The translations under genes and the position numbers were made by a program. The notes under the pieces are model-generated. The model had not been told where the DNA came from. It was given only the letters and a program-made list of their open reading frames with translations, and searched no databases. From Psammoneis japonica (taxonomy: Eukaryota), in assembly GCA_008632985.1 (NCBI GenBank), contig QPGO01000052.1:62001-126000 (forward strand): DNA of 64,000 nucleotides, given 5' to 3'. This document shows, one piece after another, positions 1-64,000 of the stretch (positions are counted from its first letter, which is position 1; each line of letters begins with the position of its first letter).

Positions 1-330
1 GTCATTTCGATCTTGTTGTCTCTAACAATGTTGTCAACTGACTTTCTCGCAACTGCTTGATGTTGCGGATCTTTTGATGTGTGCCATCTTTTTCAATTTT
101 TTGTGCACGCGGCGCGCTGTCACCCGTTTTTTTAATGTCCTGGTCTCCATTGTGGTGCCATGCGATGGTCTGATTGGCAAGGAGGCTCAAGCCGCCCTGC
201 GTCAGCTAGTGGGAAAGATTTCTAACAAGTGGCAGAAAAGCCCTGTTTGGAAGTGTGTGGCTTCTTGTCAACACAAGTGAGATTCAGCATGAGGACTCAA
301 CAAACACAGCACAGATGCAGGCCACACTCT
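1..330 (+). mobile_element. Decayed C-terminal fragment of a non-LTR retrotransposon ORF (restriction-like endonuclease type)
   Basis: IVVPCDGLIGKEAQAALRQLVGKISNKWQK / KPCLEVCGFL resembles the S.DG..G.EA...LK.LA..LS.KW..PYS.V.G.V tail of REL-type LINEs. The fragment is frameshifted. Confidence 0.5.
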
Positions 331-1459
331 TGTGATGCACAAGCATCCAGGACACCAGCCAAATGTGCTGCAGTCAAGCAGCCTCAAATGGTCATGTGTG
401 GCACATCATGCCAGTGCCACAGCAGCAAAGTCAAGTGAGCAATGACACACCACAGAATTGAGCTTGTCCTGTGTTGCACCCAAGAATGATGGAACATTTT
501 TGTGGTGCATGACTTTTTTTGAAGTGCGGCTTGTTTGAAAAATGACTGGTGGCAAATCCAGGGAAAAGCTCTAAAAGTCACACCCACATGCATTTCAGCA
601 AAAGTCAACCTGGGCTCTAAACCTCCTCATTGTGTGTCCAAAGTTTTTCTGCCACAGAGGAGGGGCCAACAAATGGTTTTGCTCAAATGTTGCCATGATT
701 TTTTGGGTGCAGCACAGGATGTGCTGCAAAGAACAAGAGAGGGGACAACCCCCCATCAAAAGCATGAGTTCAGGCATGCAGCAGATGGGCTGGTCTCTGC
801 TGAAAAACCCAACAGGGAGGTTGTTGGCAGTGATGAGAGCTTCTCAAAAGCAGCAACAACAACAACCAGCCCGGTGGCAGCATTGCATGTCATCGTGGTC
901 AACAAACCCTTTTGTTGGATTCCAGTTGACTCCATCTCACAATGAGCATCACACCAAGTCTTCTTCATCTGAGGCAGCAGCAGAGACTTTTTTGTGAGTT
1001 GAATGCCCACCTGTCTTCACGCCAGGAGTTTTTGACACTTGGATGAGTTCAAGTGTCAATTTCCCCCATCAGAAGCCCAGACACAGGCCTCCACACAATC
1101 CAGTGCAAAGTCCATCCATGTTCTTAGTGTGTGCCACACCACATGCATGGCAACATGCTCTCTCATGAGCAGATTGCTGCTTTGTGCTGGAGCTTTAGTG
1201 CACCTTGACACACAGACTTGCAGATCCTTGGTTGAGCAGCTGTGCCTCTGTTCTCTTTGAGATCTTCATGAACATGGAACATTTTGATGACAGCAGGAGC
1301 ATGCATCACATGTCAAATCAACAAAAAAAGACCAGATCCATGTTTTGAGTGCTGTCGCTCCTTTGCCACCAGCTGGGCTGGCGCCAGCTGACCCACACTT
1401 CCAGCACACCATTGATTGTGGCAGAAGCTCATGGGGATCAGCCAGAATGGACATCACCT

Positions 1460-4400
1460 CACAGTGACGCCCCACTGAAATAACCAGCAACAGAGCAAGT
1501 GTCACAAAGCATGGAGTTCTTCATTTTCTTGAGGCTTTCTCTCATGCATGGTTTTGCCACAGCAGTGCAGTTCATTGTCCATGAGGTGGAGTGGGACATG
1601 TGATCTTCCACCAAGTCCAGCAGCACATCTCTGTGAGGTGCTCCTGTTTTTTGTTGCACATTGCCGTGAGTTTGGCTTCCACTTGTTTGCACTGAGATGA
1701 TTTCCTGGTGTCTGCATCACATGACCATGCACCTCTTTGTCATGCTCTTCCCACAACTCCCGCCAGGATTTCCAAGTGCAGGCTCCGATCTGCACTGCCC
1801 AAATGGGAGGTGAGTGATTCTCCTTGTGACACTTTTCCAGCAGTCCTGTGCTGCAAAGATGCATTTCTTGAAAAGTGTTCCAAAGAGTGGAAAAATGATG
1901 GTTGAAAACTCGATGCCAACCCATGTCAGACTGGGCTCTCCACAAAGGACGCAACATTGGGGCAATGTTGTCATTGCATGTCATCTCTCACCTTGAGACC
2001 ATGCTTCAATGGAGGACAAAAGAAGATCACACAACGGGGACATTGTGCTGATGTTGTCACAGAGCTTTTGGAGGCCTTGTGGGAATTTGCAATGCCAGGT
2101 TTCATTGTCAGGGCAGCACAAAATGCAACCCTGATCTTCCCTGGGATGTTTGCAAAAAGGAGATGATGTGGTCTCACTGGATTGCAATGGTGAGTGATCT
2201 TGTTTGCAGGAACAAGAAGCTCATGGATCAATTTGACAGCAGACACATGTTGCTTTGAGAACTGGTGCACCAATGCAGTGTGCATGGACCAGTCTGTTTT
2301 GTCTGTGATTGATTCATCCCATTTGTTCCTTTCCTGAATGTGCACCCAAGCAGAGCAGGAGCGCTGCGCCAGTGTGTCAAACCACAGATTTGAGCCCTGT
2401 GGCAATGGCCCTGTCTTGAACACTCAGGTGGGATTGGCAATGGGGGAGGGGGATCACCTTGGTTGTGTCAGATTTGCACTGGCCTTGATGTCGTCATGTC
2501 AGTGTGTTGGCATGCATGTTGATCTGAGCACCAAGAGGGAGAACTCGACTGGAGAGTGTCTGTCCTGATGTCCTTTCACCCACTCAAGAGCAGGAGCCTG
2601 GGCTGGAGAAAAAGGATTGAGGATTTTTCAATGGCTTGGAAGGTCTGACAAATCTTGTTGATGATGTCCCAATCAGATGACAAGATGTTGGCACCATGCT
2701 TGCACAGTTTAAAATCTGTCTCGGGATGGAGACTTGAGCTGAAGGATCAACGGAAGGACTGCTGTCAGACAATCAGGAGAGAACTTGAACAAGAGCCCTG
2801 TTGTCACACCAGTTGTCAACACCTTTGTAAGATGACATTTTGCAAAATTCAAGCAGACAAAAAACAGAGCGTGTCAGGGACATGAACCCACAGGCCTCTG
2901 CTTGGCACAAAGAAGGCATTCTGTCAAACACCAGTCTGGCACAATCCACCAATGTTCTCCCATCAAATGCAATGGTCCACCCAAATGTCGCTTTCTGTAG
3001 ATGCACAGACCCACCGCTGCCTGCCACAAGGCAATTTGATGCAAAGCAATCCACCAGTTTGAGCGGGGAAACATGGAATTCCATGTCAGAGGACAGGGCA
3101 GACTCCCAGGAAGGCAATGCTTGCAGACAGTCTTTAAAGAACTTGGGGAGAGGAGGAGGTGTTTCCACTGTCAATTTTGACCAATGAGGAAGACATTGCC
3201 ACTGTCCATTGCAGGTGGAGATGATCTCCACTGGGCAAGATGAGTCAGAAGGATCAGGAACCATTTCAATTTGATGCAGGGATGTTGCCACTGTGTCCTG
3301 GGCCAGAAACACATCAAAACTGGATGGAGACCATGCATGCAAATGTGATTCCTTTGGAGACCAACAGGCAGAGGCCTGCATGTGCATCTTGGAAGGAGGC
3401 ACTGACCAATCTCCCAGAGGGGCTTGTAATCTGGTGGAGTCTGGATGACACAACAATTCACACAGGCATGTCCAGGGACCCCATGCTGGATGACAAGGTT
3501 TTGTTCATTCAATGTTGTCAACAGTGCTGACACTGCTCAGGCAAGTTGGATCACTGCAGACCTTAGACTTGTCCAGAAAGCATCCATCTGCCATGGCAAT
3601 GTCCAACACAGTGAGAACCCTGAGACACAGACAGCAATGGTTGATCCGCTGAATCTCTCGGGACAAGAATTCTGAAGACTCCAGAGCAACATGTCCACCA
3701 AGAACTGGTCGTCATCTCATTGCAGAGGTGGGCACCCCATCTTTGTGTCAAATCAACAAAGACATGGACACCCACAAAACAGCCTTCTTGTGCCTCCATT
3801 GGGCATTTGCTGCTGGCAGGAAACCAAGATTGAGCAAGCTCCTCAGCACAAGTCAACTCACACTGGAGCTTTTGGCTGGCCACATTTTCAGCCATCACCA
3901 GCTGCTTCTGTCAATGTCACAATGGTTCTTTGGTGCTGCTCACAAGCAATCTGGCACAGTTGTGAGCAGGCACTCATCTCTCAACTGGTGTTTCTATCAA
4001 GGAAGGCTGGGGGCAAGCCCTTGCTGGCCAAATGCCTTGCTTGAGATCCTGTTCTCAACAGCTGCTGCAGCTGAAAATGGGCTGTTTTTGAGGAAGGTTT
4101 TTTCAGGTGAGCAAAAGGTTCAAGAAGCATTGCTTGCTCATGATTTTGCAAGACAGCAGAGCCAAAAGATGGTTGGCTCAAGGTGCAAATTTGGTGGTGC
4201 TGCAGAAATTGTGGCTTCCATTTTTTTGCAAGGGCTGGACAAGGTTGAGAGTGTGCCTTGAGACACCATTTTCTGGTGTGTGCACATTTGAATTTTTGCA
4301 GGGCGTGCTCTCACAACAAGTTTCGAGCTGTGTTTGGAGACATTGGGCTTGAGCACAAAATGACCAAAAGCAACACAGGTGCTGCTGGGCTGTGTTGTTC
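1460..4400 (-). mobile_element. Decayed LINE-like retrotransposon with RNase H domain
   Basis: RNase H-like motifs GSGGSV..ATFGWTIA, PSLCQAEACGFMS, WCDNRALV (2773-3456) and EWVKGHQD (~2565-2587). It has many stops and frameshifts and is homologous to 27750-29790. Boundaries are approximate. Confidence 0.7.
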
Positions 4401-4933
4401 AACATGAGTGACCTGGAAAATTCTTGGTTGGTTGGCCAGGAGGAGTGGGCTGTTGGTGTTTCTTAACCAAGAAATGATCATGACCAAGGCAAATGGATTT
4501 CTGCATCAAAAAAAGGAGGAAAATAGAGAGGCACCACTTTGAAGATTTGTTGGAAGTCACATGAGATCACACCTCTTGCACTCACTGGTGTGCATGGGGG
4601 CATGCCAAGTGTGCTGTCTCACAACTGTTGCCACAATTCTCTCTTGGTTTCTTGGCCGCACCTTCTGCATGTTTTTCTGTTCAAGCTCTGGCACAAATGT
4701 TGCCTTTCTCTGACAGTGTGACAATGGTTCTCACCTGCCCATTTTGACTGCTTCTCTCATTGACATGCCTTCATTTCATCATCACAAGCAATCTCATGCA
4801 TTGGAAAGTGACTGACATTGAGCTCTTTTGGCTTGTTTGCTTGTCATTCTTCTCCACTCTTCTTGGTGTTTTCTTCCTTGTGTGCCAAGTTATTTTGCAA
4901 ATTCTGCGTGCTTCAAAAGTCATTTCAGATGGT

Positions 4934-5331
4934 CAACTTGGCAAACTTTTGGCTGCGTTCCATCCACACCTCTCAGGTGTCAATGACCCCCCTTCTGCCT
5001 GTTGTCAATTTAAGTTCCCTGCTTCACATGGCAGACAAAAATCTTCCATCATTGCTGCACTCAGAAATTTGAATTTGAAAGAACCAGTTCAGCATGCACT
5101 GACCTTTCTTCCATGTGCCAACAACTTCGCACAAGTTTTGGTGCATGTTCTGTGTGTCTTAAAATTAATTTCAAACAATTGACTTGCCAAACTGTTGACT
5201 GCTCTTTGTCCACACCTCTCAGGTGTCAATGACTCCCCCTCTGCATGCTGTCAGTTTAAGTTTTCTGCCGCCCCCCATGTGGCAAATGAGAATCCTCAAT
5301 CATTGCTGCTCCAAAAAGTCTGAATTTGAGG
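4934..5331. repeat. Imperfect direct repeat, about 150 bp of shared core, period about 247 bp
   Basis: tccacacctctcaggtgtcaatgac..ccc..ctgc...tttaagtt occurs at ~4963 and ~5209. Confidence 0.7.
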
Positions 5332-7989
5332 CTGGCTCAGCATGTGTTGGTGGTTGCTTCATGCCCCACTCTTTCTCATTTTGAAACATTTCCTGACTGT
5401 CTGTTTCACCTTGGCAGCCAAATCTGATCCCAAGAAGAGAGCCTTGATTGCAGCATCAAGTTTTGACATTTCATTCATTTTGCTGGTCCTCTTTTTGCTG
5501 CTGCCAGCTGTTTCCAGTGGGTGCCACAGATTTGCAGTGTCAATCTTGGCCAGCTGCCATGCATCTCTGCCACATTGTGTTGGTGTGCAAGGGGTTTGGG
5601 TTGGCTTGTTGTGTTGCCAGAGTTGCAGGGTGGAAGCACAGCAGCACTGCAAGAGCAGATGGCTTTGGTGTTGAGTTCAATTTTTGCACCATGAGAAAAA
5701 GAACTTCACAACACACACCTTTGCCCACACCCACACACACCATTTCACAGCAACTGCAATGATGAGACTGTCATGATGCACCACTGATGGTCAAAGACTT
5801 CTGCAGAACTTTGACCCACAAAACCCAAGCCTTCCACTAAAGTTGCTGCAAGCAAATGCACATGTTGGTCATTGAGAACAAGTTGGTGCTGAACTTTCAA
5901 AATGTTTCAACAAAGAGGGTGCCACAGCTGCAGCTGCATGTGCTTGTGACAGCTCATTGGAAGTTGATCATGGGCAAAGCATGTTGCTCATTCTGTGGCT
6001 TGCTGCTGTCTCCAAAGTCAACAACCAAGAGATGATTGCCTCAGGAGGCAGCACCCACCCTGACACACAAAATCTGGCAAAAACAGTTGGAAGTTGGAAG
6101 CTGCCCATGCCAGCATGATGGGCAAGGAGCTTCCAGCCTGCTTTCTTCTAACTTCTTGGTGTTGAAGCAAAGACATGAAAGTGCTTGCCCCTCTCAAAAG
6201 ATGCACAAGCCAATGTGATCTCTGGTCATGATGTGCGACTCCTCAATGGCAAAGAACTCTCCCACTCCAGAGCCCAAAAGGACTCAGTGGTTGTTTTGCT
6301 TTGTTGATTTTTCAGGAGATGCTTGAGTCTGCCTTGCTGTGAGCATCAAGATTTGTGAAAGTGGTGACAGTGTTGAATGTTTGCAACATGGATGATGGGC
6401 TTGTTGAGCTGCCAGTGCACTGGACATGAAAAGATCAAGAGCCTTGTGTCTTGCAAAATTTTTAGACTTTTTGGCAGAAACACTGCTGCACAGTCAAATG
6501 ATTGTTTTGTGCTGCTGCCTGCTTGTTGAGCCATGGAAGAAACTTGCTTTAGCTGCTCAGTTGGTTCTTTTGCTCACATGCTCTGGCATGTTTCAACAGA
6601 GCAAAGCACTTGAAAAGTGCAAACGTGGCAGAAGCTGAGCTGCACATCAAATGAGCAACTGCAATGTGAGCACCTTGACACTCCAGCTGCAGAGTGCAAA
6701 ATGTCAGCCACCCAGTTGTGGAGCATGTGAAAAATGTGTCAGATGGCTGTCAACTGTGGTGGACATGATGCTGGGCAGAACAAGAGCTGAATGATCCCTC
6801 ATCTTTTGCACTCTGTTTTTTGTTGAGCACCACATTTGCTGCACACAAGACAGCAAGGCTCTGAGTTTGCAATCTGCTCAAGAAGCAACACCATGAATCC
6901 AATGTGTGATGCACAGCTGCCAAAATGACAGAATTGCTGAGTGTCAAAATTGAAGGACCTTGTTGGCCACTCCTGCACTTCATCAGGGGGGTGACTTTAA
7001 AAACTGGGGCCACTTTTTTAATGCACTGTGCTGCTGGTTTGCCAGGAAAGGAAACCATGCAACAACAAAAATCACATCATTGCCATGACACATGGGAAAC
7101 AAGAAGCAAGAAGATTGAAAGTTGTTGCTGGGTTGCTGTGTTGGCTGGCTGAAAGACATTGGCAGCACCATTGCACTGAACATGGTGCTGAGAAAAACAG
7201 GCACTGAGGGGGGACAATCAATCTGACCTCTTGATGGGACAAAACCAGAAGTGGCCCCACATCTCCAGGCACAACACTCATTCCAGGCACAAACCTCTTC
7301 AAGTGAGACACAGTGGCAACCACCCATTCTGCCAGCTTTCCAAGATGATGTCTGCCCAACTCCCACAGAGGAAGAGACAGAATGGAACAAATGTGAGCAG
7401 GACATTTGACAAAAGAAAAAGATGTCATGGAGCCAGCAAACCAGGGAGAAAGGCAACATTAGAAGCAACAAGCAAGAGCAGGGTTGATGGCAAGACCATG
7501 AAAGCAGCTGTGTCTGTTCTGGGTGGTGCCATGACTGCAACAATGAATCTGCCACCACTCTCCACTCAAGCTGTGCTCTGGAAGTGACTGTGCACATGAT
7601 GGAGCACCAGCACACAACCACGTGCTGCTGCTCAGTGAGCAGACACTTGCCTGAGACAAAGGTTGGGTTTGTGACTAAAACAGAGTGAGTGCATTGTCGT
7701 CTGTTCAGTGTTGGAGCATCTGGAACAAGCAGGAAATGCAAGAGACCCAGAAGCAGATCCATTGAAGAGAAGATGCTTTGGATCCTGATGTGGTGGATCA
7801 GATGACACTTTGGAAATGAATGTGCACTTGTTGCCAATCTCACCAACTTTCTTTTGTCTCACCAACTGGAGTGAATCATCCAGTTTGCACAAATGTTGTG
7901 TGTTGTGGTGTCAGCAGGCAGCACCTCTTGCATGATCACAAGATTGAAGTTCATTGAAAGCTTCCAGGCAAACCACAGCCATCACAGCA

Positions 7990-10400
7990 ACCAAGACATG
8001 GACCCTTGTTGGTTCAACATTCACTCCAAAGAGTCAAGAGCACTGTGTTCAGTGCATGTGGTGCCAACCTCCATTTTGTCATCTGAGTCAGGAAAACTGC
8101 ACTGTGAGTGGCAGAGGAGGAGGTGGAGGAAAGGAGGAGGAGGAGGCCAAGGACACAGCCAAGGCAGGGATGGCAGAGGAAAGAAGTCTTGCTGCAACAA
8201 AAACAAAAAGACTGGTGACCCCAACAAGAGTTTCAAACTGGAAATGAAGTTTCATCCATCATTGATGAACAGCAACTCATGCAATTTGATGGTCAAAGAC
8301 ATCAAGGAAAAGATCATCAACCATGAGCAGAAGGAATGTGATCAAGATGTGCATCTGGCAAGGTCCCTGGAAGACATGGCATGCATGACGTTCACTGGTG
8401 ACAGTCCAACGCTGGTGATGGCAATGCCAGCAGTGCCAGCAGAGACAGGCAAAGATTGCCTGACCAAGGCAAACAAGAGGGCCAGAGAAGAAAGGCAACT
8501 GGAATGTGAGCACAAGATCAAGTTGCAAGACTGTTGTGAGAAAGCAAAGAAGCTCAAAGACAACAGAAGCACTGCACTTGTGGTGATCCCAAAGGATCAC
8601 TGTTCCAAGCTGATGGAGCAGAGAGTGCAAGCTGACCCCAGTCATCAGAGGATCAGAGATGACCCAATGAAGCTGCTGAAGCTGATCCAGTTACTTGTGT
8701 TCAACTCCATGAGAGGTTGAGACCCCTCTTCCACACACTTGCCAACAAGTTCCTGAAGCACACACTGGAAGTGAAACAGCTGGAGGATGAGTCACTGAAT
8801 GTCTTCCTGTCAAGATTTAAGAATCAACGGGGTGCCACAACAAGTGATGGTCTTGACAGCAAAATGTTGGACAGATTTTTTTGTCAAGAATGCCAAGGAG
8901 TGCAAGGACTGCACTGCCACAGCAGATGAGCAAATGCTGAAGGATGCTGCTTTCAAGACATTGACAACACACCTGTTTGTGGATTGTTGCCACAAGAGCC
9001 TCAAAAAGAGCCTTGTGAGAGACTGCAGCCCAGGCAAGGATTCACATCCAAATGCCCTCAAGAAGGCAATGGATGTGTTGCTGAACTGTCCAAAGGATGC
9101 ATGATGATCTGCACAAGGGGTGAAGCAAGAAGAACAACAATGAATGCCCAAAAAACAAGAAAGAAGACAAGGGCGCAATTGCATGCTGCCCAACAGCCTG
9201 CAAGACCAGAGTGATGCACACAGAGTGGCAAAACAGCACGCCATTGTTGTGGTGAGCCAAACTACAAGTCTCCAGACTGCAGGTGCAAGGATGAGATTCC
9301 ACAGAAGGGCTGGTGTAAGAACACCTGTGAGAGATTGGGTGCCAGGGACAGAGTCGCGCACAGAGAGACAATGACAATTCATCAGTGAGCAGTGATGAGG
9401 ACACCAGCGTTGACACCCGCAGGTCAAGTTGATCTGCAAGCTCCAACAGAAGAAACATCACATTGCATGGGTTCCAGTTGGATGAACAGGCACTGAAGAA
9501 GGGCCAGACATGAGTTTGAGCCAAGCTGATGTCAGCATTGAGTCAGATGAGATCATCCTTGACAACAGCTTTGCTCTCTTGGTGTGGCAGCAAGTCAGAA
9601 ACTGGTGCACAATGTGCAACCAGCAAGGATCAAGATTGTCCTTTCTGCCAACACAGGAGTGGATGCTTTGGACAAACTCCACCCTGTGCCAGGATGGGGT
9701 GAGGTGAAGCTCAGATCACAGAATGCAGCAGCTGACATCCTGAGTCTCAAGGATGTGAAGAGCAAGTGCTGCATTGCACATGACAAGAGAGTGGCAGACA
9801 AGCTCCATCTGCTGGATGAGAAGACTGGCAAACAGGTCACAGTGTTCAAAGTTAATGACACCCAGCTGCACACCTTTGCACCAAGCCAGCAATTCTTTGA
9901 CAACACAAAAGAGCTTCAAGAAGGTGAGTCAAATGTGAGCATGCTGTCAAAGGACAAGAAGGTTGCAAAGAAGACAAGCAAAAAGCACAAGAGTGTGTCA
10001 GGAGCTCTTGTTCTGACTGTGAAACAGAGTGTGAAAGGCCACACTAAACAAGAGGCAGCAAATGCTTCTGAGGAAGCATTGAGACTGTGCCATGAGGCTG
10101 GAATGCCCAGTGTGAAAAAATTCAAGCTGTTTTTATGTTCAAACCAGAGGTGAAGAACCTGCCCATTCTCCCTGAAGATGTGGACAGAAAGGCAGCCATG
10201 TGGGGTCCACTGACAGACACACTGAAAGGCAAGACCAAGCATGCACACCATTCCCATGAGAGGAGTGACATCATTGCCATTCCACCTGAGATCTACAAGA
10301 AGCAGAGAGAAGGTGTGACCCTCTGCATTGACTTTGTCGAAGTGTGCAGTGCCAACACACTGCACGCAATTGACAAGAAAATTGACTTGCTTGTCAGTTC
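7990..10400 (+). mobile_element. Decayed Ty1/copia (CoDi-like) LTR retrotransposon: gag, protease, pre-integrase and start of integrase
   Basis: Gag-like LEMKFHP..VKDIKEKIINH..ARSLEDM, protease-like IILDNS (~9552), then ALRLCHEAGMPSVKKFK..NLPILPEDVDR..WGP..LKGKT and integrase start VTLCIDF. The domain order is copia-type and the ORF is frameshifted. Confidence 0.7.
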
Positions 10401-11989
10401 AACATCCAGTGTGGTTGCAGAAACAACATGGCCACCCAAAGCTTCTGCAAGGAGGTGCTGTTTTCCACACAAAACATGCCAAAAAATGCCAGTCCTCACA
10501 TGGCAGCTGGTTTTGCCATCCTGTTGATGTGCCCTGCACCATCTGCCCAATGTTGTTGAACTTGATGTGAAAGCATGATGTTGTGGCATTGAAATGGCAA
10601 GAGTTGCTTTTTTGACCATTGCAATTGTCACCCATGACTGAGCACAAAATCTTCAATTTTTTGGTCACTGCCAACACACATCATTGCACACTGTCACATG
10701 CTCCACCCCACGTCACCTTGGAAGTCATGATGCAGAAATGTGCATTGTGCCTCATTTTCTTGCAGAATTGCCATTTTTCTTGCAAAAGCACAGTGTGGCC
10801 AAGATTTGAGTTGAGTGCAGTTTGGGATCTCATTTTTTCATGTTTTTGGGGGACACTGAGACACAGCTGGAAGTCAAGATTGTGCTGCAATGATCTTTGA
10901 ACTGCCAGTTTGTGAACTCACTTGATGGAGTTTGTGCATTGTGGAGGTTCAGCAGTGCTGTGGAACAGAATTGTGCAGAGCTGTGTGCTGGCACATGTCT
11001 CTCTGAAGTGGGCTGGGGCAGGCATCCTTTTTTTTTTGCAGGTGTGTGTGAGGCACAAGCCACTGGCTGCACGCCCCATTGTCAGAGTCTCAGAGCTGCC
11101 AGAGGCAAGCCATCAAGCACCATCCATTCCACAGGATTCCCCCCCCCCCCCAAGTTTTGTGCTCACAGTTCTCGTTTTGTGTGCCGGTGTCCAGCTTCTC
11201 ATTTTGTCTGTGCATCACGAAGTGTGTGCTTTGCCACATTTTGGGGCCAGGAGGGTGGTCACAGGCGAATCGCACATTTTTCTGCGTTGATGCAATTCAT
11301 GGATTTTCCTGCTCATGTCTTTGGAAAGCAGAGTAAAAGTTAATTACCAGCATTGACATGTACACAATAGATGCCCAATCATTGTTGTTCCCTTCGCAGA
11401 CCTTTTGATGAGCCTCAGTGGGCGGCGCGGACGCCCGGATGGACCGATTGTTCGCAGCCGTCCGTCTTCCAGCCGCGAGAGCCTCCTCTGCTGCACAGAC
11501 GAACACTGCGAAGCGCATGATTGCGTCGCCGAGGGCGGAGGCTCACGGTTAGCTCTAGCTAGTTGGAGAGTGCGCTGCCCAAGGCTACTACTAGAGAAGT
11601 AGCTAGTAGCGAGAGGCCTAGCTAGAGAGTAAACGAGTAGCCGTGACGTGCAGGGAGGGAAAGTGAAATAATGAAGAGTATCAGCCAAGAAACGGCGAAC
11701 CATGGGATCGGCAAGACCGATCGTCGCTGCTCAAACTGTCCCAATAACTTTGCTTTGTGTGTGTGTTTTTAAACCACAATGTGAAAGTGAGGTTGTACAG
11801 CATCGTAATAAATCTATTTCACTCCTAGTAGCTCGAGAGCTGCAAGTACTGGTTTGAATGTACTAGAGAAGCTCATTTTCAACCGCGCGTCCGTGGGTAC
11901 CAAAGAAGCCAAAACCGCGTAAACTTGGAAAACAACGATTCTGGCATCCAAAACCGGTAAACCCTGAAGAAGAGCAATTCTTTATACCC

Positions 11990-14607
11990 CTATACTACTA
12001 CCATTTTGAATCTGATAGTTTCGCTTGTTGCCATTTTGTCAGTGTACACGCCAGTTGCCCCCCACGGCTCCTCGCGCTTTGTTGTAAGGGAGTAATGCGA
12101 ATTTCCCTGGGATTGTTGTAAACGAGAGTGGTCAGCTGGTTCCAGCGATGCTTTTGAGACTCCTGGAAGATCTGTTGACGCCACCATGATGTTCCGTTCG
12201 ACATCTGTAAATCGGAAAGCCCCATGATCTGCCTTGTCTGCCTTCATAAACAGGAAAGGTGAGGAAACTCATTGGCTGCGCGAAGGGGAAAAGGAGTGCT
12301 TCATAATCGCACGTACCAACAAAATAAGGACGTCTCCATCGGTAGCAAAAGACTGGTCCTTTGAATGTTTTACTTCCACATTAGGCAGCCATCCTGGACG
12401 ATACTTGGCTAGAAGATTGCCATGGCCAAGCACGTCATTGACAGCCATTCCAAGAGCACAAGGACCGGAAAGTAGTAATTCTGGCGTGGCCCTCGATTTC
12501 CAGATCTCTGTATCATTGAAACGAGCTGTGAGGCAGATGTCCAATTCAAAATCAAAGACATCGGCGCGATTCAGAATGAATGATACTAGTCGTTCAATGA
12601 GGCGAGCTAGAAACAAATGACCGGGTTCTGTACCAATCAAGCCATTCCATAGGCAGAATTTCTCGTTGGCGTAGTCTGTCACTACGTCAAGTGGTACAAA
12701 AAAAGACATCTCTGGTGTAATGAATGCATCAAGATTAGTATCCAGCTTCACGTCAACGTCAGCATAAACACCTCCATCTCTTAGGAGCACCAGGTAGCGG
12801 AAAAGGTCAGCCTAACGGTCAACACAAAATTCCACCGAGAGTCAGATTTCGTGCAGGGATTAGTAAGATGGACCCCAATTGCAGTCCTTACCTTGTAGGC
12901 TCCCGGAATTAACGCATCGAAAGCATTCACAAATCGAAGCGGATAGTGTTCCACAATGTATTCGCGGGCACTCTCATCGGTGTAGAACCTATAATCCCAG
13001 CCGTGTATTTTCCATGAATTCTGAAGACGCACGAGATCTGGATATCGGTCAAACGTTAGCTCTTCCCAAAAAGTTTGATGGATAATTCTTGGAATCCTTC
13101 CGCCTTCCTTGACTCTTTCATCAAGGGTTTTCGATGGCGGTACCTCTGAAATTTCAATCTCAACCGTCACTTCTTTTCGTTTAAGTCTGTTTGAAACGTC
13201 GCAGAAGAATTCTTTCAATTGGTTGGGACAAACCAATGAACATGCTGAAAAGGACCCGAAATAACGTGCACGAAGACATCGCATGCATAGCCAGCTAGGA
13301 ACGATACCACGTCGTTTCATTGTGTCCTGCATGGATACCTTCCGTTCCCTGACTGGCCGATTTGTGTCTCTTCTTTCCCTTATAGTGACTGTTTTCGTCG
13401 TTTCTTTCGATAGCGATCCTTCAAGATTGAGATGAGTGTCGATAAGACGGGCTTCCAGCGACGCGTATATCATGTTGTTCTCATGACACAGCAAAGTAGT
13501 AGCTCCTCGACTTTTCAAATCATTCCAGTCGTCCTCACTCATAAGCGCGGACTGCAAGTCTGTATGGGAGAAAAGACCATTGCTGTTTTCGAGTTTTTTC
13601 ATGATGCATTTGAGGTACGGGTTTCGCGGAGAAACGGCCAGAAGCAAGAGTTCCGGCTGTCCATGGTTGTTTGCAACGTCCTTAGGGTTCGAACTATCGA
13701 TATGCAGAAACACCATGAGCCCTCGTGAAGCGCAAGACGTCTCCACCCTTGTCAAGTTTTCGGCTTCAATTCCTTTCAAGATTGAAGAAACATGACGAAC
13801 GCGTTGGCCACCAAAGTAGCCTCCGTACTGAAATAAGGCACAAAAGGCCCAAACGTAAAGCCGGTTTTCGACCGAAGCCATTCTGTATGTTTCGGACAAT
13901 CCGCTGCAGTTCTGTGAAACCATCTTTATCATCTCGTCCTCCTCGAAACTAATAGCAGTAATTCCTCTCATAGGCTTTATCCACTGAAGGGGCTGAAGAA
14001 TCACTTTTGGGATTGCGTCTTGCGGTGGGAATAAAAAATGTTGCTCATGACTGACAAGGTTCTCGTCTCTCGAGCGAAAACAGGATTCTTCCCAACTATC
14101 GGCCTGATGCGTAAGATTCTGCAACATGTTGGCCTTTTGCTTATACCTGATGAGCATCTCAACCAACGCTGCCTGTGGAAGCACAGGTGCTTTTCCTCTA
14201 GCCGGCTCCGAAACCGGTGGGAGCTTAATCCCCATTGATTGCAATTTCATTTCCCGCTGCCGCAACGTCGAATGATAGACAAAGCGTCGGATTATTGAAT
14301 CCGTTAGCCTTCCCAACAATCCGCCGCGGATGGAATATGCTGGACCGAATAAAACCTTTCGCAATGGCAAAAGCATCGCAAAAACAACAAGACAAGATAG
14401 TGCGGCTCGATTTCTTTGCTTTCTCAAGGCCAGACACCGCGAAAGCAGAATTGGGGGTGTAAGAGGTCGCTCTATGAAAGATTTAAATTTTTTTCTTCTC
14501 GAATCATCATCACTTCTTGCCATGATTGCCCCTTCTTCAACATCTTTGTGATCATGATTCTCCGTATGGTTGGCAATGGCCACGACTCCTCTTCTTCTGA
14601 TTGACAT
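11990..14607 (-). CDS. DXD glycosyltransferase (GT32 / OCH1-like mannosyltransferase family), type II membrane protein, 3 exons
   Basis: IPRIIHQT and spliced GAYK|ADLFRYLVLLRDGGVYADVD motifs, with an N-terminal hydrophobic anchor. GT-AG introns at 12812-12891 and 12242-12316. Confidence 0.85.
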
Positions 14608-15240
14608 GCTCAGTCCTTCTGATATTTGTTGAACCGAGATTGAAGAAAAGAAGAACGCCACGTCGCTAATTTTGCAAAACAGTGTACTGCTTATTCTGGA
14701 ACATTCATCATGGCTTACTATTGAGCCATAGCCCTAGAATCATCATCGTCGTTTGTTTTCCTTGACTGATGATGGATGAGCGGTGGCTTCAATGGATATC
14801 GATCATTGAATATATATTATCCATTATGATTATACAGGTTTATCTAAATCTATATCAGTTTATATTGATATTCATGTGAGTAAATATTAAAAAAATAAAA
14901 CAGAAAAGATGTTAAAGTACAGTAATTTGCTATGAATCGCAGTACTTAGAATAACACGAAATATTGGTAGTGAATACCGGTATAACGGTGTATAGTATTA
15001 TTTTCAGTGTATGAATACATCCTCCGCCTCCTCCCTCCTTGGTAGTACCGGTAAATTCCTCCTCTCACGCTCTCATGCACATGGCGGCGGGAGACCTTTC
15101 GTTGCGCCGCTGCTGTCTTCGCAAATTGCATCGTATTACCTAACCCTACCATACCATACCCTGTACATGGAAGTATTCTCGCCCCTCTCGTCTTAATTTA
15201 AGACTTCTGCAACAATTAATTTGAGAGAAACGTTGAACTG

Positions 15241-16905
15241 ATGAGCCATAATATGAATATTCCAGTTGTTCAGGGTGTTGCAGTCCCAAGCGAGTCGGGG
15301 TACAGTCATCAACCTGTAACTTCGTCGGCAGATCAGACAAAGACTAGCAACACGTACGGATCAGGTGACAATGTCAATGCTTTCTCAGAACCGCTCACGG
15401 GTGGAGGTGATTACAATGGATACAAGGGTGAGCCGCAGCCCAAGCAATTTCAGGATGTTGCTTTTGCTATCGCCTTTGTCGCACATTTGGTAGTCATGCT
15501 TGTGGTGCTGGTCATGTTTACCGCTAAGAGCGACAATGGCGAAGCAGATGGAAACAGAAATACGTACGGCGGCGTGGCGTGGTGTGTGTCGGTATGTGGG
15601 CTCTTTGCCTTGGCTTTATCTACAGTGACGCTGGGTTTCATGATGAAGTTCGCGCATCAACTGGTGCAAGTGGCGTTGATCTTCAGTGTCATATTCTCCT
15701 TGGTTTTGGGAATAGTGGGTGCGATGATGGGTCAAGCAATGATGGCCATCGCGGGATTTGTCTCCTTTGCTATTGGAATTTGTTATGCCTATTTCGTGTG
15801 GAGACGCACTCCGGTGAGACACGTCGGTGTGACCGATCCTTCTTGCTGGCTTTACAAATTGTTCCGCACGCTTACATCTCTTTGTGCTTATTCGTTGGCA
15901 GTTTGCGGCTACCAATCTTAACACCGCGTTGACTGCTGTCCGTGCAAACATGGGTCTTGCGATAATTGCATATTCATCTCTGGCCCTCGCTTTTGTATGG
16001 TCGCTTGGGTGGTCATCGCAGCGACCAGTGCGTTTGCTTCTGTGGGGGAAGGAGTCATTTTTCTGTTTCTCTTGTCCTACTACTGGACACACCAAGTACT
16101 TCAAAACTCGGTCCATGTCACGGTCGCTGTAAGTCGAAATTCAGCATTGGCAAATCTCTCTGTTGTGTTTTGCTTCTCACCTTTCTATTCCTTTCTCGCC
16201 GATGATGCTACCAAAAAGGGCGTGGTTGGCACGTGGTGGTTCGTTCCCGACGAGGCCTCCAGCTTTTGCTCGAAAGCCATTACCGACTCTTTCTGTCGCG
16301 CTACCACATATTCGTTTGGTTCCATTTGCTTTGGAAGTCTGCTGGTCGCTCTTATCCAGGCCCTTCGCCATTTGCAACATTTGCTCCGAGAAAACGACGA
16401 TTTCAACTTTGTTGTGTGCATCATTGATTGCATTCTTGCGTGCATTCAAGGCATTATTGAATACATCAACAAGTGGGCATATGTTTATGTAGGACTCTAT
16501 GGCTATAGCTACCTCGAGGCAGGACGCAATGTCGTTACGCTATTTCAAAACAAAGGATGGACAACGATCATTACGGATAACCTTGTGGAGAATGTCTTGT
16601 TCATGGTGAGCATTGGTATCGGACTCGTCACTGGGCTAGTGGGACTTGCGATGGGAAGTATCGACGGAGATTTGTTTGCTGGCGTTGGATACGAGGACGG
16701 GGGAGTTGTAGGCTTTGTTGTTGGTCTCTTTGTTGGGTTCTTGTTTGCTACGATTCTCATGAGTGTCGTTGGTAGTGCTACAAACACTGTTATCGTTTGC
16801 TTTGCCGAATCACCCGCAGAATTTCAAGCGAATCACCCCCAACTTAGCGAAGAAATGAGAGCAGCTTGGAGACAAGCGTGGCCCTCCGAGTGCGCGAATC
16901 TCTAA
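15241..16905 (+). CDS. Choline transporter-like (SLC44/CTL/PNS1) protein, paralogue 1, with a 1-nt frameshift at ~16014
   Basis: Motifs HVTVAG..GTWWF, SFGSICFGSLLVA, NKWAYVYVGLYGYSY..AG. Introns at 15814-15901 and 16129-16218. Confidence 0.85.
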
Positions 16906-17314
16906 GTGATCCAGAGATGCAAACATAACTTAGTGTCTTGATTATTCATGTAGTTACAGCTGGTTGGTACTTCCAACCCGCGGTTCTCAGTTCTGTCATT
17001 TATGCTAGTTGTAGCTGGGCTAGCTTTGTGGTTGTGCGTTTTTATTACAGCTTGGGGGTGCACAGTAGGTCCCAGGGCTTACCTTGAAAGTGCAATGATG
17101 TGTGCGCAGCGCACGTGTTGAGTGATCGCATTTCTCTGGAGGCGGCTTCAAGCTGCATGACCACAATTCTGAAGCTTGATACTACGGGAAAGGAAGCATG
17201 AAGGAGCTTACTTTACAAATTTAACAATATCCAGCGTTCATTATGCTAGAGAATCTCTTGAAAGGTACTATTTGTCGGGAAGTAAATCCTGAAGATGCTT
17301 ATGCCGCTTCGATT

Positions 17315-19158
17315 TCAGTCCCTGAATTCATTTGGCCATGCCTGCCGCCAAGTTTCTCTCATACGCGACGAGAGTTCCGGATGATTCGCGTCCAGTTCAG
17401 CAGGGGCTTCTGCATACAAAACGATAACCTATTTGGGGGGAGAAAGAAATACGTCAGAGAAACACCTAACATTGACGAGACAAGCATTTTGAATGGCCCT
17501 CGACATACGGTATTGACTCCACTGCTAACAACACTCATAAGAGTCGAACACAAAACAGCTCCAACCACAAAGCCAACCCTGTAAAGCCGACCACCAAAAA
17601 GAAATGTTTAGAGCTGTTTCGCGACGAGGGAAAGTGAAACATTGAAAATGCACAATCAACTCACGCAAAGGGCGCAGCCGCGTACTGCTGAAGACCGAAT
17701 GCTGCGGTGGAGAGGGCACTCAACGCCCCTGTCAAAACTCCCACGCCCACACTAACCATGGCTAAAACGTTGTCAATCAAATTATCCGTAATAATGGTAG
17801 TCCAACCTCTTTGCTTGAAGAGCGTCATGACGTTGGTACCTGCTGTCATGAAGGAGTAACCGTATATGCCAACATAGACAAAGGCCCATTTGTTGAAATA
17901 CTCTGCGAGCCACTCGATACACCCCAGAAGGCATTCTGCACAGGCCATGAGGAGCCCATCTCCGTTTTCCCGCATTTGACGCACCATCTCCTTGGTTGCT
18001 TGTATGATGGCGACAATGAGACTTCCGAAACAAATGGATCCGAACGAGAAGGTAACAGCGCGACAGAAGGAATCACGGACACTGTAGTAGCAGAACGAAT
18101 AATAAATCCGAGAAAACCATGAGCGGTGAATACATCCAGCAGCTTGTCGACAAAGTCAACTTACCCTTTTGAGCAACAAGAGGACGCTTCTAACGGAACA
18201 AACCACCAAGTACCAACAGTTCCAGCGACAGTTACATGTACCGTGTTGCGAATGACTTGTATAGTCCAATAGTAGGACACCAAGAGAGCAAAGACGACTC
18301 CGCCACTAGTTTCTGACTCGCATTCCCAGTTTCCACTGCATCCACTTGTCACATAGACAATAGAGACACTGGTGACACTCCAAAGAATTGTCCAGCCAAA
18401 GAGAATCAATATCGATGAGTAAGCGAAAAAGGAGAGACCCATATTTGACTTGACTGATGTCAGGGCGGTGACCAGGTTGGCCGCTGCAAAAGGAATACGA
18501 CTCCACACCACATAGGCGTAGTATGCTGAAATAGCAAAGCCGATAAAGCACAGAATAGCTACTGGAAATGCCCCCGTCAACAATGCCAAGACTGCTACCA
18601 AGAAAGAAGTAACAATGTTGAACCTTCAAAGTAGAGAAAACGAATGTAAGCTCCGCTAAGCCGATGAATATGTCGACATGCAATCACACTCAGGAACAAC
18701 AGGATTCCGTACCAGAGAGCAATCTTAATAAGCACTTCGGCAAAAGACATCATGAAGGTGAGCGTCAATGCTGAAACGACAAAGGCTGCCAAAAAGCAAA
18801 TCCCAATGATGGCTGCAATCGCTCCAGGATTCGGTACGCCTTGGTCGTTTTCGTCTCCCTCCAAAACACGTTCACCACCGCCGCCATCAAAATTGTAACC
18901 TTCAGCAACGTTGCTATACATTTGAGGGGCATAAACCGATACCAAGCAAATCATCAAGATCAAATGAGCATAGAATAAGAGTGCAAAACCGACATCATTG
19001 CATCGATTGGGTTGCTTTTCCCCTTTGGTCCATTCGCCTGTCTCATGAGGACCTGACGGAACTGACGTTGACGTTGGTGGCGCATACGGACTTGAAACCA
19101 ATTGGCCCTGAACTACCACTGGCTTGCTACCGTGCGCGTAATACGGCGCTGACGACAT
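17315..19158 (-). CDS. Choline transporter-like (SLC44/CTL/PNS1) protein, paralogue 2, multi-exon
   Basis: RIPFAAANL, HVTVAGTVGTWWF, FNKWAFVYVGIYGYSF and C-terminal HPELSSRMRETWRQAWP. About 4 short introns. Confidence 0.85.
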
Positions 19159-19630
19159 GATTAGGAAGCCACGTTGCTCTCTGGTTGTTGCAGGTACGTA
19201 TGGACACTTTTGGGTTTTGTGCGGCTCCTCATTCACGCCATTTTGGATTTCTCTCCTCAGCTTGGCTCGTTGCCTTTTTGGCGACGCATCTGGTCGTGAT
19301 GATTCGCATACCGCGAACCCTAATTTGAAATATGGTGGTCATTGTCGTAGAATAGACATTTCGATGTGGCGCTTAACGACAAAAAAAGATGTTATACATC
19401 TTACAACATGTAGAAAGAATATTGACGCGCAATAAGCGCTGCGCGCGCGCAGCCTTGCCATTTGCCATGCACGCAAGCCATCACCGCACCGCACCACGCA
19501 CAGGCAGGCCATCGCATCACAATCGATCGCATCAGACCCAAAAAACTACTTGCACTTCATTAACATCATTGAACATCGCTCGACGACATCATGATATATA
19601 AGCTCTTCTGTGAACTACAAAGTGAGGAGA

Positions 19631-20188
19631 ATGAGTCATGGAGGAGAGATACCTTCTTCAGCTGCTGCTGAAAAACAAGAAGCAGAGGAATCATCCATAA
19701 GTCTCGGATCGGTTTTTCCCCGGTCGAAAATCAAGGCTCACGTGCTACGAGACGAGGGAGTGGGAAGATTATCAAACAACGCGGTTGACTACATTGGAGC
19801 TTGCTCTGCAGCCTTTTGCCAAAAGTTGATTCGGGACTCTCTGACAAATGATGAGAAAGCATCCAAGGTGCTGACTCTGGAAATGGTTCAGGCCTGTGTT
19901 GGCAAGAAGGATGACTATGATTTCCTCCGAGAGTCAGTCTCAGCAATAGTCGATGATGCGGCGCCCAAGGTAGACTGGCAAAAGACAAAACGCAAACGAG
20001 CGCCTCGCAAAGAAAAAGGTTCGGGAGCAAAGAAGGGTAAAACGAACGATATTGCAAAATCTATCATTCAAAACACAAACGATGTGATAGCTGCAAACGA
20101 GCCTGCCATTCAAAAGGCGATCGCACGTGCTCAGCAAGAACCTCTAGAGCGCGGTGGCATTGTGTTGGACCAAGATGAATACGACTGA
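19631..20188 (+). CDS. Histone-fold protein (NC2-alpha/DRAP1 / NF-YC / DPB3-like)
   Basis: FPRSKIKAHVLRDEGVGRLSNNAVDYIGACSAAFCQKLI...YDFL matches the H2A-like histone-fold pattern FP..RIK.I...D..VG......I....E.F...L. Confidence 0.7.
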   Translation: MSHGGEIPSSAAAEKQEAEESSISLGSVFPRSKIKAHVLRDEGVGRLSNNAVDYIGACSAAFCQKLIRDSLTNDEKASKVLTLEMVQACVGKKDDYDFLRESVSAIVDDAAPKVDWQKTKRKRAPRKEKGSGAKKGKTNDIAKSIIQNTNDVIAANEPAIQKAIARAQQEPLERGGIVLDQDEYD

Positions 20189-20322
20189 CAAAGGACAATC
20201 AATGGCAACTAACGTTAATGTCTAACACACAATAGAGGAACGCACTTGATAGACTCTCCTTCGGGAGTACAGAAGGATCGTGAACTTTCCATCAGAGCAA
20301 ACCTCCCCACAATGACACAGCT

Positions 20323-22172
20323 TTACACACTACCGGGATAAATACTCTGGTAAGCATCTCTCATCTGCTGGGAGAGTTCAGGGTAGTTTTGCTCGAACTC
20401 GGCTGGCGCCTCGGCAAAAAGTACCTGCAAAAAGGAAAAGAGTTAGAAGCTGGAGAAAAGTGAAACGAACGACAACTTCAATGGCACCTACAATCGTGGC
20501 GTTAACTCCACTTCCGATAGTACTCATTAGAATACTGCAGAGAGCCAAACCAACGACGAATCCAAGGCTATCAACAACAAACACAGATGTTAGAGCGCGT
20601 GGCTTGATAGCAATAGTTCACAAGACAGTTTATGCAACGTACAGAAAGGCAACGAGTTGCGAGTTTCCAGCCGCCGTCTTGAAAGTGTCAGAGGAAGTCT
20701 CTAGAATCAGACCAACACAGCCCGACAATCCACCCACAACCACGCTGACCAAAAAGAGCGTGTTACCAACAAGGTCGTCCGCAATGACAGCCTCCCATCC
20801 GCGGTTCTTAAAGAGGGTAAATACATTCTTGCCAGCTTCGAGATAGCTGTATCCGTAGAGTCCGACGTAAATGAATGCCTAAAGAGAGTAAGCGGTACGA
20901 ATTTAGACATTGATAGGTGAGAAAAATAGTAACGTAACAGATACGCAGCAGTTTGCCACGCAGTTCAAACCGCCAACTTACCCATTTGTTGAAATACTCA
21001 ACAAGGTTTGCAAGGCAGGCAAGAATGCACTCAGCAATACAAACCAGGATTCCTCCGTCATCGTTAGCCCTCGCGGAACTTGCTAGGGCACGAAGAGCTT
21101 CAATAACTGCAACTAAAAGCGAACCAAAACAAATGGATCCAAACGACGTAGTCATGGTTCTTTCCCAAATCAGATAAGAGCATGATATGGGTTAGGAAGG
21201 GATACGAGAAGCTACAATTCAATATACAGGACTTAGGGAACTTACCGGCAAAAGCTGTCCGACACAGCGGAGGAGCAACAGCTTTGGCTTTCTTCCGGAG
21301 CAAACCACCACGTTCCCAAAACGCCAGCGACATTGACATGAACACAGTTCTGAGAGAGACAAGAACACAAGTTCATAAGTGATTACATCAAATGCATCAT
21401 AACAAGCATGAAATACAACACATACCTGGATGACTTGGTGGGTGAAGTAGAAAGCCACAAAGAGCAAGAATAGGTAGCCGTAGTTGGTGCTGCAGTTGGT
21501 GCCGAACTCATCACATGTATAGGTTCGATCCCAGACGCCCATGAATGCAATGGACCACAAGAAACTCCAGCCAAACGCAAGAATACCAAAGATGTATGCA
21601 ACAAGGGTAATGCCGCAATTGCTCTTGATGGCGGTGGATGACGTGACGAGATTCGCCGTAGCAAACGGAATGCGCGGCCAAACCGCCCGAGCATAACAAA
21701 TGCCAACCAAGAAGAAGACAGCACCGATGATGCCCCAGAAATACTGTCCAGCAACAAAGGCGAGCGCTGCCCACACCCCCGACAGAGCCACGACGAAAAT
21801 GAGCGACATCTTGACGAGCGTCTCAGGAATCTTCATCATGACCCACAGCATAAAGGCCGAAAACACCAACGAACTTGCGCCGGTGACCAAAACCGTGTAA
21901 ACGTACGGCTCATAATTCTGTCCCGAGTTGTTGGTATCTTCTGATTCAAGTGCATCTGGGCCGTAGATTGCTGCAACGGCAATAATAGCGGCAAGGTTGA
22001 AGTAGAGCAGAATGGCGAAAATTGGGTCGCGGCACTTTGTCTCCTGTTTTTCGCCCGTGGTGAAAGTACCGGACTGAACTGGCTGATCAGTTGGAGGAGG
22101 CGCAGAGGCAGCCGGCTGCCCACCGTAGGGGCTTGCCACAGCAGTGCCTTGAACAACAACGGGTTCTCCCAT
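20323..22172 (-). CDS. Choline transporter-like (SLC44/CTL/PNS1) protein, paralogue 3, multi-exon
   Basis: KCRDPIFAILL, RIPFATANL, TTSFGSICFGSLLVA, YFNKW and C-terminal YPELSQQMRDAY. About 5 short introns. Confidence 0.85.
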
Positions 22173-22635
22173 GGTTCCTCTAAAGTAGTCTTAGGTCGTA
22201 AAACGTAAAACTTGAAGAGACACGGGAATGCTGTCGATGCATGCAATGGCGGCAGTTGAGTTGTGTGTTGAGTCACGCTCCATTCTCACACCCCTGACCA
22301 GGGCGAATTGTCACAATCACACATGAACGACCCTGGTCATCAGAGGGATCTCCGGTCGTGTCTTGATGAGGGTATTGAGCGTCGGGCGACAGACAGAGCG
22401 GTGTCAGGCGCAAAACGCCGACATCCGCCATGGGCCATGGCGGCGATTTGAGAGCCCACGGGAAGGCAAGCAACATCATGACTAGCACCCATGTGGCATT
22501 GTTCTCGATTGAGGAACATTTTGACCTCATCTTCAAGACATTGCATGTGATGCAGAGCACAGAGTGCAGCGCATCCCTGCTGGACTGTGCACGGCGCGAG
22601 TGTGTGATGAGACCAGCCCTTCTTTTGAAGAAGCA

Positions 22636-23187
22636 TCCAGCAACCGTTGGTAAATCCCGTGCATGCCATGAGTCTGTGACCATGTTGGAGCATTCAAGAG
22701 ATCATGAAATGATCAACAACAGGCAATTTGGCATGGCAACATTGCAACATTCTTTTGTGTGCTGCAATCATTGTCGTGTGCAGCAGCTCTTCTCATTTTT
22801 CATGATGGCGGCAGCTTTGTCCAGCAACCGTTGGTAAATCCCGTGCATGCCATGAGTCTGTGACCATGTTGGAGCATTCAAGAGATCATGAAATGATCAA
22901 CAACAGGCAATTTGGCATGGCAACATTGCAACATTCTTTTGTGTGCTGCAACCATTGTCGTGTGCAGCAGTTCTTCTCATTTTTCATGATGGCGGCAGCT
23001 TTGTCCAGCAACCGTTGGTAAATCCCGTGCATGCCATGAGTCTGTGACCATGTTGGAGCATTCAAGAGATCATGAAATGATCAACAACAGGCAATTTGGC
23101 ATGGCAACATTGCAACATTCTTTTGTGTGCTGCAATCATTGTTGTGTGCAGCAGTTCTTCTCATTTTTCATGATGGCGGCAGCTTTG
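22636..23187. repeat. Tandem repeat, 3 x 184 bp, near-identical
   Basis: Units begin tccagcaaccgttggtaaatccc at 22636, 22820 and 23004. Only about 3 variable positions were seen. Confidence 0.95.
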
Positions 23188-23449
23188 GTGGCAGCCGCTG
23201 CACTTGCAAGAGTGCATTTTCCAACAACAAAAAGTGCCCCATCTTCCCCAAGTCTCACAATGTCAGAAACTTTTGTTGCTCCACTGGTGGTCAATGCTTC
23301 CACTTTGTCAATGGATTTGGCTGGTCAAATGGCTCTAGCGCGTTTTGTGAAAAGATGGCCACACAAATGGTGCAGTCTTCATGCTGACTGTCTTCCCACA
23401 CAAAGTTTATGTGGCCCACAAGGTCATTTTGAAAACAAGAGATTTGATT

Positions 23450-24940
23450 GATTTGTTTAGTCCAACATGCCCCAACTGTGCTGTGGGCATGACAAAAACA
23501 CACCACAGAGATTTGTGAGAACGGATTTGGCATTTGTGCAGCAAGGTGAGCAAAAACCGCATTGTCGCGCGGAAAGCAAACTAGTTGCTTTGCAACACCA
23601 AGCTTTCTGACCTGCCATTTCCTCAGCCACATGTGCATGGCAGTGGGAGAGTTCTGAGATTTGCACAATTCTCATGTTCAGCATTCACAGTGGGAATGAA
23701 TGATGCGCGCTGTTGTGCTTGAGTGGGTTTTAGAGTTTCAACAGTTTCGACTTGAGCATCCAGGGATTCCTGAGCACTTGACCTCACCAAGTCTAGAACA
23801 TTTCCATCCTTCTGGGCATGACTCTGGCAATTGTGGTTGTGAAACCTCTCATTCTTGTTCTGGCTGGTTGTCTCCACTCTTGTTGTTTGCATGCGCTTGT
23901 TTTTTCCCTCTCATTGTGTCATTTGCAAGCATTGGTGTGTCTTTCAGATGGTTCAGTGGCACACCCATTGCATTGTCTGGGGTCTTTGGCAAGTGTCATG
24001 ATCCAGGCTGCAGTCTCTTGCAAAACTCTTCTTGAAGCTCTTGTGGCAACAGTTGCCACTGTTCTCTGTGAAGAGGGGTGTTGCACATGTCTTGAAGTTC
24101 ACCTCTTGCAGCTTGTCTTGGACCAATCATTTTCAGTGACATGCTCTCATGCTGCTTCACTTCCAGCATGTTCTTCATGGACTTGGCAAGTGTGTGGAAT
24201 GGATGTCATCCTCTCATTCAGTTGAACACAATGGGCTGGATCAGCTTGAATGGCTTGATCAAATCATCCCCAACATTTGGGCAATTGGGGCTGGCTGCCT
24301 TGCACTCTCTCAATTTCCTGGCTGGTGCAGTGGTCATCTGGGATCACAGCAAATGCAGCAGCAGCCATGTTCTCTTCAAACCACAGCATTGCTGAACTCA
24401 TGTGCTGGCTCCACTTTGTGCCAGCACTCAAGCTCTTTTCTTCTCATTGCTTGTCTGCCAGCTTGGTTCAGTGACCAGCATCTGATCCATCTGGTGTTGC
24501 CATCATGGGCAAACCCAGTGCAGGTTTCTCAGAACCAAAGTTCTTGCATTTTACATCTTCTGAAGATCTTGCCAAATGCATGCCTTGCTTTCACTCTTTC
24601 TGCATGTGATGGATGATCTTTTGCTTGACATTTTCAAACACTGCATTGCAAGCATTGCCATTCAGTGTGAATGATGGAACTTCATCTCAGTCTGAAAGCT
24701 CTGCTTCTGGATGGACTTCATCTCATTGCAAGAGGACTTGTAACCTGCGTTGCCTTGGTCTGCCATGGCCACAACCTTGGCTTTTGCCAGCACTTGTTGC
24801 ACCTCCTCCTCTGATGCACATGTTGTGCAAGGTTCCAGCATTGGCAGACTGCATGGAGGTCAGTGTCTGCAAGCACTGAACACAGTGCCAGCAACTCTTT
24901 GGAGTGAATGTTGAACCAGCAAGTCAATGTCACCAAGAGG
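23450..24940 (-). mobile_element. Decayed copia/CoDi gag(-protease) fragment related to the element at 7990-10400
   Basis: TEMKFHHSLNGNACN..VKQKIIHH..HLARSSED, plus the shared upstream tract tggttcaacattcactccaaagag...gcactgtgttcagtgc (compare ~8010-8055). Confidence 0.7.
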
Positions 24941-27749
24941 GAATCCAGTTGGGCTTCCTGTGCTGCTTTCTGCACTTGCCTGGGTTGCTTGCAGCAGCTG
25001 TGGGTTGCCCAGAAGTTGTTGACACAAAGAACTTCAAACTTGTGACACAACAGGCACCTGGAAACACCAAATGCACAATTGTGCAAACCAAATGATTCAC
25101 TCCAAAGAGTGAGATGAACTGAAAGGTGAGAGAGATTGGTGACAATGGAATCTTGATTGCAAAGAGTCATGAAATCTGCCATGACAGGAGCCAAAGTGTC
25201 TTTTCTTCAATGCACCTGGGTTTCTTGTGTTTCTCCTGTGTCTCATGTGATCTAGATGTTCCAACAGTTGAGCACCCACCTGTGACAGAGAGAGCCAAGA
25301 AGGTGCTTCCACCTCATGCACTGAGTTTGGTGATTAAAATGAAGGCAGTCCCACAAAAAAGCTGTCAGCTGTCAGAGGGACAGTTGCAGGGTTGCTTCCA
25401 AGTCTCAGCACAGCACTCTTCTGTGCAATGACTTTTGCCACATGAGCAGTGCACCTTCTTCCCTTCTTCATGCTCATGCTGCTCCATGCACAACCTTCTG
25501 TTGTTGTCCAGCATGGACAAAGCTTTGCTCCAAGCTCATCTTGGGGCTCAGACATGTGCAGCTTTGTCTTTGCTTGCTTGGCACACAACTTTGGAGGCCA
25601 GCCTCAAGCCTCAAATGAGCAACCCTTGTTGTGATGCAGGCTTGCTCACAGCACCCAGCTGGCACTCAATCCATTGCAAAGATGTCTGCTCAGTGGGTGT
25701 GCAAGTCATGTGGGCTTGCATGCAATGTGTGCATTTGTGCCATGCACCTCAACACCCTGGGATGGCCTTCATCACAAGGCATCTGACTGGTGACTGTGCC
25801 AGCTGTCAGCCAACACAGTGTGCACTGCAGCATGCTCTCTGTGACAAGAGCTGCAGAGCATTCTGAATGGGTGCAATTTGCTGTGCAGGCACATTGTGCA
25901 CACCTGCATGCGTGCCATTTGTGTCTGCTGTGTGCATTCTTGCACAGGCAACTCTGGCAGGGCTTGTGCACAGCAGTCACAGCCCGTGTTCTCCACCCTG
26001 TGCTTGGCAGTTTTTCTTTGCCCCTCCTGCCATTTAACAAGAAGTGCCACCAACTGCCCTGCTGCTGTGTGTTGGCATTCTTTGAACTTGGATGAGTTCT
26101 CCCACTTGTCATTTGATCCTCAGATGAGCTTCTTCTGCTTTCTGTGTGCTTCCACAGAGCAACATGGGGAATGTTCAAGACAGTGCTTCATGTCAGACTT
26201 GCTTGACCAGCCATTCATGTGCACTGCACAGCTTCTTGTGAGTGCAGCAAATGCAACTGCCAAGAGTGTGCCACTCCATTGATGGTTTTTGCACAACTCC
26301 ACATGTTCCAAGATGAAAATGATCACAAATTGTGTTTCTCCCTGTCCAGCTGTCTGGTGTGTGCACTCTAAAGTGGCCTGCAGACATTGTGCTTGCTCAT
26401 TGTGTTGGCTTCTTTTGAAAGCTGCAGTTGCCACACATCATTTGACCAAATTCAGCATCAACCTTAGCTCCTCTCTGCCAAAGACAACCTTTGTCAGACA
26501 CAAAGTGACATCTGCAAAGCCAGGTTTGCAAACAACAATGCCAGAGACAAGTTCAGCACTCTTGGTTGACTTTCCAACAGCTGTTTCAAAACCACCCAGC
26601 CAGTTGCTGGGTCAATCATCCAAAATGCAGCCAACAAGTGCAGTGCCTTTTTTGGTGGACAGATCATGTTGTTCTCCCCTTTCCCCTGTTGTGTCTGTGT
26701 GTGGGCTGGCTTGCAGCACCAGCCATGGCAGCCATCACACCACCATGATGCAACATGTTGTCCTGACATGGCAATGGTTGTTGATGTTGCTCAGCACCTT
26801 TGCTGCCATTTGCAGCTTTTGTTCCCACTCTGCTGCTCCACTTGCTTTCACATGATTGCTCCCAACACATCTCTGCAGAGGGGCTGTGACATGAGGAGCA
26901 GGCATCACCATTGCCTCAAGCCACATGGTGGCAATGCAAGACTCAGCATGGTTTTTCCCAACCATGTGTTCTCAGCACTGCAAATCAAAAGACACTGCAG
27001 CAAGTCAACACACAGAACAGGAGCAACAATGAAGGCAATGTTGAGCAGTCAAAAGTGTCCATGTCAGGCCATGTCCTGTTCAAACTTGCACTCCTCCACA
27101 TTCTGCAATTGCCATGTGCTCACAGCTGGTTGCACCCCAGGTGGGTTGAGAGCTGCAAGTTTTCAAACTCATGCAGAGCTTGCAAGGTGAGGGCCAAAGT
27201 GTGCTTTCTTTTTCTTTGTTCAACACATGTGGCTCTCCCCCCCTCAAGGCCTGCCTTCCATTTTTTCTCATGGTCAAAGTCATGTCTCATCAGGGACAAT
27301 GACCACACAAACATCTCCAACAGTGTTGGGCACCACAGGTGGCTGCACAATTCTTGTCCAAGAGAGGCTTGCTTGCTTGCTTTGACCAGCCTTCATCTGA
27401 GGCAAATGAGGAGTCAAGAGTGGGAAATTTGGCCAGTGCAGGAAAATGCAAAGGAAGTGCCACCAGCAGACCACCTGGCTTGGCTGATCACACCACATGG
27501 GAAACTTGCATCAATGCCATCACCAGGTGAAACAACTGAGGGCAGCAATGCCAGAGCTTCAGCTTGAGGTGAAGTTGCTCCAGCTTCTCCTCTTTGCTTG
27601 AGGCTTGTGCATTCAAAACAAAACCAAAATTCCATGTTTAAAGTGCTGCAACTCAGGCAACAAGCTAACCCTCACCCCCAGTGCGCCAATGGTGTGGCAG
27701 GAGCACACAAGTGACCAGCCAGAATCAGCATCACCTGAGGGTGATGCCA

Positions 27750-29790
27750 CACCAAAACAACTTGCAATGGTTCTCACACCTCTGGCAGCAAACTGTTTTG
27801 CTTTTTCAATGCTTGATTTGAACAGTGGACTGACCATGGCCAGCCAATTGTAGAGACAATGTGTTGAATGCTGTGTCAAATGTTCTTCTGCCAAATCCAA
27901 CAGATGCACCCTGTCTCTTGCCAGGCAATTGTCCAATCGCAAATGTGTGGCTTTCACCTCTGCTTTGGTGTCCCAATGCTGGGAGGACTTCCTTGTTTCT
28001 GCATCATGACTGTGGACTGCATCTTTGTGCTCATCCCATGACTCCCACCACTGCTCCTAAATGTGATTGCCATTTGCAGCTGCCCAATCCAATCAGGTTC
28101 TGACAAGTGCCACTTGCTAAAAGACATGAAGTTTGGGTCACATTCCACACTTTGGAGAAGTGTCCATTGAACAACTGTTGCCAGCCAATTTGCTCCTGAG
28201 ACTAGAAAACTGTCACCACGCTGTGATGCAGGTCCTCAAAATAAAACAACCCCTCTCAGAACCACAACTCCATGGCTGAAAGAATCTCAAATCACACAAG
28301 GACGGGGGTGCACAAATGTCGTCACACTTCTTGCACAGTCCTTGTAGAAATTTTTGATGCCAAACTTCATTTTGTGAACAACGGAGAATGTGGTCTCTGT
28401 CTTCCATTGGATCTTGACAATGTGTGCAACAATCAGGGCAAGTGGGGTTGTGTCAGTGGACAATTTTGTTCATTGGGAGAAGTTCCTGCACCAGCTTGAC
28501 TGCACTGACTTTCTTGCAAACATTTTGAGACATTGGTTTGGCATGCACTTCCCCATTGATTGACTTGCAGGTTTCATCAGACCAACTGTGCTTGTCTTTC
28601 ATGTGACAAACCAGAGCCTGACTGGATGCGTCGTCATGTTGGACAACCAGCTTGCACTTGGCTGACATTGTGGTGCCATCAACAATTGGGTTGGCATTGG
28701 AATGGGGCATGCAAGGTGCAAAAAGAATGTCACCAGAGAAATGACCCTGGCATTGTCCTCCCAGCCTGTTGGCTCTGACACTCAACTGAGCTGCCAAGGG
28801 TGTGGAATCTGTGGGTGTCATGTTGTCTTGGTGTCCCTTGACCCAGTGGACAGAGACTTTGGTGCCATGCTGCTTGTTGTGAGACATTTCAAAAATTTGT
28901 TGCATGGAATGAAAAATTTCATGTGACATGCCCCAATCTGCTGAAAGAGTGTTGGCAATGTGATGTCACTGTGATGACAGTCCCTGGCACCTTGAATTGC
29001 CTCATCATCTGTCGGACAAGGGGAAACCTGGAAATTGGAAACATTGTGCACAAGTGAGGAATTGCCACAGTGCATGTTGATGCCTTTTGCAAGTGTTTTG
29101 CAACAACAACATTTCAGCAATTGAAACAGGAAACAGAGGAAAGACAACATTCCATGCACTTTGGCTTGGTAAGATGATGGACAAAAACTGAAAACCAGGC
29201 CGGCACAATCCACATGAGGAGTGCCATCAACTGCAAGTGTCCAACCAAATGCACCCCAAAAATTAAGAACTGATCCATCACTGCCCACTGAGGCATGATG
29301 ATGAACAAGCAGGTCTGCAATCTCAAACACAGATGTGTGCAAGGTCAGATCATCAAACAAGAAGGACTCTCACTTGGGGAGAGATTGCAACATTGCCACA
29401 AAGTTGTTGGGAGCCAGAGGAGCGGACAGCAGGGGGGAATCAATGCACTTGGGGAAGTGGTTCTACAACAACCAGTGTGGGTGGCATGCACCAATGCTGG
29501 GGAAGCTGCGGGGGGAATTTTGGGGACTGTCTCCAAAGCACCTGCTGATGCAGCACATCCATCAATCACTGGAAATGTCTGAAAACCAGAATCTGCACAA
29601 ATGCAGAGGCAGTCTTCTGATGGCTTGTCATGTGCTGTGTGGGGCATGTGCATCTTGGGTGCCGGTGCCACCCACTGCCCTGGCAGATGGTGCAATTCCA
29701 GTGAATCATCTTTGCAGAAAAGGAAACATGCATGGTGCCACAGCTTCCAGGCTCCAGCAGACGGGCAGGACTGTCAGGCAGGATTCAAAG
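27750..29790 (-). mobile_element. Decayed LINE-like retrotransposon 3' half (RNase H plus C-terminal Cys/His knuckle)
   Basis: VGSDGSV..WGAFGW, PSSYQAKVHGMLS, MHCGNSSLV, HWVKGHQD, EDRDHILRC and the NWL..AARGVRTIASCF tail. Confidence 0.75.
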
Positions 29791-29829
29791 TCTGACGGCT
29801 GCTGAGAAGAGAGTGTTGACCATCAACTC

Positions 29830-30230
29830 AAGCTGGTGTGCACTCAGTCTTGCTGACCCCAAACTCACTGTGTGGCTTGCAAACACATTTCCAATGCCAT
29901 CAACCACTGTCATTGTGTTGTCAACCAGGTGCAAGAAGTTAAAAGGTGAGTGCAAGACCCACAACTCAACCCAAGCTGCAAATGCAAATTTGCCACATTG
30001 TCCACAATTGTCAGTGCATTTCACACCACAACATTGTCTGTCCTGCAAAAACTGCTTCTGGGCCCAATGTTCCAACACACTCCTTTGAACAATGACCCAT
30101 CAATTGATTGGCCTCATGTGCATCAAGCATGAAAGGATGACACTTGGAAACTGTGCCATCCATCACAACTGCTCAACTGACTCCCATGGCCTGCATCATC
30201 TGACTCCACCAACAAATGACAGGGGTTCAA
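29830..30230. repeat. Dispersed LTR-like repeat, copy 1 (related to 32835-33200 and 34465-34635)
   Basis: Shared tracts gtcttgc..acccc.aa.tca.tg, gcaag...caactcaa and cttggaaac..tgcca..catctgactc..ccaacaaatga. Confidence 0.6.
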
Positions 30231-32834
30231 ATGTTGGGGCTTGCACTGTGCAGTGCATGTTGGCCTTTTGTCTGATGATTGTTTTGCTTTTTGGGGTCCA
30301 ACACATGCCAGGAGACTTCTAACTGTGCACACATTTTGCACACAGAGAGTTTGGGTTGACAAGTGTTTGAAAGGTGGCAGTGGTGGCAGCTCAGCAGAAT
30401 AGAAAAAATTGCCAGCACCCATTTGCCAGGGGAGTTGGTCATTGTCCAACCAAAAATGACCAAGGCAGCTTGACACTTGTCAGCCAGGCTGTTTTCCTTT
30501 GCAAACAAGGCAACCTGGCACTGGTTTTTGTGGTGTGCTCATGTCCACTCTGTGGGGGCTTGTTCGTGCAAAAGCCACTTGCACAGACACCGTCACTGCT
30601 CATTCAAGAAAGCAGTCAGTTCCCCAAGCCCAGCTTGCATTGCCCCCCACTGCCCATCTGCACCTCCAGCAGGGAGCAGAAAAAGGGAAAACACAGACAG
30701 TCATGTAGAAACTTTGGCCAATTCCACACTGGCCATGAACGCAAAAAGGGATTTTTTGTTTTTTGCACTCTTTTTTTCTCACAACTGCGGCCTTGATTGC
30801 ACAAAGCATTTTGCCCAGTCTTTTGTGAAAAAGCAATGCAGGTGTTGCTCATCAGGGAAAGCCAAGTGTGCCTCTCCAGCCTTGAGCTCATGTCACTCTC
30901 TCATGCTGTCTCTCCTTGTGGAGTGCTGGAAGCTGCTCCTGCTTGCTTCTTTTCTGGCCAAGGCCATTGCTTGTGAGACAGAGACAGCAGGTGATTGTTT
31001 GCAAAGCACCAAGAGCACATGTGGCTGCCAGCATGGTTGCAGTCAACTTGACATGTCAGCAGAGAGTTGCTGGCTCAGCACTCAAAGAGCAGATCTGCTG
31101 TTTACATCTAGGTCGGTGTGAAGCTCAAGAGAAGCTCACAAAAAATCAGCAATCTCAAATTTTGGTGTGAAATTTGCAAAACTCATGAAACTTGAGAAAC
31201 TTGCTTGGCAAAAAATTGAAGAAAATCCAGCTTCATGTTCCACACCACAAGAATCTCAAGTTTTTTGTGAAGTTCAAGAAATCTGACAAACTCTCCAACA
31301 AAACTGAGTTGGTTGGGGTGGAAACCCACTGGAAACTCAGAGGCTTGGAATGAAGCTTGAGTGTTTGGTGTTGCAAAACTCAAAAAGATTGCAAAACTTG
31401 AGAAACTTCTTGGCTCGGTGCTTGAATGCCAAGACAACACATTTCTAGCCAGGCAGCTGCACCTTTGTTTCATCATCCATTTTGAGTGCTGAGCCAATGT
31501 GGCCAGGGAGGGTGTGACTGCAATCTTGAAAGTCAAGAATGTTGGAGAAAAACATCCCCAACAGATTGATTTTTTCCTGCCACTGTGGTTGGGGGGTTGC
31601 AAATGGGGAGCAGAGCTCTCGGCAAAATGCCAGTTTGGGGCAACATTGAAAGTTTGAAATGACATTGAAAGCAAGTGCGGCTGAGCTTGTTTCCATCTAA
31701 AATGTCAATCTGTGAAGGTGGGGCTGAGCCAATTTGTGATTGGCTGGCAACGAAGCAATGTCACTTGGAGCTGAAAAAAAAACTCTTCCTCTGGCGGAAT
31801 CTTGCATCAGCTCTCACTCTCTGTTTTGGATGCACTGTTCATCAAGAAACTTGGCTCTTTGACAGGTTTGTCAAAGAGGCCATTTTTCAACACACAGCAC
31901 TTGACACTGGAAGAGAAGCCCACACATGCATGGCCATGTTCACCCACTGCTTTTTTCCTGTCCCATGACAACAAAGCTGCTAGGAGGTCCTCCATCAAAG
32001 CTGCTCATTGGAGCTTGCTTTCACACAGTCTTTGTGCCCACAATTGCAGCTTCAGCCTTTTTCTGGATCAGATTCTGTGGGTCTTTTGAAAAGCCTTGCA
32101 GAGCACACTGGCCCTTTCTTTGCAGCTCATGCCCCACCAGTTGCTCCAGTGACTTGATTGGCATCCATCTTTTTCAACAAAACTGTCACTGCATTGGAGC
32201 AGGGACAATGCCCCCATGCTGTCAGTGAGCTTGGCCAGTGCAGTGTGCAGAGTGCGCCAGCAATTTTCCTTGACCACATCAGATTTTCAAGGGTGTCTCT
32301 GTGCAAGCACAAGCCAAAAATTCAGCAGAGAGTGCACCAGCCCTATTTTCAACAAGGAGGGCCAGTTTTGCACCAAGGTTTCTTTCAAAAGTTAGGCTGC
32401 CTCACATCACAGAAAGGGCCAGGCCAGTGCAAGCAAAATTGGCTTGGTCCAAGGTTTGTTTTGTTGCAAGGGCATTGACACACCACACAGGCTGGGGTTG
32501 TTGATGTCCTGCTGCCTCACCCATGTCAGTTGTGTGGCATGTGTGGAATTTTGGGGTGATGTCACAGGTTGAGCCTCTGATGTGCTCTCCTGCAGCCCCC
32601 CCCCACCCAGAGCTCTCTCCTCTCTCTCTCACCACCTTGTCAACGCACAACTCGTCTTCATGTGTGAAGTGAGTGTGTGATGTGGCATGTGTCTGTGACA
32701 CTTGGGCACCCAAAAGACACTGTGTGGTGTGCGTGCATTGCTTGCTTTTTGCCCATTGTGGCTGAGCCAAATTTGAGCTTCAGTTTTTCTTGCACATTTT
32801 GTTGGAGCTTTGCTCATGGCTTGGCCCCGCCAAC

Positions 32835-34635
32835 TGGCACACATTCAGTCTTGCCAACCCCAAAATCAACTGTTGCTGTGTTCACTGGGTGAAAAACTGG
32901 GGTGCAAGCACAAGAACTGCAACTCAACCTGAGTTGCAAATGCAAACTTGCCATGTCTTTCACAACAGTCACTGCATCTTACACTGCAACATTGTCTCCT
33001 GTTTGTCCTGTGAAAGCTGCCTCTGCCCCTCCCCAATCTTCAAACACCCTCCTTCACACAAGAGCTGTCAAGTGATTGGCCTCACATGCTTTGAGCATGA
33101 GAGAATAATGCTTGGAAACCATGCCACCCAACACACCACTTAAATTGCTCCACCAACTCCCACAGCCCATGTCATCTGACTCTGCTGCCAACAAATGATC
33201 ATTGTCAGGACAATCCTTGTTCAAATGTCCAATCTTGTTGCATTTTCAGCATTTCTTCTGCTTCTTCTCATTCCATGCAAACTTGCTCCTGCAAGCTTCT
33301 TGTTGGTGGTCCTGCATGTGCCAAACACCTGTGATGCCTCCTCAGCCACATTGGGGTCATTGTCAACCCCCAGTGTGAGCTGCCAATGCAGGTCTTTTAA
33401 GACATGCCAACATTTTTGGTTGCCCTCTGTTGGCATTGCTGCCAAAACTTGTTTTTTCCTTTGTTCCGGGTGTCATCAGCATCCTTGCTAAACCCATCTT
33501 TTCTTTCTTGGCAATCTCTTTTGGGATGATCCCACCACAGGACATTTTCACCACCTTGACAACACTCATGAACCAACCACAACAGTCTTGAAGTGCCTTT
33601 CCTTTGTCTTGACAAAGAAGCACCAACTGCTTGAAGCCTTGACCACCTGGACATGCCGGCTCACATTCTCATTTGCACTGAACAAGATCAACACTTGAGA
33701 ATTTCCAACAGTGTTGCCATGTCCTGCTCCTCCATGAATCTTGTGAACTCTGTCACTTTTTCAACATTGTGATGAATGGCTTTTGCACATTGTCCTACAA
33801 TGGCATTGAATGCCTTTGCCTTCTGCATCTTGTGGGTCAAGCTCTGTTTTAAATGGTGGCCACATTGCTTGCCCTGTGTTGCCTTGTCTTCTTGCTTCTC
33901 CAATGCAGCATCTCCCAATGCACACTCCCACCCTTTTGGTGTGCTCTCCTGCCTCAAAAATGCCAGCACCTGCATCTCTGGCTCAAACATTCTTCTGGCA
34001 TGTCCTCTGATCTTCCTCATGGTTTTCTTGCAACCATCTGCCTGTGCATCATCCTGACTCAGCAATGACTGGTGTCACGCACCCACTCCTTCAACTCTTT
34101 TGTGCTTCTGCACTCAGCTGCATCCTTGCCCATGTTTTCTGGACCAATGTTGGAGCTTCACAGCTTGCTGACTGTCATGCACTTAGTCTCACTGACCCTT
34201 GCACAGCCTTGCCACACCCTCTTTCAGCAGACCCTTGACAGCTTTCTGACAACAACAACCTCCCCACAGAGGTCATTGTGTTTCTTTGTTCTTTGCCCTC
34301 ATCTTGCCTCCAGCTTGTTTGTTGCAATCCACCAACATGAGATCCTTTGGATTCCTGATGACTTCCTGGCCTTTTTCTTTGAACAATGACACTCTTTTGA
34401 GTGTTGTTGTGCCATGACTTTTTTGGCTTCTGTGTGTTGGGGCTTTGCTGCTTGCCAACTGGCTGGTGTGCATTTGGTCTTGCCAACCCAAACTCACTGT
34501 GTGGCTTGCAACACATTTCCAATGATGCTGTCAACTGCCATTGCCATGTTGGCTGGGTGCAGAAGCTAAAAAGTTGAGCAGCAGCTAAAATGTGAGCACA
34601 AGACCCGCAACTCAATTCAAGTTGTGATTGCAACA
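32835..34635 (-). mobile_element. Short decayed LTR-type element: gag-like remnant (~33220-34100) between two related repeats
   Basis: KAKAFNAIVGQCAKAIHHNVE..DMATLLEIL and LQDCCGWFMSVVKVV resemble copia gag. The flanks at 32835-33200 and 34465-34635 are related to each other. Confidence 0.5.
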
Positions 34636-34868
34636 CAAAAACTGTCTCTCTGATCCTGATGTTTCAACAGCCAGGAGCAACAATGTGCTGCTCAGCCCCC
34701 GACAAACAATTTTTCAGTGACCTGTCTCCTGCAAAACACAAAAATGGAGGAGCACAATTGTTGCTGAAAAAACCAGTGCCCACTGGAGAATGTGATTTCT
34801 TGGCTTGCTGGAGCTGCATGTGCTCTTCCCTTTCTAGCAGCCATGCCAGCCAGCAAGATTGTAAGTCA

Positions 34869-35063
34869 CCTGTGTGGCTCATTTTGTCCTCATTTTGAAC
34901 TCTTGCTAAGAACAGCTTCATTTGTTTTTTTCCCTCTACATTTCAGATCTCTGCCTTTGTTTAAGTTGCCTGTGTGGCTCATTTTGTCCTCATGGAAGAC
35001 CCCTCAAGAACAGCTTCACCACTTGTTTCCTTTTCCTTCCATTTTGTCAGATCTCTGCCTTTG
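34869..35063. repeat. Direct repeat, 2 x ~100 bp
   Basis: cctgtgtggctcattttgtcctcat...aagaacagcttca...cagatctctgcctttg occurs twice. Confidence 0.8.
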
Positions 35064-35628
35064 CTTTGGTGTGTCTCTGCTGCACCTGTCTTTTTTTCCT
35101 GCTGGGCACTGCACAACTCATGCTGATCTAACATCCACCAACAACAATGGCGTGCCCCTGTCACAATCCACTTTGTGTTGTCCTGGTTGGGTGTGTGACA
35201 ATGACAACAACAACAACAAGCATGCTCTCCATGGACATTTTCAAAGGCATCTGCACCGCTCTTCTTTCTCCATTTTGGCCTGATCCCTGACAATGATTTT
35301 GGGAAGCACACCCCCAGTGCTGCAGGAAGAGAAGCACTGGGAACACAGCAGCAAGAGCAGCTTAGATTTAAACTTGCCAAGGCATGGGGTCTTTGCATCT
35401 CATGAAGCAAGCAATGCTGCCACTGATTGGAAAGCCACTGCCAGATGACAGAGACTGGGAAGATTGCTCCATCTTCTTCCCTGTCACCATCACCACAAAT
35501 GAAGGCAATGGTCAGAGTTCATCAGCCACACATCCTCAGTTCCAAGGGGTTCATTCTGGCATTGAGTTTAATGACATGTCTTGGTGTCTTCTCCAATTGG
35601 AGCAACAGGCTTGCTGGGTGGATGGTGC

Positions 35629-36680
35629 ATGACTCCATTGGGTCCCAGAGGATGCAATGACAACAATGGTTGGGGAGCAAAGGCCTTGTCTTTTGTCAAC
35701 ACAGCACCCTGTCTCTTTGACATGACTGGGTTTTTTGGCCCAGCCACCCCACCTGCAAGGACAAGAAGACCATCTGTGTGACGACAGTGCAAGTGCTCCA
35801 TTGTCTTGGGATGGCACTGGATGACTCCATTGGGTCCCAGAGGATGCAATGAGAACAATGGTCAGGGAGCAAAGGCCTTGTCTTTTGTCAACACAGCACC
35901 CTGTCTCTTTGACATGACTGGGTTCTTTGGCCCAGCCACCCCACCTGCAAGCACAAGAAGACCATCTGTGTGACCACAGTGCAAGTGCTCCATTGTCTTG
36001 GGATGGCATTGGATGACTCCATTGGGTCCCAGAGGTGCAATGACAGAAATGGTTGGGAAGCAAAGGCCTTGTCTTGTGTCAACACAGCACCCCATCTCTT
36101 TGTTAATGTGGCTGGGTTCTTTGGCCCAGCCAGCCCACCTGACTGGGTTTGGCCCAGCCAAGAAACAATTTGCAAGATGGACAAAAGAGCCATCTGTGTG
36201 ACAGCACAAGAGCACTCCTCAGTTGTCTTGGGCTGGCTTTTGGTGACTCCATTGGAACCCAGAGGAGCCAACAACAACAATGGCTGGGAAGAAAAAGCCT
36301 TGTCTTGTGTCAATGCAGCACCTTGTCTCTCTCTGACATGACTGGGTTTGGCCCAGCCAAGAACCAATTTGCAAGAAAGACAAGGGAACCATCTGTGTGA
36401 GACAGCACAAGCACTCAGTTGTCTTGGGATGGACACAAAAGACTTTGTTTGGTCCCTGAGGAGGCAAGAACAACAATGGCTGGGAAGGAAAAGCCTGGTC
36501 TTGAGCCAACGCAGCTTCTTTTCTGTCTGATGAGATTGGCTTGCTCCTTTGGCCCAGTCACCTCACTTGCAGAAACAACAAGGGAGCTTTCTGCACCGTG
36601 TTGTGGTGCAAGTGCACAGTTGTCTTTGGATGGCCTTGGGTGCCTCCATTGCATCCCAGAGGAGCCAGCAACAACCAGGA
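35629..36680. repeat. Tandem array of ~192-230 bp units, 5-6 copies, progressively diverging
   Basis: Unit starts (a/g)tgactccattggg..ccagagg at 35629, 35821, 36013 and 36243, with more degenerate starts at ~36440 and ~36640. Confidence 0.9.
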
Positions 36681-38174
36681 CTGGGAGTCACTGAATGGAA
36701 ATTTACAGTGTTGCCTGTCTCTTGTTTGGACCATGAAAAGCAAGAGAGAACAGAAGAGCAAGATCCGCCTTTAAGTTGCCCACTTTCTTCACAAGGTTGG
36801 TCTCCAAAGTTGTTGCATTTCACTGGCATGAAGGAACTGTTTCTGAGCTTTCTGGAGAGAGGTGATTGTCTTGTTGGCAGTGGCAATTTTTGAACACACC
36901 AAATGGCAAAAAGGTGTTGACTGAGGTCATGGAGCTGGGAGTGTGCAGCGTGAGTGTCAAAAATTTGAATCTTGACAAGAACACATCAATTTGATGAAAT
37001 CAAACTTTTTGAATGCATGTGTGACACCAACAACTGAATGATTCATTGAGGTGGTTTCAAATCATAAAGAGATGCCAACAGGAATCAACCAATGACCAGG
37101 CTTGCATTTTGGCCAAAAACACGAATTGTTGCTCCCTCACAAGACACAAAAGATGCAAACTCATGTCGCATCTAATGTCTGACAATGAGAGCAGTGGGGA
37201 CAGGCAGTGGCATTGCAGATGAGACAGAATAAAATGCAGGACACAAGGTGAGAAAACAAGTGGCAAATGCATGGAGATCGGGTGCACAATGCAAATGACT
37301 GACACTTGCACACATCTTTGCACACAGACATCTGGGCAGGCAACCTGAGCTGCAACAGAAGATGGGCAACAGGGAAGGGCACAAAGGTGAGCAGAAGCAG
37401 CACATGAGATGAGATTGTAAGAAAAACAAGACATGCACAAAACCTGATCATTGGCACAAAGTTTTCTCTTTTTGCAGACAAAGCCTTGGCCTGCCAAACA
37501 GAAGGAACGCAAGGCACATCATTGCAGAGCAATGTCATTGCCTGGTGCAAAGAATGATCATGGAGAGAGCAAGAGTGGCTGCAAAGGAGAATGCAAGGGC
37601 AGAACATCACATCCGTTGGATGGGAACTGTGAAGGACAACAGGAACTGGCAGAATGAAGGAGAAAAGAAGAACGGGAGAAAAGGAGCATTGTTTTCTCTG
37701 TGCAGGAGTGCAGAAATTTGCAAATCAGATGACAAGCAGCACACAGCTGATGTGCAATCAGGTTGACAAGACGATTGAACATCATCATTGTCAGAAATGA
37801 ACAATGTCAGAAACTTGCTGTGAACACACAGTTGCTGAGAGGAAAAAAAAAGCAAGTGACAAGTTTCATCAAGTGTCATTTCCTGCTTGGAAGGACAGTT
37901 CAATCATGGACAGATGCAAACATGATGTCAAAACAAGCAGATGTGAAAAATTGACAAGAGTGTGTGTGTGCAATGCAACTGATTTACATTGAGCATTAAA
38001 TCCTGCTTGGAAGGTTCAAATGACAACTGAGCTCCCTTCATTGATGATTGTCAAGGACTTGTCAAGAACACACAATTCTGAACAAGAGAACATGAATTCT
38101 GAACAAAAGCAAATGCATTTTCCAGATGCACTTGCCGGCTCCTGTTGCATCAGCATTTCTTGCATTGCAACAGG

Positions 38175-38922
38175 TGTGACCAATGGTCACAAACAGAATC
38201 TGCGTTGTTGTTTTTGTTGTCTGCAGGATGGAATCTGGTGGAATGTCAAACAAGTGGGCAAGCACACATCACAATGCTGTTGTTCTGTTATGTTGGATTG
38301 TCCTTTTTTGCATTTCATGTCCCCTCAGCTAACCCTTGCTTTTTGTTCTACTGTTTTCCAGCTTTTCAGTGCAAAATCGTGGCAGGTTGTGGCGTGGGCA
38401 TGATGGACATGGACAATGGCAAGCACATCTGTGCTTGCCTTCAATTCTCTTGACACTGCCATGGAGGGTGCTGATTTGCTAGAGTCCTGAGTGGCTCCCA
38501 CAGCTGTTGTTTTACCTCCAGCACCAACAGAAATTGTGGCTGTTTCAACTGTTGTTTCTTGTGCTTGTCCAATCAAAGAAAACAAGGTGAGCATCCACTG
38601 ATTTCATTTGCACCCATCTGCAGGAGACCAGCCCTCTGCTCATTGTCTGCTGAAAACCTTTCTCTCTCTTGTTCATTTGCACAAGCTCACGCGCACCACA
38701 AAAAGAACATGTCCTGCATCATGGTCCTCTCTCAGAGTGTCTTGATAAGAAAGTTGTGGTGAGGGAGATGTCTGGGCAGACGAGGCTCTCTCAGCCAACA
38801 AGAACAAAAGTGTTGAGCACAAGACTGCCAATGCAATTTAAGGGTGTTGCTGTCAACATGTCCAAAACACATGTTGAGCACAACAAAGTGCAACAACCAC
38901 CAGTTTGAAATTGGCAATGTGC
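38175..38922. repeat. Dispersed ~750 bp repeat, copy 1 (copy 2 at 60460-61219, same orientation)
   Basis: Colinear matches from ctgcaggatggaatctggtgga..gtcaaacaa to aaattggcaatgtgca. Confidence 0.9.
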
Positions 38923-38924
38923 AT

Positions 38925-40090
38925 GTCTGTTGCTCAAGTCATTGCAGACTTTCTGTGTCCCCATGTTGCCCATGTGAAATCCTTCTGTGTTGGTGACTTC
39001 ATTGCGGCTTGCTCAAAGATGAAGTGCTGGCCTCCTTCCAATGCATCTGTGATGTGTTTGCTGACTGTCAGTTGGAATGCATCAACGTGAGTGACAATGC
39101 GCTTGGCTCCAAAGGCATTTGGGCATGCTTGGCTCCAAAGGCATTTGGGCACACTTGTCTCTCCTGAATGCCCAGACAATGTTGCTCAGGGAACTCTGCC
39201 TGGCCAACAATGGTCTTTCTCTGCCAAGACATTGAAAGAAATTGCCGACATTCCTTGGCAAGTTGATGCCAAAACAAACATGTGTGCCTGTCATCAGCTG
39301 GAGGTGTTGCACGTGCATGACAACATGACTGGCCATGACAGAGCTCCTGAATTTGAAAGCATCTTTTGAGAATGCTGTTGATTGAAACTCTCATGCATTC
39401 CAGCAATTGTGCCTTGTTGGAGAGAAGTTTCTTGTTGGCACAAGGTTTGAATGCCATGGACATTTTGTGCTTGGAGATGCTCAACCTGGAGGGTTGTCAT
39501 TTTGGAAATGGGGAGGACAAAGGCCATGGCATCCACCTCTTTTCACAAAAGCTGGCAGAGGCATCTGATTTGAAATGCACATTTTTTGTGACTCTGGATT
39601 AGACGCCCAAGGCCTGGAAGTCATGATGCAAGCCTTGCTGGAGGCCGGAGCACCTCTGGAAGAAATTGATGCATCCAAGAATGTGCAGGGCCTGAGGGTC
39701 AAGGGTGCCATGTTTTTGGCATCCTTGATTCTCTCAAGGTCATGGACACACTTCAAGTCTTTGTTGCTGACTTGAACAAGTTCACCAGTGTCAGCATTTG
39801 CACTCTTGTTCAATCACTGAGCAAGGTGTCCAAGCTCCCTCAAAGTGGCCTTGAATGAAAACGAGTGTGGCCACATTGGTGCTGTGGAGTTGTGCGAGGT
39901 GGAATTGCCCCAGATGGAAAAGATTTTTCTTGACAAAAATGCCTTTTTGCAAAATGATGTGGCCATGTTGGAAGTGCACTTTGGGGACAAGCTCCAGCCT
40001 GTGGATGGTGAGGAAGATGTTGATGCTGAGTTGGAAGAAGAAGCTGAGGAAGCAGATGAGTTTGCCAAGCAATTGGCCGAGTTGCAAGTT
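38925..40090 (+). pseudogene. RANGAP1: Ran GTPase-activating protein (RanGAP, LRR plus acidic tail) pseudogene, 5' truncated
   Basis: Frameshifted LRR motifs LECINVSDNALGSKGI, RELCLANNGLS, LEVLHVHDNMTG, LEEIDASKN, LNENECGHIGA, and acidic tail FGDKLQPVDGEEDVDAELEEEAEEADEF. Compare plant RanGAP LNLSDNALGEKGV / EELYLMNDGIS / LHFHNNMTG. Confidence 0.8.
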
Positions 40091-40906
40091 TGGGGAGCAA
40101 AGCATGTGGTTTTGCACAGCACACAACAAAGTTTAGACTGGATGAGATGTGCTGTGGCAAGGACATGCAATGCCACAAATCAATGTCATAACATGCAGCA
40201 TCTGGAGAGCAACATTGCTTTCCTTGGTGGCCCCGACACACATTTCAGTCACTTGTTCCATCTTTTGAACAACACCATGCTGAGTCAGTCCTGCCGGTGT
40301 TCCAAGTGATGGCAAAGGAACCCAAGACCACAACAACTCAAACCATCTTGGCAACAGGAAATTGTTCAATTGTTTCCACATCATTTCTTCTCCCGTCTCT
40401 GCCACTCTGGCTGCTGTCACTGCAACTGACATGTTTTTTTAGAGGTGTGAGCTGGTTGAATTGCAGTGTCAAAGATCCAATCCTCTGCACTTTCTTGTCC
40501 TGTCTGCTGCTGCTGTCACTGCCATTTGTTGCAAACATGAACACATTGAGAGAGGTGGGAGCTGGTTACACTGTCAAAGATCAATCCTCTGTGCTGTCTT
40601 GTCCCATCTGTTGCTTGCTGCCACTGCCATTTGTCGCAAACACAAATGCACACAGAGGGACCAACAACACACTCCTGTCAGGCAAGAGGTCACCATTGTT
40701 GCAGAGACACATGGATGTTTGCTTGCAAAGCAAATGCGCACTGCTTCTCTTCAACAACAATGGATGGACTGCTCAAGCTCTTCCGATGATGGAATGTCCT
40801 CTCACAGAGAAGAGGATCGTCTTGGCACAAACAAGGCAGCTGGTCCATTTCCATGATGGCCTTCTTGTCAACCTCTGCCTTGGAGAATGACTCCTGGAGC
40901 TCTGTC

Positions 40907-41493
40907 TCACAGGTCCAGAGGATCTTCCTGGGGACGGTGCGCTCTACATTTGGAAGAGGAGGCAGGAGTTTCCATGATTTCCAGGTTGCAGTGACGCACG
41001 ATCATGCGAGGAAGCATGGCGAACGGTTTGTCGCAGTTGTGGTTGGACTCAACAGAGATGTCAAAGTGGGGGATGTTGTGCTTGCAAGGACACTTGATGT
41101 GTGTTGCCTTGACTTTGCGATCCGGCAGATCGACCTTGTTTCCAACAATGACGACCGGAAAATCTTTGTTGAGGCGGGTCACATGGTTGTGCCAGGTGCC
41201 TTCGACGGATTTGTGGGTGCTGCATGCCATGACGTTGAACATGATCAATGCACCAGCCACTCCCCAGCAGCAGTCATCACGGAGAATGCCTGGTTTGTCC
41301 TGTCCGCTCGTTTCGCGAAGAATGATCTTCATCTGGCCGGAATTCGTCAAGAACATTGGCGGAATGTCGTTGCAACCCCCATGGTGCACTTGCACTTCTG
41401 TTGAAACTTGGCAGTGACATGACGCATTGCGTACGAGGTCTTGCCGACGCCTCTGTCGCCAGCGAGGATGACAGGGAACGTGGGGATGTCAGC
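40907..41493 (-). pseudogene. RAN: Divergent Ran-like small GTPase pseudogene
   Basis: ILAGDRGVGKTS..RHVTAKFQQKCKCTMGV, a frameshift at ~41360, then ETSGQDKPGILRDDCC, GNKVDLPDRKVKA and FDISVESNHNCDKPF, colinear with Ran. Confidence 0.85.
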
Positions 41494-41869
41494 TTGATGA
41501 GGAAGAGATAAAAAAGAAGAGAGAAAGGAGCCACTGAGCGAGTGAAACGAGGGCAAGCCGAACAGGAGCGGTTGCCAAAGGCGCTTGAACTGTTGCCGGT
41601 CCACACTTTCCTACACAGAAAACAGGACGCCAACGGGGCCTTTCCAAGCACATAAGTCCGAAACTTACCATGTTGTTCGAGCACAAACTGTCAATCTGAA
41701 ATCGATGCAGCGAATGACAACACACTAAAAAATGTCGCCACCCTTTCGTTGTGCATGTCTGTCTTCTGTCCGTTCTCGTGGAGCGCGGAGCGCAAAGCCC
41801 AAATAAAGTGGTTTTCACCTTGTTTTCACTCTACTGTATCGGCAATAACATCGCGAAGATCACGTCACG

Positions 41870-42523
41870 ATGGCAACGCAACAACAGCAAGAGTCACTCT
41901 CGATGTTGATTAAAGTTGAAGCGTTGGTTGACTTGGAGAGATCCTTGACAAATGCATTAGAGAAATCGGAACCGTTATTGAGCCAGAGCGAGAAAGACAA
42001 CTTATCCCGCCGTGGAGGGCGTTTTCGGCCCATTCCTACGAACACCAATGAGGCCACGCAAGTTTTGGCGGTGGCAAGAGCACTGTCGGGACGCACATCG
42101 GCACCTGCAGGATGGAATCCCAACTTGCCGGTTGTTGGATTCGCAACGCCAAACCCACTTCCCCATCAACTACGCGGGGGTGCGTTGGGTACGTTGCAGC
42201 TGGAGCGGGCGACGAAGCAAAGCCTCCGAGAAATGGAAGAACAAACAGCATCGAAAAAACGACAAAGAGAAGATCAAATTGCGAAAGAAGCTGTGCAAAT
42301 TGAAAAGGATTCTAAGGTTGTGAAGACAAAAGATGAAGAAGAGCAAACGATGGATCCTAAACGCCGCGATCTTGCCCACCACAAACATGAGCTCGATCGC
42401 ACTGATTCAGAGATGACACGAGCCCGACGGGCAAGCATATCTCGAAAGGGGCCGCCACAGCCAGTGCTTGCAACAACCATGAATCTGAGTGACAGCAGCA
42501 GCAGTGACGATGAGAGTGACTAA
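41870..42523 (+). CDS. Mediator subunit 4-like protein
   Basis: VLAVARALSGRTSAPAGWNPNLPVVGFATPNPLPHQLRGGAL resembles the Med4 motif LL.YA..IS..T.AP..W.P......P.P....MR.G.L. The 217-aa ORF is intact. Confidence 0.6.
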   Translation: MATQQQQESLSMLIKVEALVDLERSLTNALEKSEPLLSQSEKDNLSRRGGRFRPIPTNTNEATQVLAVARALSGRTSAPAGWNPNLPVVGFATPNPLPHQLRGGALGTLQLERATKQSLREMEEQTASKKRQREDQIAKEAVQIEKDSKVVKTKDEEEQTMDPKRRDLAHHKHELDRTDSEMTRARRASISRKGPPQPVLATTMNLSDSSSSDDESD

Positions 42524-42560
42524 GCACCTACTCTACGAGATGTGCAACTACTATACCTGT

Positions 42561-45500
42561 TCAACTACTCGGATCTCCGACTGCTTCGAGCAGCGCGCGT
42601 TTCATTGCTGCTGCTGTCTGTGCTATCTTTTCGCATATTTCTTGGTCTTGCTTCTTTCTTTCTGCTTTCTCCTGCTGTAAGTCGCGTCGTAGTTTCTGTA
42701 CGTCGGCAAAAAACTGTTCTCCTTTCTCTTCGGCGTTGGAGTCAACGGCCGCTGCCAGTTTCTCTTGCATCAACTCCAAAGAAGATTTTCGTTCTGCAAG
42801 CGTCTCTTGGTACTTTCGAGCCATGGTCCCTACAATAGATTCAAATTTCTTGACAATAGCACCCTCCTGCTTCGTAGCCTTAGCGGAATCAATACGCAAG
42901 CTGGGAGCCAAGTCGTGCTCAATCACAGGATGGAACGAATCCAAGCTCACAGATTTACGATCAAACAATACCATGTGGATATGTCGAGTCAAGTTCGTAT
43001 GAAGCTTGATCATACGACGATCCAGATCTGCCAAGCAAGCTTCACCGGCAGACGCGTAGGATGGAGACAACTCTTTTTCCATTGTCGCAAAGACACGGTC
43101 TGACACTTGTTCGAGGGGATGATAGACGGATCGGTCCATCCAATCCTTCGCTACCGCATCACGATCCATTGTCTCTTCAGCTAGTCGTGCAGTGGCAGAT
43201 GCCAGCTTACATTCCATGTCGTGGATTTGAGAGTGAAAATCTTCGCGCCGCTTCGCTGATTGCTCCTGCAGCTTCTGGAGCTCCGTCGGAACTGAACTCA
43301 AAAACTCAAATCGAGGCGAATAGAATGAATCAGGTGTTGCGACGAGTTGCAAAGTTCTTGAAGCAGCGTCTTCTTCGATCTGATCTATATCCATTGCCGG
43401 AATACGTTGAGATGAAGGAACATGTCCTGTCGAGTCCACTTCTACGACTGTGGAATCCACATCAGCGGGAGAGTAACCGCGATTTCCTTCTTTGCTTGAA
43501 TCATGTGAATACTCGTTTCCCTCCTCCTCTTCCTCTTTTGTGGTCAAAACCTCCTCGGCTTCTCTTTCCGCTTTCCCGGAAACTTTCTCTTCCAACTCAT
43601 CAAAGTCACTCCACCCGTCATCATCATCTGCTTGCTGTTCCTTCTTGTCCTTCCCTGCCAGCGACATTTCTTCTCCTTTATGATGAAGGTTTGCTTCCTC
43701 TGATCCATCTGGTGCCACACCCGACGGATCCGGGATTTCGAGTCCACTAGAGGCGGAAGTTTTTTCTATCAGCGGCATTTCCCACGTTGTAGAATTGTCA
43801 GTCTCATTCAGGTAGTACGGCAGACCAGAAGACGGATCCAACAAACGTCTCCAACCAGGGGGTAAACGTGGAAGTGAAGGATCGTCGTCGGTGATACTCA
43901 TCGGCCTTACCCAAGTCGTAACACCTTCAGCCTCGTTGACAAAGTAAGGTCTACCAGAGCCCGGATCGGTCATTTGTATCCATCCATTCGGCAAAGACTC
44001 CTGATATTGCTCTTCTGGGATCGTTTCATTTTCAGCGCTCCCCAATTCCGATTTGTCGTAATTTCCTTCGTCGTCATCGACGACGACGCCAGTCTGGAGC
44101 TCCGGACTCTCTGAGCTATAGAGCGGAACTTCTTCGGCTTGCTCATCATTGTCACTCTGCTTTTCAGCAGTCTCGACGATGCCGCTCTCGGCAGAAGCGG
44201 ATTCTTCTTTTGTAGGTGTAGCATTATCGTACTCATCGTGTTCACGAGCTTCCAGAAATATTTCATCATCAGAATCAGAATCTTCGGAGTCTACGATGTT
44301 GTCGTCAATCTCCGAGGTCGGTATCACGGTGACAGAGGCTTCATCATTTGTCTCACTCAACATTTCTGTTTCTAACTCTTTAGTATCCGAGTCTCCCTCT
44401 GCAGGCCCTCCTGAAACGCTCATCACCGGGACCTCAACACTATGCGCTGCGTTTTTACTTTCAAAAACGTCATTCCAGCTGCCATCGTCAGCGATTTCCG
44501 CTTCAGAAATAATCTCGTCTGCAGGCGTCTCTTTGTCACCCCCTTTGTCTTTCGTTTCAACTGGGACTGGAGAAAAAGTTGGGGGCGTGAGTGATTCATC
44601 TGCGCCACTTTCTTCAGCGTTTGACGGACTAGTCATGTTGACCCACTCCTGCGACCCTTCAGGCGACTCAACTTCCATAGCTTTTGCATCAGTTACAGTC
44701 TCGTCTTGTTTCTCGGTTTTGATTTCACTTGAAGCAGCGGACAAATTTTCCTCTGGATCTTCGTCGAAGTCACTCCATCCGTCATCTTCGCCTTCATCTT
44801 CTATTACTTCTTTAGAGGCAACTTGGTTGTCTACAGTGGCAGCATTCGCTACTCTATCGAAACTTTGCTTGACGTCTTCTACGAGCAGCAAATCTTCGGC
44901 ATGATCGTCAGCAGCACTACTCTCCGTTGCATCTTTCGAACATTCGTCCTCGCCCTGAAGCTGCTGGGAGTCTTCGCTTTCCTCTACACTGGTAGCTGGC
45001 GGTTTGAGTGTCGGCTTATCCCATGTAGTCAAATTCTCTTCCTCATGAAAATAGTACGTATCACCCGAGTCAGGGTCCACCAATTCCTCCCATCCGGAAG
45101 GCAACGTATTCTCTTCGGCAGCCTGAATTGGACTTCGCTCGTCGATTTCGTTGAAAGCCTTCTCAGCTGCGTGCTCTTCCTCACCCTCGAAGTTATTTGC
45201 TTTATCAGAATCGTCCCAGTCCCAACCATCGCTGTCGTCGTCCACCTCTAACTTTGGATCAGTCGGAGTAGGCCCCGCCTCTTCTTCTCGGTCACTAGTG
45301 TCGACCTCGGTACGACTCTGATCGGTAGGCCTGTCCCACGATGTAATGTTTTCAGCTTCGTTAAGGTAGTATGGATCCCCTGATGACGGATCAATCAATT
45401 CTACCCAACCTGATGGTAACGGTCCGTACCCTTGCCCGATTGTTGTAGGCGTGTGTTCCTCAGCACCGGCCTCTTGCTCCGTCGTTGGAGGATCCCATGA

Positions 45501-46370
45501 AGTGATATTCTTCGCCTCATTGAAATAGTAAAAGTCCCCCGAAGATGAGTCGACAAGCCTTGCCCATCCAGATGTAAGCGACGTCTCCTCTGAGGTTGGA
45601 ACAATATCATAGTTGGCAATTTCATCGAGTGAGGACGAACTGCTGTCCTCCGGGTCCGCGCTCGTTTGGTTGACAACTTGATCGTCTCTGTTGACAAGAG
45701 TGGCGTTATCAGGTGACTGTTCTGCTGTCGAGGCTGATTCCACGGCGATCTTATCTGTCGTTGAGGTCATTTTGTAACTGTCCTTTTTATTCTCTGCGCT
45801 TGTAGCATCTGCATCATCAGTTGATGTTGCTGCATCGCCTGCTGTGAGGTTTTCCTTTTGTATTGCATCCGAAAGGTCACCCAAAGCATCATCTTCCCAG
45901 TCGTCCTCGATATCTGGAGTCAAAGGCGGACTAAGAGAGTCCCGGTCCTCCACGTTTGTCCCTTGTTGATTCTTCGACTCTTTCGTTACCTGCTGCTCCG
46001 AGACGTCATCGTTCAGCTCTGGATGAGCCAGAGTCTCCTTAGCAGAGTGCAGCGGCGGTGACAACGACGCATTCTGATAACTATTTTGCGAAACATCATT
46101 GGGATTAAAGATAGTGGCCGATGGTTTCGGAGACGGAGAGAATGTTGGAGTTCTCTTTGGTGACAGCAGGGGGTGAGGTCGAGTACCTCCTGGCACCGGA
46201 GATGCAGTAGTGGTGAAGGACGTCGGTGGTGGACTTACAGGTTTGGGTGACGCTGGTAGCACGTCTGTTGCTTCTTGCGGACGCACAGGACTTGTACGAC
46301 CCTCTGACGGCATGTTGGGCCCGTCTTTGTCGGTTCCAACAGCGTTCAGCGTTCTTTTCCAGAACGACAT
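42561..46370 (-). CDS. 1269-aa acidic protein with five WW domains and a C-terminal SF-assemblin/beta-giardin-like coiled coil
   Basis: Five copies of GW....D..SG..Y[YF].[NH]E.....T.W..P, and C-terminal LRRDLQQEKAERKKQDQEICEKIAQ. It is a single uninterrupted ORF. Confidence 0.85.
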   Translation of the reverse strand: MSFWKRTLNAVGTDKDGPNMPSEGRTSPVRPQEATDVLPASPKPVSPPPTSFTTTASPVPGGTRPHPLLSPKRTPTFSPSPKPSATIFNPNDVSQNSYQNASLSPPLHSAKETLAHPELNDDVSEQQVTKESKNQQGTNVEDRDSLSPPLTPDIEDDWEDDALGDLSDAIQKENLTAGDAATSTDDADATSAENKKDSYKMTSTTDKIAVESASTAEQSPDNATLVNRDDQVVNQTSADPEDSSSSSLDEIANYDIVPTSEETSLTSGWARLVDSSSGDFYYFNEAKNITSWDPPTTEQEAGAEEHTPTTIGQGYGPLPSGWVELIDPSSGDPYYLNEAENITSWDRPTDQSRTEVDTSDREEEAGPTPTDPKLEVDDDSDGWDWDDSDKANNFEGEEEHAAEKAFNEIDERSPIQAAEENTLPSGWEELVDPDSGDTYYFHEEENLTTWDKPTLKPPATSVEESEDSQQLQGEDECSKDATESSAADDHAEDLLLVEDVKQSFDRVANAATVDNQVASKEVIEDEGEDDGWSDFDEDPEENLSAASSEIKTEKQDETVTDAKAMEVESPEGSQEWVNMTSPSNAEESGADESLTPPTFSPVPVETKDKGGDKETPADEIISEAEIADDGSWNDVFESKNAAHSVEVPVMSVSGGPAEGDSDTKELETEMLSETNDEASVTVIPTSEIDDNIVDSEDSDSDDEIFLEAREHDEYDNATPTKEESASAESGIVETAEKQSDNDEQAEEVPLYSSESPELQTGVVVDDDEGNYDKSELGSAENETIPEEQYQESLPNGWIQMTDPGSGRPYFVNEAEGVTTWVRPMSITDDDPSLPRLPPGWRRLLDPSSGLPYYLNETDNSTTWEMPLIEKTSASSGLEIPDPSGVAPDGSEEANLHHKGEEMSLAGKDKKEQQADDDDGWSDFDELEEKVSGKAEREAEEVLTTKEEEEEGNEYSHDSSKEGNRGYSPADVDSTVVEVDSTGHVPSSQRIPAMDIDQIEEDAASRTLQLVATPDSFYSPRFEFLSSVPTELQKLQEQSAKRREDFHSQIHDMECKLASATARLAEETMDRDAVAKDWMDRSVYHPLEQVSDRVFATMEKELSPSYASAGEACLADLDRRMIKLHTNLTRHIHMVLFDRKSVSLDSFHPVIEHDLAPSLRIDSAKATKQEGAIVKKFESIVGTMARKYQETLAERKSSLELMQEKLAAAVDSNAEEKGEQFFADVQKLRRDLQQEKAERKKQDQEICEKIAQTAAAMKRALLEAVGDPSS

Positions 46371-46986
46371 GGTGGGGCTCGTGTTTGCACCGTGAGCAAA
46401 CTGAAAACAAAGCGTTGCACCGTACCTTATGATATGAGATGAGAGAAGGTACTTCTAGGGTAATAGGGCCCTTTAGAGCTAGAGGTAAAGTAATAATGAC
46501 CACCGGGACGACTCTGGACAGCTGCTGTCCAAAGAATCGTATGATATGTCCCGGTACATAAAGATATTGGTCACATCCTGTGTTGTACCGTACGCTGGAC
46601 AGACTCGACGTGTATTTAAAAATACTGTACGTGAACCTTGTAATGGCAAAACCTCTGACGCACTGGAGGAAAGAATTTCTTTGGACAAAAGATGCCAGGT
46701 CCGTCGGCGGCGTGTGGCGCGTGGCTTCGTGGCGGGCGGGAGGAACAGCTTGTGGGGGAGGAAACATCTGGAAACTAGCGCCGCGCGCAGCGGTTCCGTC
46801 TGGACTTCGTCGGGGTACTGCAAAAAACACTTTTTGGAAAAAACATAAAAAAAAACGCACACCATGACGAGCGCCGTCGACGCGTCGTCTTGTAGCTCCA
46901 CTAAAATAACGCTTACGGCTCTCACACACGATACACATAATCTAAGAGTGTTCAAGTGACTATTGAACTTCCAAGATTGTTGAGAG

Positions 46987-47457
46987 ATGACACCGTCATC
47001 CAATGATACGCAGTTGAATGGGGTCACCCGATGCGACGCACCAAATGCTGTTCCATCGTACAATCGGACCGAAGAGAGGCAAATAATGCTGATTGATGCT
47101 ACAGATAGCTTGTCAATCTTTACTGTACTCAAGTTGGAATATGATGGAGGCGCAATACCACGCCATATAGCTGGTTATGACACGAGTTGGCGCACCGTTT
47201 TCAAGAAGGTTCAAAGTTTTGTTGAGATGGATGCCGCCGAGCAGAAGCTGGAGAAAAAACGCTGGAGTAAGATGCCGCGATGGGAGAAAAACGTATATGA
47301 GCAACGACTTCGTATTTTGATGGATCAAAAGGCTGCAATTGAAATCAAGCTTGCACCAGTTGACAATAGAGCTACGGCGTTACCGCGAGCAGTTTCACCC
47401 ATGCCGGATACTACTGCGGAACAAACCGCGCGTGTTGTAGGAAGTGGTGTGGACTGA
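46987..47457 (+). CDS. Hypothetical protein (may continue into an intron-containing segment at 47519-47780)
   Basis: A 156-aa ORF with natural composition, and a GT-AG intron-like segment at 47582-47658 downstream. The structure is unresolved. Confidence 0.35.
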   Translation: MTPSSNDTQLNGVTRCDAPNAVPSYNRTEERQIMLIDATDSLSIFTVLKLEYDGGAIPRHIAGYDTSWRTVFKKVQSFVEMDAAEQKLEKKRWSKMPRWEKNVYEQRLRILMDQKAAIEIKLAPVDNRATALPRAVSPMPDTTAEQTARVVGSGVD

Positions 47458-47861
47458 CCATAGCAACTCACCAACAAGCATCGTGGAGGAAGGTGGATTT
47501 AGCGTTTTATAAGAGCCCGTGTATATCAAGAACGGAGTCGAACTAGACGGCGCGAACATCAGAGGATATGATTTCATGCAGGTAAGCACTCATGTTGTGA
47601 CGACGCAGCGCATTCTTCTGCATTGTAACTCACTGTTCACGTCTGCATCCGATGCAGGATTTCCGAGTCCACGTCAAAACAGACGAGAAGTACATTACCA
47701 AGTTAGCAGACGTTGTCGTCGGCTACGTGGGCGCCCCGCTGGAGTCAAATGCACGCATGGATACCTCCTTTCAAAAACGTGAAGCTTCAACCCAAGTCGG
47801 TTTCTCTTTGGGCCCTATCCACTCGAGTCTTGTCTCTTTTCCCACTACCATTGTCGTAAAA

Positions 47862-49397
47862 ATGAGCACGAAAACACCCCCTCCGTTGCTAGTGGACATC
47901 AAGATGGCTCTGGAGATGGATCAGTCAGACCATGCTCCTACCAGTCTCACTTATGGATCGCCATCTGCCGGCAAAATGGCAACAACCTCCAAGATTGTGA
48001 CCCCCTTTGCTTTCTTTCATCAGATCCCAACGGCAGGTGATTCTCAGAATGACTCTACATCCTTCTCAGACGATGATGAAGATGAGCAACATGATGAGTA
48101 TGATATTGAGCGAATCGGTATCACTCAACCTTCATACTACGCGAACGAAGAAGAACGAGCAATTGTGCCCAGAACACACGACGGAGACAGAATTGGGATT
48201 TCTCCTGCGTCTTACGAAAAGCCCAAGGGAGATATTCCTCTGTCCCCACTTTCGCTCTTGAAACGAATCGATCGATGGAATATCTCGCCTACCTCTGTTC
48301 AGGAGTATGATAATGATGAATACAGATCCTCTGCAGACTCGTGGTGGCCTCATTCTCATTCTGAAGGATCACCGCCCGTGCCGCACTCTCCGATAATGAA
48401 AAGTGGTGAAATCGTTCCTTATGATGGCGTCAGACGAATGGTTCATCCGCAGACAGCTAGCGGTCACTTTCTCCTCAACTCTGCTCCCTTGACTCCGTCG
48501 CCCTCGACTACTGAAGGAAGACAGATCAGGTACAGTCTGGCCAACGGAAAGAAGACAAAGGTGAAACGTGATTCAAGCGAGAGAATGCTCTTTCGAAAAG
48601 ACTCCGCCATGAGCGAGTCCTCCTTCCGTTCGTTCAGTAGGAGATCGAGTCAAAATCTTAATGACTCGATGAGTCAGTTTAGTCAGTCGAGCGCTGGGTC
48701 CGTCGTGGGATGTTCCAATCCGTTTAAAATATTTGTTCTCCTGCTACAACCCAAAGCCAAGATCTTTGAGCTCATTCAAATCATTTACTCTCCCAGCGTT
48801 ACGACTGTGGGAGATATTCTCGAAATGATTCCGTCCAACGCAACCGAGCCGGCGCTGGGCAATCAAGACTACTACGGCCTCTGCCGACCCAAGGATGGCA
48901 AGGAAATCACCGACACGGAGCTCATGGCGAGTTCCGACGGTGGTGAGGGCTGCGCCCGCATCACCAAGGGAGAGATCCTTTTGGCTATTCCAGAGACATA
49001 CTCGGGGAGTCATATTGCCATACTAGGAAAGCCGCTCTTGAAGAACAAAAAGATTGTGGAACTAATGAAGAGGAACGATCCATTATCAGCGAAGCAAAAG
49101 AGAAAGAGCGAAACCAATCTAGGGTTGAAGAACAAGCCTCACGGCATTCTGGAAGAAGAACCTTTTGAGGACGTGCCAGCTGATGACACTATCGAGCGTG
49201 GGTCCCATGACATTAAGAAGGAAAAAACCTCGAAAACCAACGGGTCGCCGAAACACGAGTATGCGGACGACGCGTCGTATTCATCCAACTCGACGGGCGG
49301 TTACTCCTATGAATTACAACAAGAATTGATCAGACTACCCCAGAAGAAGCAGCAGGAAAAGATGATGAGCAAGTCAAACCAAACGAAAACGCAATAG
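47862..49397 (+). CDS. Hypothetical Ser/Pro-rich protein with a compact globular domain
   Basis: A long ORF with a folded-looking segment FKIFVLLLQPKAKIFELIQI..TTVGDILEMIP..YYGLCRP..GEILLAIP. The start codon is uncertain. Confidence 0.65.
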   Translation: MSTKTPPPLLVDIKMALEMDQSDHAPTSLTYGSPSAGKMATTSKIVTPFAFFHQIPTAGDSQNDSTSFSDDDEDEQHDEYDIERIGITQPSYYANEEERAIVPRTHDGDRIGISPASYEKPKGDIPLSPLSLLKRIDRWNISPTSVQEYDNDEYRSSADSWWPHSHSEGSPPVPHSPIMKSGEIVPYDGVRRMVHPQTASGHFLLNSAPLTPSPSTTEGRQIRYSLANGKKTKVKRDSSERMLFRKDSAMSESSFRSFSRRSSQNLNDSMSQFSQSSAGSVVGCSNPFKIFVLLLQPKAKIFELIQIIYSPSVTTVGDILEMIPSNATEPALGNQDYYGLCRPKDGKEITDTELMASSDGGEGCARITKGEILLAIPETYSGSHIAILGKPLLKNKKIVELMKRNDPLSAKQKRKSETNLGLKNKPHGILEEEPFEDVPADDTIERGSHDIKKEKTSKTNGSPKHEYADDASYSSNSTGGYSYELQQELIRLPQKKQQEKMMSKSNQTKTQ

Positions 49398-49689
49398 CTG
49401 CACTCACGACTTGACCTTCTAAAGCGAAATAGCTTGAAGGAGCTGGATACAATTGATTGAAACCTACCATACTTTATCAAGAATTTGGGAACTTGGGTAG
49501 GAATGCTCTGTTTTGGGGATATACAACAATGACGACGAGACTCATATTTGCAATCTCGTGTGAAACAAACAAGAGCCATGTATAGTAGTACACAAGGGAT
49601 CATCATCTATTTCTTTGAACCAGTAGCAACATAACATAATGCAAATCTATGGAACTGAAACTCCAACCCCGCTTTGCTTTTCCTGTTCA

Positions 49690-49955
49690 GTCACAAGTGC
49701 TGCAGGGCTAGAGCATTACCGGCCGTACATGCACCAACAGAGGGAGCAGACTTGGACAGAGAGAAGCCTTTTTTCACGCAAAGCCACCAAGAAGACGTGC
49801 TTGTTTGTGACAATGCACAGATCCACGTTGCTGGTGACAATGGCATTTTGGATGAGCTGTTGTGGGACAACTTTCGAGTTGGCCTCGTGCTCCTCCCACC
49901 CCCGAGCCCCTGAGATGAACCCAATTGAGTTACTGTGGAACTATCTAGTGTACAA
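49690..49955 (+). mobile_element. IS630/Tc1-mariner DDE transposase fragment (frameshifted)
   Basis: VLVCDNAQIH...VLLPPPSP / EMNPIELLWNYL matches the DDE_3 motifs DNA.IH and LP.YSPELNPIE..W. Confidence 0.75.
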
Positions 49956-50633
49956 CACCTTTCTGCTAGTTTGGACGACCGCCTTTTCTGGGGTGAGGAC
50001 CATTTTTCACGCACACGGATGTGGAGTCCGCGTACCGCCACTGCGGCTTCCAAGTCTAGCTAGAGTAGATGTAACAGATAGAACTTGTATTAGCTGTAGA
50101 TTTGTATTTACGTGTTGTAGTGTGGTGTAGAATAGCGCATTGTTCGTCAGTACTTGGCTAACTCGTACGCTTCTACTAAAGAAATGAAATGGTAGAAACA
50201 TACCAAGATGCTACACAAATCGAATTGCTCTTTGTACCTCCCCGTACCGGGAAGCAAATCGTAGTCTAATGTGTAGTGAATTGTATCGGCACTACTCTTC
50301 TCTCTACTCTAGTAGAGTAGATAGTTGCTACTACTAGCTAGCTAGTAGTGATGGTCTATGTAAATAGAACTAGAAGCCAGAGAGCAACATAGAGAGTAGT
50401 AGCTGCTGCTAGCTGGCAGTGGTGGTCTGAATAGAAGCTAGAGCAACGGCGATTGCCTGTCAACGGTTTTACATTTTAAGTTTTGGATTGTTGTTGGCCA
50501 CCACTAAAGAAGAAATGCAGCTTGGTTGAACGAGATACTGTAAGTTGATTGACATGCCCAACTCGAAACTGTAATTTGCACCAAAGTGGAAGCATTCATT
50601 GAATTTATGCGCTTGTTGTCCTGTTGCAATCTC

Positions 50634-51220
50634 TCAAACCTGGACCAGTTGCCATTGCAACTTTTCAGAATCCTTTGCAGCGGGGCACACTTGTGACAGG
50701 CAGGAATGCTCCAACTCATACTGCGGAAACAGGGTGTTGTACACATCATGAGCTTTGCGGAGCTCGGCGTGCAATTTCGCCACGCCTTGTTTCTTTGCAG
50801 CCTTCACATCCTTTGGAGGCTCGCTCAGCGTCACCTCTTTGACGAGTTTGGGCTTGGGTGGTAACGAGGGAACCCGAATAATCCCCCTCCAACTCGTCAT
50901 CGTCATCATCGTCCTCATCGTCTTCATGGAACGGGTGCATGGGTTGCGGTACTTTTCCAGCGGTTCTCCTTGTCATCATCTCGAGCATCGTAATCCATAG
51001 ACTCATGCTCATCACTATTATCAGTAGAGCTTGCAGCACTTGTCGGCGAACTCTTGGCATTTGCCGCGGCAAGCATCGCGCCAACGCCGTTGCGGCGATC
51101 CGCGGAATCCGCACCGTTCTCAATTATATCCCAGTCGTATTGAGACGGACTCTTTTTAAAGTCGTCGTCATTATGAAGCGCCAAAGGGCTGCATTGGTTT
51201 GAGTTGGTATTATGCGCCAT
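50634..51220 (-). pseudogene. Disrupted hypothetical acidic protein (coding-like segments in three frames)
   Basis: MAHNTNS..DDDKEN, HEDDEDDDDDDELEGDYSGS and EVTLSEPPKDVKAAKK lie in successive different frames. Confidence 0.3.
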
Positions 51221-51419
51221 GTCGATACAAAGTACAGTACGGCAAATGACCGCCATCGAGGCTGAATTTGAATTCGTCTTGGAACAAAAAAATGAAAAAA
51301 ATCCCTCTGATGGCGTGATGCGCGCAAGTCGCTGGAGAAATAATGCGCAACGAGAGAAGACCGTGGCGGAGCATTTTTTCTAGAGTAGGGCCCTACGAGG
51401 TACACGACGTTGCTCAATC

Positions 51420-54400
51420 ATGACAGATGCCGCCATCCATGACTTTTGCAAACAGCAGCGAGAATGGCTAGAAGTTGAGTTGCACAGTGAATCAGATTCT
51501 GAAGATAAGAAGTCTCATGTCCTCCATCAATTGAGCTCGGCCGACGTCTCTGTTGGATTGTATGGACGTACCGTGGTGGAGTTTTCCAAGGACGACGATG
51601 CTCTTTTACCTGCTCATAAGTTCACCACGGGAGATGAAGTAGAGATTCGAAGTGGAAACAGCAGCAGCAACAACAGTTCTGGAGTGGTTAGCGCAGTGTC
51701 AGACAGGTCCATCTCTGTCGCGCTGTTTCAAGCAAAAAAGAACAAAACACAGAAAGCCGATGACGACGATAGTGAAGAAACGGCAATAGGAAATCCTCCC
51801 TATTCGTTACTTCCTCGAAGCAACATTGAAGTGCATCGTAAAATTGTCAGTGCTCTGGATGAACTCGATAGCAAGGGCGCGGGCCATCCAGTTGCATCCA
51901 AGATTGTGAAGGCACTTTTTGACGTTCCCGCAAACCCAGAATCTGTTCCGTTACAGGACTTTCACCCAATCAATCAGAATCTAGACTCGAGTCAGAGAGA
52001 AGCTATTTCCAATTCTCTATCAACGAGTCAACCCATTTCGTTGATTCACGGACCGGTACGTTCAGATTTCAAGGCAAATCGAGTTTGACACGGACGATTC
52101 GATACTAACTCATTTCTTTACAGCCAGGAACGGGAAAGACGACTACCGTCGTTGAACTTATTCAACAAGCGGTCAAGCTACATGGATGGAAGGTACTGGT
52201 GACAGCTCCTAGCAACGTTGCGGTGGATAACGTGTTGAGCAAGCTGGTTGGTGAGAAGACAAGTCGCAATAAGAAAAGACAGCGGCTCAAGGTGGTGCGC
52301 CTTGGACATCCCGCGCGATTGCAAACTTCCATCTTGCCCTACAGCCTGGAGGCACTTGTACAAGGTGCGGATGGAACCGAGATTGTTAATGACGTTCGTT
52401 CCGAACTACAGTCCTATTTGAAAATACTAAATGGCCGGGGCGGGGACAAGCGCCTGGCATACCGTGAAGTCAAGGTACTTCGGAAAGAACTGCGGACGCG
52501 GGAAGAACGGGTAGTGCAGGAGCTCATGGACAATGCACACGTTGTCCTCGCCACGTGTGTTGGAGCGGCAAATCAAAAGTTGCTACGGGATCAACAATTC
52601 GATATGGTTGTGATCGACGAGGCCGCGCAGGCGTTGGAAGCTGCTTGTTGGATCCCTGCACTACAGGCAGGAACAAAACTGGTCCTGGCAGGAGATCATT
52701 GTCAGCTACCACCGACTATCCAAAGCAACGATCCTATTGTACAGAAAGGACTAGCTGTTACCATGTTTGAACGCGTCATGCAATTGTATGGAGACACCAG
52801 TGGTGGAGGCCGTGTTTCGCGGATGCTCAAGGTTCAGTATCGCATGCACGAAAGGATTGCGAATTGGGCAAGTCAGGCGCTTTATCATGGACAACTAGCG
52901 ACACACGAAACTGTCAGGGACCGGACTCTTGTACAGTTGAATGGAACAACCCCCGTTGGCGTCGGTTTGGATGATACTTGTGGACTGGAGGAAACACCGC
53001 TATTGCTGATTGACACTGCGGGGTGTGATATGCACGAGTCCGAGAATGCTGCTGGGTCCCGCTTCAACGAAGGAGAGGCTCAGCTGGTCATTCAGCACGT
53101 CCAAAAGCTGATTGAAATGGGTGTTCAGCAAGATCAGATTGCCGTGATTACTCCCTACAATGTTCAAGTCGAGATTCTTCGTTTGGCTCTTCTGCCCGAC
53201 GCACCAAAGCTTCAGATTCGTTCGGTAGACGGATTCCAGGGAGGCGAGCGGGAGGCGGTTGTTCTGAGTCTTGTCCGTAGCAGCAATCGGGGAGGGATCA
53301 AGGGTATTGGGTTTCTCAAGGACGATCGACGTCTGAATGTCGCTGTCACCCGAGCCAAGCGACACTGTTGTGTGGTCGCCGACACCGACACTGTATCCCA
53401 GAGTCCGTTTTTGAAGAACTTGATCGACTGGATCGAAGAGCACTGAGAACAGCGCTCGGCATTCGAACTCATGTCTGATTCAGTGGAGGGCCAATATGCG
53501 TGTGATCTCGCACAAGCCGAGTTGGACTTGGAAAGAATCATGGAGGATGCAACAAAGGCGGATACGACGACGAAGCCGGTCAAGCCTCGAAGCGAAGCTG
53601 CATACAAAGCACCGAGTGCCGAGGACCAAAAGGTTGCCTTGCGAACAACGATTCAAGAGTTTGTCTCTAGCCATGAACCAGGCGCCGAGATGATCTTGAG
53701 TACTGAGCTGTCCAAGCTTGATAGAAAGCTCGTACACGAGATCGCGGAGGAACTGCATCTGGAACACGTCAGTGAAGGCACCGAAGGCAAGAACCGTCGC
53801 ATCAAGGTGACGATTCCTAAACCAGAAGCTGCCGCAACCGTGGAAGAAGCAGAGGCATCTGAAGTTACTCCCGAGAATGAGCTAGAAGAGTCAGTCACGC
53901 CGCCGGGTGATGCGAGTCATGCTTCCAATGATGATGCTTTCGGGGAGGAGCCGGCAATGGCCATGTCAGCGTTTACAGCGTTAGAATTGGGCGAGGATGT
54001 CGATTCAGAAGACGATAAAGAAGAGAAAGTTCATGCGGAAGTGAAGACAAATAATCCATCAAAGTCAGGAATGAACAGTCTCTTGGGCGACTTGGCGAAA
54101 GAAAGAGCTGCTCGTGCCTCGGCCGCTGTTCAAAGCAAGGAGTCTCAATGTAAAGGGCAACCGAAACCAAAGAAGAAGAAAAAAGCAAAAAACAAGAATG
54201 CCCAAAAGCTTGGTGGCGGAGCGTCGACAAAAGATACTGATCACGAGTTGGATGAACTAGACGATATGGCATTTTTGGACGCGCAAATCAACAAGGTTCA
54301 AACGTCCCACGGAAGAACGATTGATGGGAAGGGAAGCACGTATCGAACCATTATCAATGGCGCGCTTCTCACCACACCCATCAGCAAAGGTCCAGTCAAG

Positions 54401-54487
54401 AATAAGAAAGACGCTCGTGCTTCAGAAGCGTTACAAACGAAATTAAAGGAGGCGCAAAACAACCGAAGGACGAAAAAGAAAAAGTGA
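51420..54487 (+). CDS. IGHMBP2: IGHMBP2/SMUBP-2-like SF1 (UPF1-like) helicase with C-terminal R3H domain; in-frame TGA at 53444-53446
   Basis: LIHGP|PGTGKT (intron 52056-52123 with TACTAAC branch site), APSNVAVDN, IDEAAQALE, AGDHCQLPPT, QYRMH, SVDGFQGGE, RRLNVAVTRA, and R3H motif DRKLVHEIAEELHLEHVSEG. Confidence 0.9.
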
Positions 54488-56619
54488 AGCTCCAAAAACA
54501 TGTTTTCTCATTATTCACAATATCTATTTTATGATAAAATTGAAAATAGGCGATAAACTCACAGCTAGTCCAAGAAAGTAGCCCAGGTCACTTTCTGCAA
54601 TTTCCATTTCAGCGTCACTGTTTTTCATCTTCAGCTTTCCCACACATTCAACATGCGGCAACAATACCTTTTCCAGTGTTTCTTAACCATGTCGGCGGGA
54701 GACTCTCCATCCGCAAAGAACCCTGGATTCGCCCGTCGTAATCTGACGGTCTCCAATGACATCTATATGAAGGCCAGAAATGCAAACGTGAAACTCATCT
54801 TAAAAAAATGTAGTAACCTCTAATCCATGTTCTGCCTGAAGCTCATAGCAGCAGTAGATTAGTCGCACGCTTTTAAAGAAGGAACAAGGGCTAAGAGACG
54901 AGAGACGAAACATTGTACATATCAATACGCCAATCAATCCAAACAAACAAGAAGACAGTTCGAAGACACCTACGTTCCAAATGTCTTTGGTGGGTAGGAC
55001 GTAGAGATCGAGGCCTGGAGTGTTCTTCCGTAAACCGCAACCAACAGTGTACCAAAAGTTGGCCATTCTCCAGGGCAATAAGACTCTCACCATGTACGTG
55101 AACAAACCAGTAAGCACTTGAATAGACCAATTGTAACCAAAGCTTTCGAGGTTCACAATCCGTACAAGGCTCACACATTACCACCCCACGAGCAACAAGA
55201 AAGAGAATGCAACATTGGTAATCACCAAAAAAGCGCAACTTAAAAGAAATGGCCATCGATCAATAGGAGAATATAGTCCCGTCCAATTTCTCTACGCGTT
55301 CGCGATGGATATAGCTCGAATGCGAGCAGATCGCGATTGCGTCAGCTCCGGATCCGCTGACGACGGCGACTCGACAAATATATCTACTTCACTCTGCATT
55401 CTTCTCAGTTGACTCTTACTCTAGAGAGTCTCGATTTCTTTTTCTCTTCAGATAAATATTCCGTTTTTCTATCTTCAATCTGTGTTCACTTGGACCTTCA
55501 TCATCATCTGATTCTGTGCTCTTCAACATCAAATTTGCTGTGGCTGTGGGGGTATGCGGTGGGGCGGTGGGGGACGATGGCGATTTTCAAATTTGGATTT
55601 CCAGATGGATTTGGAAATTTGAAGATTTTTCCGTCTGTCAGTCGCTCGGCAAGTCTTTTGCATTTTCGACGGTTACCGTAATGTGTACGTAGGAATTAGT
55701 AATAATTTGGAAAGTACCGAGTTCCCACGAATCTTTTACATACGAAATCATGGTAGTAAATCTACAAAGATACACACAAAATGATAGTGATTGAGAAATT
55801 TAGCAACGGTCACGAAACAAACAAATCTCTGTCTCGGAAATTCTTTCGTTTCGATCACAACTCGTCGTCTCGCACCATGTGCTTGTTGTTTGCCAAGCTG
55901 GAATGCCGCTATCGCCAAGGATGGCTCGCCCTTCCTCTGGATTGAGACCTTGCATTCGTTTGGCATTCCACAACTCATTTAGCTTGATGTCGTGTTGTCT
56001 CTAGGTGGCGCAGGTGTTGCCAGTTAAGTCCGGAGGTCGGGGCAAATCGAATGCGTCTCTCCGGCCTTGAGTCCATGTCACTCTCGTGTCTTTGAGCGCA
56101 GGAAGTTGCCTGTTCGCTTGACCCGTCAGGTCACGGCTGTTGAAACAGGCAGCAGCGTTCGTCTGTGAAGCAGCAAAAGCTCGCCGAGCAGATCACACTG
56201 TTGACGGAACACAGGTTTGGGGTTCTGTCGCATCATTGACATGATGCGGTAAGTCTTCACTCACAGGGAGTGTTGATTTAGAACGCGGTTGACTCGCAAG
56301 TTTTCTTGTTGTCTCCGTAGCACGTCCCCCCTTTTGCTTTTTTTTGAGTGATGTTTTTCTCTCTGAAGGTGCGTAAAAGCTTGAGCGCCATCTTTTGATG
56401 GAGCTCTTGAGGCAACGTCACCCTACGCAACCGATTTCTATGTCAACTTTTGACATTGGTGTGTCTCAATTTCATTGAAACACTCTTTGAACCTTTACAA
56501 TAGAAGTAGAAAAACTAAAAGCACCAGACAGTGTTCCTCATTTGCGTGTGAGTTATTCTGCACGCATGTCAACAGACTGCGATGACGGTCGCAGCGCTTG
56601 CGATGTCGTTGCACATTGT

Positions 56620-57300
56620 GTTGTCGTTGTTTCACAGGATTGAAAGGTGCAAGTCGAGAACATCTGTTTCAAAGCCATTCCCGCCCATGCAAGTTCACAC
56701 TTGTTGTCCGGATTAAACTCACGACTGGCCGTTTCGCCATCTTCATTGTCTTCGGCTTGTTCCTCCAGCTCTTCGAGCCCTTCTCCAGTCCAATTCACGG
56801 ATCATCATGAGTGAGTCGAGCGCAACGCTTGATCGCTTTGGGCCCGCCCTCGCAGATGACACATGCCAGGCAGTGACGGGCTTTTGCATTCCAAGACACC
56901 ACCCGTGATGTAGTTTTGCTGCGCTTTCAAACCAACCTTGGTCCGATGGTGTGTGTTGACATCGCAAAAACTCGTGCAGAAACAAGTCCATTCTATTCCC
57001 TTGTGATTCCATGAGAAGTGATGAAACAATGAAGAAACAAATGAGCCGCAAGCTCCAGCATCTCTCTGGGTTCTTGGCTGTTTTGCTCTTTTTGTGAGCT
57101 GGCTCATCCATTTCTCTGCATTTCACCCTCTGGTGTGCGGCTGGCTGCATTTGATGAAGGTTCTCCTTGATCCTTGGCTCGCTCACCTTGGAGATGACTG
57201 AGCAACCCAAGGCACTTCATCTCCTGTTCACAACCCAGCTCACCCCCTGCTCCTTTTTCATGTGCCACAAAAGCAGGGAAAGGGGCATTGAGCAGCTGCA
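56620..57300 (-). pseudogene. PRP3: U4/U6 snRNP Prp3 C-terminal fragment, pseudogene
   Basis: HRTKVGLKAQQNYITGGVLEC, CVICEGGPKAIKRCARL and NWTG..NPDNKCELAWAGMALKQMFSTCTFQSCET match Prp3 C-terminal motifs. The fragment is frameshifted. Confidence 0.75.
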
Positions 57301-58899
57301 AACTTTGCTGTTCTTGTTGACAGCTGTGAGAGCTGCTCACCTCGGCTGGCACATGTGTTGTCATGAAAAGACTCATCCTGTGAAATGTGCTCTCTCTTCA
57401 CACACATGCGCAAATGTTGTCTTCTATGAGCAGAAGCTTTTGCTCACCAGACATGACCTCAGGAGCCAGATGAGTCTGCAATGCTCATGACACGAGTCAC
57501 CCACAGTTGAGACACACAGTCATGTCAAGACACACACTCAGTGGAGCGAGCCTGAGTTTGTGCAGCTTTTGCAGAGTGAGCACTTTTGGGTTGCATGTCT
57601 CCCCTGCTGCAGGGCTCCCATGACACAAGCACCATTGCTGGCATCAGCCAGCTGTCAACAATGGCACAAAGAACCCACCCAGAGATTGTTTTGCAAAAAG
57701 ACTCTCTGTTGCTGACCAAGGCAATTTTGCTGCTTTGAACAGCCCACAATCAACAGCTTTGATGGCTGCAAACTGTGGGCAATGGAGACAAGAGCCTGTC
57801 CAGGCCTGAAAATTGCATGCCAAGGAAGATTTGGCAATCTCTGCAAATGCTCTGTTGCAAGTGCTCTGAGTCATGTTGCTGGCAAGATCAACACCAGCAT
57901 CTTGGGTGGGCGCTCAATGGAAGAGGCTTTCAATGTCTTTCTTGCCAATCAGAGGTGCACATGACATTGACTTCATTGACTTTCTCATGTGGTCCAAAAT
58001 GGTGCAAGTGGGGGGCTGTTGCAATGCTGCTGGGTGTGTTGTCACTTGTCATGGTGGCAAATGCGGAGTTGAGCACTGCCATTTTTTGTGGCAAGATGCT
58101 CTGCAATTGTTGAAAGAAGAAAGAGCTGTTGCAGACAGAAAGGTGACAGCGCCAATCTCTCCAGTGCAAACAAAAGGACCAAATGCCACCCTGGCTCCCA
58201 GTGGAGCTGGATTCCTCCCACCCATGGTGGTGCTCACATCTTCACGGGCTGTTTCCAGAAATGGGGTTCACAATCACAGCAAAAAATCAGATGGAGATGA
58301 ACACTGGGAGATGCTTGATTGTGGTGATGCCTTGCCACAGGTCACCAACTTCATGCACACCAAATTGTGCACAAGTGAGATGGCAGGGTTGCCAAACTGG
58401 AAAATGTGGCATGGCTTTTTTTGGCTGGCCAGTGTGAGAAGCTCCAAAGATGGGGGTCCATCCAGCACACAATGATCTGAAACCAGATCAATCTGTCAAG
58501 GCATTGCAGCTGGAAAGAAGACAGCTGGGACATGAAGAAAGCATGCTGCCATCACTGTCAAGAGCTGCAGCAGTGTGAGCATCTGTGCATGTGGTGTGTG
58601 TGCATTGTTGACAGGCCATCAATGCAATCATCATGTTGCACAAGAGTGGCATGTGGTGCATGCATTCATGATCATGTGTGCAAATGGAGTTGGAGAAACT
58701 TTGGCACAGTTGGCCACATGTGATCCAAAGAGCAATTCAACAGGGAATTTGCACAACTCCCCATTCACACAAATTTTTTCAGAAACAAGCTGGTCTCATG
58801 AACTCCACAACATGGCGCAACTTGTGACAACCTGTTGTTTTCATCACCTGACAGTGCACAAGGCACAGCAACATTGCTGCTGCAAATGTGCAAGGTCAC

Positions 58900-59990
58900 A
58901 ATGATGTCTCATTGAAACCAGCACCAGCAAGTCAGCCAACCATGAAAAAGCAGGTTGAGCTGCCATCTCTGCTTGAACATCCAGAGAAAAAGGCACTGTC
59001 AAAAGGAGAGCACAAGATGTGTGAGCTCAGGAAATTGCCAGTTGATGAAGCCAGTCCAACACACAAGCTGAGTGTTCTGTGCTTTTTTGTGGGTTGTGTG
59101 TTTGAAGAGCAAACCCATCATTGTGTTTCTGCACAATGCAGGCCACATTGTGGCAGGGCAAAATGTTCCACCAGACTGGAGAAGTTTTTGCTTGTGCACC
59201 AGTTGCTCATGAGCAATGTCTTGACTGCATTTGATGATGGTGCATCAAAAGGGCATCAGATGGAGGCCAGTGTGTTGTTCAAGGTGTGTGCCTCAAAGGT
59301 GACACAAAAAGCATCTTCCCACACAAGGCAGCAGTGCTGCAAAAGCATGTTGTCTCTGTGATGTTTTGTGCCAAAGCCAAATGGCATGAAGACAGGCAAC
59401 TCTGTGCCACAAAGGCCAGTGGATGAGGTCAATGGCCACATCTTGCTGTTTTTGCCTGTGATTGACAATGGTTTTGCACCTGCATCATTGCCAGAAGACG
59501 AGCGGCCAGTTGACTCATTTGAGTGAAACACTTCAAACACACGGCAAAGGCAGATGATCCCACAGGGTTTTGTCCCATGGACACATGCTGTTGCCAAACT
59601 TGTCTCTGCCAAAGGCAAGGAAAGTCATGCCAAGGTCCGCAGGAAGCACCAGGGCCATGGAATGGAGACATTCCTCAATTGCTGGGGTTGCCAGTCAGGA
59701 GAGAAAGGCATCAAATGCTGGGCATTGCATGGTGGTGACAATGCCAGGTGCACAATGTGGAAGAATGTCTCAGTTTGAGGCATGGGGTGTGAAATGTCTC
59801 AAGATGTTTCACATGAATGGCAATGGAAAGCCAGCCACACAGAAACTGCACACTCATGAGGAGCTTGACAAAGATGCAAAAGCAAGAGTTGAGTGTGTGT
59901 TTGAGAGCTGCAGGGTGGTGCGCAAGGCTTGCAAAGAGGATCCAAATCACTTCTTTGCCCTGTCCCTGGGTGACTCCAATGAGGATTTGG
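58900..59990 (+). mobile_element. Decayed retrotransposon gag-like ORF
   Basis: LSKGEHKMCELRKLP...SPTHKLSV.CF, KPNGMKT..DEVNGHI..F and knuckle-like CWALHG. These resemble gag-like proteins of diatom LTR elements. Confidence 0.5.
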
Positions 59991-60459
59991 AGGACAACAC
60001 CACCTGAGAAGCAGGCCAGTGCAAGTCAGATGGGTTCAGTGCATCACTTGTTGGCCAACCCCACACACACATCAAGCACAGACACCTGACTGATGCCAAT
60101 CTTGTTTGCAGCCATGGATGCCAAGCATGGTGAAGGCAAGCCTGAAACAATTGAGGCAGCACCAGATGGTGGCATCAGGAGCACATGCTGCCTGATGCCA
60201 AGTGCGGCAAATGTCTTTTGAGTCACACAACAGCCCCCAAAAACACAGTGGCAGGCAGCTTGCAGCAACACGCACGCATTTTTTTGTGTGGCGCATTGCA
60301 GAGCATCCAACACAAAGATGACCAATGTGGCATGTTGCCGTTTGGAGTCATTGTGATTGACAGCACCTCGATGCCATGGGGAGTGATTGCTGACATGGCG
60401 AGGTGCATTGTGATGGCTTGACTTGGTGTGTTGTTGTGTTGCCATCTTGTTTTCACTTT

Positions 60460-61219
60460 GTGACTCACCGGCTGTTGCATGCAGAATGGTGTTGTCATTT
60501 GCATCATCTGCAGGATGGAATCTGGTGGATTGTCAAACAATGGGCAAGTGTGCATCACAATGCTGTTGTTCTGTTATGCTGGATTGTCCTTTTTTGCACT
60601 TCACATTCCCTCAGCCAACCCTTGCTTTTTGTGCTGCTGTTTTCCACTTTTTAGTGCAAAATCACGGTTGTTTGTGGCATGGGCATGATGGACATGGACA
60701 ATGGCAAGCATGTCATCATGCTCACCTTCAGCTCCCTTGACACTGCCATGGAGAATGCTGATTTGGAGTCCTGCGTGGCTCCCCCAGCCACTGCTTGACC
60801 TCCAGTGCCATCAGAAATTGCAGCTGCTGTTTCACCCATCATTTCTTGCACTGACCAACAAAAGAAAATGAGGTGAGCTTCCACTGATCTTAGTTGCATC
60901 CATTTGCAGAAGACCAGCCCTTTGCTGTTTGTCCACTGAATGCCTTTTTGTCTCTTGTTCATTTGCACAAGCTCACACGCAATGCACAAAGAACATGTCC
61001 TGCACCCTGATCCTCTGAGAGGCATCTTGACAAGGAAGTCATGGGGAAGGAGATGTCTGTCCACAGGCACTGCAGACAAGGCTCCCTCAGCCAATGAGAA
61101 AAGAAAAGCTGAACAGAAGACTGCCAATGCAATTTAAGATTGTTGCCATCAACACATCTAAAACACATGTTGGGTGCAACAAAGTGCAGCAACTGCCAGT
61201 TTAAAATTGGCAATGTGCA
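60460..61219. repeat. Dispersed ~750 bp repeat, copy 2
   Basis: Colinear with 38175-38922. Confidence 0.9.
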
Positions 61220-62089
61220 CGTGCATTGTCTGTCACACAACATGCGCCACTCTGTGCTGTGGCTTGGTTGAGTGTGTGCCTTGCAGTGGTGCTCTTTCAG
61301 CAAACATGGTCTCACACATGGAAAGACCCGTCAACCAAAGAAAGGGAGGAAGAGGCCTGTGCAAGAAGAAGACCTTGTGCACAACAAGAAGGCAATGAAG
61401 ACATTTGACCACATGCATCAGTGTGCAGTGCCGAGGTGTAAAAAATGTGTGTTGGCATGTGACGCATGGAATCTGTTGAACAAAGAAAAGACAATGTAAA
61501 CTCACTTTGAAAAATGACAAAAGCTTGCCTGCATCTGTTGCTTTTGCCCCCCATCCACACTTGAAATCCAACAGCATCACGCGCAACAACAGTTTCCAAA
61601 TGATTTTTTAACCCCTGACGTCATCAGACAAATGTACGTTTACTTGATATTTGCAACGACTCAACACGCGAACAAGAGTTCGAAGTCACAGCACTGAACA
61701 TCAAACATTGACATCAAGTCTCATAGCGTTCTTTGTTGTTATCGTTGTTGACTTGCCTGCAATCGGTGAATGTTGCTCTTTCGCCTTCCCTTCTTGTTTT
61801 CCTTGCGTCTTGTATCCTTATTCATTATCTCACGTCTCGTGCCTTGCTTGTAGCAACGTTGGGAGAAGCTCTTTGTCAAGCAACAAAATCAAAGGACTTC
61901 GTTTGAAACGTCGGCTTTCCAAATCCAAATCGCCGCGAAAAACCGTTGGCCTGCTTGAAAAAGGTAACAATTGCTTTGTATCACTGTTGTGTTCATTCGC
62001 ACTTCTCCCTATCAAGTCTCCCTCTCACATGCAAGCTTCGTTATCTTATCCAACTCTTGTGCAGCTGCTGGAAGCGGTTCGAATTGAAT

Positions 62090-64000
62090 ATGCCGAGATT
62101 CACGGCACCATCATCATCGGATGAAGATTCGCCGTCGGCAAATCCTCTCTACGAAAAACTGACTCTTGATTCGCACATATCTAAAAGGAGGAGGGGAAAA
62201 CGAGACAAGGATCGGAATTGGTCTAAGCGACGGAAGTTATCTGATGAAGCGAACAAAGCTCCAAAGTATCATTCAAACGGGGTGAGGAATCACCAAAGAG
62301 AGCTCGACTCGAAACGGTCTTCAGAGCCCCTCCGCGCCCGCCAAAGCTCGCGTGAGACGGGCCGCGCTGAAACTATCCAATACCAAGAATATCTGACGTG
62401 GACGGAGATTGATAAAAGCCTAGGGCCTATTCTCGGGGAATGCGACACTTCAACGACCCTACTTGGTTAGGAGGCCGATTGGATTGTCGGAAGAAGAAAC
62501 GAAAGCTCTGACCACGACTCGAGTTTGCAACGATTTCAAACCATTTCAAGGGCCCAGTAATGAAATTCGAAAACGAAATCAAGGTAAGCGACACGCATTT
62601 CATTTTGTTGCCAGCGCGATCACGACACTTTCTTCTCATCGACTTCATCTCTTTCTTTTGAATTTAGAAATAGCGAAGGCACCTTCTGCCTGGCATTATT
62701 TTGTCAACGATACGAAACCGGCAGTCACTCCCAAGCAAACTTCGAGCAATACTATGGAATCGAGCAGAGCTCTAGAGGCAAACGGATTATCGTCTGACAC
62801 GAAAGCCGGGAGTGCCGTTGTCTTGGACGCGTCTGGTGTTGTGAATCAGCGTGATACCAGCCCAGCTAGATTCAAGACGCAAGGGGGCACTGGAGGCCGC
62901 CCGGTGCTTGTCAATAGCACGAATCATCAAAGCCTTCGCCGCGCTTCCTCTGGCAACCATTCAACTCGGACAAGGACATTTTCTTCTGCAGCCACTCCAC
63001 CCAAGAAGAAAACGCATCGGCCACTCTATCCCATTCCGGGTGTTTGCGAGACGAACGAAAAGGAAAACCAAGAAGCTGAACAAAACAAAGTCAACTGCAT
63101 TTCGTCCAAAGCTCCGCCCAACAGAGGTGTCAGGTCTACCAGCCGCAGTAAAGCAAATTCCGCATCACTTGATAGAGTACGCACTGCGTCGACAGTGGAT
63201 GCTGGCCTCGACAAATCCAGCTCCAAACGGAGTGGTCCTTCCGCAAAAGCGACACCTGCCACAAATGAAAACGTCTTTGCAGCCACCGCAGATTCAATGT
63301 TAGGTGCAAATAAGAGTCCTGAAAACAGTGGCTTGTCAGGGCACACTGTTTCAAATGTTCGCGGTAAGACATTGGTTTGATTTGTTTGCATCTTGTGTTT
63401 TTTCTTTACCCAATGCTCATTCTTGTCAATTTTTGTCTTGAATCTGCTATCCTTTAGTAGATGGCGCATCTATCAACACCCGGGCTGCTACGACAGTGGA
63501 AGTTGTCGCCAATGGATCAACATCAAGGGAGGACACAACTCAAGTTGCCAGTGGATCCGAAGTGCGAAGTGGGAAATCTCCTTCTGCCACTTTTTTGATT
63601 GGTGCAACCATGGGTATAGGAAGCACGCCCACTGCTGATGGACAAGAACGGGACGCCCTCAAGAAGACATCCGCTTCACCGCGTCAGTTTCCTGTTGCCC
63701 ACAACAAGGAAGGGCCAACCAAACATTTCATACCTCCTTTTTCCCATTACAATGCAGAGCCAACCGAAGATACGGCAAACGACTACGACCACACGGGGGA
63801 AAATCTTATAAGAAATGACAGTTCCATATCTCGATTGAGTGTGTACGATGCAGATTCGTTCGAGGTGAAGGGAGAAGAAGAAGCAAATAAAGAAGTCGTT
63901 GATAGCACCGTTATAGCCGCATCAGTCACACGAGTGCGCAATCTTGCCTCTGGAGTACCCCAAGTTGCGAACGGAACTGATGAGATGACCAACTTACAGG
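62090..64000 (+). CDS. Hypothetical low-complexity Ser/Thr/Lys-rich protein, runs off the window; possible lesion at ~62468
   Basis: ATG at 62090 and intron-like GT-AG segments at ~62584-62667 and ~63364-63458. The stop or frame change at 62468-62470 is unresolved. Confidence 0.45.

Follow-up and report, generated by a model that had tools for sequence, protein, structure and literature searches.

The locus described here raises the question of how the dinucleotide TpA can be almost completely erased from long stretches of DNA that alternate with genes of ordinary composition. The window (the whole stretch of Psammoneis japonica DNA analysed, 64,000 nucleotides) had been read in a first-pass annotation as recording a regional A:T>G:C process at TpA in silent repeat DNA, and every test run agreed with that reading. 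Overall, the best explanation is likely to be that two context-specific transition processes have acted in place on silent, repeat-rich DNA; that one of the two is a TpA-directed A:T>G:C hypermutation of the blocks we regard as highly probable.

Three blocks carry the signature. Block 1 (1..11300) has lost nearly all TpA and CpG, with TpG/CpA doubled, and extends past the left end of the window; in the cores of block 2 (22700..41000) and block 3 (57000..61634) TpA and CpG are likewise erased. Observed/expected (o/e) ratios across the three were 0.00–0.12 for TpA, 0.00–0.28 for CpG and 1.6–2.1 for TpG and CpA. Pooled, TpA stood at 0.05 and CpA/TpG at 1.86, and blocks of this composition take up more than half of the 64-kb window. 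Counts were made over block cores set at 1-11000, 23000-40900 and 57000-61500 (33,402 bp in total), where 124 TpA were found against 1,335 expected at gene-island density, and 184 CpG against 1,872. Per 1000 dinucleotides, TA falls from 40.0 in islands to 3.7 in blocks and CG from 56.1 to 5.5, with TG and CA each rising from 70.9 to 116.0. The combined loss of TA and CG (86.9) is close to the combined gain of TG and CA (90.2); once CG is accounted for, the gain matches the loss of TA. Base composition is the same in blocks and islands. AA/TT is not depleted (o/e 1.20 in blocks, 1.15 in islands), GA/TC stands at 0.96 versus 1.16, and AT at 0.81 versus 0.92, a drop that arithmetic from the dinucleotide table puts down to ATA/TAT conversions.

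The gene islands between the blocks provide internal controls. Island 1 (11334..22209) contains a glycosyltransferase-like ORF and three choline-transporter-like genes, with TpA o/e of 0.49–0.77 and CpG o/e of 0.75–1.13, and island 2 (41500..55859) contains a WW-domain protein and an IGHMBP2-like helicase. Overall, the islands show TpA o/e of about 0.6, CpG of about 1.0 and TpG/CpA of about 1.15. Introns and spacers within them have normal TpA, and 1-kb island windows over the gaps between long ORFs gave TA o/e of 0.58–0.89. Since these inter-ORF windows retain TA, a genome-wide bias masked by selection is disfavoured. The picture of TpA- and CpG-poor blocks with a TG/CA excess, separated by normal islands, is upheld by both the window ratios and the counts.

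The regional limits are sharp, with block edges resolved to 100–500 bp. TpA loss ends at ∼11,300, ∼22,210, ∼41,500 and ∼61,600; the left flank of block 3 shows incomplete loss from 55,860 onwards and full loss from ∼57,000. These limits agree with the block extents first proposed, but the CpG-poor zone proved narrower than had been implied. TpA loss reaches 0.2–1.1 kb past CpG loss, leaving three edge zones in which TA is lost (in one of them partially) and CG is normal. At 22210..22700 there are 3 TA against 19.6 expected (P 4e-6) and 26 CG against 27.5; at 41000..41500, 1 TA against 20.0 and 30 CG against 28.1; and in the partial zone, 55860..57000, 18 TA against 45.6 (P 3e-6) and 66 CG against 64.0. 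TpA loss is in part independent of CpG loss, and the proposed separation of the two finds its evidence in these zones, which are depleted in TpA yet normal in CpG.

The bases surrounding TpA strongly affect its fate. With island 4-mer frequencies standing in for the ancestral composition of the repeats, survival relative to islands was highest for TTAA (0.70), followed by CTAA/TTAG (0.41), CTAG (0.16) and GTAA/TTAC (0.10), and was low for ATAA/TTAT (0.07), CTAC/GTAG (0.05) and ATAG/CTAT (0.03). ATAC/GTAT, ATAT and GTAC did not survive at all, so that by arithmetic from the 4-mer counts no RTAY site is left where about 390 were expected. Survival by next base follows the order TAA > TAG > TAC ∼ TAT, and an additive per-strand dose model, likewise arithmetic, fits with values of 0.18 for A, 0.92 for G, ∼2.1 for C and ∼2.5 for T. 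The preference is enzyme-like. TpA reads identically on the two strands, so A>G and T>C chemistry fit the counts alike, as do a pyrimidine at +1 and a purine at −2. CpG decay is faster in AT-rich flanks, and the CpG half of the pattern conforms to this, TCGA being the most depleted and GCGC the least; for TA it is TTAA that is least depleted, the opposite preference. Moreover, CpG depletion with TpG/CpA gain is confined to a delimited domain, as in decay driven by 5-methylcytosine (5mC). Such decay covers the CpG>TpG/CpA half of the signature but cannot alter TpA, and its zone is narrower than the TpA-poor one.

Long reads have known failure modes in which 5mC is read as T and modified A as G, and the blocks could in principle reflect miscalled modified bases in heterochromatin, or a chimeric assembly. 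Public reads of run X1, which are independent of the assembler but may come from the window's own source sample and perhaps the same platform, were used to check the bases. De novo contigs built from X1 alone, whose word depth over this part was 56-61x, matched 4001-7698 and 10302-13035 with 3-8 differences each (per 0.6-1.3 kb), which noisy long reads would be incapable of. They span the block edges at 11.3 kb and 22.2 kb, and exact 31-mers gave a word depth of 55-61x in blocks and islands alike. The base check asked for at first pass therefore reproduced the blocks and both edges tested, with the proviso that this only read set comes from one sample of one study and is perhaps the assembly's own. 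Furthermore, the block genes are truly decayed (see below), contrary to what miscalling would give. Modified-base miscalling is an unlikely source of the signature, and artefact in either form we consider extremely improbable. A slight hint of a raised de novo mutation rate in the blocks may lie in the differences between the window and the X1 contigs, which were about 6 times more frequent in blocks than in islands; among the 30 listed block differences, 5 were TA<->TG/CA and 8 CG<->TG/CA, compared with none of 10 in islands, all of these comparisons being unpolarised.

Decayed coding sequences within the blocks allow the changes to be read at the protein level. A dead Ran GTPase copy (40910..41488, minus strand; Pfam Ras, 6.9e-15; solved Ran structures, 1e-27) lies in the edge zone at 41000-41500; a word-index search with it returned no match. 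Aligned to the solved structures, five of its six Tyr positions read C, C, H, H and H and the sixth reads F, which confirms the Tyr losses to Cys and His that the first-pass annotation had noticed in Ran. Each Tyr>Cys or Tyr>His change is a single TA>TG or TA>CA step, and on a codon-level reading three more changes fit TA loss and seven fit CG loss. The reported Prp3 remnant is also present, as a C-terminal fragment at 56556-56801 on the minus strand (Prp3_C at E 1.9e-6, its 28.4 bits lying above the 27.6 cut-off). In contrast, the RanGAP example was not confirmed, the ORF at 39821-40306 giving no RanGAP match in Pfam or PDB.

Two decayed RNase H-like segments, both on the minus strand, belong to what may be LINE-like elements. 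Copy 1 (2776..3504) has 114 protein homologues at E<=1e-3, 16 of them at E<=1e-10, most within proteins of 1,200-2,000 aa; copy 2 (28456..29369) is 39% identical to it over 111 aa (E 2e-17). The LINE identity is a weak assignment: none of five homologues had a Pfam match at E<=1e-5, and relaxing the limit to E<=0.05 brought up nothing beyond hits below threshold to RVT_1 (1 of 6) and to Exo_endo_phos, the APE endonuclease (3 of 6). Both copies were aligned with 13 of the 114 homologues (P0241-P0247, P0250-P0254 and P0256); P0248, P0249 and P0255, which are short fragments, were omitted, as was every weaker hit. Where Tyr is conserved, copy 1 has C, W, H, C and C and copy 2 has Y and H, so that one of seven is kept (three C, two H, one W). 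Of 11 conserved Arg, one is retained and the substitutes include C, H and Q, in line with CpG decay. Other conserved residues fared better (L 14/24, G 12/19, P 9/13, S 8/13, W 7/11, F 5/8). In place of the motif SYRAExYG, one copy has CQAEACG and the other YQAKVHG, which bears out the AEACG and AKVHG readings first proposed.

Taken together, the dead Ran and the two LINE-like remnants have 13 conserved Tyr positions, of which 10 now read Cys or His. These 13 Tyr and 11 Arg positions, together with the composition, support TA>TG/CA as the probable direction, the nucleotide spectrum itself being unpolarised. Pfam searches found a single match, Ran, among 75 block ORFs of >=120 aa. Another 150 of 70-119 aa yielded no more than an HCR hit expected by chance, which missed the cut-off (E 0.0077), and 55 more gave Prp3_C with a sub-threshold Rhodanese_C. 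With two credible matches in 280 ORFs, the block genes are truly decayed, not intact with TA and CG swapped, and no viral gene was recognised by Pfam among the 280. The hypermutated targets include LINE-like remnants and repeats and also dead host genes (Ran and Prp3).

Comparison of repeat copies indicates where and on which strand the changes arose. The copies at 60507-61222 (within block 3) and 38220..38926 (plus strand) are 80.8% identical, with 117 mismatches in 700 aligned bases, 88 of them transitions. They differ by 22 adjacent CA|TG double differences, 7 TA-versus-CA/TG sites and 6 CG-versus-CA/TG sites, and four other repeat pairs follow the same pattern with 17, 5, 12 and 2 double differences; a further self-alignment pair, B, was set aside since its two members overlapped. 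CA|TG double differences imply that the copies mutated independently, in situ, after insertion. A young tandem repeat (22636..23187, plus strand; three 184-bp units, 98.9% identity) is already without TpA. Neighbouring TG/CA sites share their state in 0.495 of 7,746 pairs, compared with 0.500 expected, with no strand runs, and the variance of TG/CA skew per 500 bp is 1.26 times binomial. Likewise, Cys and His outcomes occur together in one gene, the Ran remnant. The changes therefore arose on both strands, and the earlier argument from Cys and His in one gene for a process acting on DNA is joined by the independence of neighbouring outcomes.

To our knowledge, before 2026 no cellular process was known to target A:T pairs at TpA in DNA, and in the literature searched we came across no account of diatoms undergoing TpA hypermutation. 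The earlier belief that such a process is undescribed is nevertheless outdated. A 2026 preprint reports TpA-only A:T>G:C hypermutation measured in mutation-accumulation lines of Bigelowiella natans, where two silent viral insertions gained 231 single-nucleotide mutations (SNMs); 230 were A>G or T>C, every one of them at TpA, and each site mutated at ∼6e-7 per generation (Mettrop et al., bioRxiv 10.64898/2026.01.13.699255). The genome also holds TpA-depleted, CpA+TpG-enriched clusters that are enriched for endonuclease-RT and RT domains, the hypermutable regions retain 3.3% and 9.2% TpA, and an ADAT2-like candidate is present (bioRxiv 10.64898/2026.01.13.699255). The likeness is close: only TpA changes, to TpG or CpA by strand, within sharp regional limits in an otherwise normal nuclear genome, and the footprint is the same TpA depletion and CpA+TpG enrichment. 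The targets appear to be silent or foreign DNA, although in the window dead host genes are hit too.

There are also differences from the case that the preprint describes. B. natans is a rhizarian alga, whereas the present DNA is that of a pennate-diatom-like stramenopile; the targets there are viral insertions, and here LINE-like and other repeats and dead host genes. The imprint in B. natans is slight, with a Rho TpA of 0.45 for the NCLDV (giant virus) insert and 124 small clusters across 95 Mb, unlike the near-saturation over more than half of the window. CpG is erased here too, whereas a term search of the preprint gave no mention of CpG, and the flanking preference, TAY/RTAY versus TTAA, is described only here. 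De novo mutation was measured in B. natans; the window offers a footprint. Given the residual TpA and the missing CpG link in the described B. natans regions, the mechanism may differ between the two.

The following scheme would account for the window. The blocks would be silent DNA, made up of decayed LINE-like elements, other repeats both dispersed and in tandem, and defunct host-gene copies (such as Ran and Prp3), on which both processes would act in place, on both strands, until their targets are nearly exhausted. Process 1 would convert A:T to G:C at 5′-TpA-3′, each TA becoming TG or CA, most strongly at R-T-A-Y (T-A-Y per strand), less so at TAG and hardly at TTAA. It would thereby remove all Tyr codons and the TAA and TAG stops, and would extend from a few hundred bases to ∼1 kb outside the CpG-poor core. 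Process 2 would be ordinary decay of methylated CpG to TpG/CpA. We infer, in line with the mechanism proposed for the identical signature in B. natans, that a deaminase of the TadA/ADAT2 type, guided to silent chromatin, may convert adenine in DNA to hypoxanthine, which is read as G. A TadA/ADAT2-type DNA adenine deaminase as the enzyme class is a tentative choice, with the balance very slightly against it. In the natural substrate of TadA and ADAT2-ADAT3, a U precedes the A34 that is edited. The bacterial enzyme TadA recognises U-A-C, and eukaryotic ADAT2/3 tolerates several bases after A34. The bacterial context resembles the T-A-Y preference proposed here, which a −2 purine or T-directed chemistry would fit equally. 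DNA activity of these enzymes has been reported in amphioxus and Trypanosoma, as cited by the B. natans preprint (bioRxiv 10.64898/2026.01.13.699255).

Several other explanations must be weighed against TpA-directed deamination. Adenines in TAY might be deaminated or miscopied everywhere, without targeting, the lesions being repaired in chromatin that is open or transcribed and left in compact silent chromatin, in which case the blocks would mark a repair desert and not a defence. This would suit the coincidence of block edges with island ends, the gradual TpA loss at one edge (partial over 55860-57000) and the reported transcriptional silence of the larger hypermutable region of B. natans. 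However, island spacers and introns hold normal TpA, total loss of RTAY would require a very high lesion rate, and only 11 of 15 B. natans lines mutated, ∼1000-fold above background, from which the authors infer regulation (for both B. natans points, bioRxiv 10.64898/2026.01.13.699255); we regard the idea as unlikely. Rather less probable still is that thymine is the base mutated, a TET/JBP-like dioxygenase of silent chromatin oxidising T in R-T-A to 5-hydroxymethyl- or 5-formyluracil, with mispairing to G and T>C as the result. 5-Formyluracil does mispair with G, the 5-hydroxymethyluracil of dinoflagellates favours TpA, and TpA is palindromic, so that the composition agrees equally with T>C in RTA and with A>G in TAY. 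Nothing in the analysis pointed to an oxidised thymine or a matching dioxygenase in this lineage, however, and the sole studied case proposes adenine deamination (bioRxiv 10.64898/2026.01.13.699255).

The Pol eta-like polymerase suggested in the first-pass annotation would enter through error-prone patch repair, in which frequent T:G mismatches derived from 5mC recruit non-canonical mismatch repair and the polymerase miscopies WA, as it does in somatic hypermutation. Joint loss of TpA and CpG in the cores, and TpA loss that outruns CpG loss by a few hundred bases as long patches might, are consistent with it. The candidate fails on the AA ratio, which is no lower in blocks than in islands and leaves half of the WA motif untouched; furthermore, CpG is fully kept in three edge zones where TpA has been lost, and the B. 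natans mutations are reported to lie exclusively at TpA (bioRxiv 10.64898/2026.01.13.699255). We give it very little credence. Even less can be given to fossil RNA editing, whereby retroelement transcripts hyper-edited from A to I by ADAR- or TAD-like enzymes would be reverse-transcribed and inserted already mutated. ADAR and fungal TAD prefer U 5′ of the edited A (as given in bioRxiv 10.64898/2026.01.13.699255), and LINE-like remnants do occur in the blocks. Nevertheless, the blocks contradict it: in place of A>G clusters on one strand of each element, TG and CA occur equally often and vary independently from one site to the next, and Cys and His appear inside one gene. Spacers, tandem repeats and non-retroelement DNA are erased equally, the CA|TG double differences place the changes after insertion, and AA is without depletion. 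GC-biased gene conversion, which would not be confined to TpA, was rejected, as was selection against UpA, the Tyr codons of dead genes being destroyed rather than avoided.

Among other known systems, the fungal process of repeat-induced point mutation (RIP) shares with the present blocks irreversible, regional and saturating transitions in repeated or silent DNA, ruined coding sequences and a dinucleotide imprint that stops sharply beside normal genes. RIP senses duplication before meiosis. Its C>T change at CpA creates TpA, whereas the blocks lose TpA and gain CpA/TpG; the opposite outcome recognised at first pass is visible in the pooled ratios. AID/APOBEC3 enzymes, which restrict retroelements and viruses, likewise defend by enzymatic deamination of DNA in a short sequence context, but convert C to U on one strand per event and leave clustered G>A runs, unlike the A:T changes without strand runs found here.

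The window is a second and far more saturated case of TpA hypermutation, in another lineage than B. natans, and its occurrence beyond one alga points to a wider genome defence. It is possible, though doubtful, that a chromatin-directed and sequence-specific DNA adenine deaminase acting at 5′-TAY, best at the palindrome RTAY, is an old defence across distant lineages of the SAR supergroup (stramenopiles, alveolates and rhizarians), here diatoms and chlorarachniophytes, and part of that same doubtful reading, held jointly with it, is that the diatom deaminase works on a genome scale beside CpG methylation, earlier or more widely than CpG decay. Should the SAR-wide deaminase prove real, nature would have a TA-specific A-to-G DNA editor, and silenced DNA would be turned TpA-free, Tyr-less and nearly stop-less. 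If the pattern is genome-wide, the process extends to a second major lineage, an ecologically weighty one; its end state becomes visible, and candidate enzymes can be held to a flank rule by which RTAY is erased and TTAA spared. The pattern would also offer a simple compositional marker of silent chromatin for diatom assemblies and hint that nature has a DNA adenine editor working in a defined context. A survey of 80 metagenome loci around helicase homologues (755,894 bp), on contigs so short and repeat-poor that the result carries little weight, found no comparable block; one window combined TA o/e <0.25 with TG/CA >1.5, in a locus of 72% G+C, and none did so in diatom-like loci. Annotators should be warned that TpA-free DNA shows long false ORFs without Tyr, since TGA is the sole stop that remains.

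Run X2 appeared RNA-like. Its depth lay only over island genes, with none at 4001-11337 and almost none at 22677-24000, where missing contig cover does not equate with silence, and its contigs skip stretches of 67-103 bases bounded by GT..AG or CT..AC.

The window alternates between three blocks poor in TpA and CpG (1-11300, 22700-41000 and 57000-61634) and two gene islands of normal composition (11334-22209 and 41500-55859), which served as internal controls. In 1-kb scans, with edges resolved at 100 bp, observed/expected ratios in the blocks were 0.00-0.12 for TpA, mostly <0.2 for CpG and 1.6-2.1 for TpG and CpA, as against ~0.6, ~1.0 and ~1.15, respectively, in the islands. The block cores (1-11000, 23000-40900 and 57000-61500; 33,402 bp in total) contained 124 TpA and 184 CpG, with 1,335 and 1,872 expected at island density. 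The scans and counts confirm the TpA- and CpG-poor, TG/CA-rich blocks between normal islands described in the first-pass annotation. Per 1000 strand-symmetrised dinucleotides, blocks and islands held 3.7 and 40.0 TA, 5.5 and 56.1 CG, and 116.0 and 70.9 of each of TG and CA, so that the loss of TA and CG (86.9) was close to the gain of TG and CA (90.2). With base composition identical to three decimals, the blocks therefore resemble island-type DNA in which nearly all YpR steps have been driven by transitions to TG or CA. TGA made up 598/664, 929/1,057 and 292/332 of the stop triplets in the three blocks (both strands); as TAA and TAG are gone, long spurious ORFs devoid of Tyr are common and could mislead gene finders.

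Credible Pfam matches were obtained for only 2 of 280 stop-to-stop block ORFs of at least 70 aa, indicating deep decay, and no viral genes were recognised among these ORFs. The two matches were a Ras-family (Ran) remnant (40910-41488, minus strand) and a Prp3 C-terminal remnant (56556-56801, minus strand). Two RNase H-like remnants, 39% identical to each other, lie on the minus strand at 2776-3504 and 28821-29369; both resemble the RNase H-like region of large proteins of 1,200-2,000 aa (114 matches), in which APE-endonuclease and reverse transcriptase (RT) signals were weak and sub-threshold, so the remnants are LINE-like, although not firmly so. The homologues of 2776-3504 (P0241-P0354) are proteins from environmental assemblies with an RNase H-like block SDGS...FGW...YRAE...CDN...KGHQD and probably represent a poorly modelled non-LTR retroelement clade. 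Other repeat families are common to several blocks, and tandem arrays are also present. Block 2 carries an older array (35620-36686; unit ~190 bp, 70-75% identity) and a younger one (22636-23187; three copies of a 184-bp unit, 98.9% identity); the duplication of the latter must postdate the loss of its TpA.

The direction of change was read from the remnants. In a codon-level reading of its alignment with solved Ran structures, the Ran remnant shows C, C, H, H, F and H at the six aligned Tyr positions, with each of the five C/H replacements explained by a single TA>TG or TA>CA change. TA loss is also consistent with three more differences, namely L>P (CTA>CCA), I>M (ATA>ATG) and K>E (T/AAG>T/GAG), and CG loss with seven; the 193-aa frame is without any Tyr. 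The two LINE-like remnants were pooled and compared with 13 homologues, counting only columns in which seven or more homologues were aligned and no fewer than 60% of them agreed. Conserved Tyr was kept at 1/7 positions (replaced by C three times, H twice and W once) and Arg at 1/11 (replacements including C twice, H once and Q twice), with L kept at 14/24, G at 12/19, P at 9/13, S at 8/13, W at 7/11, F at 5/8 and C at 5/5. The residues lost are Tyr, whose codons must contain TA, and Arg, whose codons usually contain CG.

Comparison of repeat copies indicated that mutation occurred in place. The pair 60507-61222 and 38220-38926 differed by 117 mismatches in 700 aligned bases, 44 of which form 22 adjacent double differences with CA in one copy and TG in the other (chance estimate ~3), alongside 7 TA versus CA/TG and 6 CG versus CA/TG sites. 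Four other repeat pairs showed 17, 5, 12 and 2 such double differences, which imply that each copy chose TG or CA after duplication. Along the blocks, the fraction of adjacent TG/CA site pairs sharing one state was 0.495 (7,746 pairs; 0.500 expected) and the TG/CA skew per 500 bp was almost binomial (variance 1.26). Neither test revealed runs of one-strand outcomes, which argues against retro-copied RNA editing and also against processive single-strand deamination events of a size that would leave traces. A Pol eta (WA) signature is excluded by AA/TT, undepleted at 1.20 in the blocks versus 1.15 in the islands.

Miscalling of modified bases, as a source of the pattern in the data themselves, was considered using X1, a public read set of the one sample in which the stretch was found; this sample may be the assembly's own, so X1 provides independence from the assembler, though perhaps not from the sample. 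X1-only contigs cover blocks and islands at equal word depth (55-61x), and the edges at 11.3 and 22.2 kb are each spanned by one X1 contig (10302-13035 and 13037-22468, respectively). Exact 31-mers at this depth mark X1 as accurate, polymerase-read data, from which we infer that miscalling does not account for the pattern. Hundreds of diverged sequences resembling the blocks are also present in X1 (335/621 contigs <90% alike; differences mostly transitions, 583 versus 242 transversions), showing that the blocks are repeats in this genome. Inside block 1, the window differed from X1 at 3 positions in 616 bases, 3 in 934, 8 in 810 and 8 in 1,264, compared with 7 in 9,421 island bases. Where X1 contigs of single-copy depth provide cover, differences were ~6x denser in blocks (~26 in 4.6 kb) than in islands (10 in 11.1 kb). 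The 30 best-supported block differences included 5 exchanges of TA with TG/CA and 8 of CG with TG/CA, and neither type occurred among the 10 island differences. This hints at a recent or ongoing process, with the differences themselves lacking direction and open to contributions from collapsed paralogues or alleles.

The flanking sequence strongly influenced TpA loss. Survival in blocks relative to islands was highest for TTAA (0.70), followed by CTAA/TTAG (0.41), CTAG (0.16), GTAA/TTAC (0.10), ATAA/TTAT (0.07), CTAC/GTAG (0.05) and ATAG/CTAT (0.03), and was 0 for ATAC/GTAT, ATAT and GTAC; no RTAY site is left in the blocks, against ~390 expected. An additive per-strand model fits all ten NTAN classes within ~20%, with doses on each strand's A, by next base, of 0.18 (A), 0.92 (G), ~2.1 (C) and ~2.5 (T), although, TpA being palindromic, the same doses could reflect a preference for a purine two positions upstream, or chemistry acting on T. 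The trend for CpG was opposite, TCGA (0.045) and ACGA (0.051) being most depleted and GCGC (0.23) least. Deamination of 5mC is faster in AT-rich flanks, and the CpG pattern fits its spontaneous occurrence.

The two losses also differ in extent. TA was depleted and CG normal in the edge zones 22210-22700 (TA 3 observed, 19.6 expected; CG 26 and 27.5), 41000-41500, with the Ran remnant (TA 1 and 20.0; CG 30 and 28.1), and 55860-57000, with the Prp3 remnant (TA 18 and 45.6; CG 66 and 64.0), so TpA loss reaches further, or runs faster, than CpG loss. Both recognisable dead host genes, Ran and Prp3, lie at block edges adjoining islands, in these zones of lost TpA and kept CpG; gene copies at the border may have come under the TpA process ahead of any CpG decay.

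Taken together, the data support the earlier interpretation of a DNA-level A:T>G:C change at TpA, on both strands, in silent repeats. The suggestion that the phenomenon was undescribed does not hold, since a 2026 preprint reports it in the rhizarian alga Bigelowiella natans. In 15 mutation-accumulation lines, only part of which were affected, 231/302 nuclear single-nucleotide mutations fell inside two integrated viral regions; 230/231 of these were A>G or T>C and lay exclusively on TpA, at ~6e-7 per site per generation (bioRxiv 10.64898/2026.01.13.699255). That genome has 124 TpA-depleted, CpA+TpG-enriched clusters, enriched in DDE (transposase-type) endonuclease, endonuclease-RT and RT domains; the authors suggest that an ADAT2-like protein deaminates adenine in the DNA (bioRxiv 10.64898/2026.01.13.699255). 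A term search of the accessible text of the preprint returned no mention of diatoms, CpG or wider sequence context (bioRxiv 10.64898/2026.01.13.699255). Our full-text literature search found no description of TpA hypermutation in diatoms, the B. natans preprint being the one relevant work. The window represents a second case of the kind seen in B. natans, much more saturated and in another major lineage, and adds CpG co-erasure, targets that include retroelements and host pseudogenes, edge zones where TpA alone is lost, and the rule of RTAY against TTAA. The mutator would be a TadA/ADAT2-type DNA adenine deaminase directed to silent chromatin.

The host was placed using an island gene for an IGHMBP2/SMUBP-2-like superfamily-1 helicase (51384-54487, plus strand, apparently interrupted by a short intron near 52089-52108). 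Its closest named relatives are from raphid pennate diatoms (Mayamaea 68%, Amphora 67%, Nitzschia 63-64% and Seminavis 62% identity), with centric diatoms at 57-58% (best match overall 73%), pointing to a pennate-diatom-like stramenopile. In ~756 kb of metagenome contigs sampled around helicase homologues, the diatom-like loci contained no similar TpA-poor block, which is weak evidence because such contigs rarely include repeats. Diatom relatives of the helicase have an R3H domain (PF01424) in their C-terminal region. Island 1 contains a local cluster (15220-22190) of three adjacent choline-transporter-like paralogues (Pfam Choline_transpo) at ~15220-16905 (plus strand), ~17661-19338 (minus) and ~20808-22190 (minus), in which RNA-like contigs of a second read set, X2, reveal introns that are short (67-103 bases) and bounded by GT..AG. 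Island 2 includes an intron-less ORF of 1,297 aa (42561-46454, minus strand; Pfam WW, 2.3e-53) in which five or more WW domains alternate with long, acidic spacers of low complexity.

Follow-up and report, generated by a model that had tools for sequence, protein, structure and literature searches.

Residual TpA sites in TpA-depleted blocks of a diatom-like genome lack the RTAY context

The window, which is the whole 64-kb stretch of DNA analysed in the present study, belongs to a diatom-like eukaryote and is the scope of all the results given here. About half of it is occupied by three depleted blocks of silent, partly repetitive DNA. The blocks and the gene islands used as a control are as follows:

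1..11300, no strand assigned: block A, TpA and CpG erased, the interval of the finding
22700..41000, no strand assigned: block B, composition as in block A, single-copy and multi-copy segments mixed
57000..61100, no strand assigned: block C, composition as in block A, the most depleted block
11300..22300, no strand assigned: gene island 1 (control), with island 2 at 41600-56900 and island 3 at 61600-64000

The islands encode, among others, choline-transporter-like proteins, a WW-repeat protein and an IGHMBP2-type helicase with R3H; the named relatives of the choline-transporter-like protein are diatoms in every case. In a search of 295 block ORFs of at least 60 aa (all 145 of those with 90 aa or longer and 150 of the 199 with 60-89 aa), no Pfam family reached 1e-3, and the only match of the first block ORF scan was a weak one to HCR (E 0.0077, below its cut-off). 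In run X1 some parts of block B have a word depth of about 60-80, and 24669-25335, 27337-28003 and 32673-38675 reach 200-2600.

Block A contains 2-6 TA and 2-14 CG per kb, compared with 34-64 and 40-71 in the islands, and block C has only four TpA within 4.1 kb, with no TA at all at 58001-60000. The observed/expected ratios in the blocks are 0.05 for TA, 0.10 for CG and 1.86 for TG/CA, against 0.57, 0.98 and 1.14 in the islands. TpA is depleted 20-fold, the GC content is unchanged (0.46-0.50), and the frequencies of AA, AT and the remaining dinucleotides are close to those of the islands. If an island-like ancestry of the blocks is presupposed, the TA plus CG deficit of about 86 per kb is nearly balanced by a TG plus CA excess of about 90 per kb. 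The strand skew of TG versus CA in 500-bp windows is about +/-0.2 at most.

The direction of the change can be read from decayed coding sequences and from repeats located in the blocks or at their edges:

8013..10332, plus strand: decayed copy of an unnamed repeat-borne protein family of about 700 aa, colinear in tblastn
24219..24812, minus strand: second decayed copy of the same family, tblastn match
35629..36686, no strand assigned: array of tandem units, each of about 192 bp (TRF 35629-36141, period 192, 2.7 copies)
38220..38926, no strand assigned: repeat copy with 81% identity to 60507-61222 by self-BLAST, a pair used in the count of CA/TG discordance
40907..41500, minus strand: Ran-like GTPase pseudogene (Pfam Ras, 4.5e-15; best match to a solved Ran structure, 8.7e-28)

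In the Ran pseudogene, where a frame shift separates the P-loop part from the rest and the stretch 40946-41431 is devoid of TA, the conserved tyrosines now read as two cysteines (gac tgc tgc) and three histidines (acc cac, ccc cac and aac cac). The ORF at 7875-8717 belongs to the family of about 700 aa. It is matched by 66 homologues at E of 1e-3 or less (best 1.5e-12), and no Pfam family was found among the nine homologues tested. The two decayed copies were recognised by tblastn with 70 members of the family as queries. Tyrosine is kept in none of the 28 Tyr-majority columns. Taken over the pseudogene and the repeat-borne ORF family, 14 conserved Tyr codons have changed, nine to His and five to Cys. 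In the pairs of block repeats, 91 aligned dinucleotides set a CA against a TG, compared with 556 that are concordant, and two further CA/TG double differences distinguish the window from run X1 contigs. The array of about 192 bp, whose extent self-BLAST takes to 36686 at 70-75% identity, is highly multi-copy in the genome (word depth up to 2595, baseline about 62). A change from TA to TG or CA in the blocks is shown by these comparisons, as read from end states rather than from observed new mutations.

It might be supposed that TA and CG are truly present and that a long-read assembly shows TG/CA in their place through systematic miscalling of modified bases. In favour of this, the two dinucleotides that are missing are self-complementary, as sites of modification typically are, and they are lost over whole domains; the sequencing platform is on record neither for the assembly nor for run X1. 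Meanwhile, contigs of run X1, which is possibly the window's own assembly sample and so incompletely independent, match block B with about 107 differing places in 20 kb, where about 1700 (86 per kb) would be expected of miscalling; one example contig of 2432 letters differs at five. Besides, the decay of the block ORFs and of the Ran-like gene takes many forms other than TA and CG changes, and different repeat copies carry CA or TG at the same site. Such an artefact is considered highly improbable.

The transition from the blocks to normal DNA is abrupt. At 11300, TA per 100 bp rises from 0 to 5-9 within 100-300 bp, and the other edges are similar, so that the loss of TpA is sharply confined next to normal DNA. 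Two kinds of zone were recognised near the edges:

40946..41431, no strand assigned: fringe zone with TpA erased and CpG retained; likewise 22207-22660, 56555-56993 and 11073-11333
56000..56554, no strand assigned: selective-loss zone with TA density near normal and RTAY absent

The four fringe zones, 1640 bp in total, contain 5 TA but 86 CG, which indicates that TpA loss and CpG decay are separable processes. Away from the CpG-defined edges TA climbs from 13.6 to 43.1 per kb, while CG is steady at 52-69 per kb, and the TpA-depleted domain extends about 450 bp beyond the CpG-depleted one; one of the five edges, at 61579, has no fringe.

Decay of CpG by 5-methylcytosine deamination is known in vertebrates, plants and many protist repeats. 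Like the loss described here, it turns a self-complementary dinucleotide into TG/CA in silent DNA, and either strand's base may change, so it is random whether a copy ends as TG or as CA. For the CpG part of the signature in the blocks (O/E 0.10 with a matching gain of TG/CA, a reading of sequence and not of methylation), this is the simplest explanation. The loss of TpA, however, requires a change of an A:T pair, which is beyond the reach of cytosine methylation. In fungi, repeat-induced point mutation (RIP) converts CpA to TpA in duplicated DNA, raising TpA and lowering GC, and depends on homology. It also ruins repeats by transitions in a dinucleotide context and leaves distinct blocks between gene islands. 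As a candidate RIP was rejected, because TpA vanishes here and GC is unchanged (0.46-0.50); segments of single-copy depth (at 90% likeness or more) are affected too.

The TpA sites that remain in the blocks are distributed unevenly among flanking contexts. The initial annotation, based on a scan of block A by eye, had put about 35-40 TpA there, two thirds of them YTAR, one third half-sites (YTAY or RTAR) and none RTAY. The count bears this out with 39 TpA, of which 27 are YTAR (TTAA 12, CTAA 8, TTAG 6, CTAG 1), six YTAY, six RTAR and none RTAY. Block B (22701-41000) has 78 TpA, 47 YTAR and 31 half-sites, and the four of block C (57001-61100) are two YTAR and two half-sites, both YTAY; RTAY is absent from both. 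A first-order Markov model built from the blocks' own dinucleotides predicts 22.7 RTAY, 59.5 half-sites and 38.8 YTAR for the pooled blocks, where 0, 45 and 76 of the 121 TpA were found. The chance of no RTAY among 121 is 1.1e-11, and among the 39 of block A alone 3e-4. The block cores, which exclude about the outermost 0.6-1.5 kb at the edges, give the same picture (97 TpA, 60 YTAR, 37 half-sites and no RTAY, with 17.8 RTAY expected). The islands follow the opposite trend, with 183 YTAR, 615 half-sites and 316 RTAY among 1114 TpA. Comparison of the NTAN classes between blocks and islands confirmed that the depletion varies with the flanking bases, and the flank pattern is real, far beyond chance.

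The fitted flank factors are 0.33 for A, 0.53 for G, 1.23 for C and 1.60 for T. A model in which the two flanks act independently fits the counts of all 16 NTAN tetramers (P=0.35; deviance 13.2 with 12 df). The context reaches further than the adjacent base: among 242 flanks, 123 carry T at position -2, equivalent to +2 on the opposite strand, where 78.2 would be expected (P=3e-9), so the residual sites resemble T-Y-TA-R-A.

TadA edits a U-A-C-G loop. The initial annotation explained the flank pattern by a mutator with a T-A-Y preference, survival following the number of TAY targets (0, 1 or 2). In the form considered here, a TadA/ADAT-like deaminase would edit the A of single-stranded 5'-T-A-Y-3', each strand being a target in its own right. 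The order of survival, YTAR over half-sites over RTAY, agrees with this, independent flank factors being compatible (P=0.35), and so does the order of residual trinucleotides in the blocks (TAA 1.80, TAG 1.13, TAC 0.42 and TAT 0.25 per kb). The 5' T beside the edited A holds as well, since the loss is TpA-specific and AA, CA and GA are undepleted. The AA ratio is 1.19 in the blocks and 1.15 in the islands, as the note of undepleted AA runs had it; with AA retained, a general Pol eta WA signature, in which A>G would affect AA as well as TA, is rejected. The authors of a preprint on Bigelowiella natans likewise prefer an ADAT2-like A-deaminase (bioRxiv 10.64898/2026.01.13.699255). The block excess of TGY (TGC +16.7, TGT +13.5 per kb) exceeds that of TGR (TGG +8.9, TGA +5.3), but in the block cores the TGY excess is confounded by TG derived from CpG. 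YTGY plus RCAR outnumber YCAY plus RTGR by about 24 per kb in the block cores and by about 7 per kb in the islands. A strand-specific T-A-Y preference would predict this product asymmetry of the block cores, which may instead stem either from an asymmetric decay of CpG or from the composition of the ancestral sequence.

The products at the half-sites speak against a reading of the edited strand. Editing at T-A-Y should turn YTAY into YTGY only, whereas the seven informative YTAY Tyr codons, if the preceding base is presumed unaltered, gave His (CAY) five times and Cys (TGY) twice; two or fewer Cys among seven have P=0.005 if 80% should be Cys. The product at YTAY Tyr codons is shown by this small sample not to be strand-determined. 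In the fringe zones, where the count is free of confounding by CpG decay, the half-site products number 89 versus 78, against about 102 versus 57 under a strict T-A-Y rule (P=0.006). Besides, RTAY is somewhat scarcer than two independent TAY targets predict (none against 4.2, P=0.015), and the sequence context extends to -2/+2. A Pfam scan of seven island ORFs, a minority of the total, revealed no deaminase. Of the mutator initially proposed, the TpA-directed and flank-dependent action is supported (RTAY 0 of 121), and the edited-strand preference does not agree with the codon products; a T-A-Y deaminase is regarded as unlikely.

The residual sites may also be largely new and not survivors. 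A flank-blind mutator could have erased virtually all ancestral TpA, the present TAs being young products of C>T changes that need a 5' pyrimidine, either Y-C-A to Y-T-A or, on the other strand, T-G-R to T-A-R; this dipyrimidine or UV-type route never creates RTAY. UV damage is known to prefer dipyrimidines. Creation of this kind predicts exactly zero RTAY, where independent-flank destruction predicts 4.2, and from the tetramer counts of precursors in the blocks (YCAR and YTGR 892.5 each, YCAY and RTGR 819 each) it gives a ratio of YTAR to half-sites of about 52:48, the observed one being 63:37. A 5' pyrimidine is found in 10 of 12 single CA/TA differences between repeat copies, and residual TAs are mostly unshared between copies (3 TA/TA versus 13 TA/CA or TA/TG). 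Contigs of run X1 read CA at three residual TAs, residual CpG favours RCGY (41, 34.0 expected) over YCGR (22, 26.3 expected), and a tendency of Y-C to become Y-T would also fit the product asymmetry of the blocks. However, T/A is enriched at -2/+2, with T at 79% on the purine-flank side of RTAR against a background of 54% (n=28). Where repeat copies differ by C versus T before a 3' pyrimidine, there is no excess of 5' Y (60/669 versus 53/518), which excludes an APOBEC-like T-C rule and leaves a UV-type rule standing. Creation bias also leaves unexplained the absence of RTAY from zones where the loss of TA is only partial. It seems a possible but rather doubtful source of the pattern.

The selective-loss zone at 56000-56554 is such a place. 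RTAY is absent there against 6.4 expected at island rates, RTGY plus RCAY amount to 21 against 14.9 expected, and TAs at half-sites and in YTAR occur about as often as expected. None of the 16 TA at 56000-57000 is RTAY (P=0.005). The ratio of RTAY to YTAR is 7:14 within 500 bp of CpG-defined edges and 81:49 at 1-2.5 kb, a difference significant only at about 0.02 (Fisher P=0.017). Flank-dependent destruction is supported by these zones: where TA loss is partial, RTAY was lost first.

Known editing systems resemble this process in part. ADAR favours a 3' G, disfavours a 5' G and works on a dsRNA intermediate. ADAR-type editing copied into DNA was rejected, as TAG is kept better than TAC and TAT (1.13 versus 0.42 and 0.25 per kb) and GTAC and GTAT are fully lost. 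TadA, ADAT2-3, TadA-derived base editors and ADAR all convert A to I, read as A>G, and prefer a 5' T or U, a 5' U preference of ADAR being given in the Discussion of the preprint (bioRxiv 10.64898/2026.01.13.699255). Polynucleotide adenosine deaminases read the flanks on the edited strand, whereas here the 3' pyrimidine does not set the YTAY product. APOBEC/AID likewise act as host-driven, context-specific transition hypermutators of foreign sequences, but their target is C in TC or WRC contexts and their action is typically strand-biased in clusters, while here it is TpA that is lost and the TG-versus-CA skew stays within about +/-0.2.

The hypermutation of TpA to TpG/CpA has been reported so far only in the chlorarachniophyte B. 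natans. In its mutation-accumulation lines de novo mutations are confined to TpA (Mettrop et al., bioRxiv 10.64898/2026.01.13.699255), being almost exclusively T:A>C:G and yielding TpG/CpA. The targets are integrated NCLDV and virophage DNA (bioRxiv 10.64898/2026.01.13.699255, 2026 preprint), and the long-term signature of low TpA with high CpA and TpG is found in 124 genomic clusters (bioRxiv 10.64898/2026.01.13.699255). The affected regions of B. natans are also sharply bounded and adjoin normal DNA. B. natans is a rhizarian, whereas the window is from a diatom-like stramenopile; the mutations there were seen in accumulation lines, and here they are known from end-state sequence. The erasure is near complete here (TA O/E 0.05, compared with a Rho of 0.45 for an NCLDV region in the preprint) and coupled to erasure of CpG, which the preprint text never mentions. 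No viral hallmark was seen in the targets in the window, among which are stretches of single-copy DNA and a Ran pseudogene of host type, unlike the NCLDV and virophage DNA of the preprint. The flanking context analysed here is absent from the preprint text, and supplementary Table S2, a list of the mutations, may contain it.

It is probable, though far from assured, that two separable dinucleotide-specific transition processes drove the silent blocks almost to completion. One would be the hypermutation of TpA to TpG/CpA, as measured directly in B. natans, and the other a decay of CpG to TpG/CpA, presumably via cytosine methylation. The TpA process would depend on the flanks, destroying R-T-A-Y fastest, sites with one favourable flank at an intermediate rate and Y-T-A-R slowest, above all with T at -2 and A at +2. 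The fastest destruction of RTAY would leave all residual block TpA without that context. The flanks appear to act at the duplex level and not on the edited strand: the duplex site R-T-A-Y would be recognised, and a favourable flank would not set which T:A pair changes. An adenine deaminase acting on duplex DNA and the decay of a base modification placed symmetrically at TpA are candidates; to our knowledge, no natural enzyme of the adenosine-deaminase class erases TpA from duplex chromosomal DNA. The agent of TpA loss would be an enzyme, and its target silenced or foreign DNA. The flank pattern is a clue to a DNA-mutating activity that was previously reported in one other alga only.

Three stretches of the window are nearly devoid of TpA and CpG and alternate with gene-bearing islands, which serve as controls:

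1-11300: block A, TpA and CpG nearly absent
about 22700-41000: block B, TpA and CpG nearly absent
about 57000-61100: block C, TpA and CpG nearly absent

The blocks contain 0-8 TA and 0-15 CG per kb versus 30-64 and 40-71 in the islands, and the GC content (0.46-0.50) is equal in both. The strand-symmetrised observed/expected ratios in the blocks are 0.05 for TA, 0.10 for CG and 1.86 for TG/CA, with all the remaining dinucleotides between 0.82 and 1.24; the island values are 0.57, 0.98 and 1.14, respectively. TAA and TAG are gone, and TGA is the sole stop codon remaining in the blocks, where spurious ORFs as long as 291 aa therefore occur on both strands.

An assembly artefact behind the erased blocks is unlikely, because the contigs of X1, a public sequencing run of one sample that may itself be the source sample, agree with the window (about 99.5% over block B). 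The X1 word depth over block B has a baseline of about 62, and several segments are 10- to 40-fold higher. Therefore, the blocks are a mixture of repeats and stretches that are single-copy at a likeness of at least 90%. Three of the high-depth segments are high-copy repeats of the genome, and a further repeat is situated directly on the block B edge:

35629-36686: array of tandem units, each about 192 bp, 10- to 40-fold X1 word depth
24669-25335: high-depth segment, 10- to 40-fold X1 word depth
27337-28003: high-depth segment, 10- to 40-fold X1 word depth
22636-23187: three tandem 184-bp copies, 98-99% identical

Each of the 184-bp copies retains the same GTAA site and two CpGs. Judging by its sequence, this duplication is probably young or homogenised, and later than the erasure.

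A Pfam search of 295 block ORFs (145/145 of at least 90 aa and 150/199 of 60-89 aa) found no family at 1e-3 or better, and the sole match among the ORFs of at least 90 aa was a weak HCR hit (E 0.0077) below the cut-off. With the threshold relaxed to E = 10, 15 long block ORFs gave chance-level matches only, and the Rfam and tRNA scans of the 64-kb window found nothing. For the ORF at 7875-8717, metagenome and assembly collections yielded 66 homologues (best 1.5e-12), and the alignment of family members delineated decayed copies of a protein of about 700 aa. A recognisable pseudogene with a shifted reading frame was also found:

8013-10332, plus strand: decayed copy of the 700-aa protein family, colinear
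24219-24812, minus strand: decayed copy of the same family
40907-41500, minus strand: Ran-like GTPase pseudogene at the block B edge (Pfam Ras, 4.5e-15; solved Ran structures, 8.7e-28)

No Pfam domain was detected among the nine members of the 700-aa family tested. It is a decayed repeat-borne gene here and may represent a diatom mobile-element protein. A Ty1/copia element at 7.9-10.5 kb is unsupported, the homologous family being without names and, in these nine members, without a Pfam domain.

Ordinary, intron-poor eukaryotic genes occupy the islands. They include a WW-repeat protein, an IGHMBP2-type helicase with an R3H domain after it, and three tandem paralogues, each of which seems to be interrupted by one or two short introns:

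15241-16905, plus strand: choline-transporter-like gene
17661-19236, minus strand: choline-transporter-like gene
20808-22172, minus strand: choline-transporter-like gene

All named relatives of the transporter are diatoms, at about 50% identity. The helicase relatives do not exceed 68% identity, with oomycetes at about 50%.

Three lines of evidence from sequence comparison show that the blocks have had their TA (and CG) turned into TG/CA, and are not natively TA-poor. A change of TAY to CAY replaces Tyr by His, and a change to TGY replaces it by Cys. The conserved Tyr residues of Ran now read C, C, H, H and H in the pseudogene, and in the repeat-borne family Tyr is kept in 0 of 28 Tyr-majority columns, 12 of which read His or Cys (9 of these were counted). 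In alignments of block repeat copies, CA stands opposite TG in 91 dinucleotide positions and 556 positions are concordant, overlapping tandem-unit alignments being scored repeatedly; double differences of this kind would be expected if an ancestral TA or CG had been resolved separately in each copy. Likewise, at 24469-24470 and 39934-39935 the window has CA and the X1 contigs have TG, as expected of alleles or paralogues resolving an ancestral TA or CG independently, and three residual TAs of the window are CA in the X1 contigs. The ancestral Tyr codons (8337-9869, 24332 and the Ran-like gene) yielded His nine times and Cys five times. In this small sample, the surplus of His, which arises by a change of T on the coding strand, could reflect a slight coding-strand bias.

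At four of the five block edges, erasure of TA reaches about 260-490 bp further than erasure of CpG, and the edge at 61579 has no such fringe:

11073-11333: fringe zone, TA erased, CG kept
22207-22660: fringe zone, TA erased, CG kept
40946-41431: fringe zone, TA erased, CG kept
56555-56993: fringe zone, TA erased, CG kept

Together, these zones (1640 bp) contain 5 TA and 86 CG, and the Ran-like pseudogene, situated inside one of them, has kept many CpG and no TpA. When distance is measured from edges set by CpG alone, TA per kb over 0-2.5 kb follows the series 13.6, 26.4, 32.0, 28.8, 32.4 and 43.1, and CG is steady at 52-69 per kb. This shows that the TpA and CpG processes are separable and have different boundaries.

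The TpA sites were sorted by their flanks into YTAR, half-sites (YTAY and RTAR) and RTAY, which contain zero, one and two TAY motifs over both strands, respectively. The initial annotation described the residual sites of block A as mostly YTAR without any RTAY, and the full count agrees (n = 39: YTAR 27, YTAY 6, RTAR 6, RTAY 0). The three blocks together retain 121 TpA, comprising 76 YTAR, 23 YTAY, 22 RTAR and no RTAY, where a first-order Markov model built from the blocks' own dinucleotides predicts 38.8 YTAR, 59.5 half-sites and 22.7 RTAY. The probability of 0/121 RTAY is 1.1e-11, and that for block A alone is 3e-4. In the block cores, 97 TpA are divided into 60 YTAR, 37 half-sites and no RTAY. 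The order is reversed in the islands (RTAY 316/1114, YTAR 183/1114), and the depletion across NTAN tetramers differs by flank. The preference extends to the -2 position, where T is found in 123 of 242 flanks (78.2 expected, P = 3e-9), and the residual sites resemble T-Y-TA-R-A, a wider context than that first proposed. The 16 NTAN counts are compatible with independent flank factors (A 0.33, G 0.53, C 1.23, T 1.60; deviance P = 0.35), with RTAY falling somewhat below the independent-flank prediction (0 vs 4.2, P = 0.015). The residual CpG of the block cores (1500-10300, 24000-40300 and 57600-60200) has a flank trend opposite to that of the residual TpA, with 41 RCGY (34.0 expected) and 22 YCGR (26.3 expected).

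The same survival pattern could arise by creation, if the TAs of the blocks were newly made from CA/TG by C>T changes needing a 5' pyrimidine, as in a UV-type rule. RTAY can never arise in this way, and the predicted ratio of YTAR to half-sites, about 52:48, is near the observed 63:37. However, zones of partial TA loss are already short of RTAY. The RTAY:YTAR ratio is 7:14 at less than 500 bp from the CpG-defined edges versus 81:49 at 1-2.5 kb (Fisher P = 0.017), and none of the 16 TAs at 56000-57000 is RTAY (P = 0.005). At 56000-56554, where the TA density is otherwise near normal, RTAY is absent against 6.4 expected, and RTGY+RCAY (21 vs 14.9 expected) offset the deficit. Creation cannot yield these results; therefore, flank-dependent destruction of TpA is real and supported, and creation is an unlikely origin of the pattern as a whole, although it may contribute to the residual TAs in the block cores. 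No general 5'-pyrimidine bias was found in the C/T differences between repeat copies, a result compatible with a UV-type rule because a 3' pyrimidine also forms a dipyrimidine.

The initial annotation proposed, with reference to TadA, an enzyme with a T-A-Y preference, taken here as a TadA/ADAT-like deaminase editing A in single-stranded 5'-T-A-Y-3'. Survival counts alone do not reject this model, and the order of survival fits independent flanks. The products fit it less well. Under the model, YTAY, with its sole TAY on the top strand, should become YTGY, and Tyr codons, which are TAY by definition, are free of CpG-decay confounding, with the preceding base assumed unchanged. Pyrimidine-preceded Tyr codons became His five times (8598, 8991, 24332 and, in the Ran-like gene, acc|cac and aac|cac) and Cys twice (Ran gac|tgc|tgc), with a probability of 0.005 for two or fewer Cys among seven if 80% Cys is expected. 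Weaker Tyr columns add two His and one Cys, and purine-preceded codons yielded four His and three Cys. The half-site products of the fringe zones fall into equal classes (YTGY+RCAR 89 vs YCAY+RTGR 78), where a strict T-A-Y model expects about 102 vs 57 (P = 0.006) and a symmetric one about 85 vs 74. The block cores have a clear excess of YTGY over YCAY, which counts against a duplex-level rule, but it can equally stem from asymmetric Y-C-G decay or ancestral composition. An estimate of strand preference from block-minus-island composition was dropped, as the T-A-Y rule and asymmetric Y-C-G decay fit it alike and as it presumes island-like ancestry. It seems that, in these small samples, the flanks set the rate of attack on the duplex site and not which strand changes. 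The flank rule speaks against a simple single-strand reader of the TadA type, and the enzyme proposed in the initial annotation is only partly supported.

Apart from CpG decay, the blocks have been subject to a domain-limited T:A>C:G process that is specific to TpA and hits sites in the order R-T-A-Y > half-sites > Y-T-A-R. Several known activities do not match it: a TadA-like single-strand reader, since the flank does not seem to decide which strand changes; ADAR, since TAG is well retained; RIP, which changes bases in the opposite direction; and Pol eta, the misfit of which was already suggested by the initial annotation and is upheld, AA not being depleted in the blocks. A candidate enzyme would act on double-stranded chromatin DNA, either as an adenine deaminase reading a palindromic site or through the decay of a symmetric modification of TpA. 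A specific form of the latter, which we consider rather improbable, is that TpA carries, in the silent chromatin of this diatom and perhaps across the SAR algae, a symmetric, replication-maintained base modification, such as N6-methyladenine or a modified thymine, placed by a writer reading duplex R-T-A-Y. Its decay or misreading on either strand would give TpG/CpA, and the flank rule would be the recognition sequence of the writer and not of a deaminase. Such a process would be the direct equivalent, at A:T pairs, of 5mCpG decay, alongside which it would run in a slightly wider domain of its own.

The erasure is an instance of the TpA hypermutation described recently. In the closest known case, Bigelowiella natans, 231 de novo mutations were reported from two integrated viral regions; 230 of them were A>G or T>C, all on TpA and at about 1000 times the background rate, and the authors proposed an ADAT2-like adenine deaminase (10.64898/2026.01.13.699255). 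The words 'trinucleotide', 'context', 'flanking' and 'CpG' do not occur in the text of that preprint, whose supplementary mutation table may carry flank information (10.64898/2026.01.13.699255). Neither TpA erasure in diatoms nor the bases around erased sites were described in the literature listings searched, and the flank rule seems to be new. The same phenomenon is present here in another lineage, diatom-like and not rhizarian, and its near saturation and the paired erasure of CpG are features of the present case.

A single preprint, on a rhizarian alga, is so far the sole report of TpA-directed hypermutation. The flank rule provides a concrete, testable fingerprint of it, RTAY being lost first and YTAR last, above all with T-rich 5' and A-rich 3' flanks, and the differing boundaries of the TpA and CpG processes offer a handle on the targeting of each. 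The process can reshape half of a chromosome region, removing TAA and TAG stops, doubling TG/CA and making repeats unrecognisable. The finding of its end state in a diatom-like genome indicates that it may be widespread among ecologically dominant algae.
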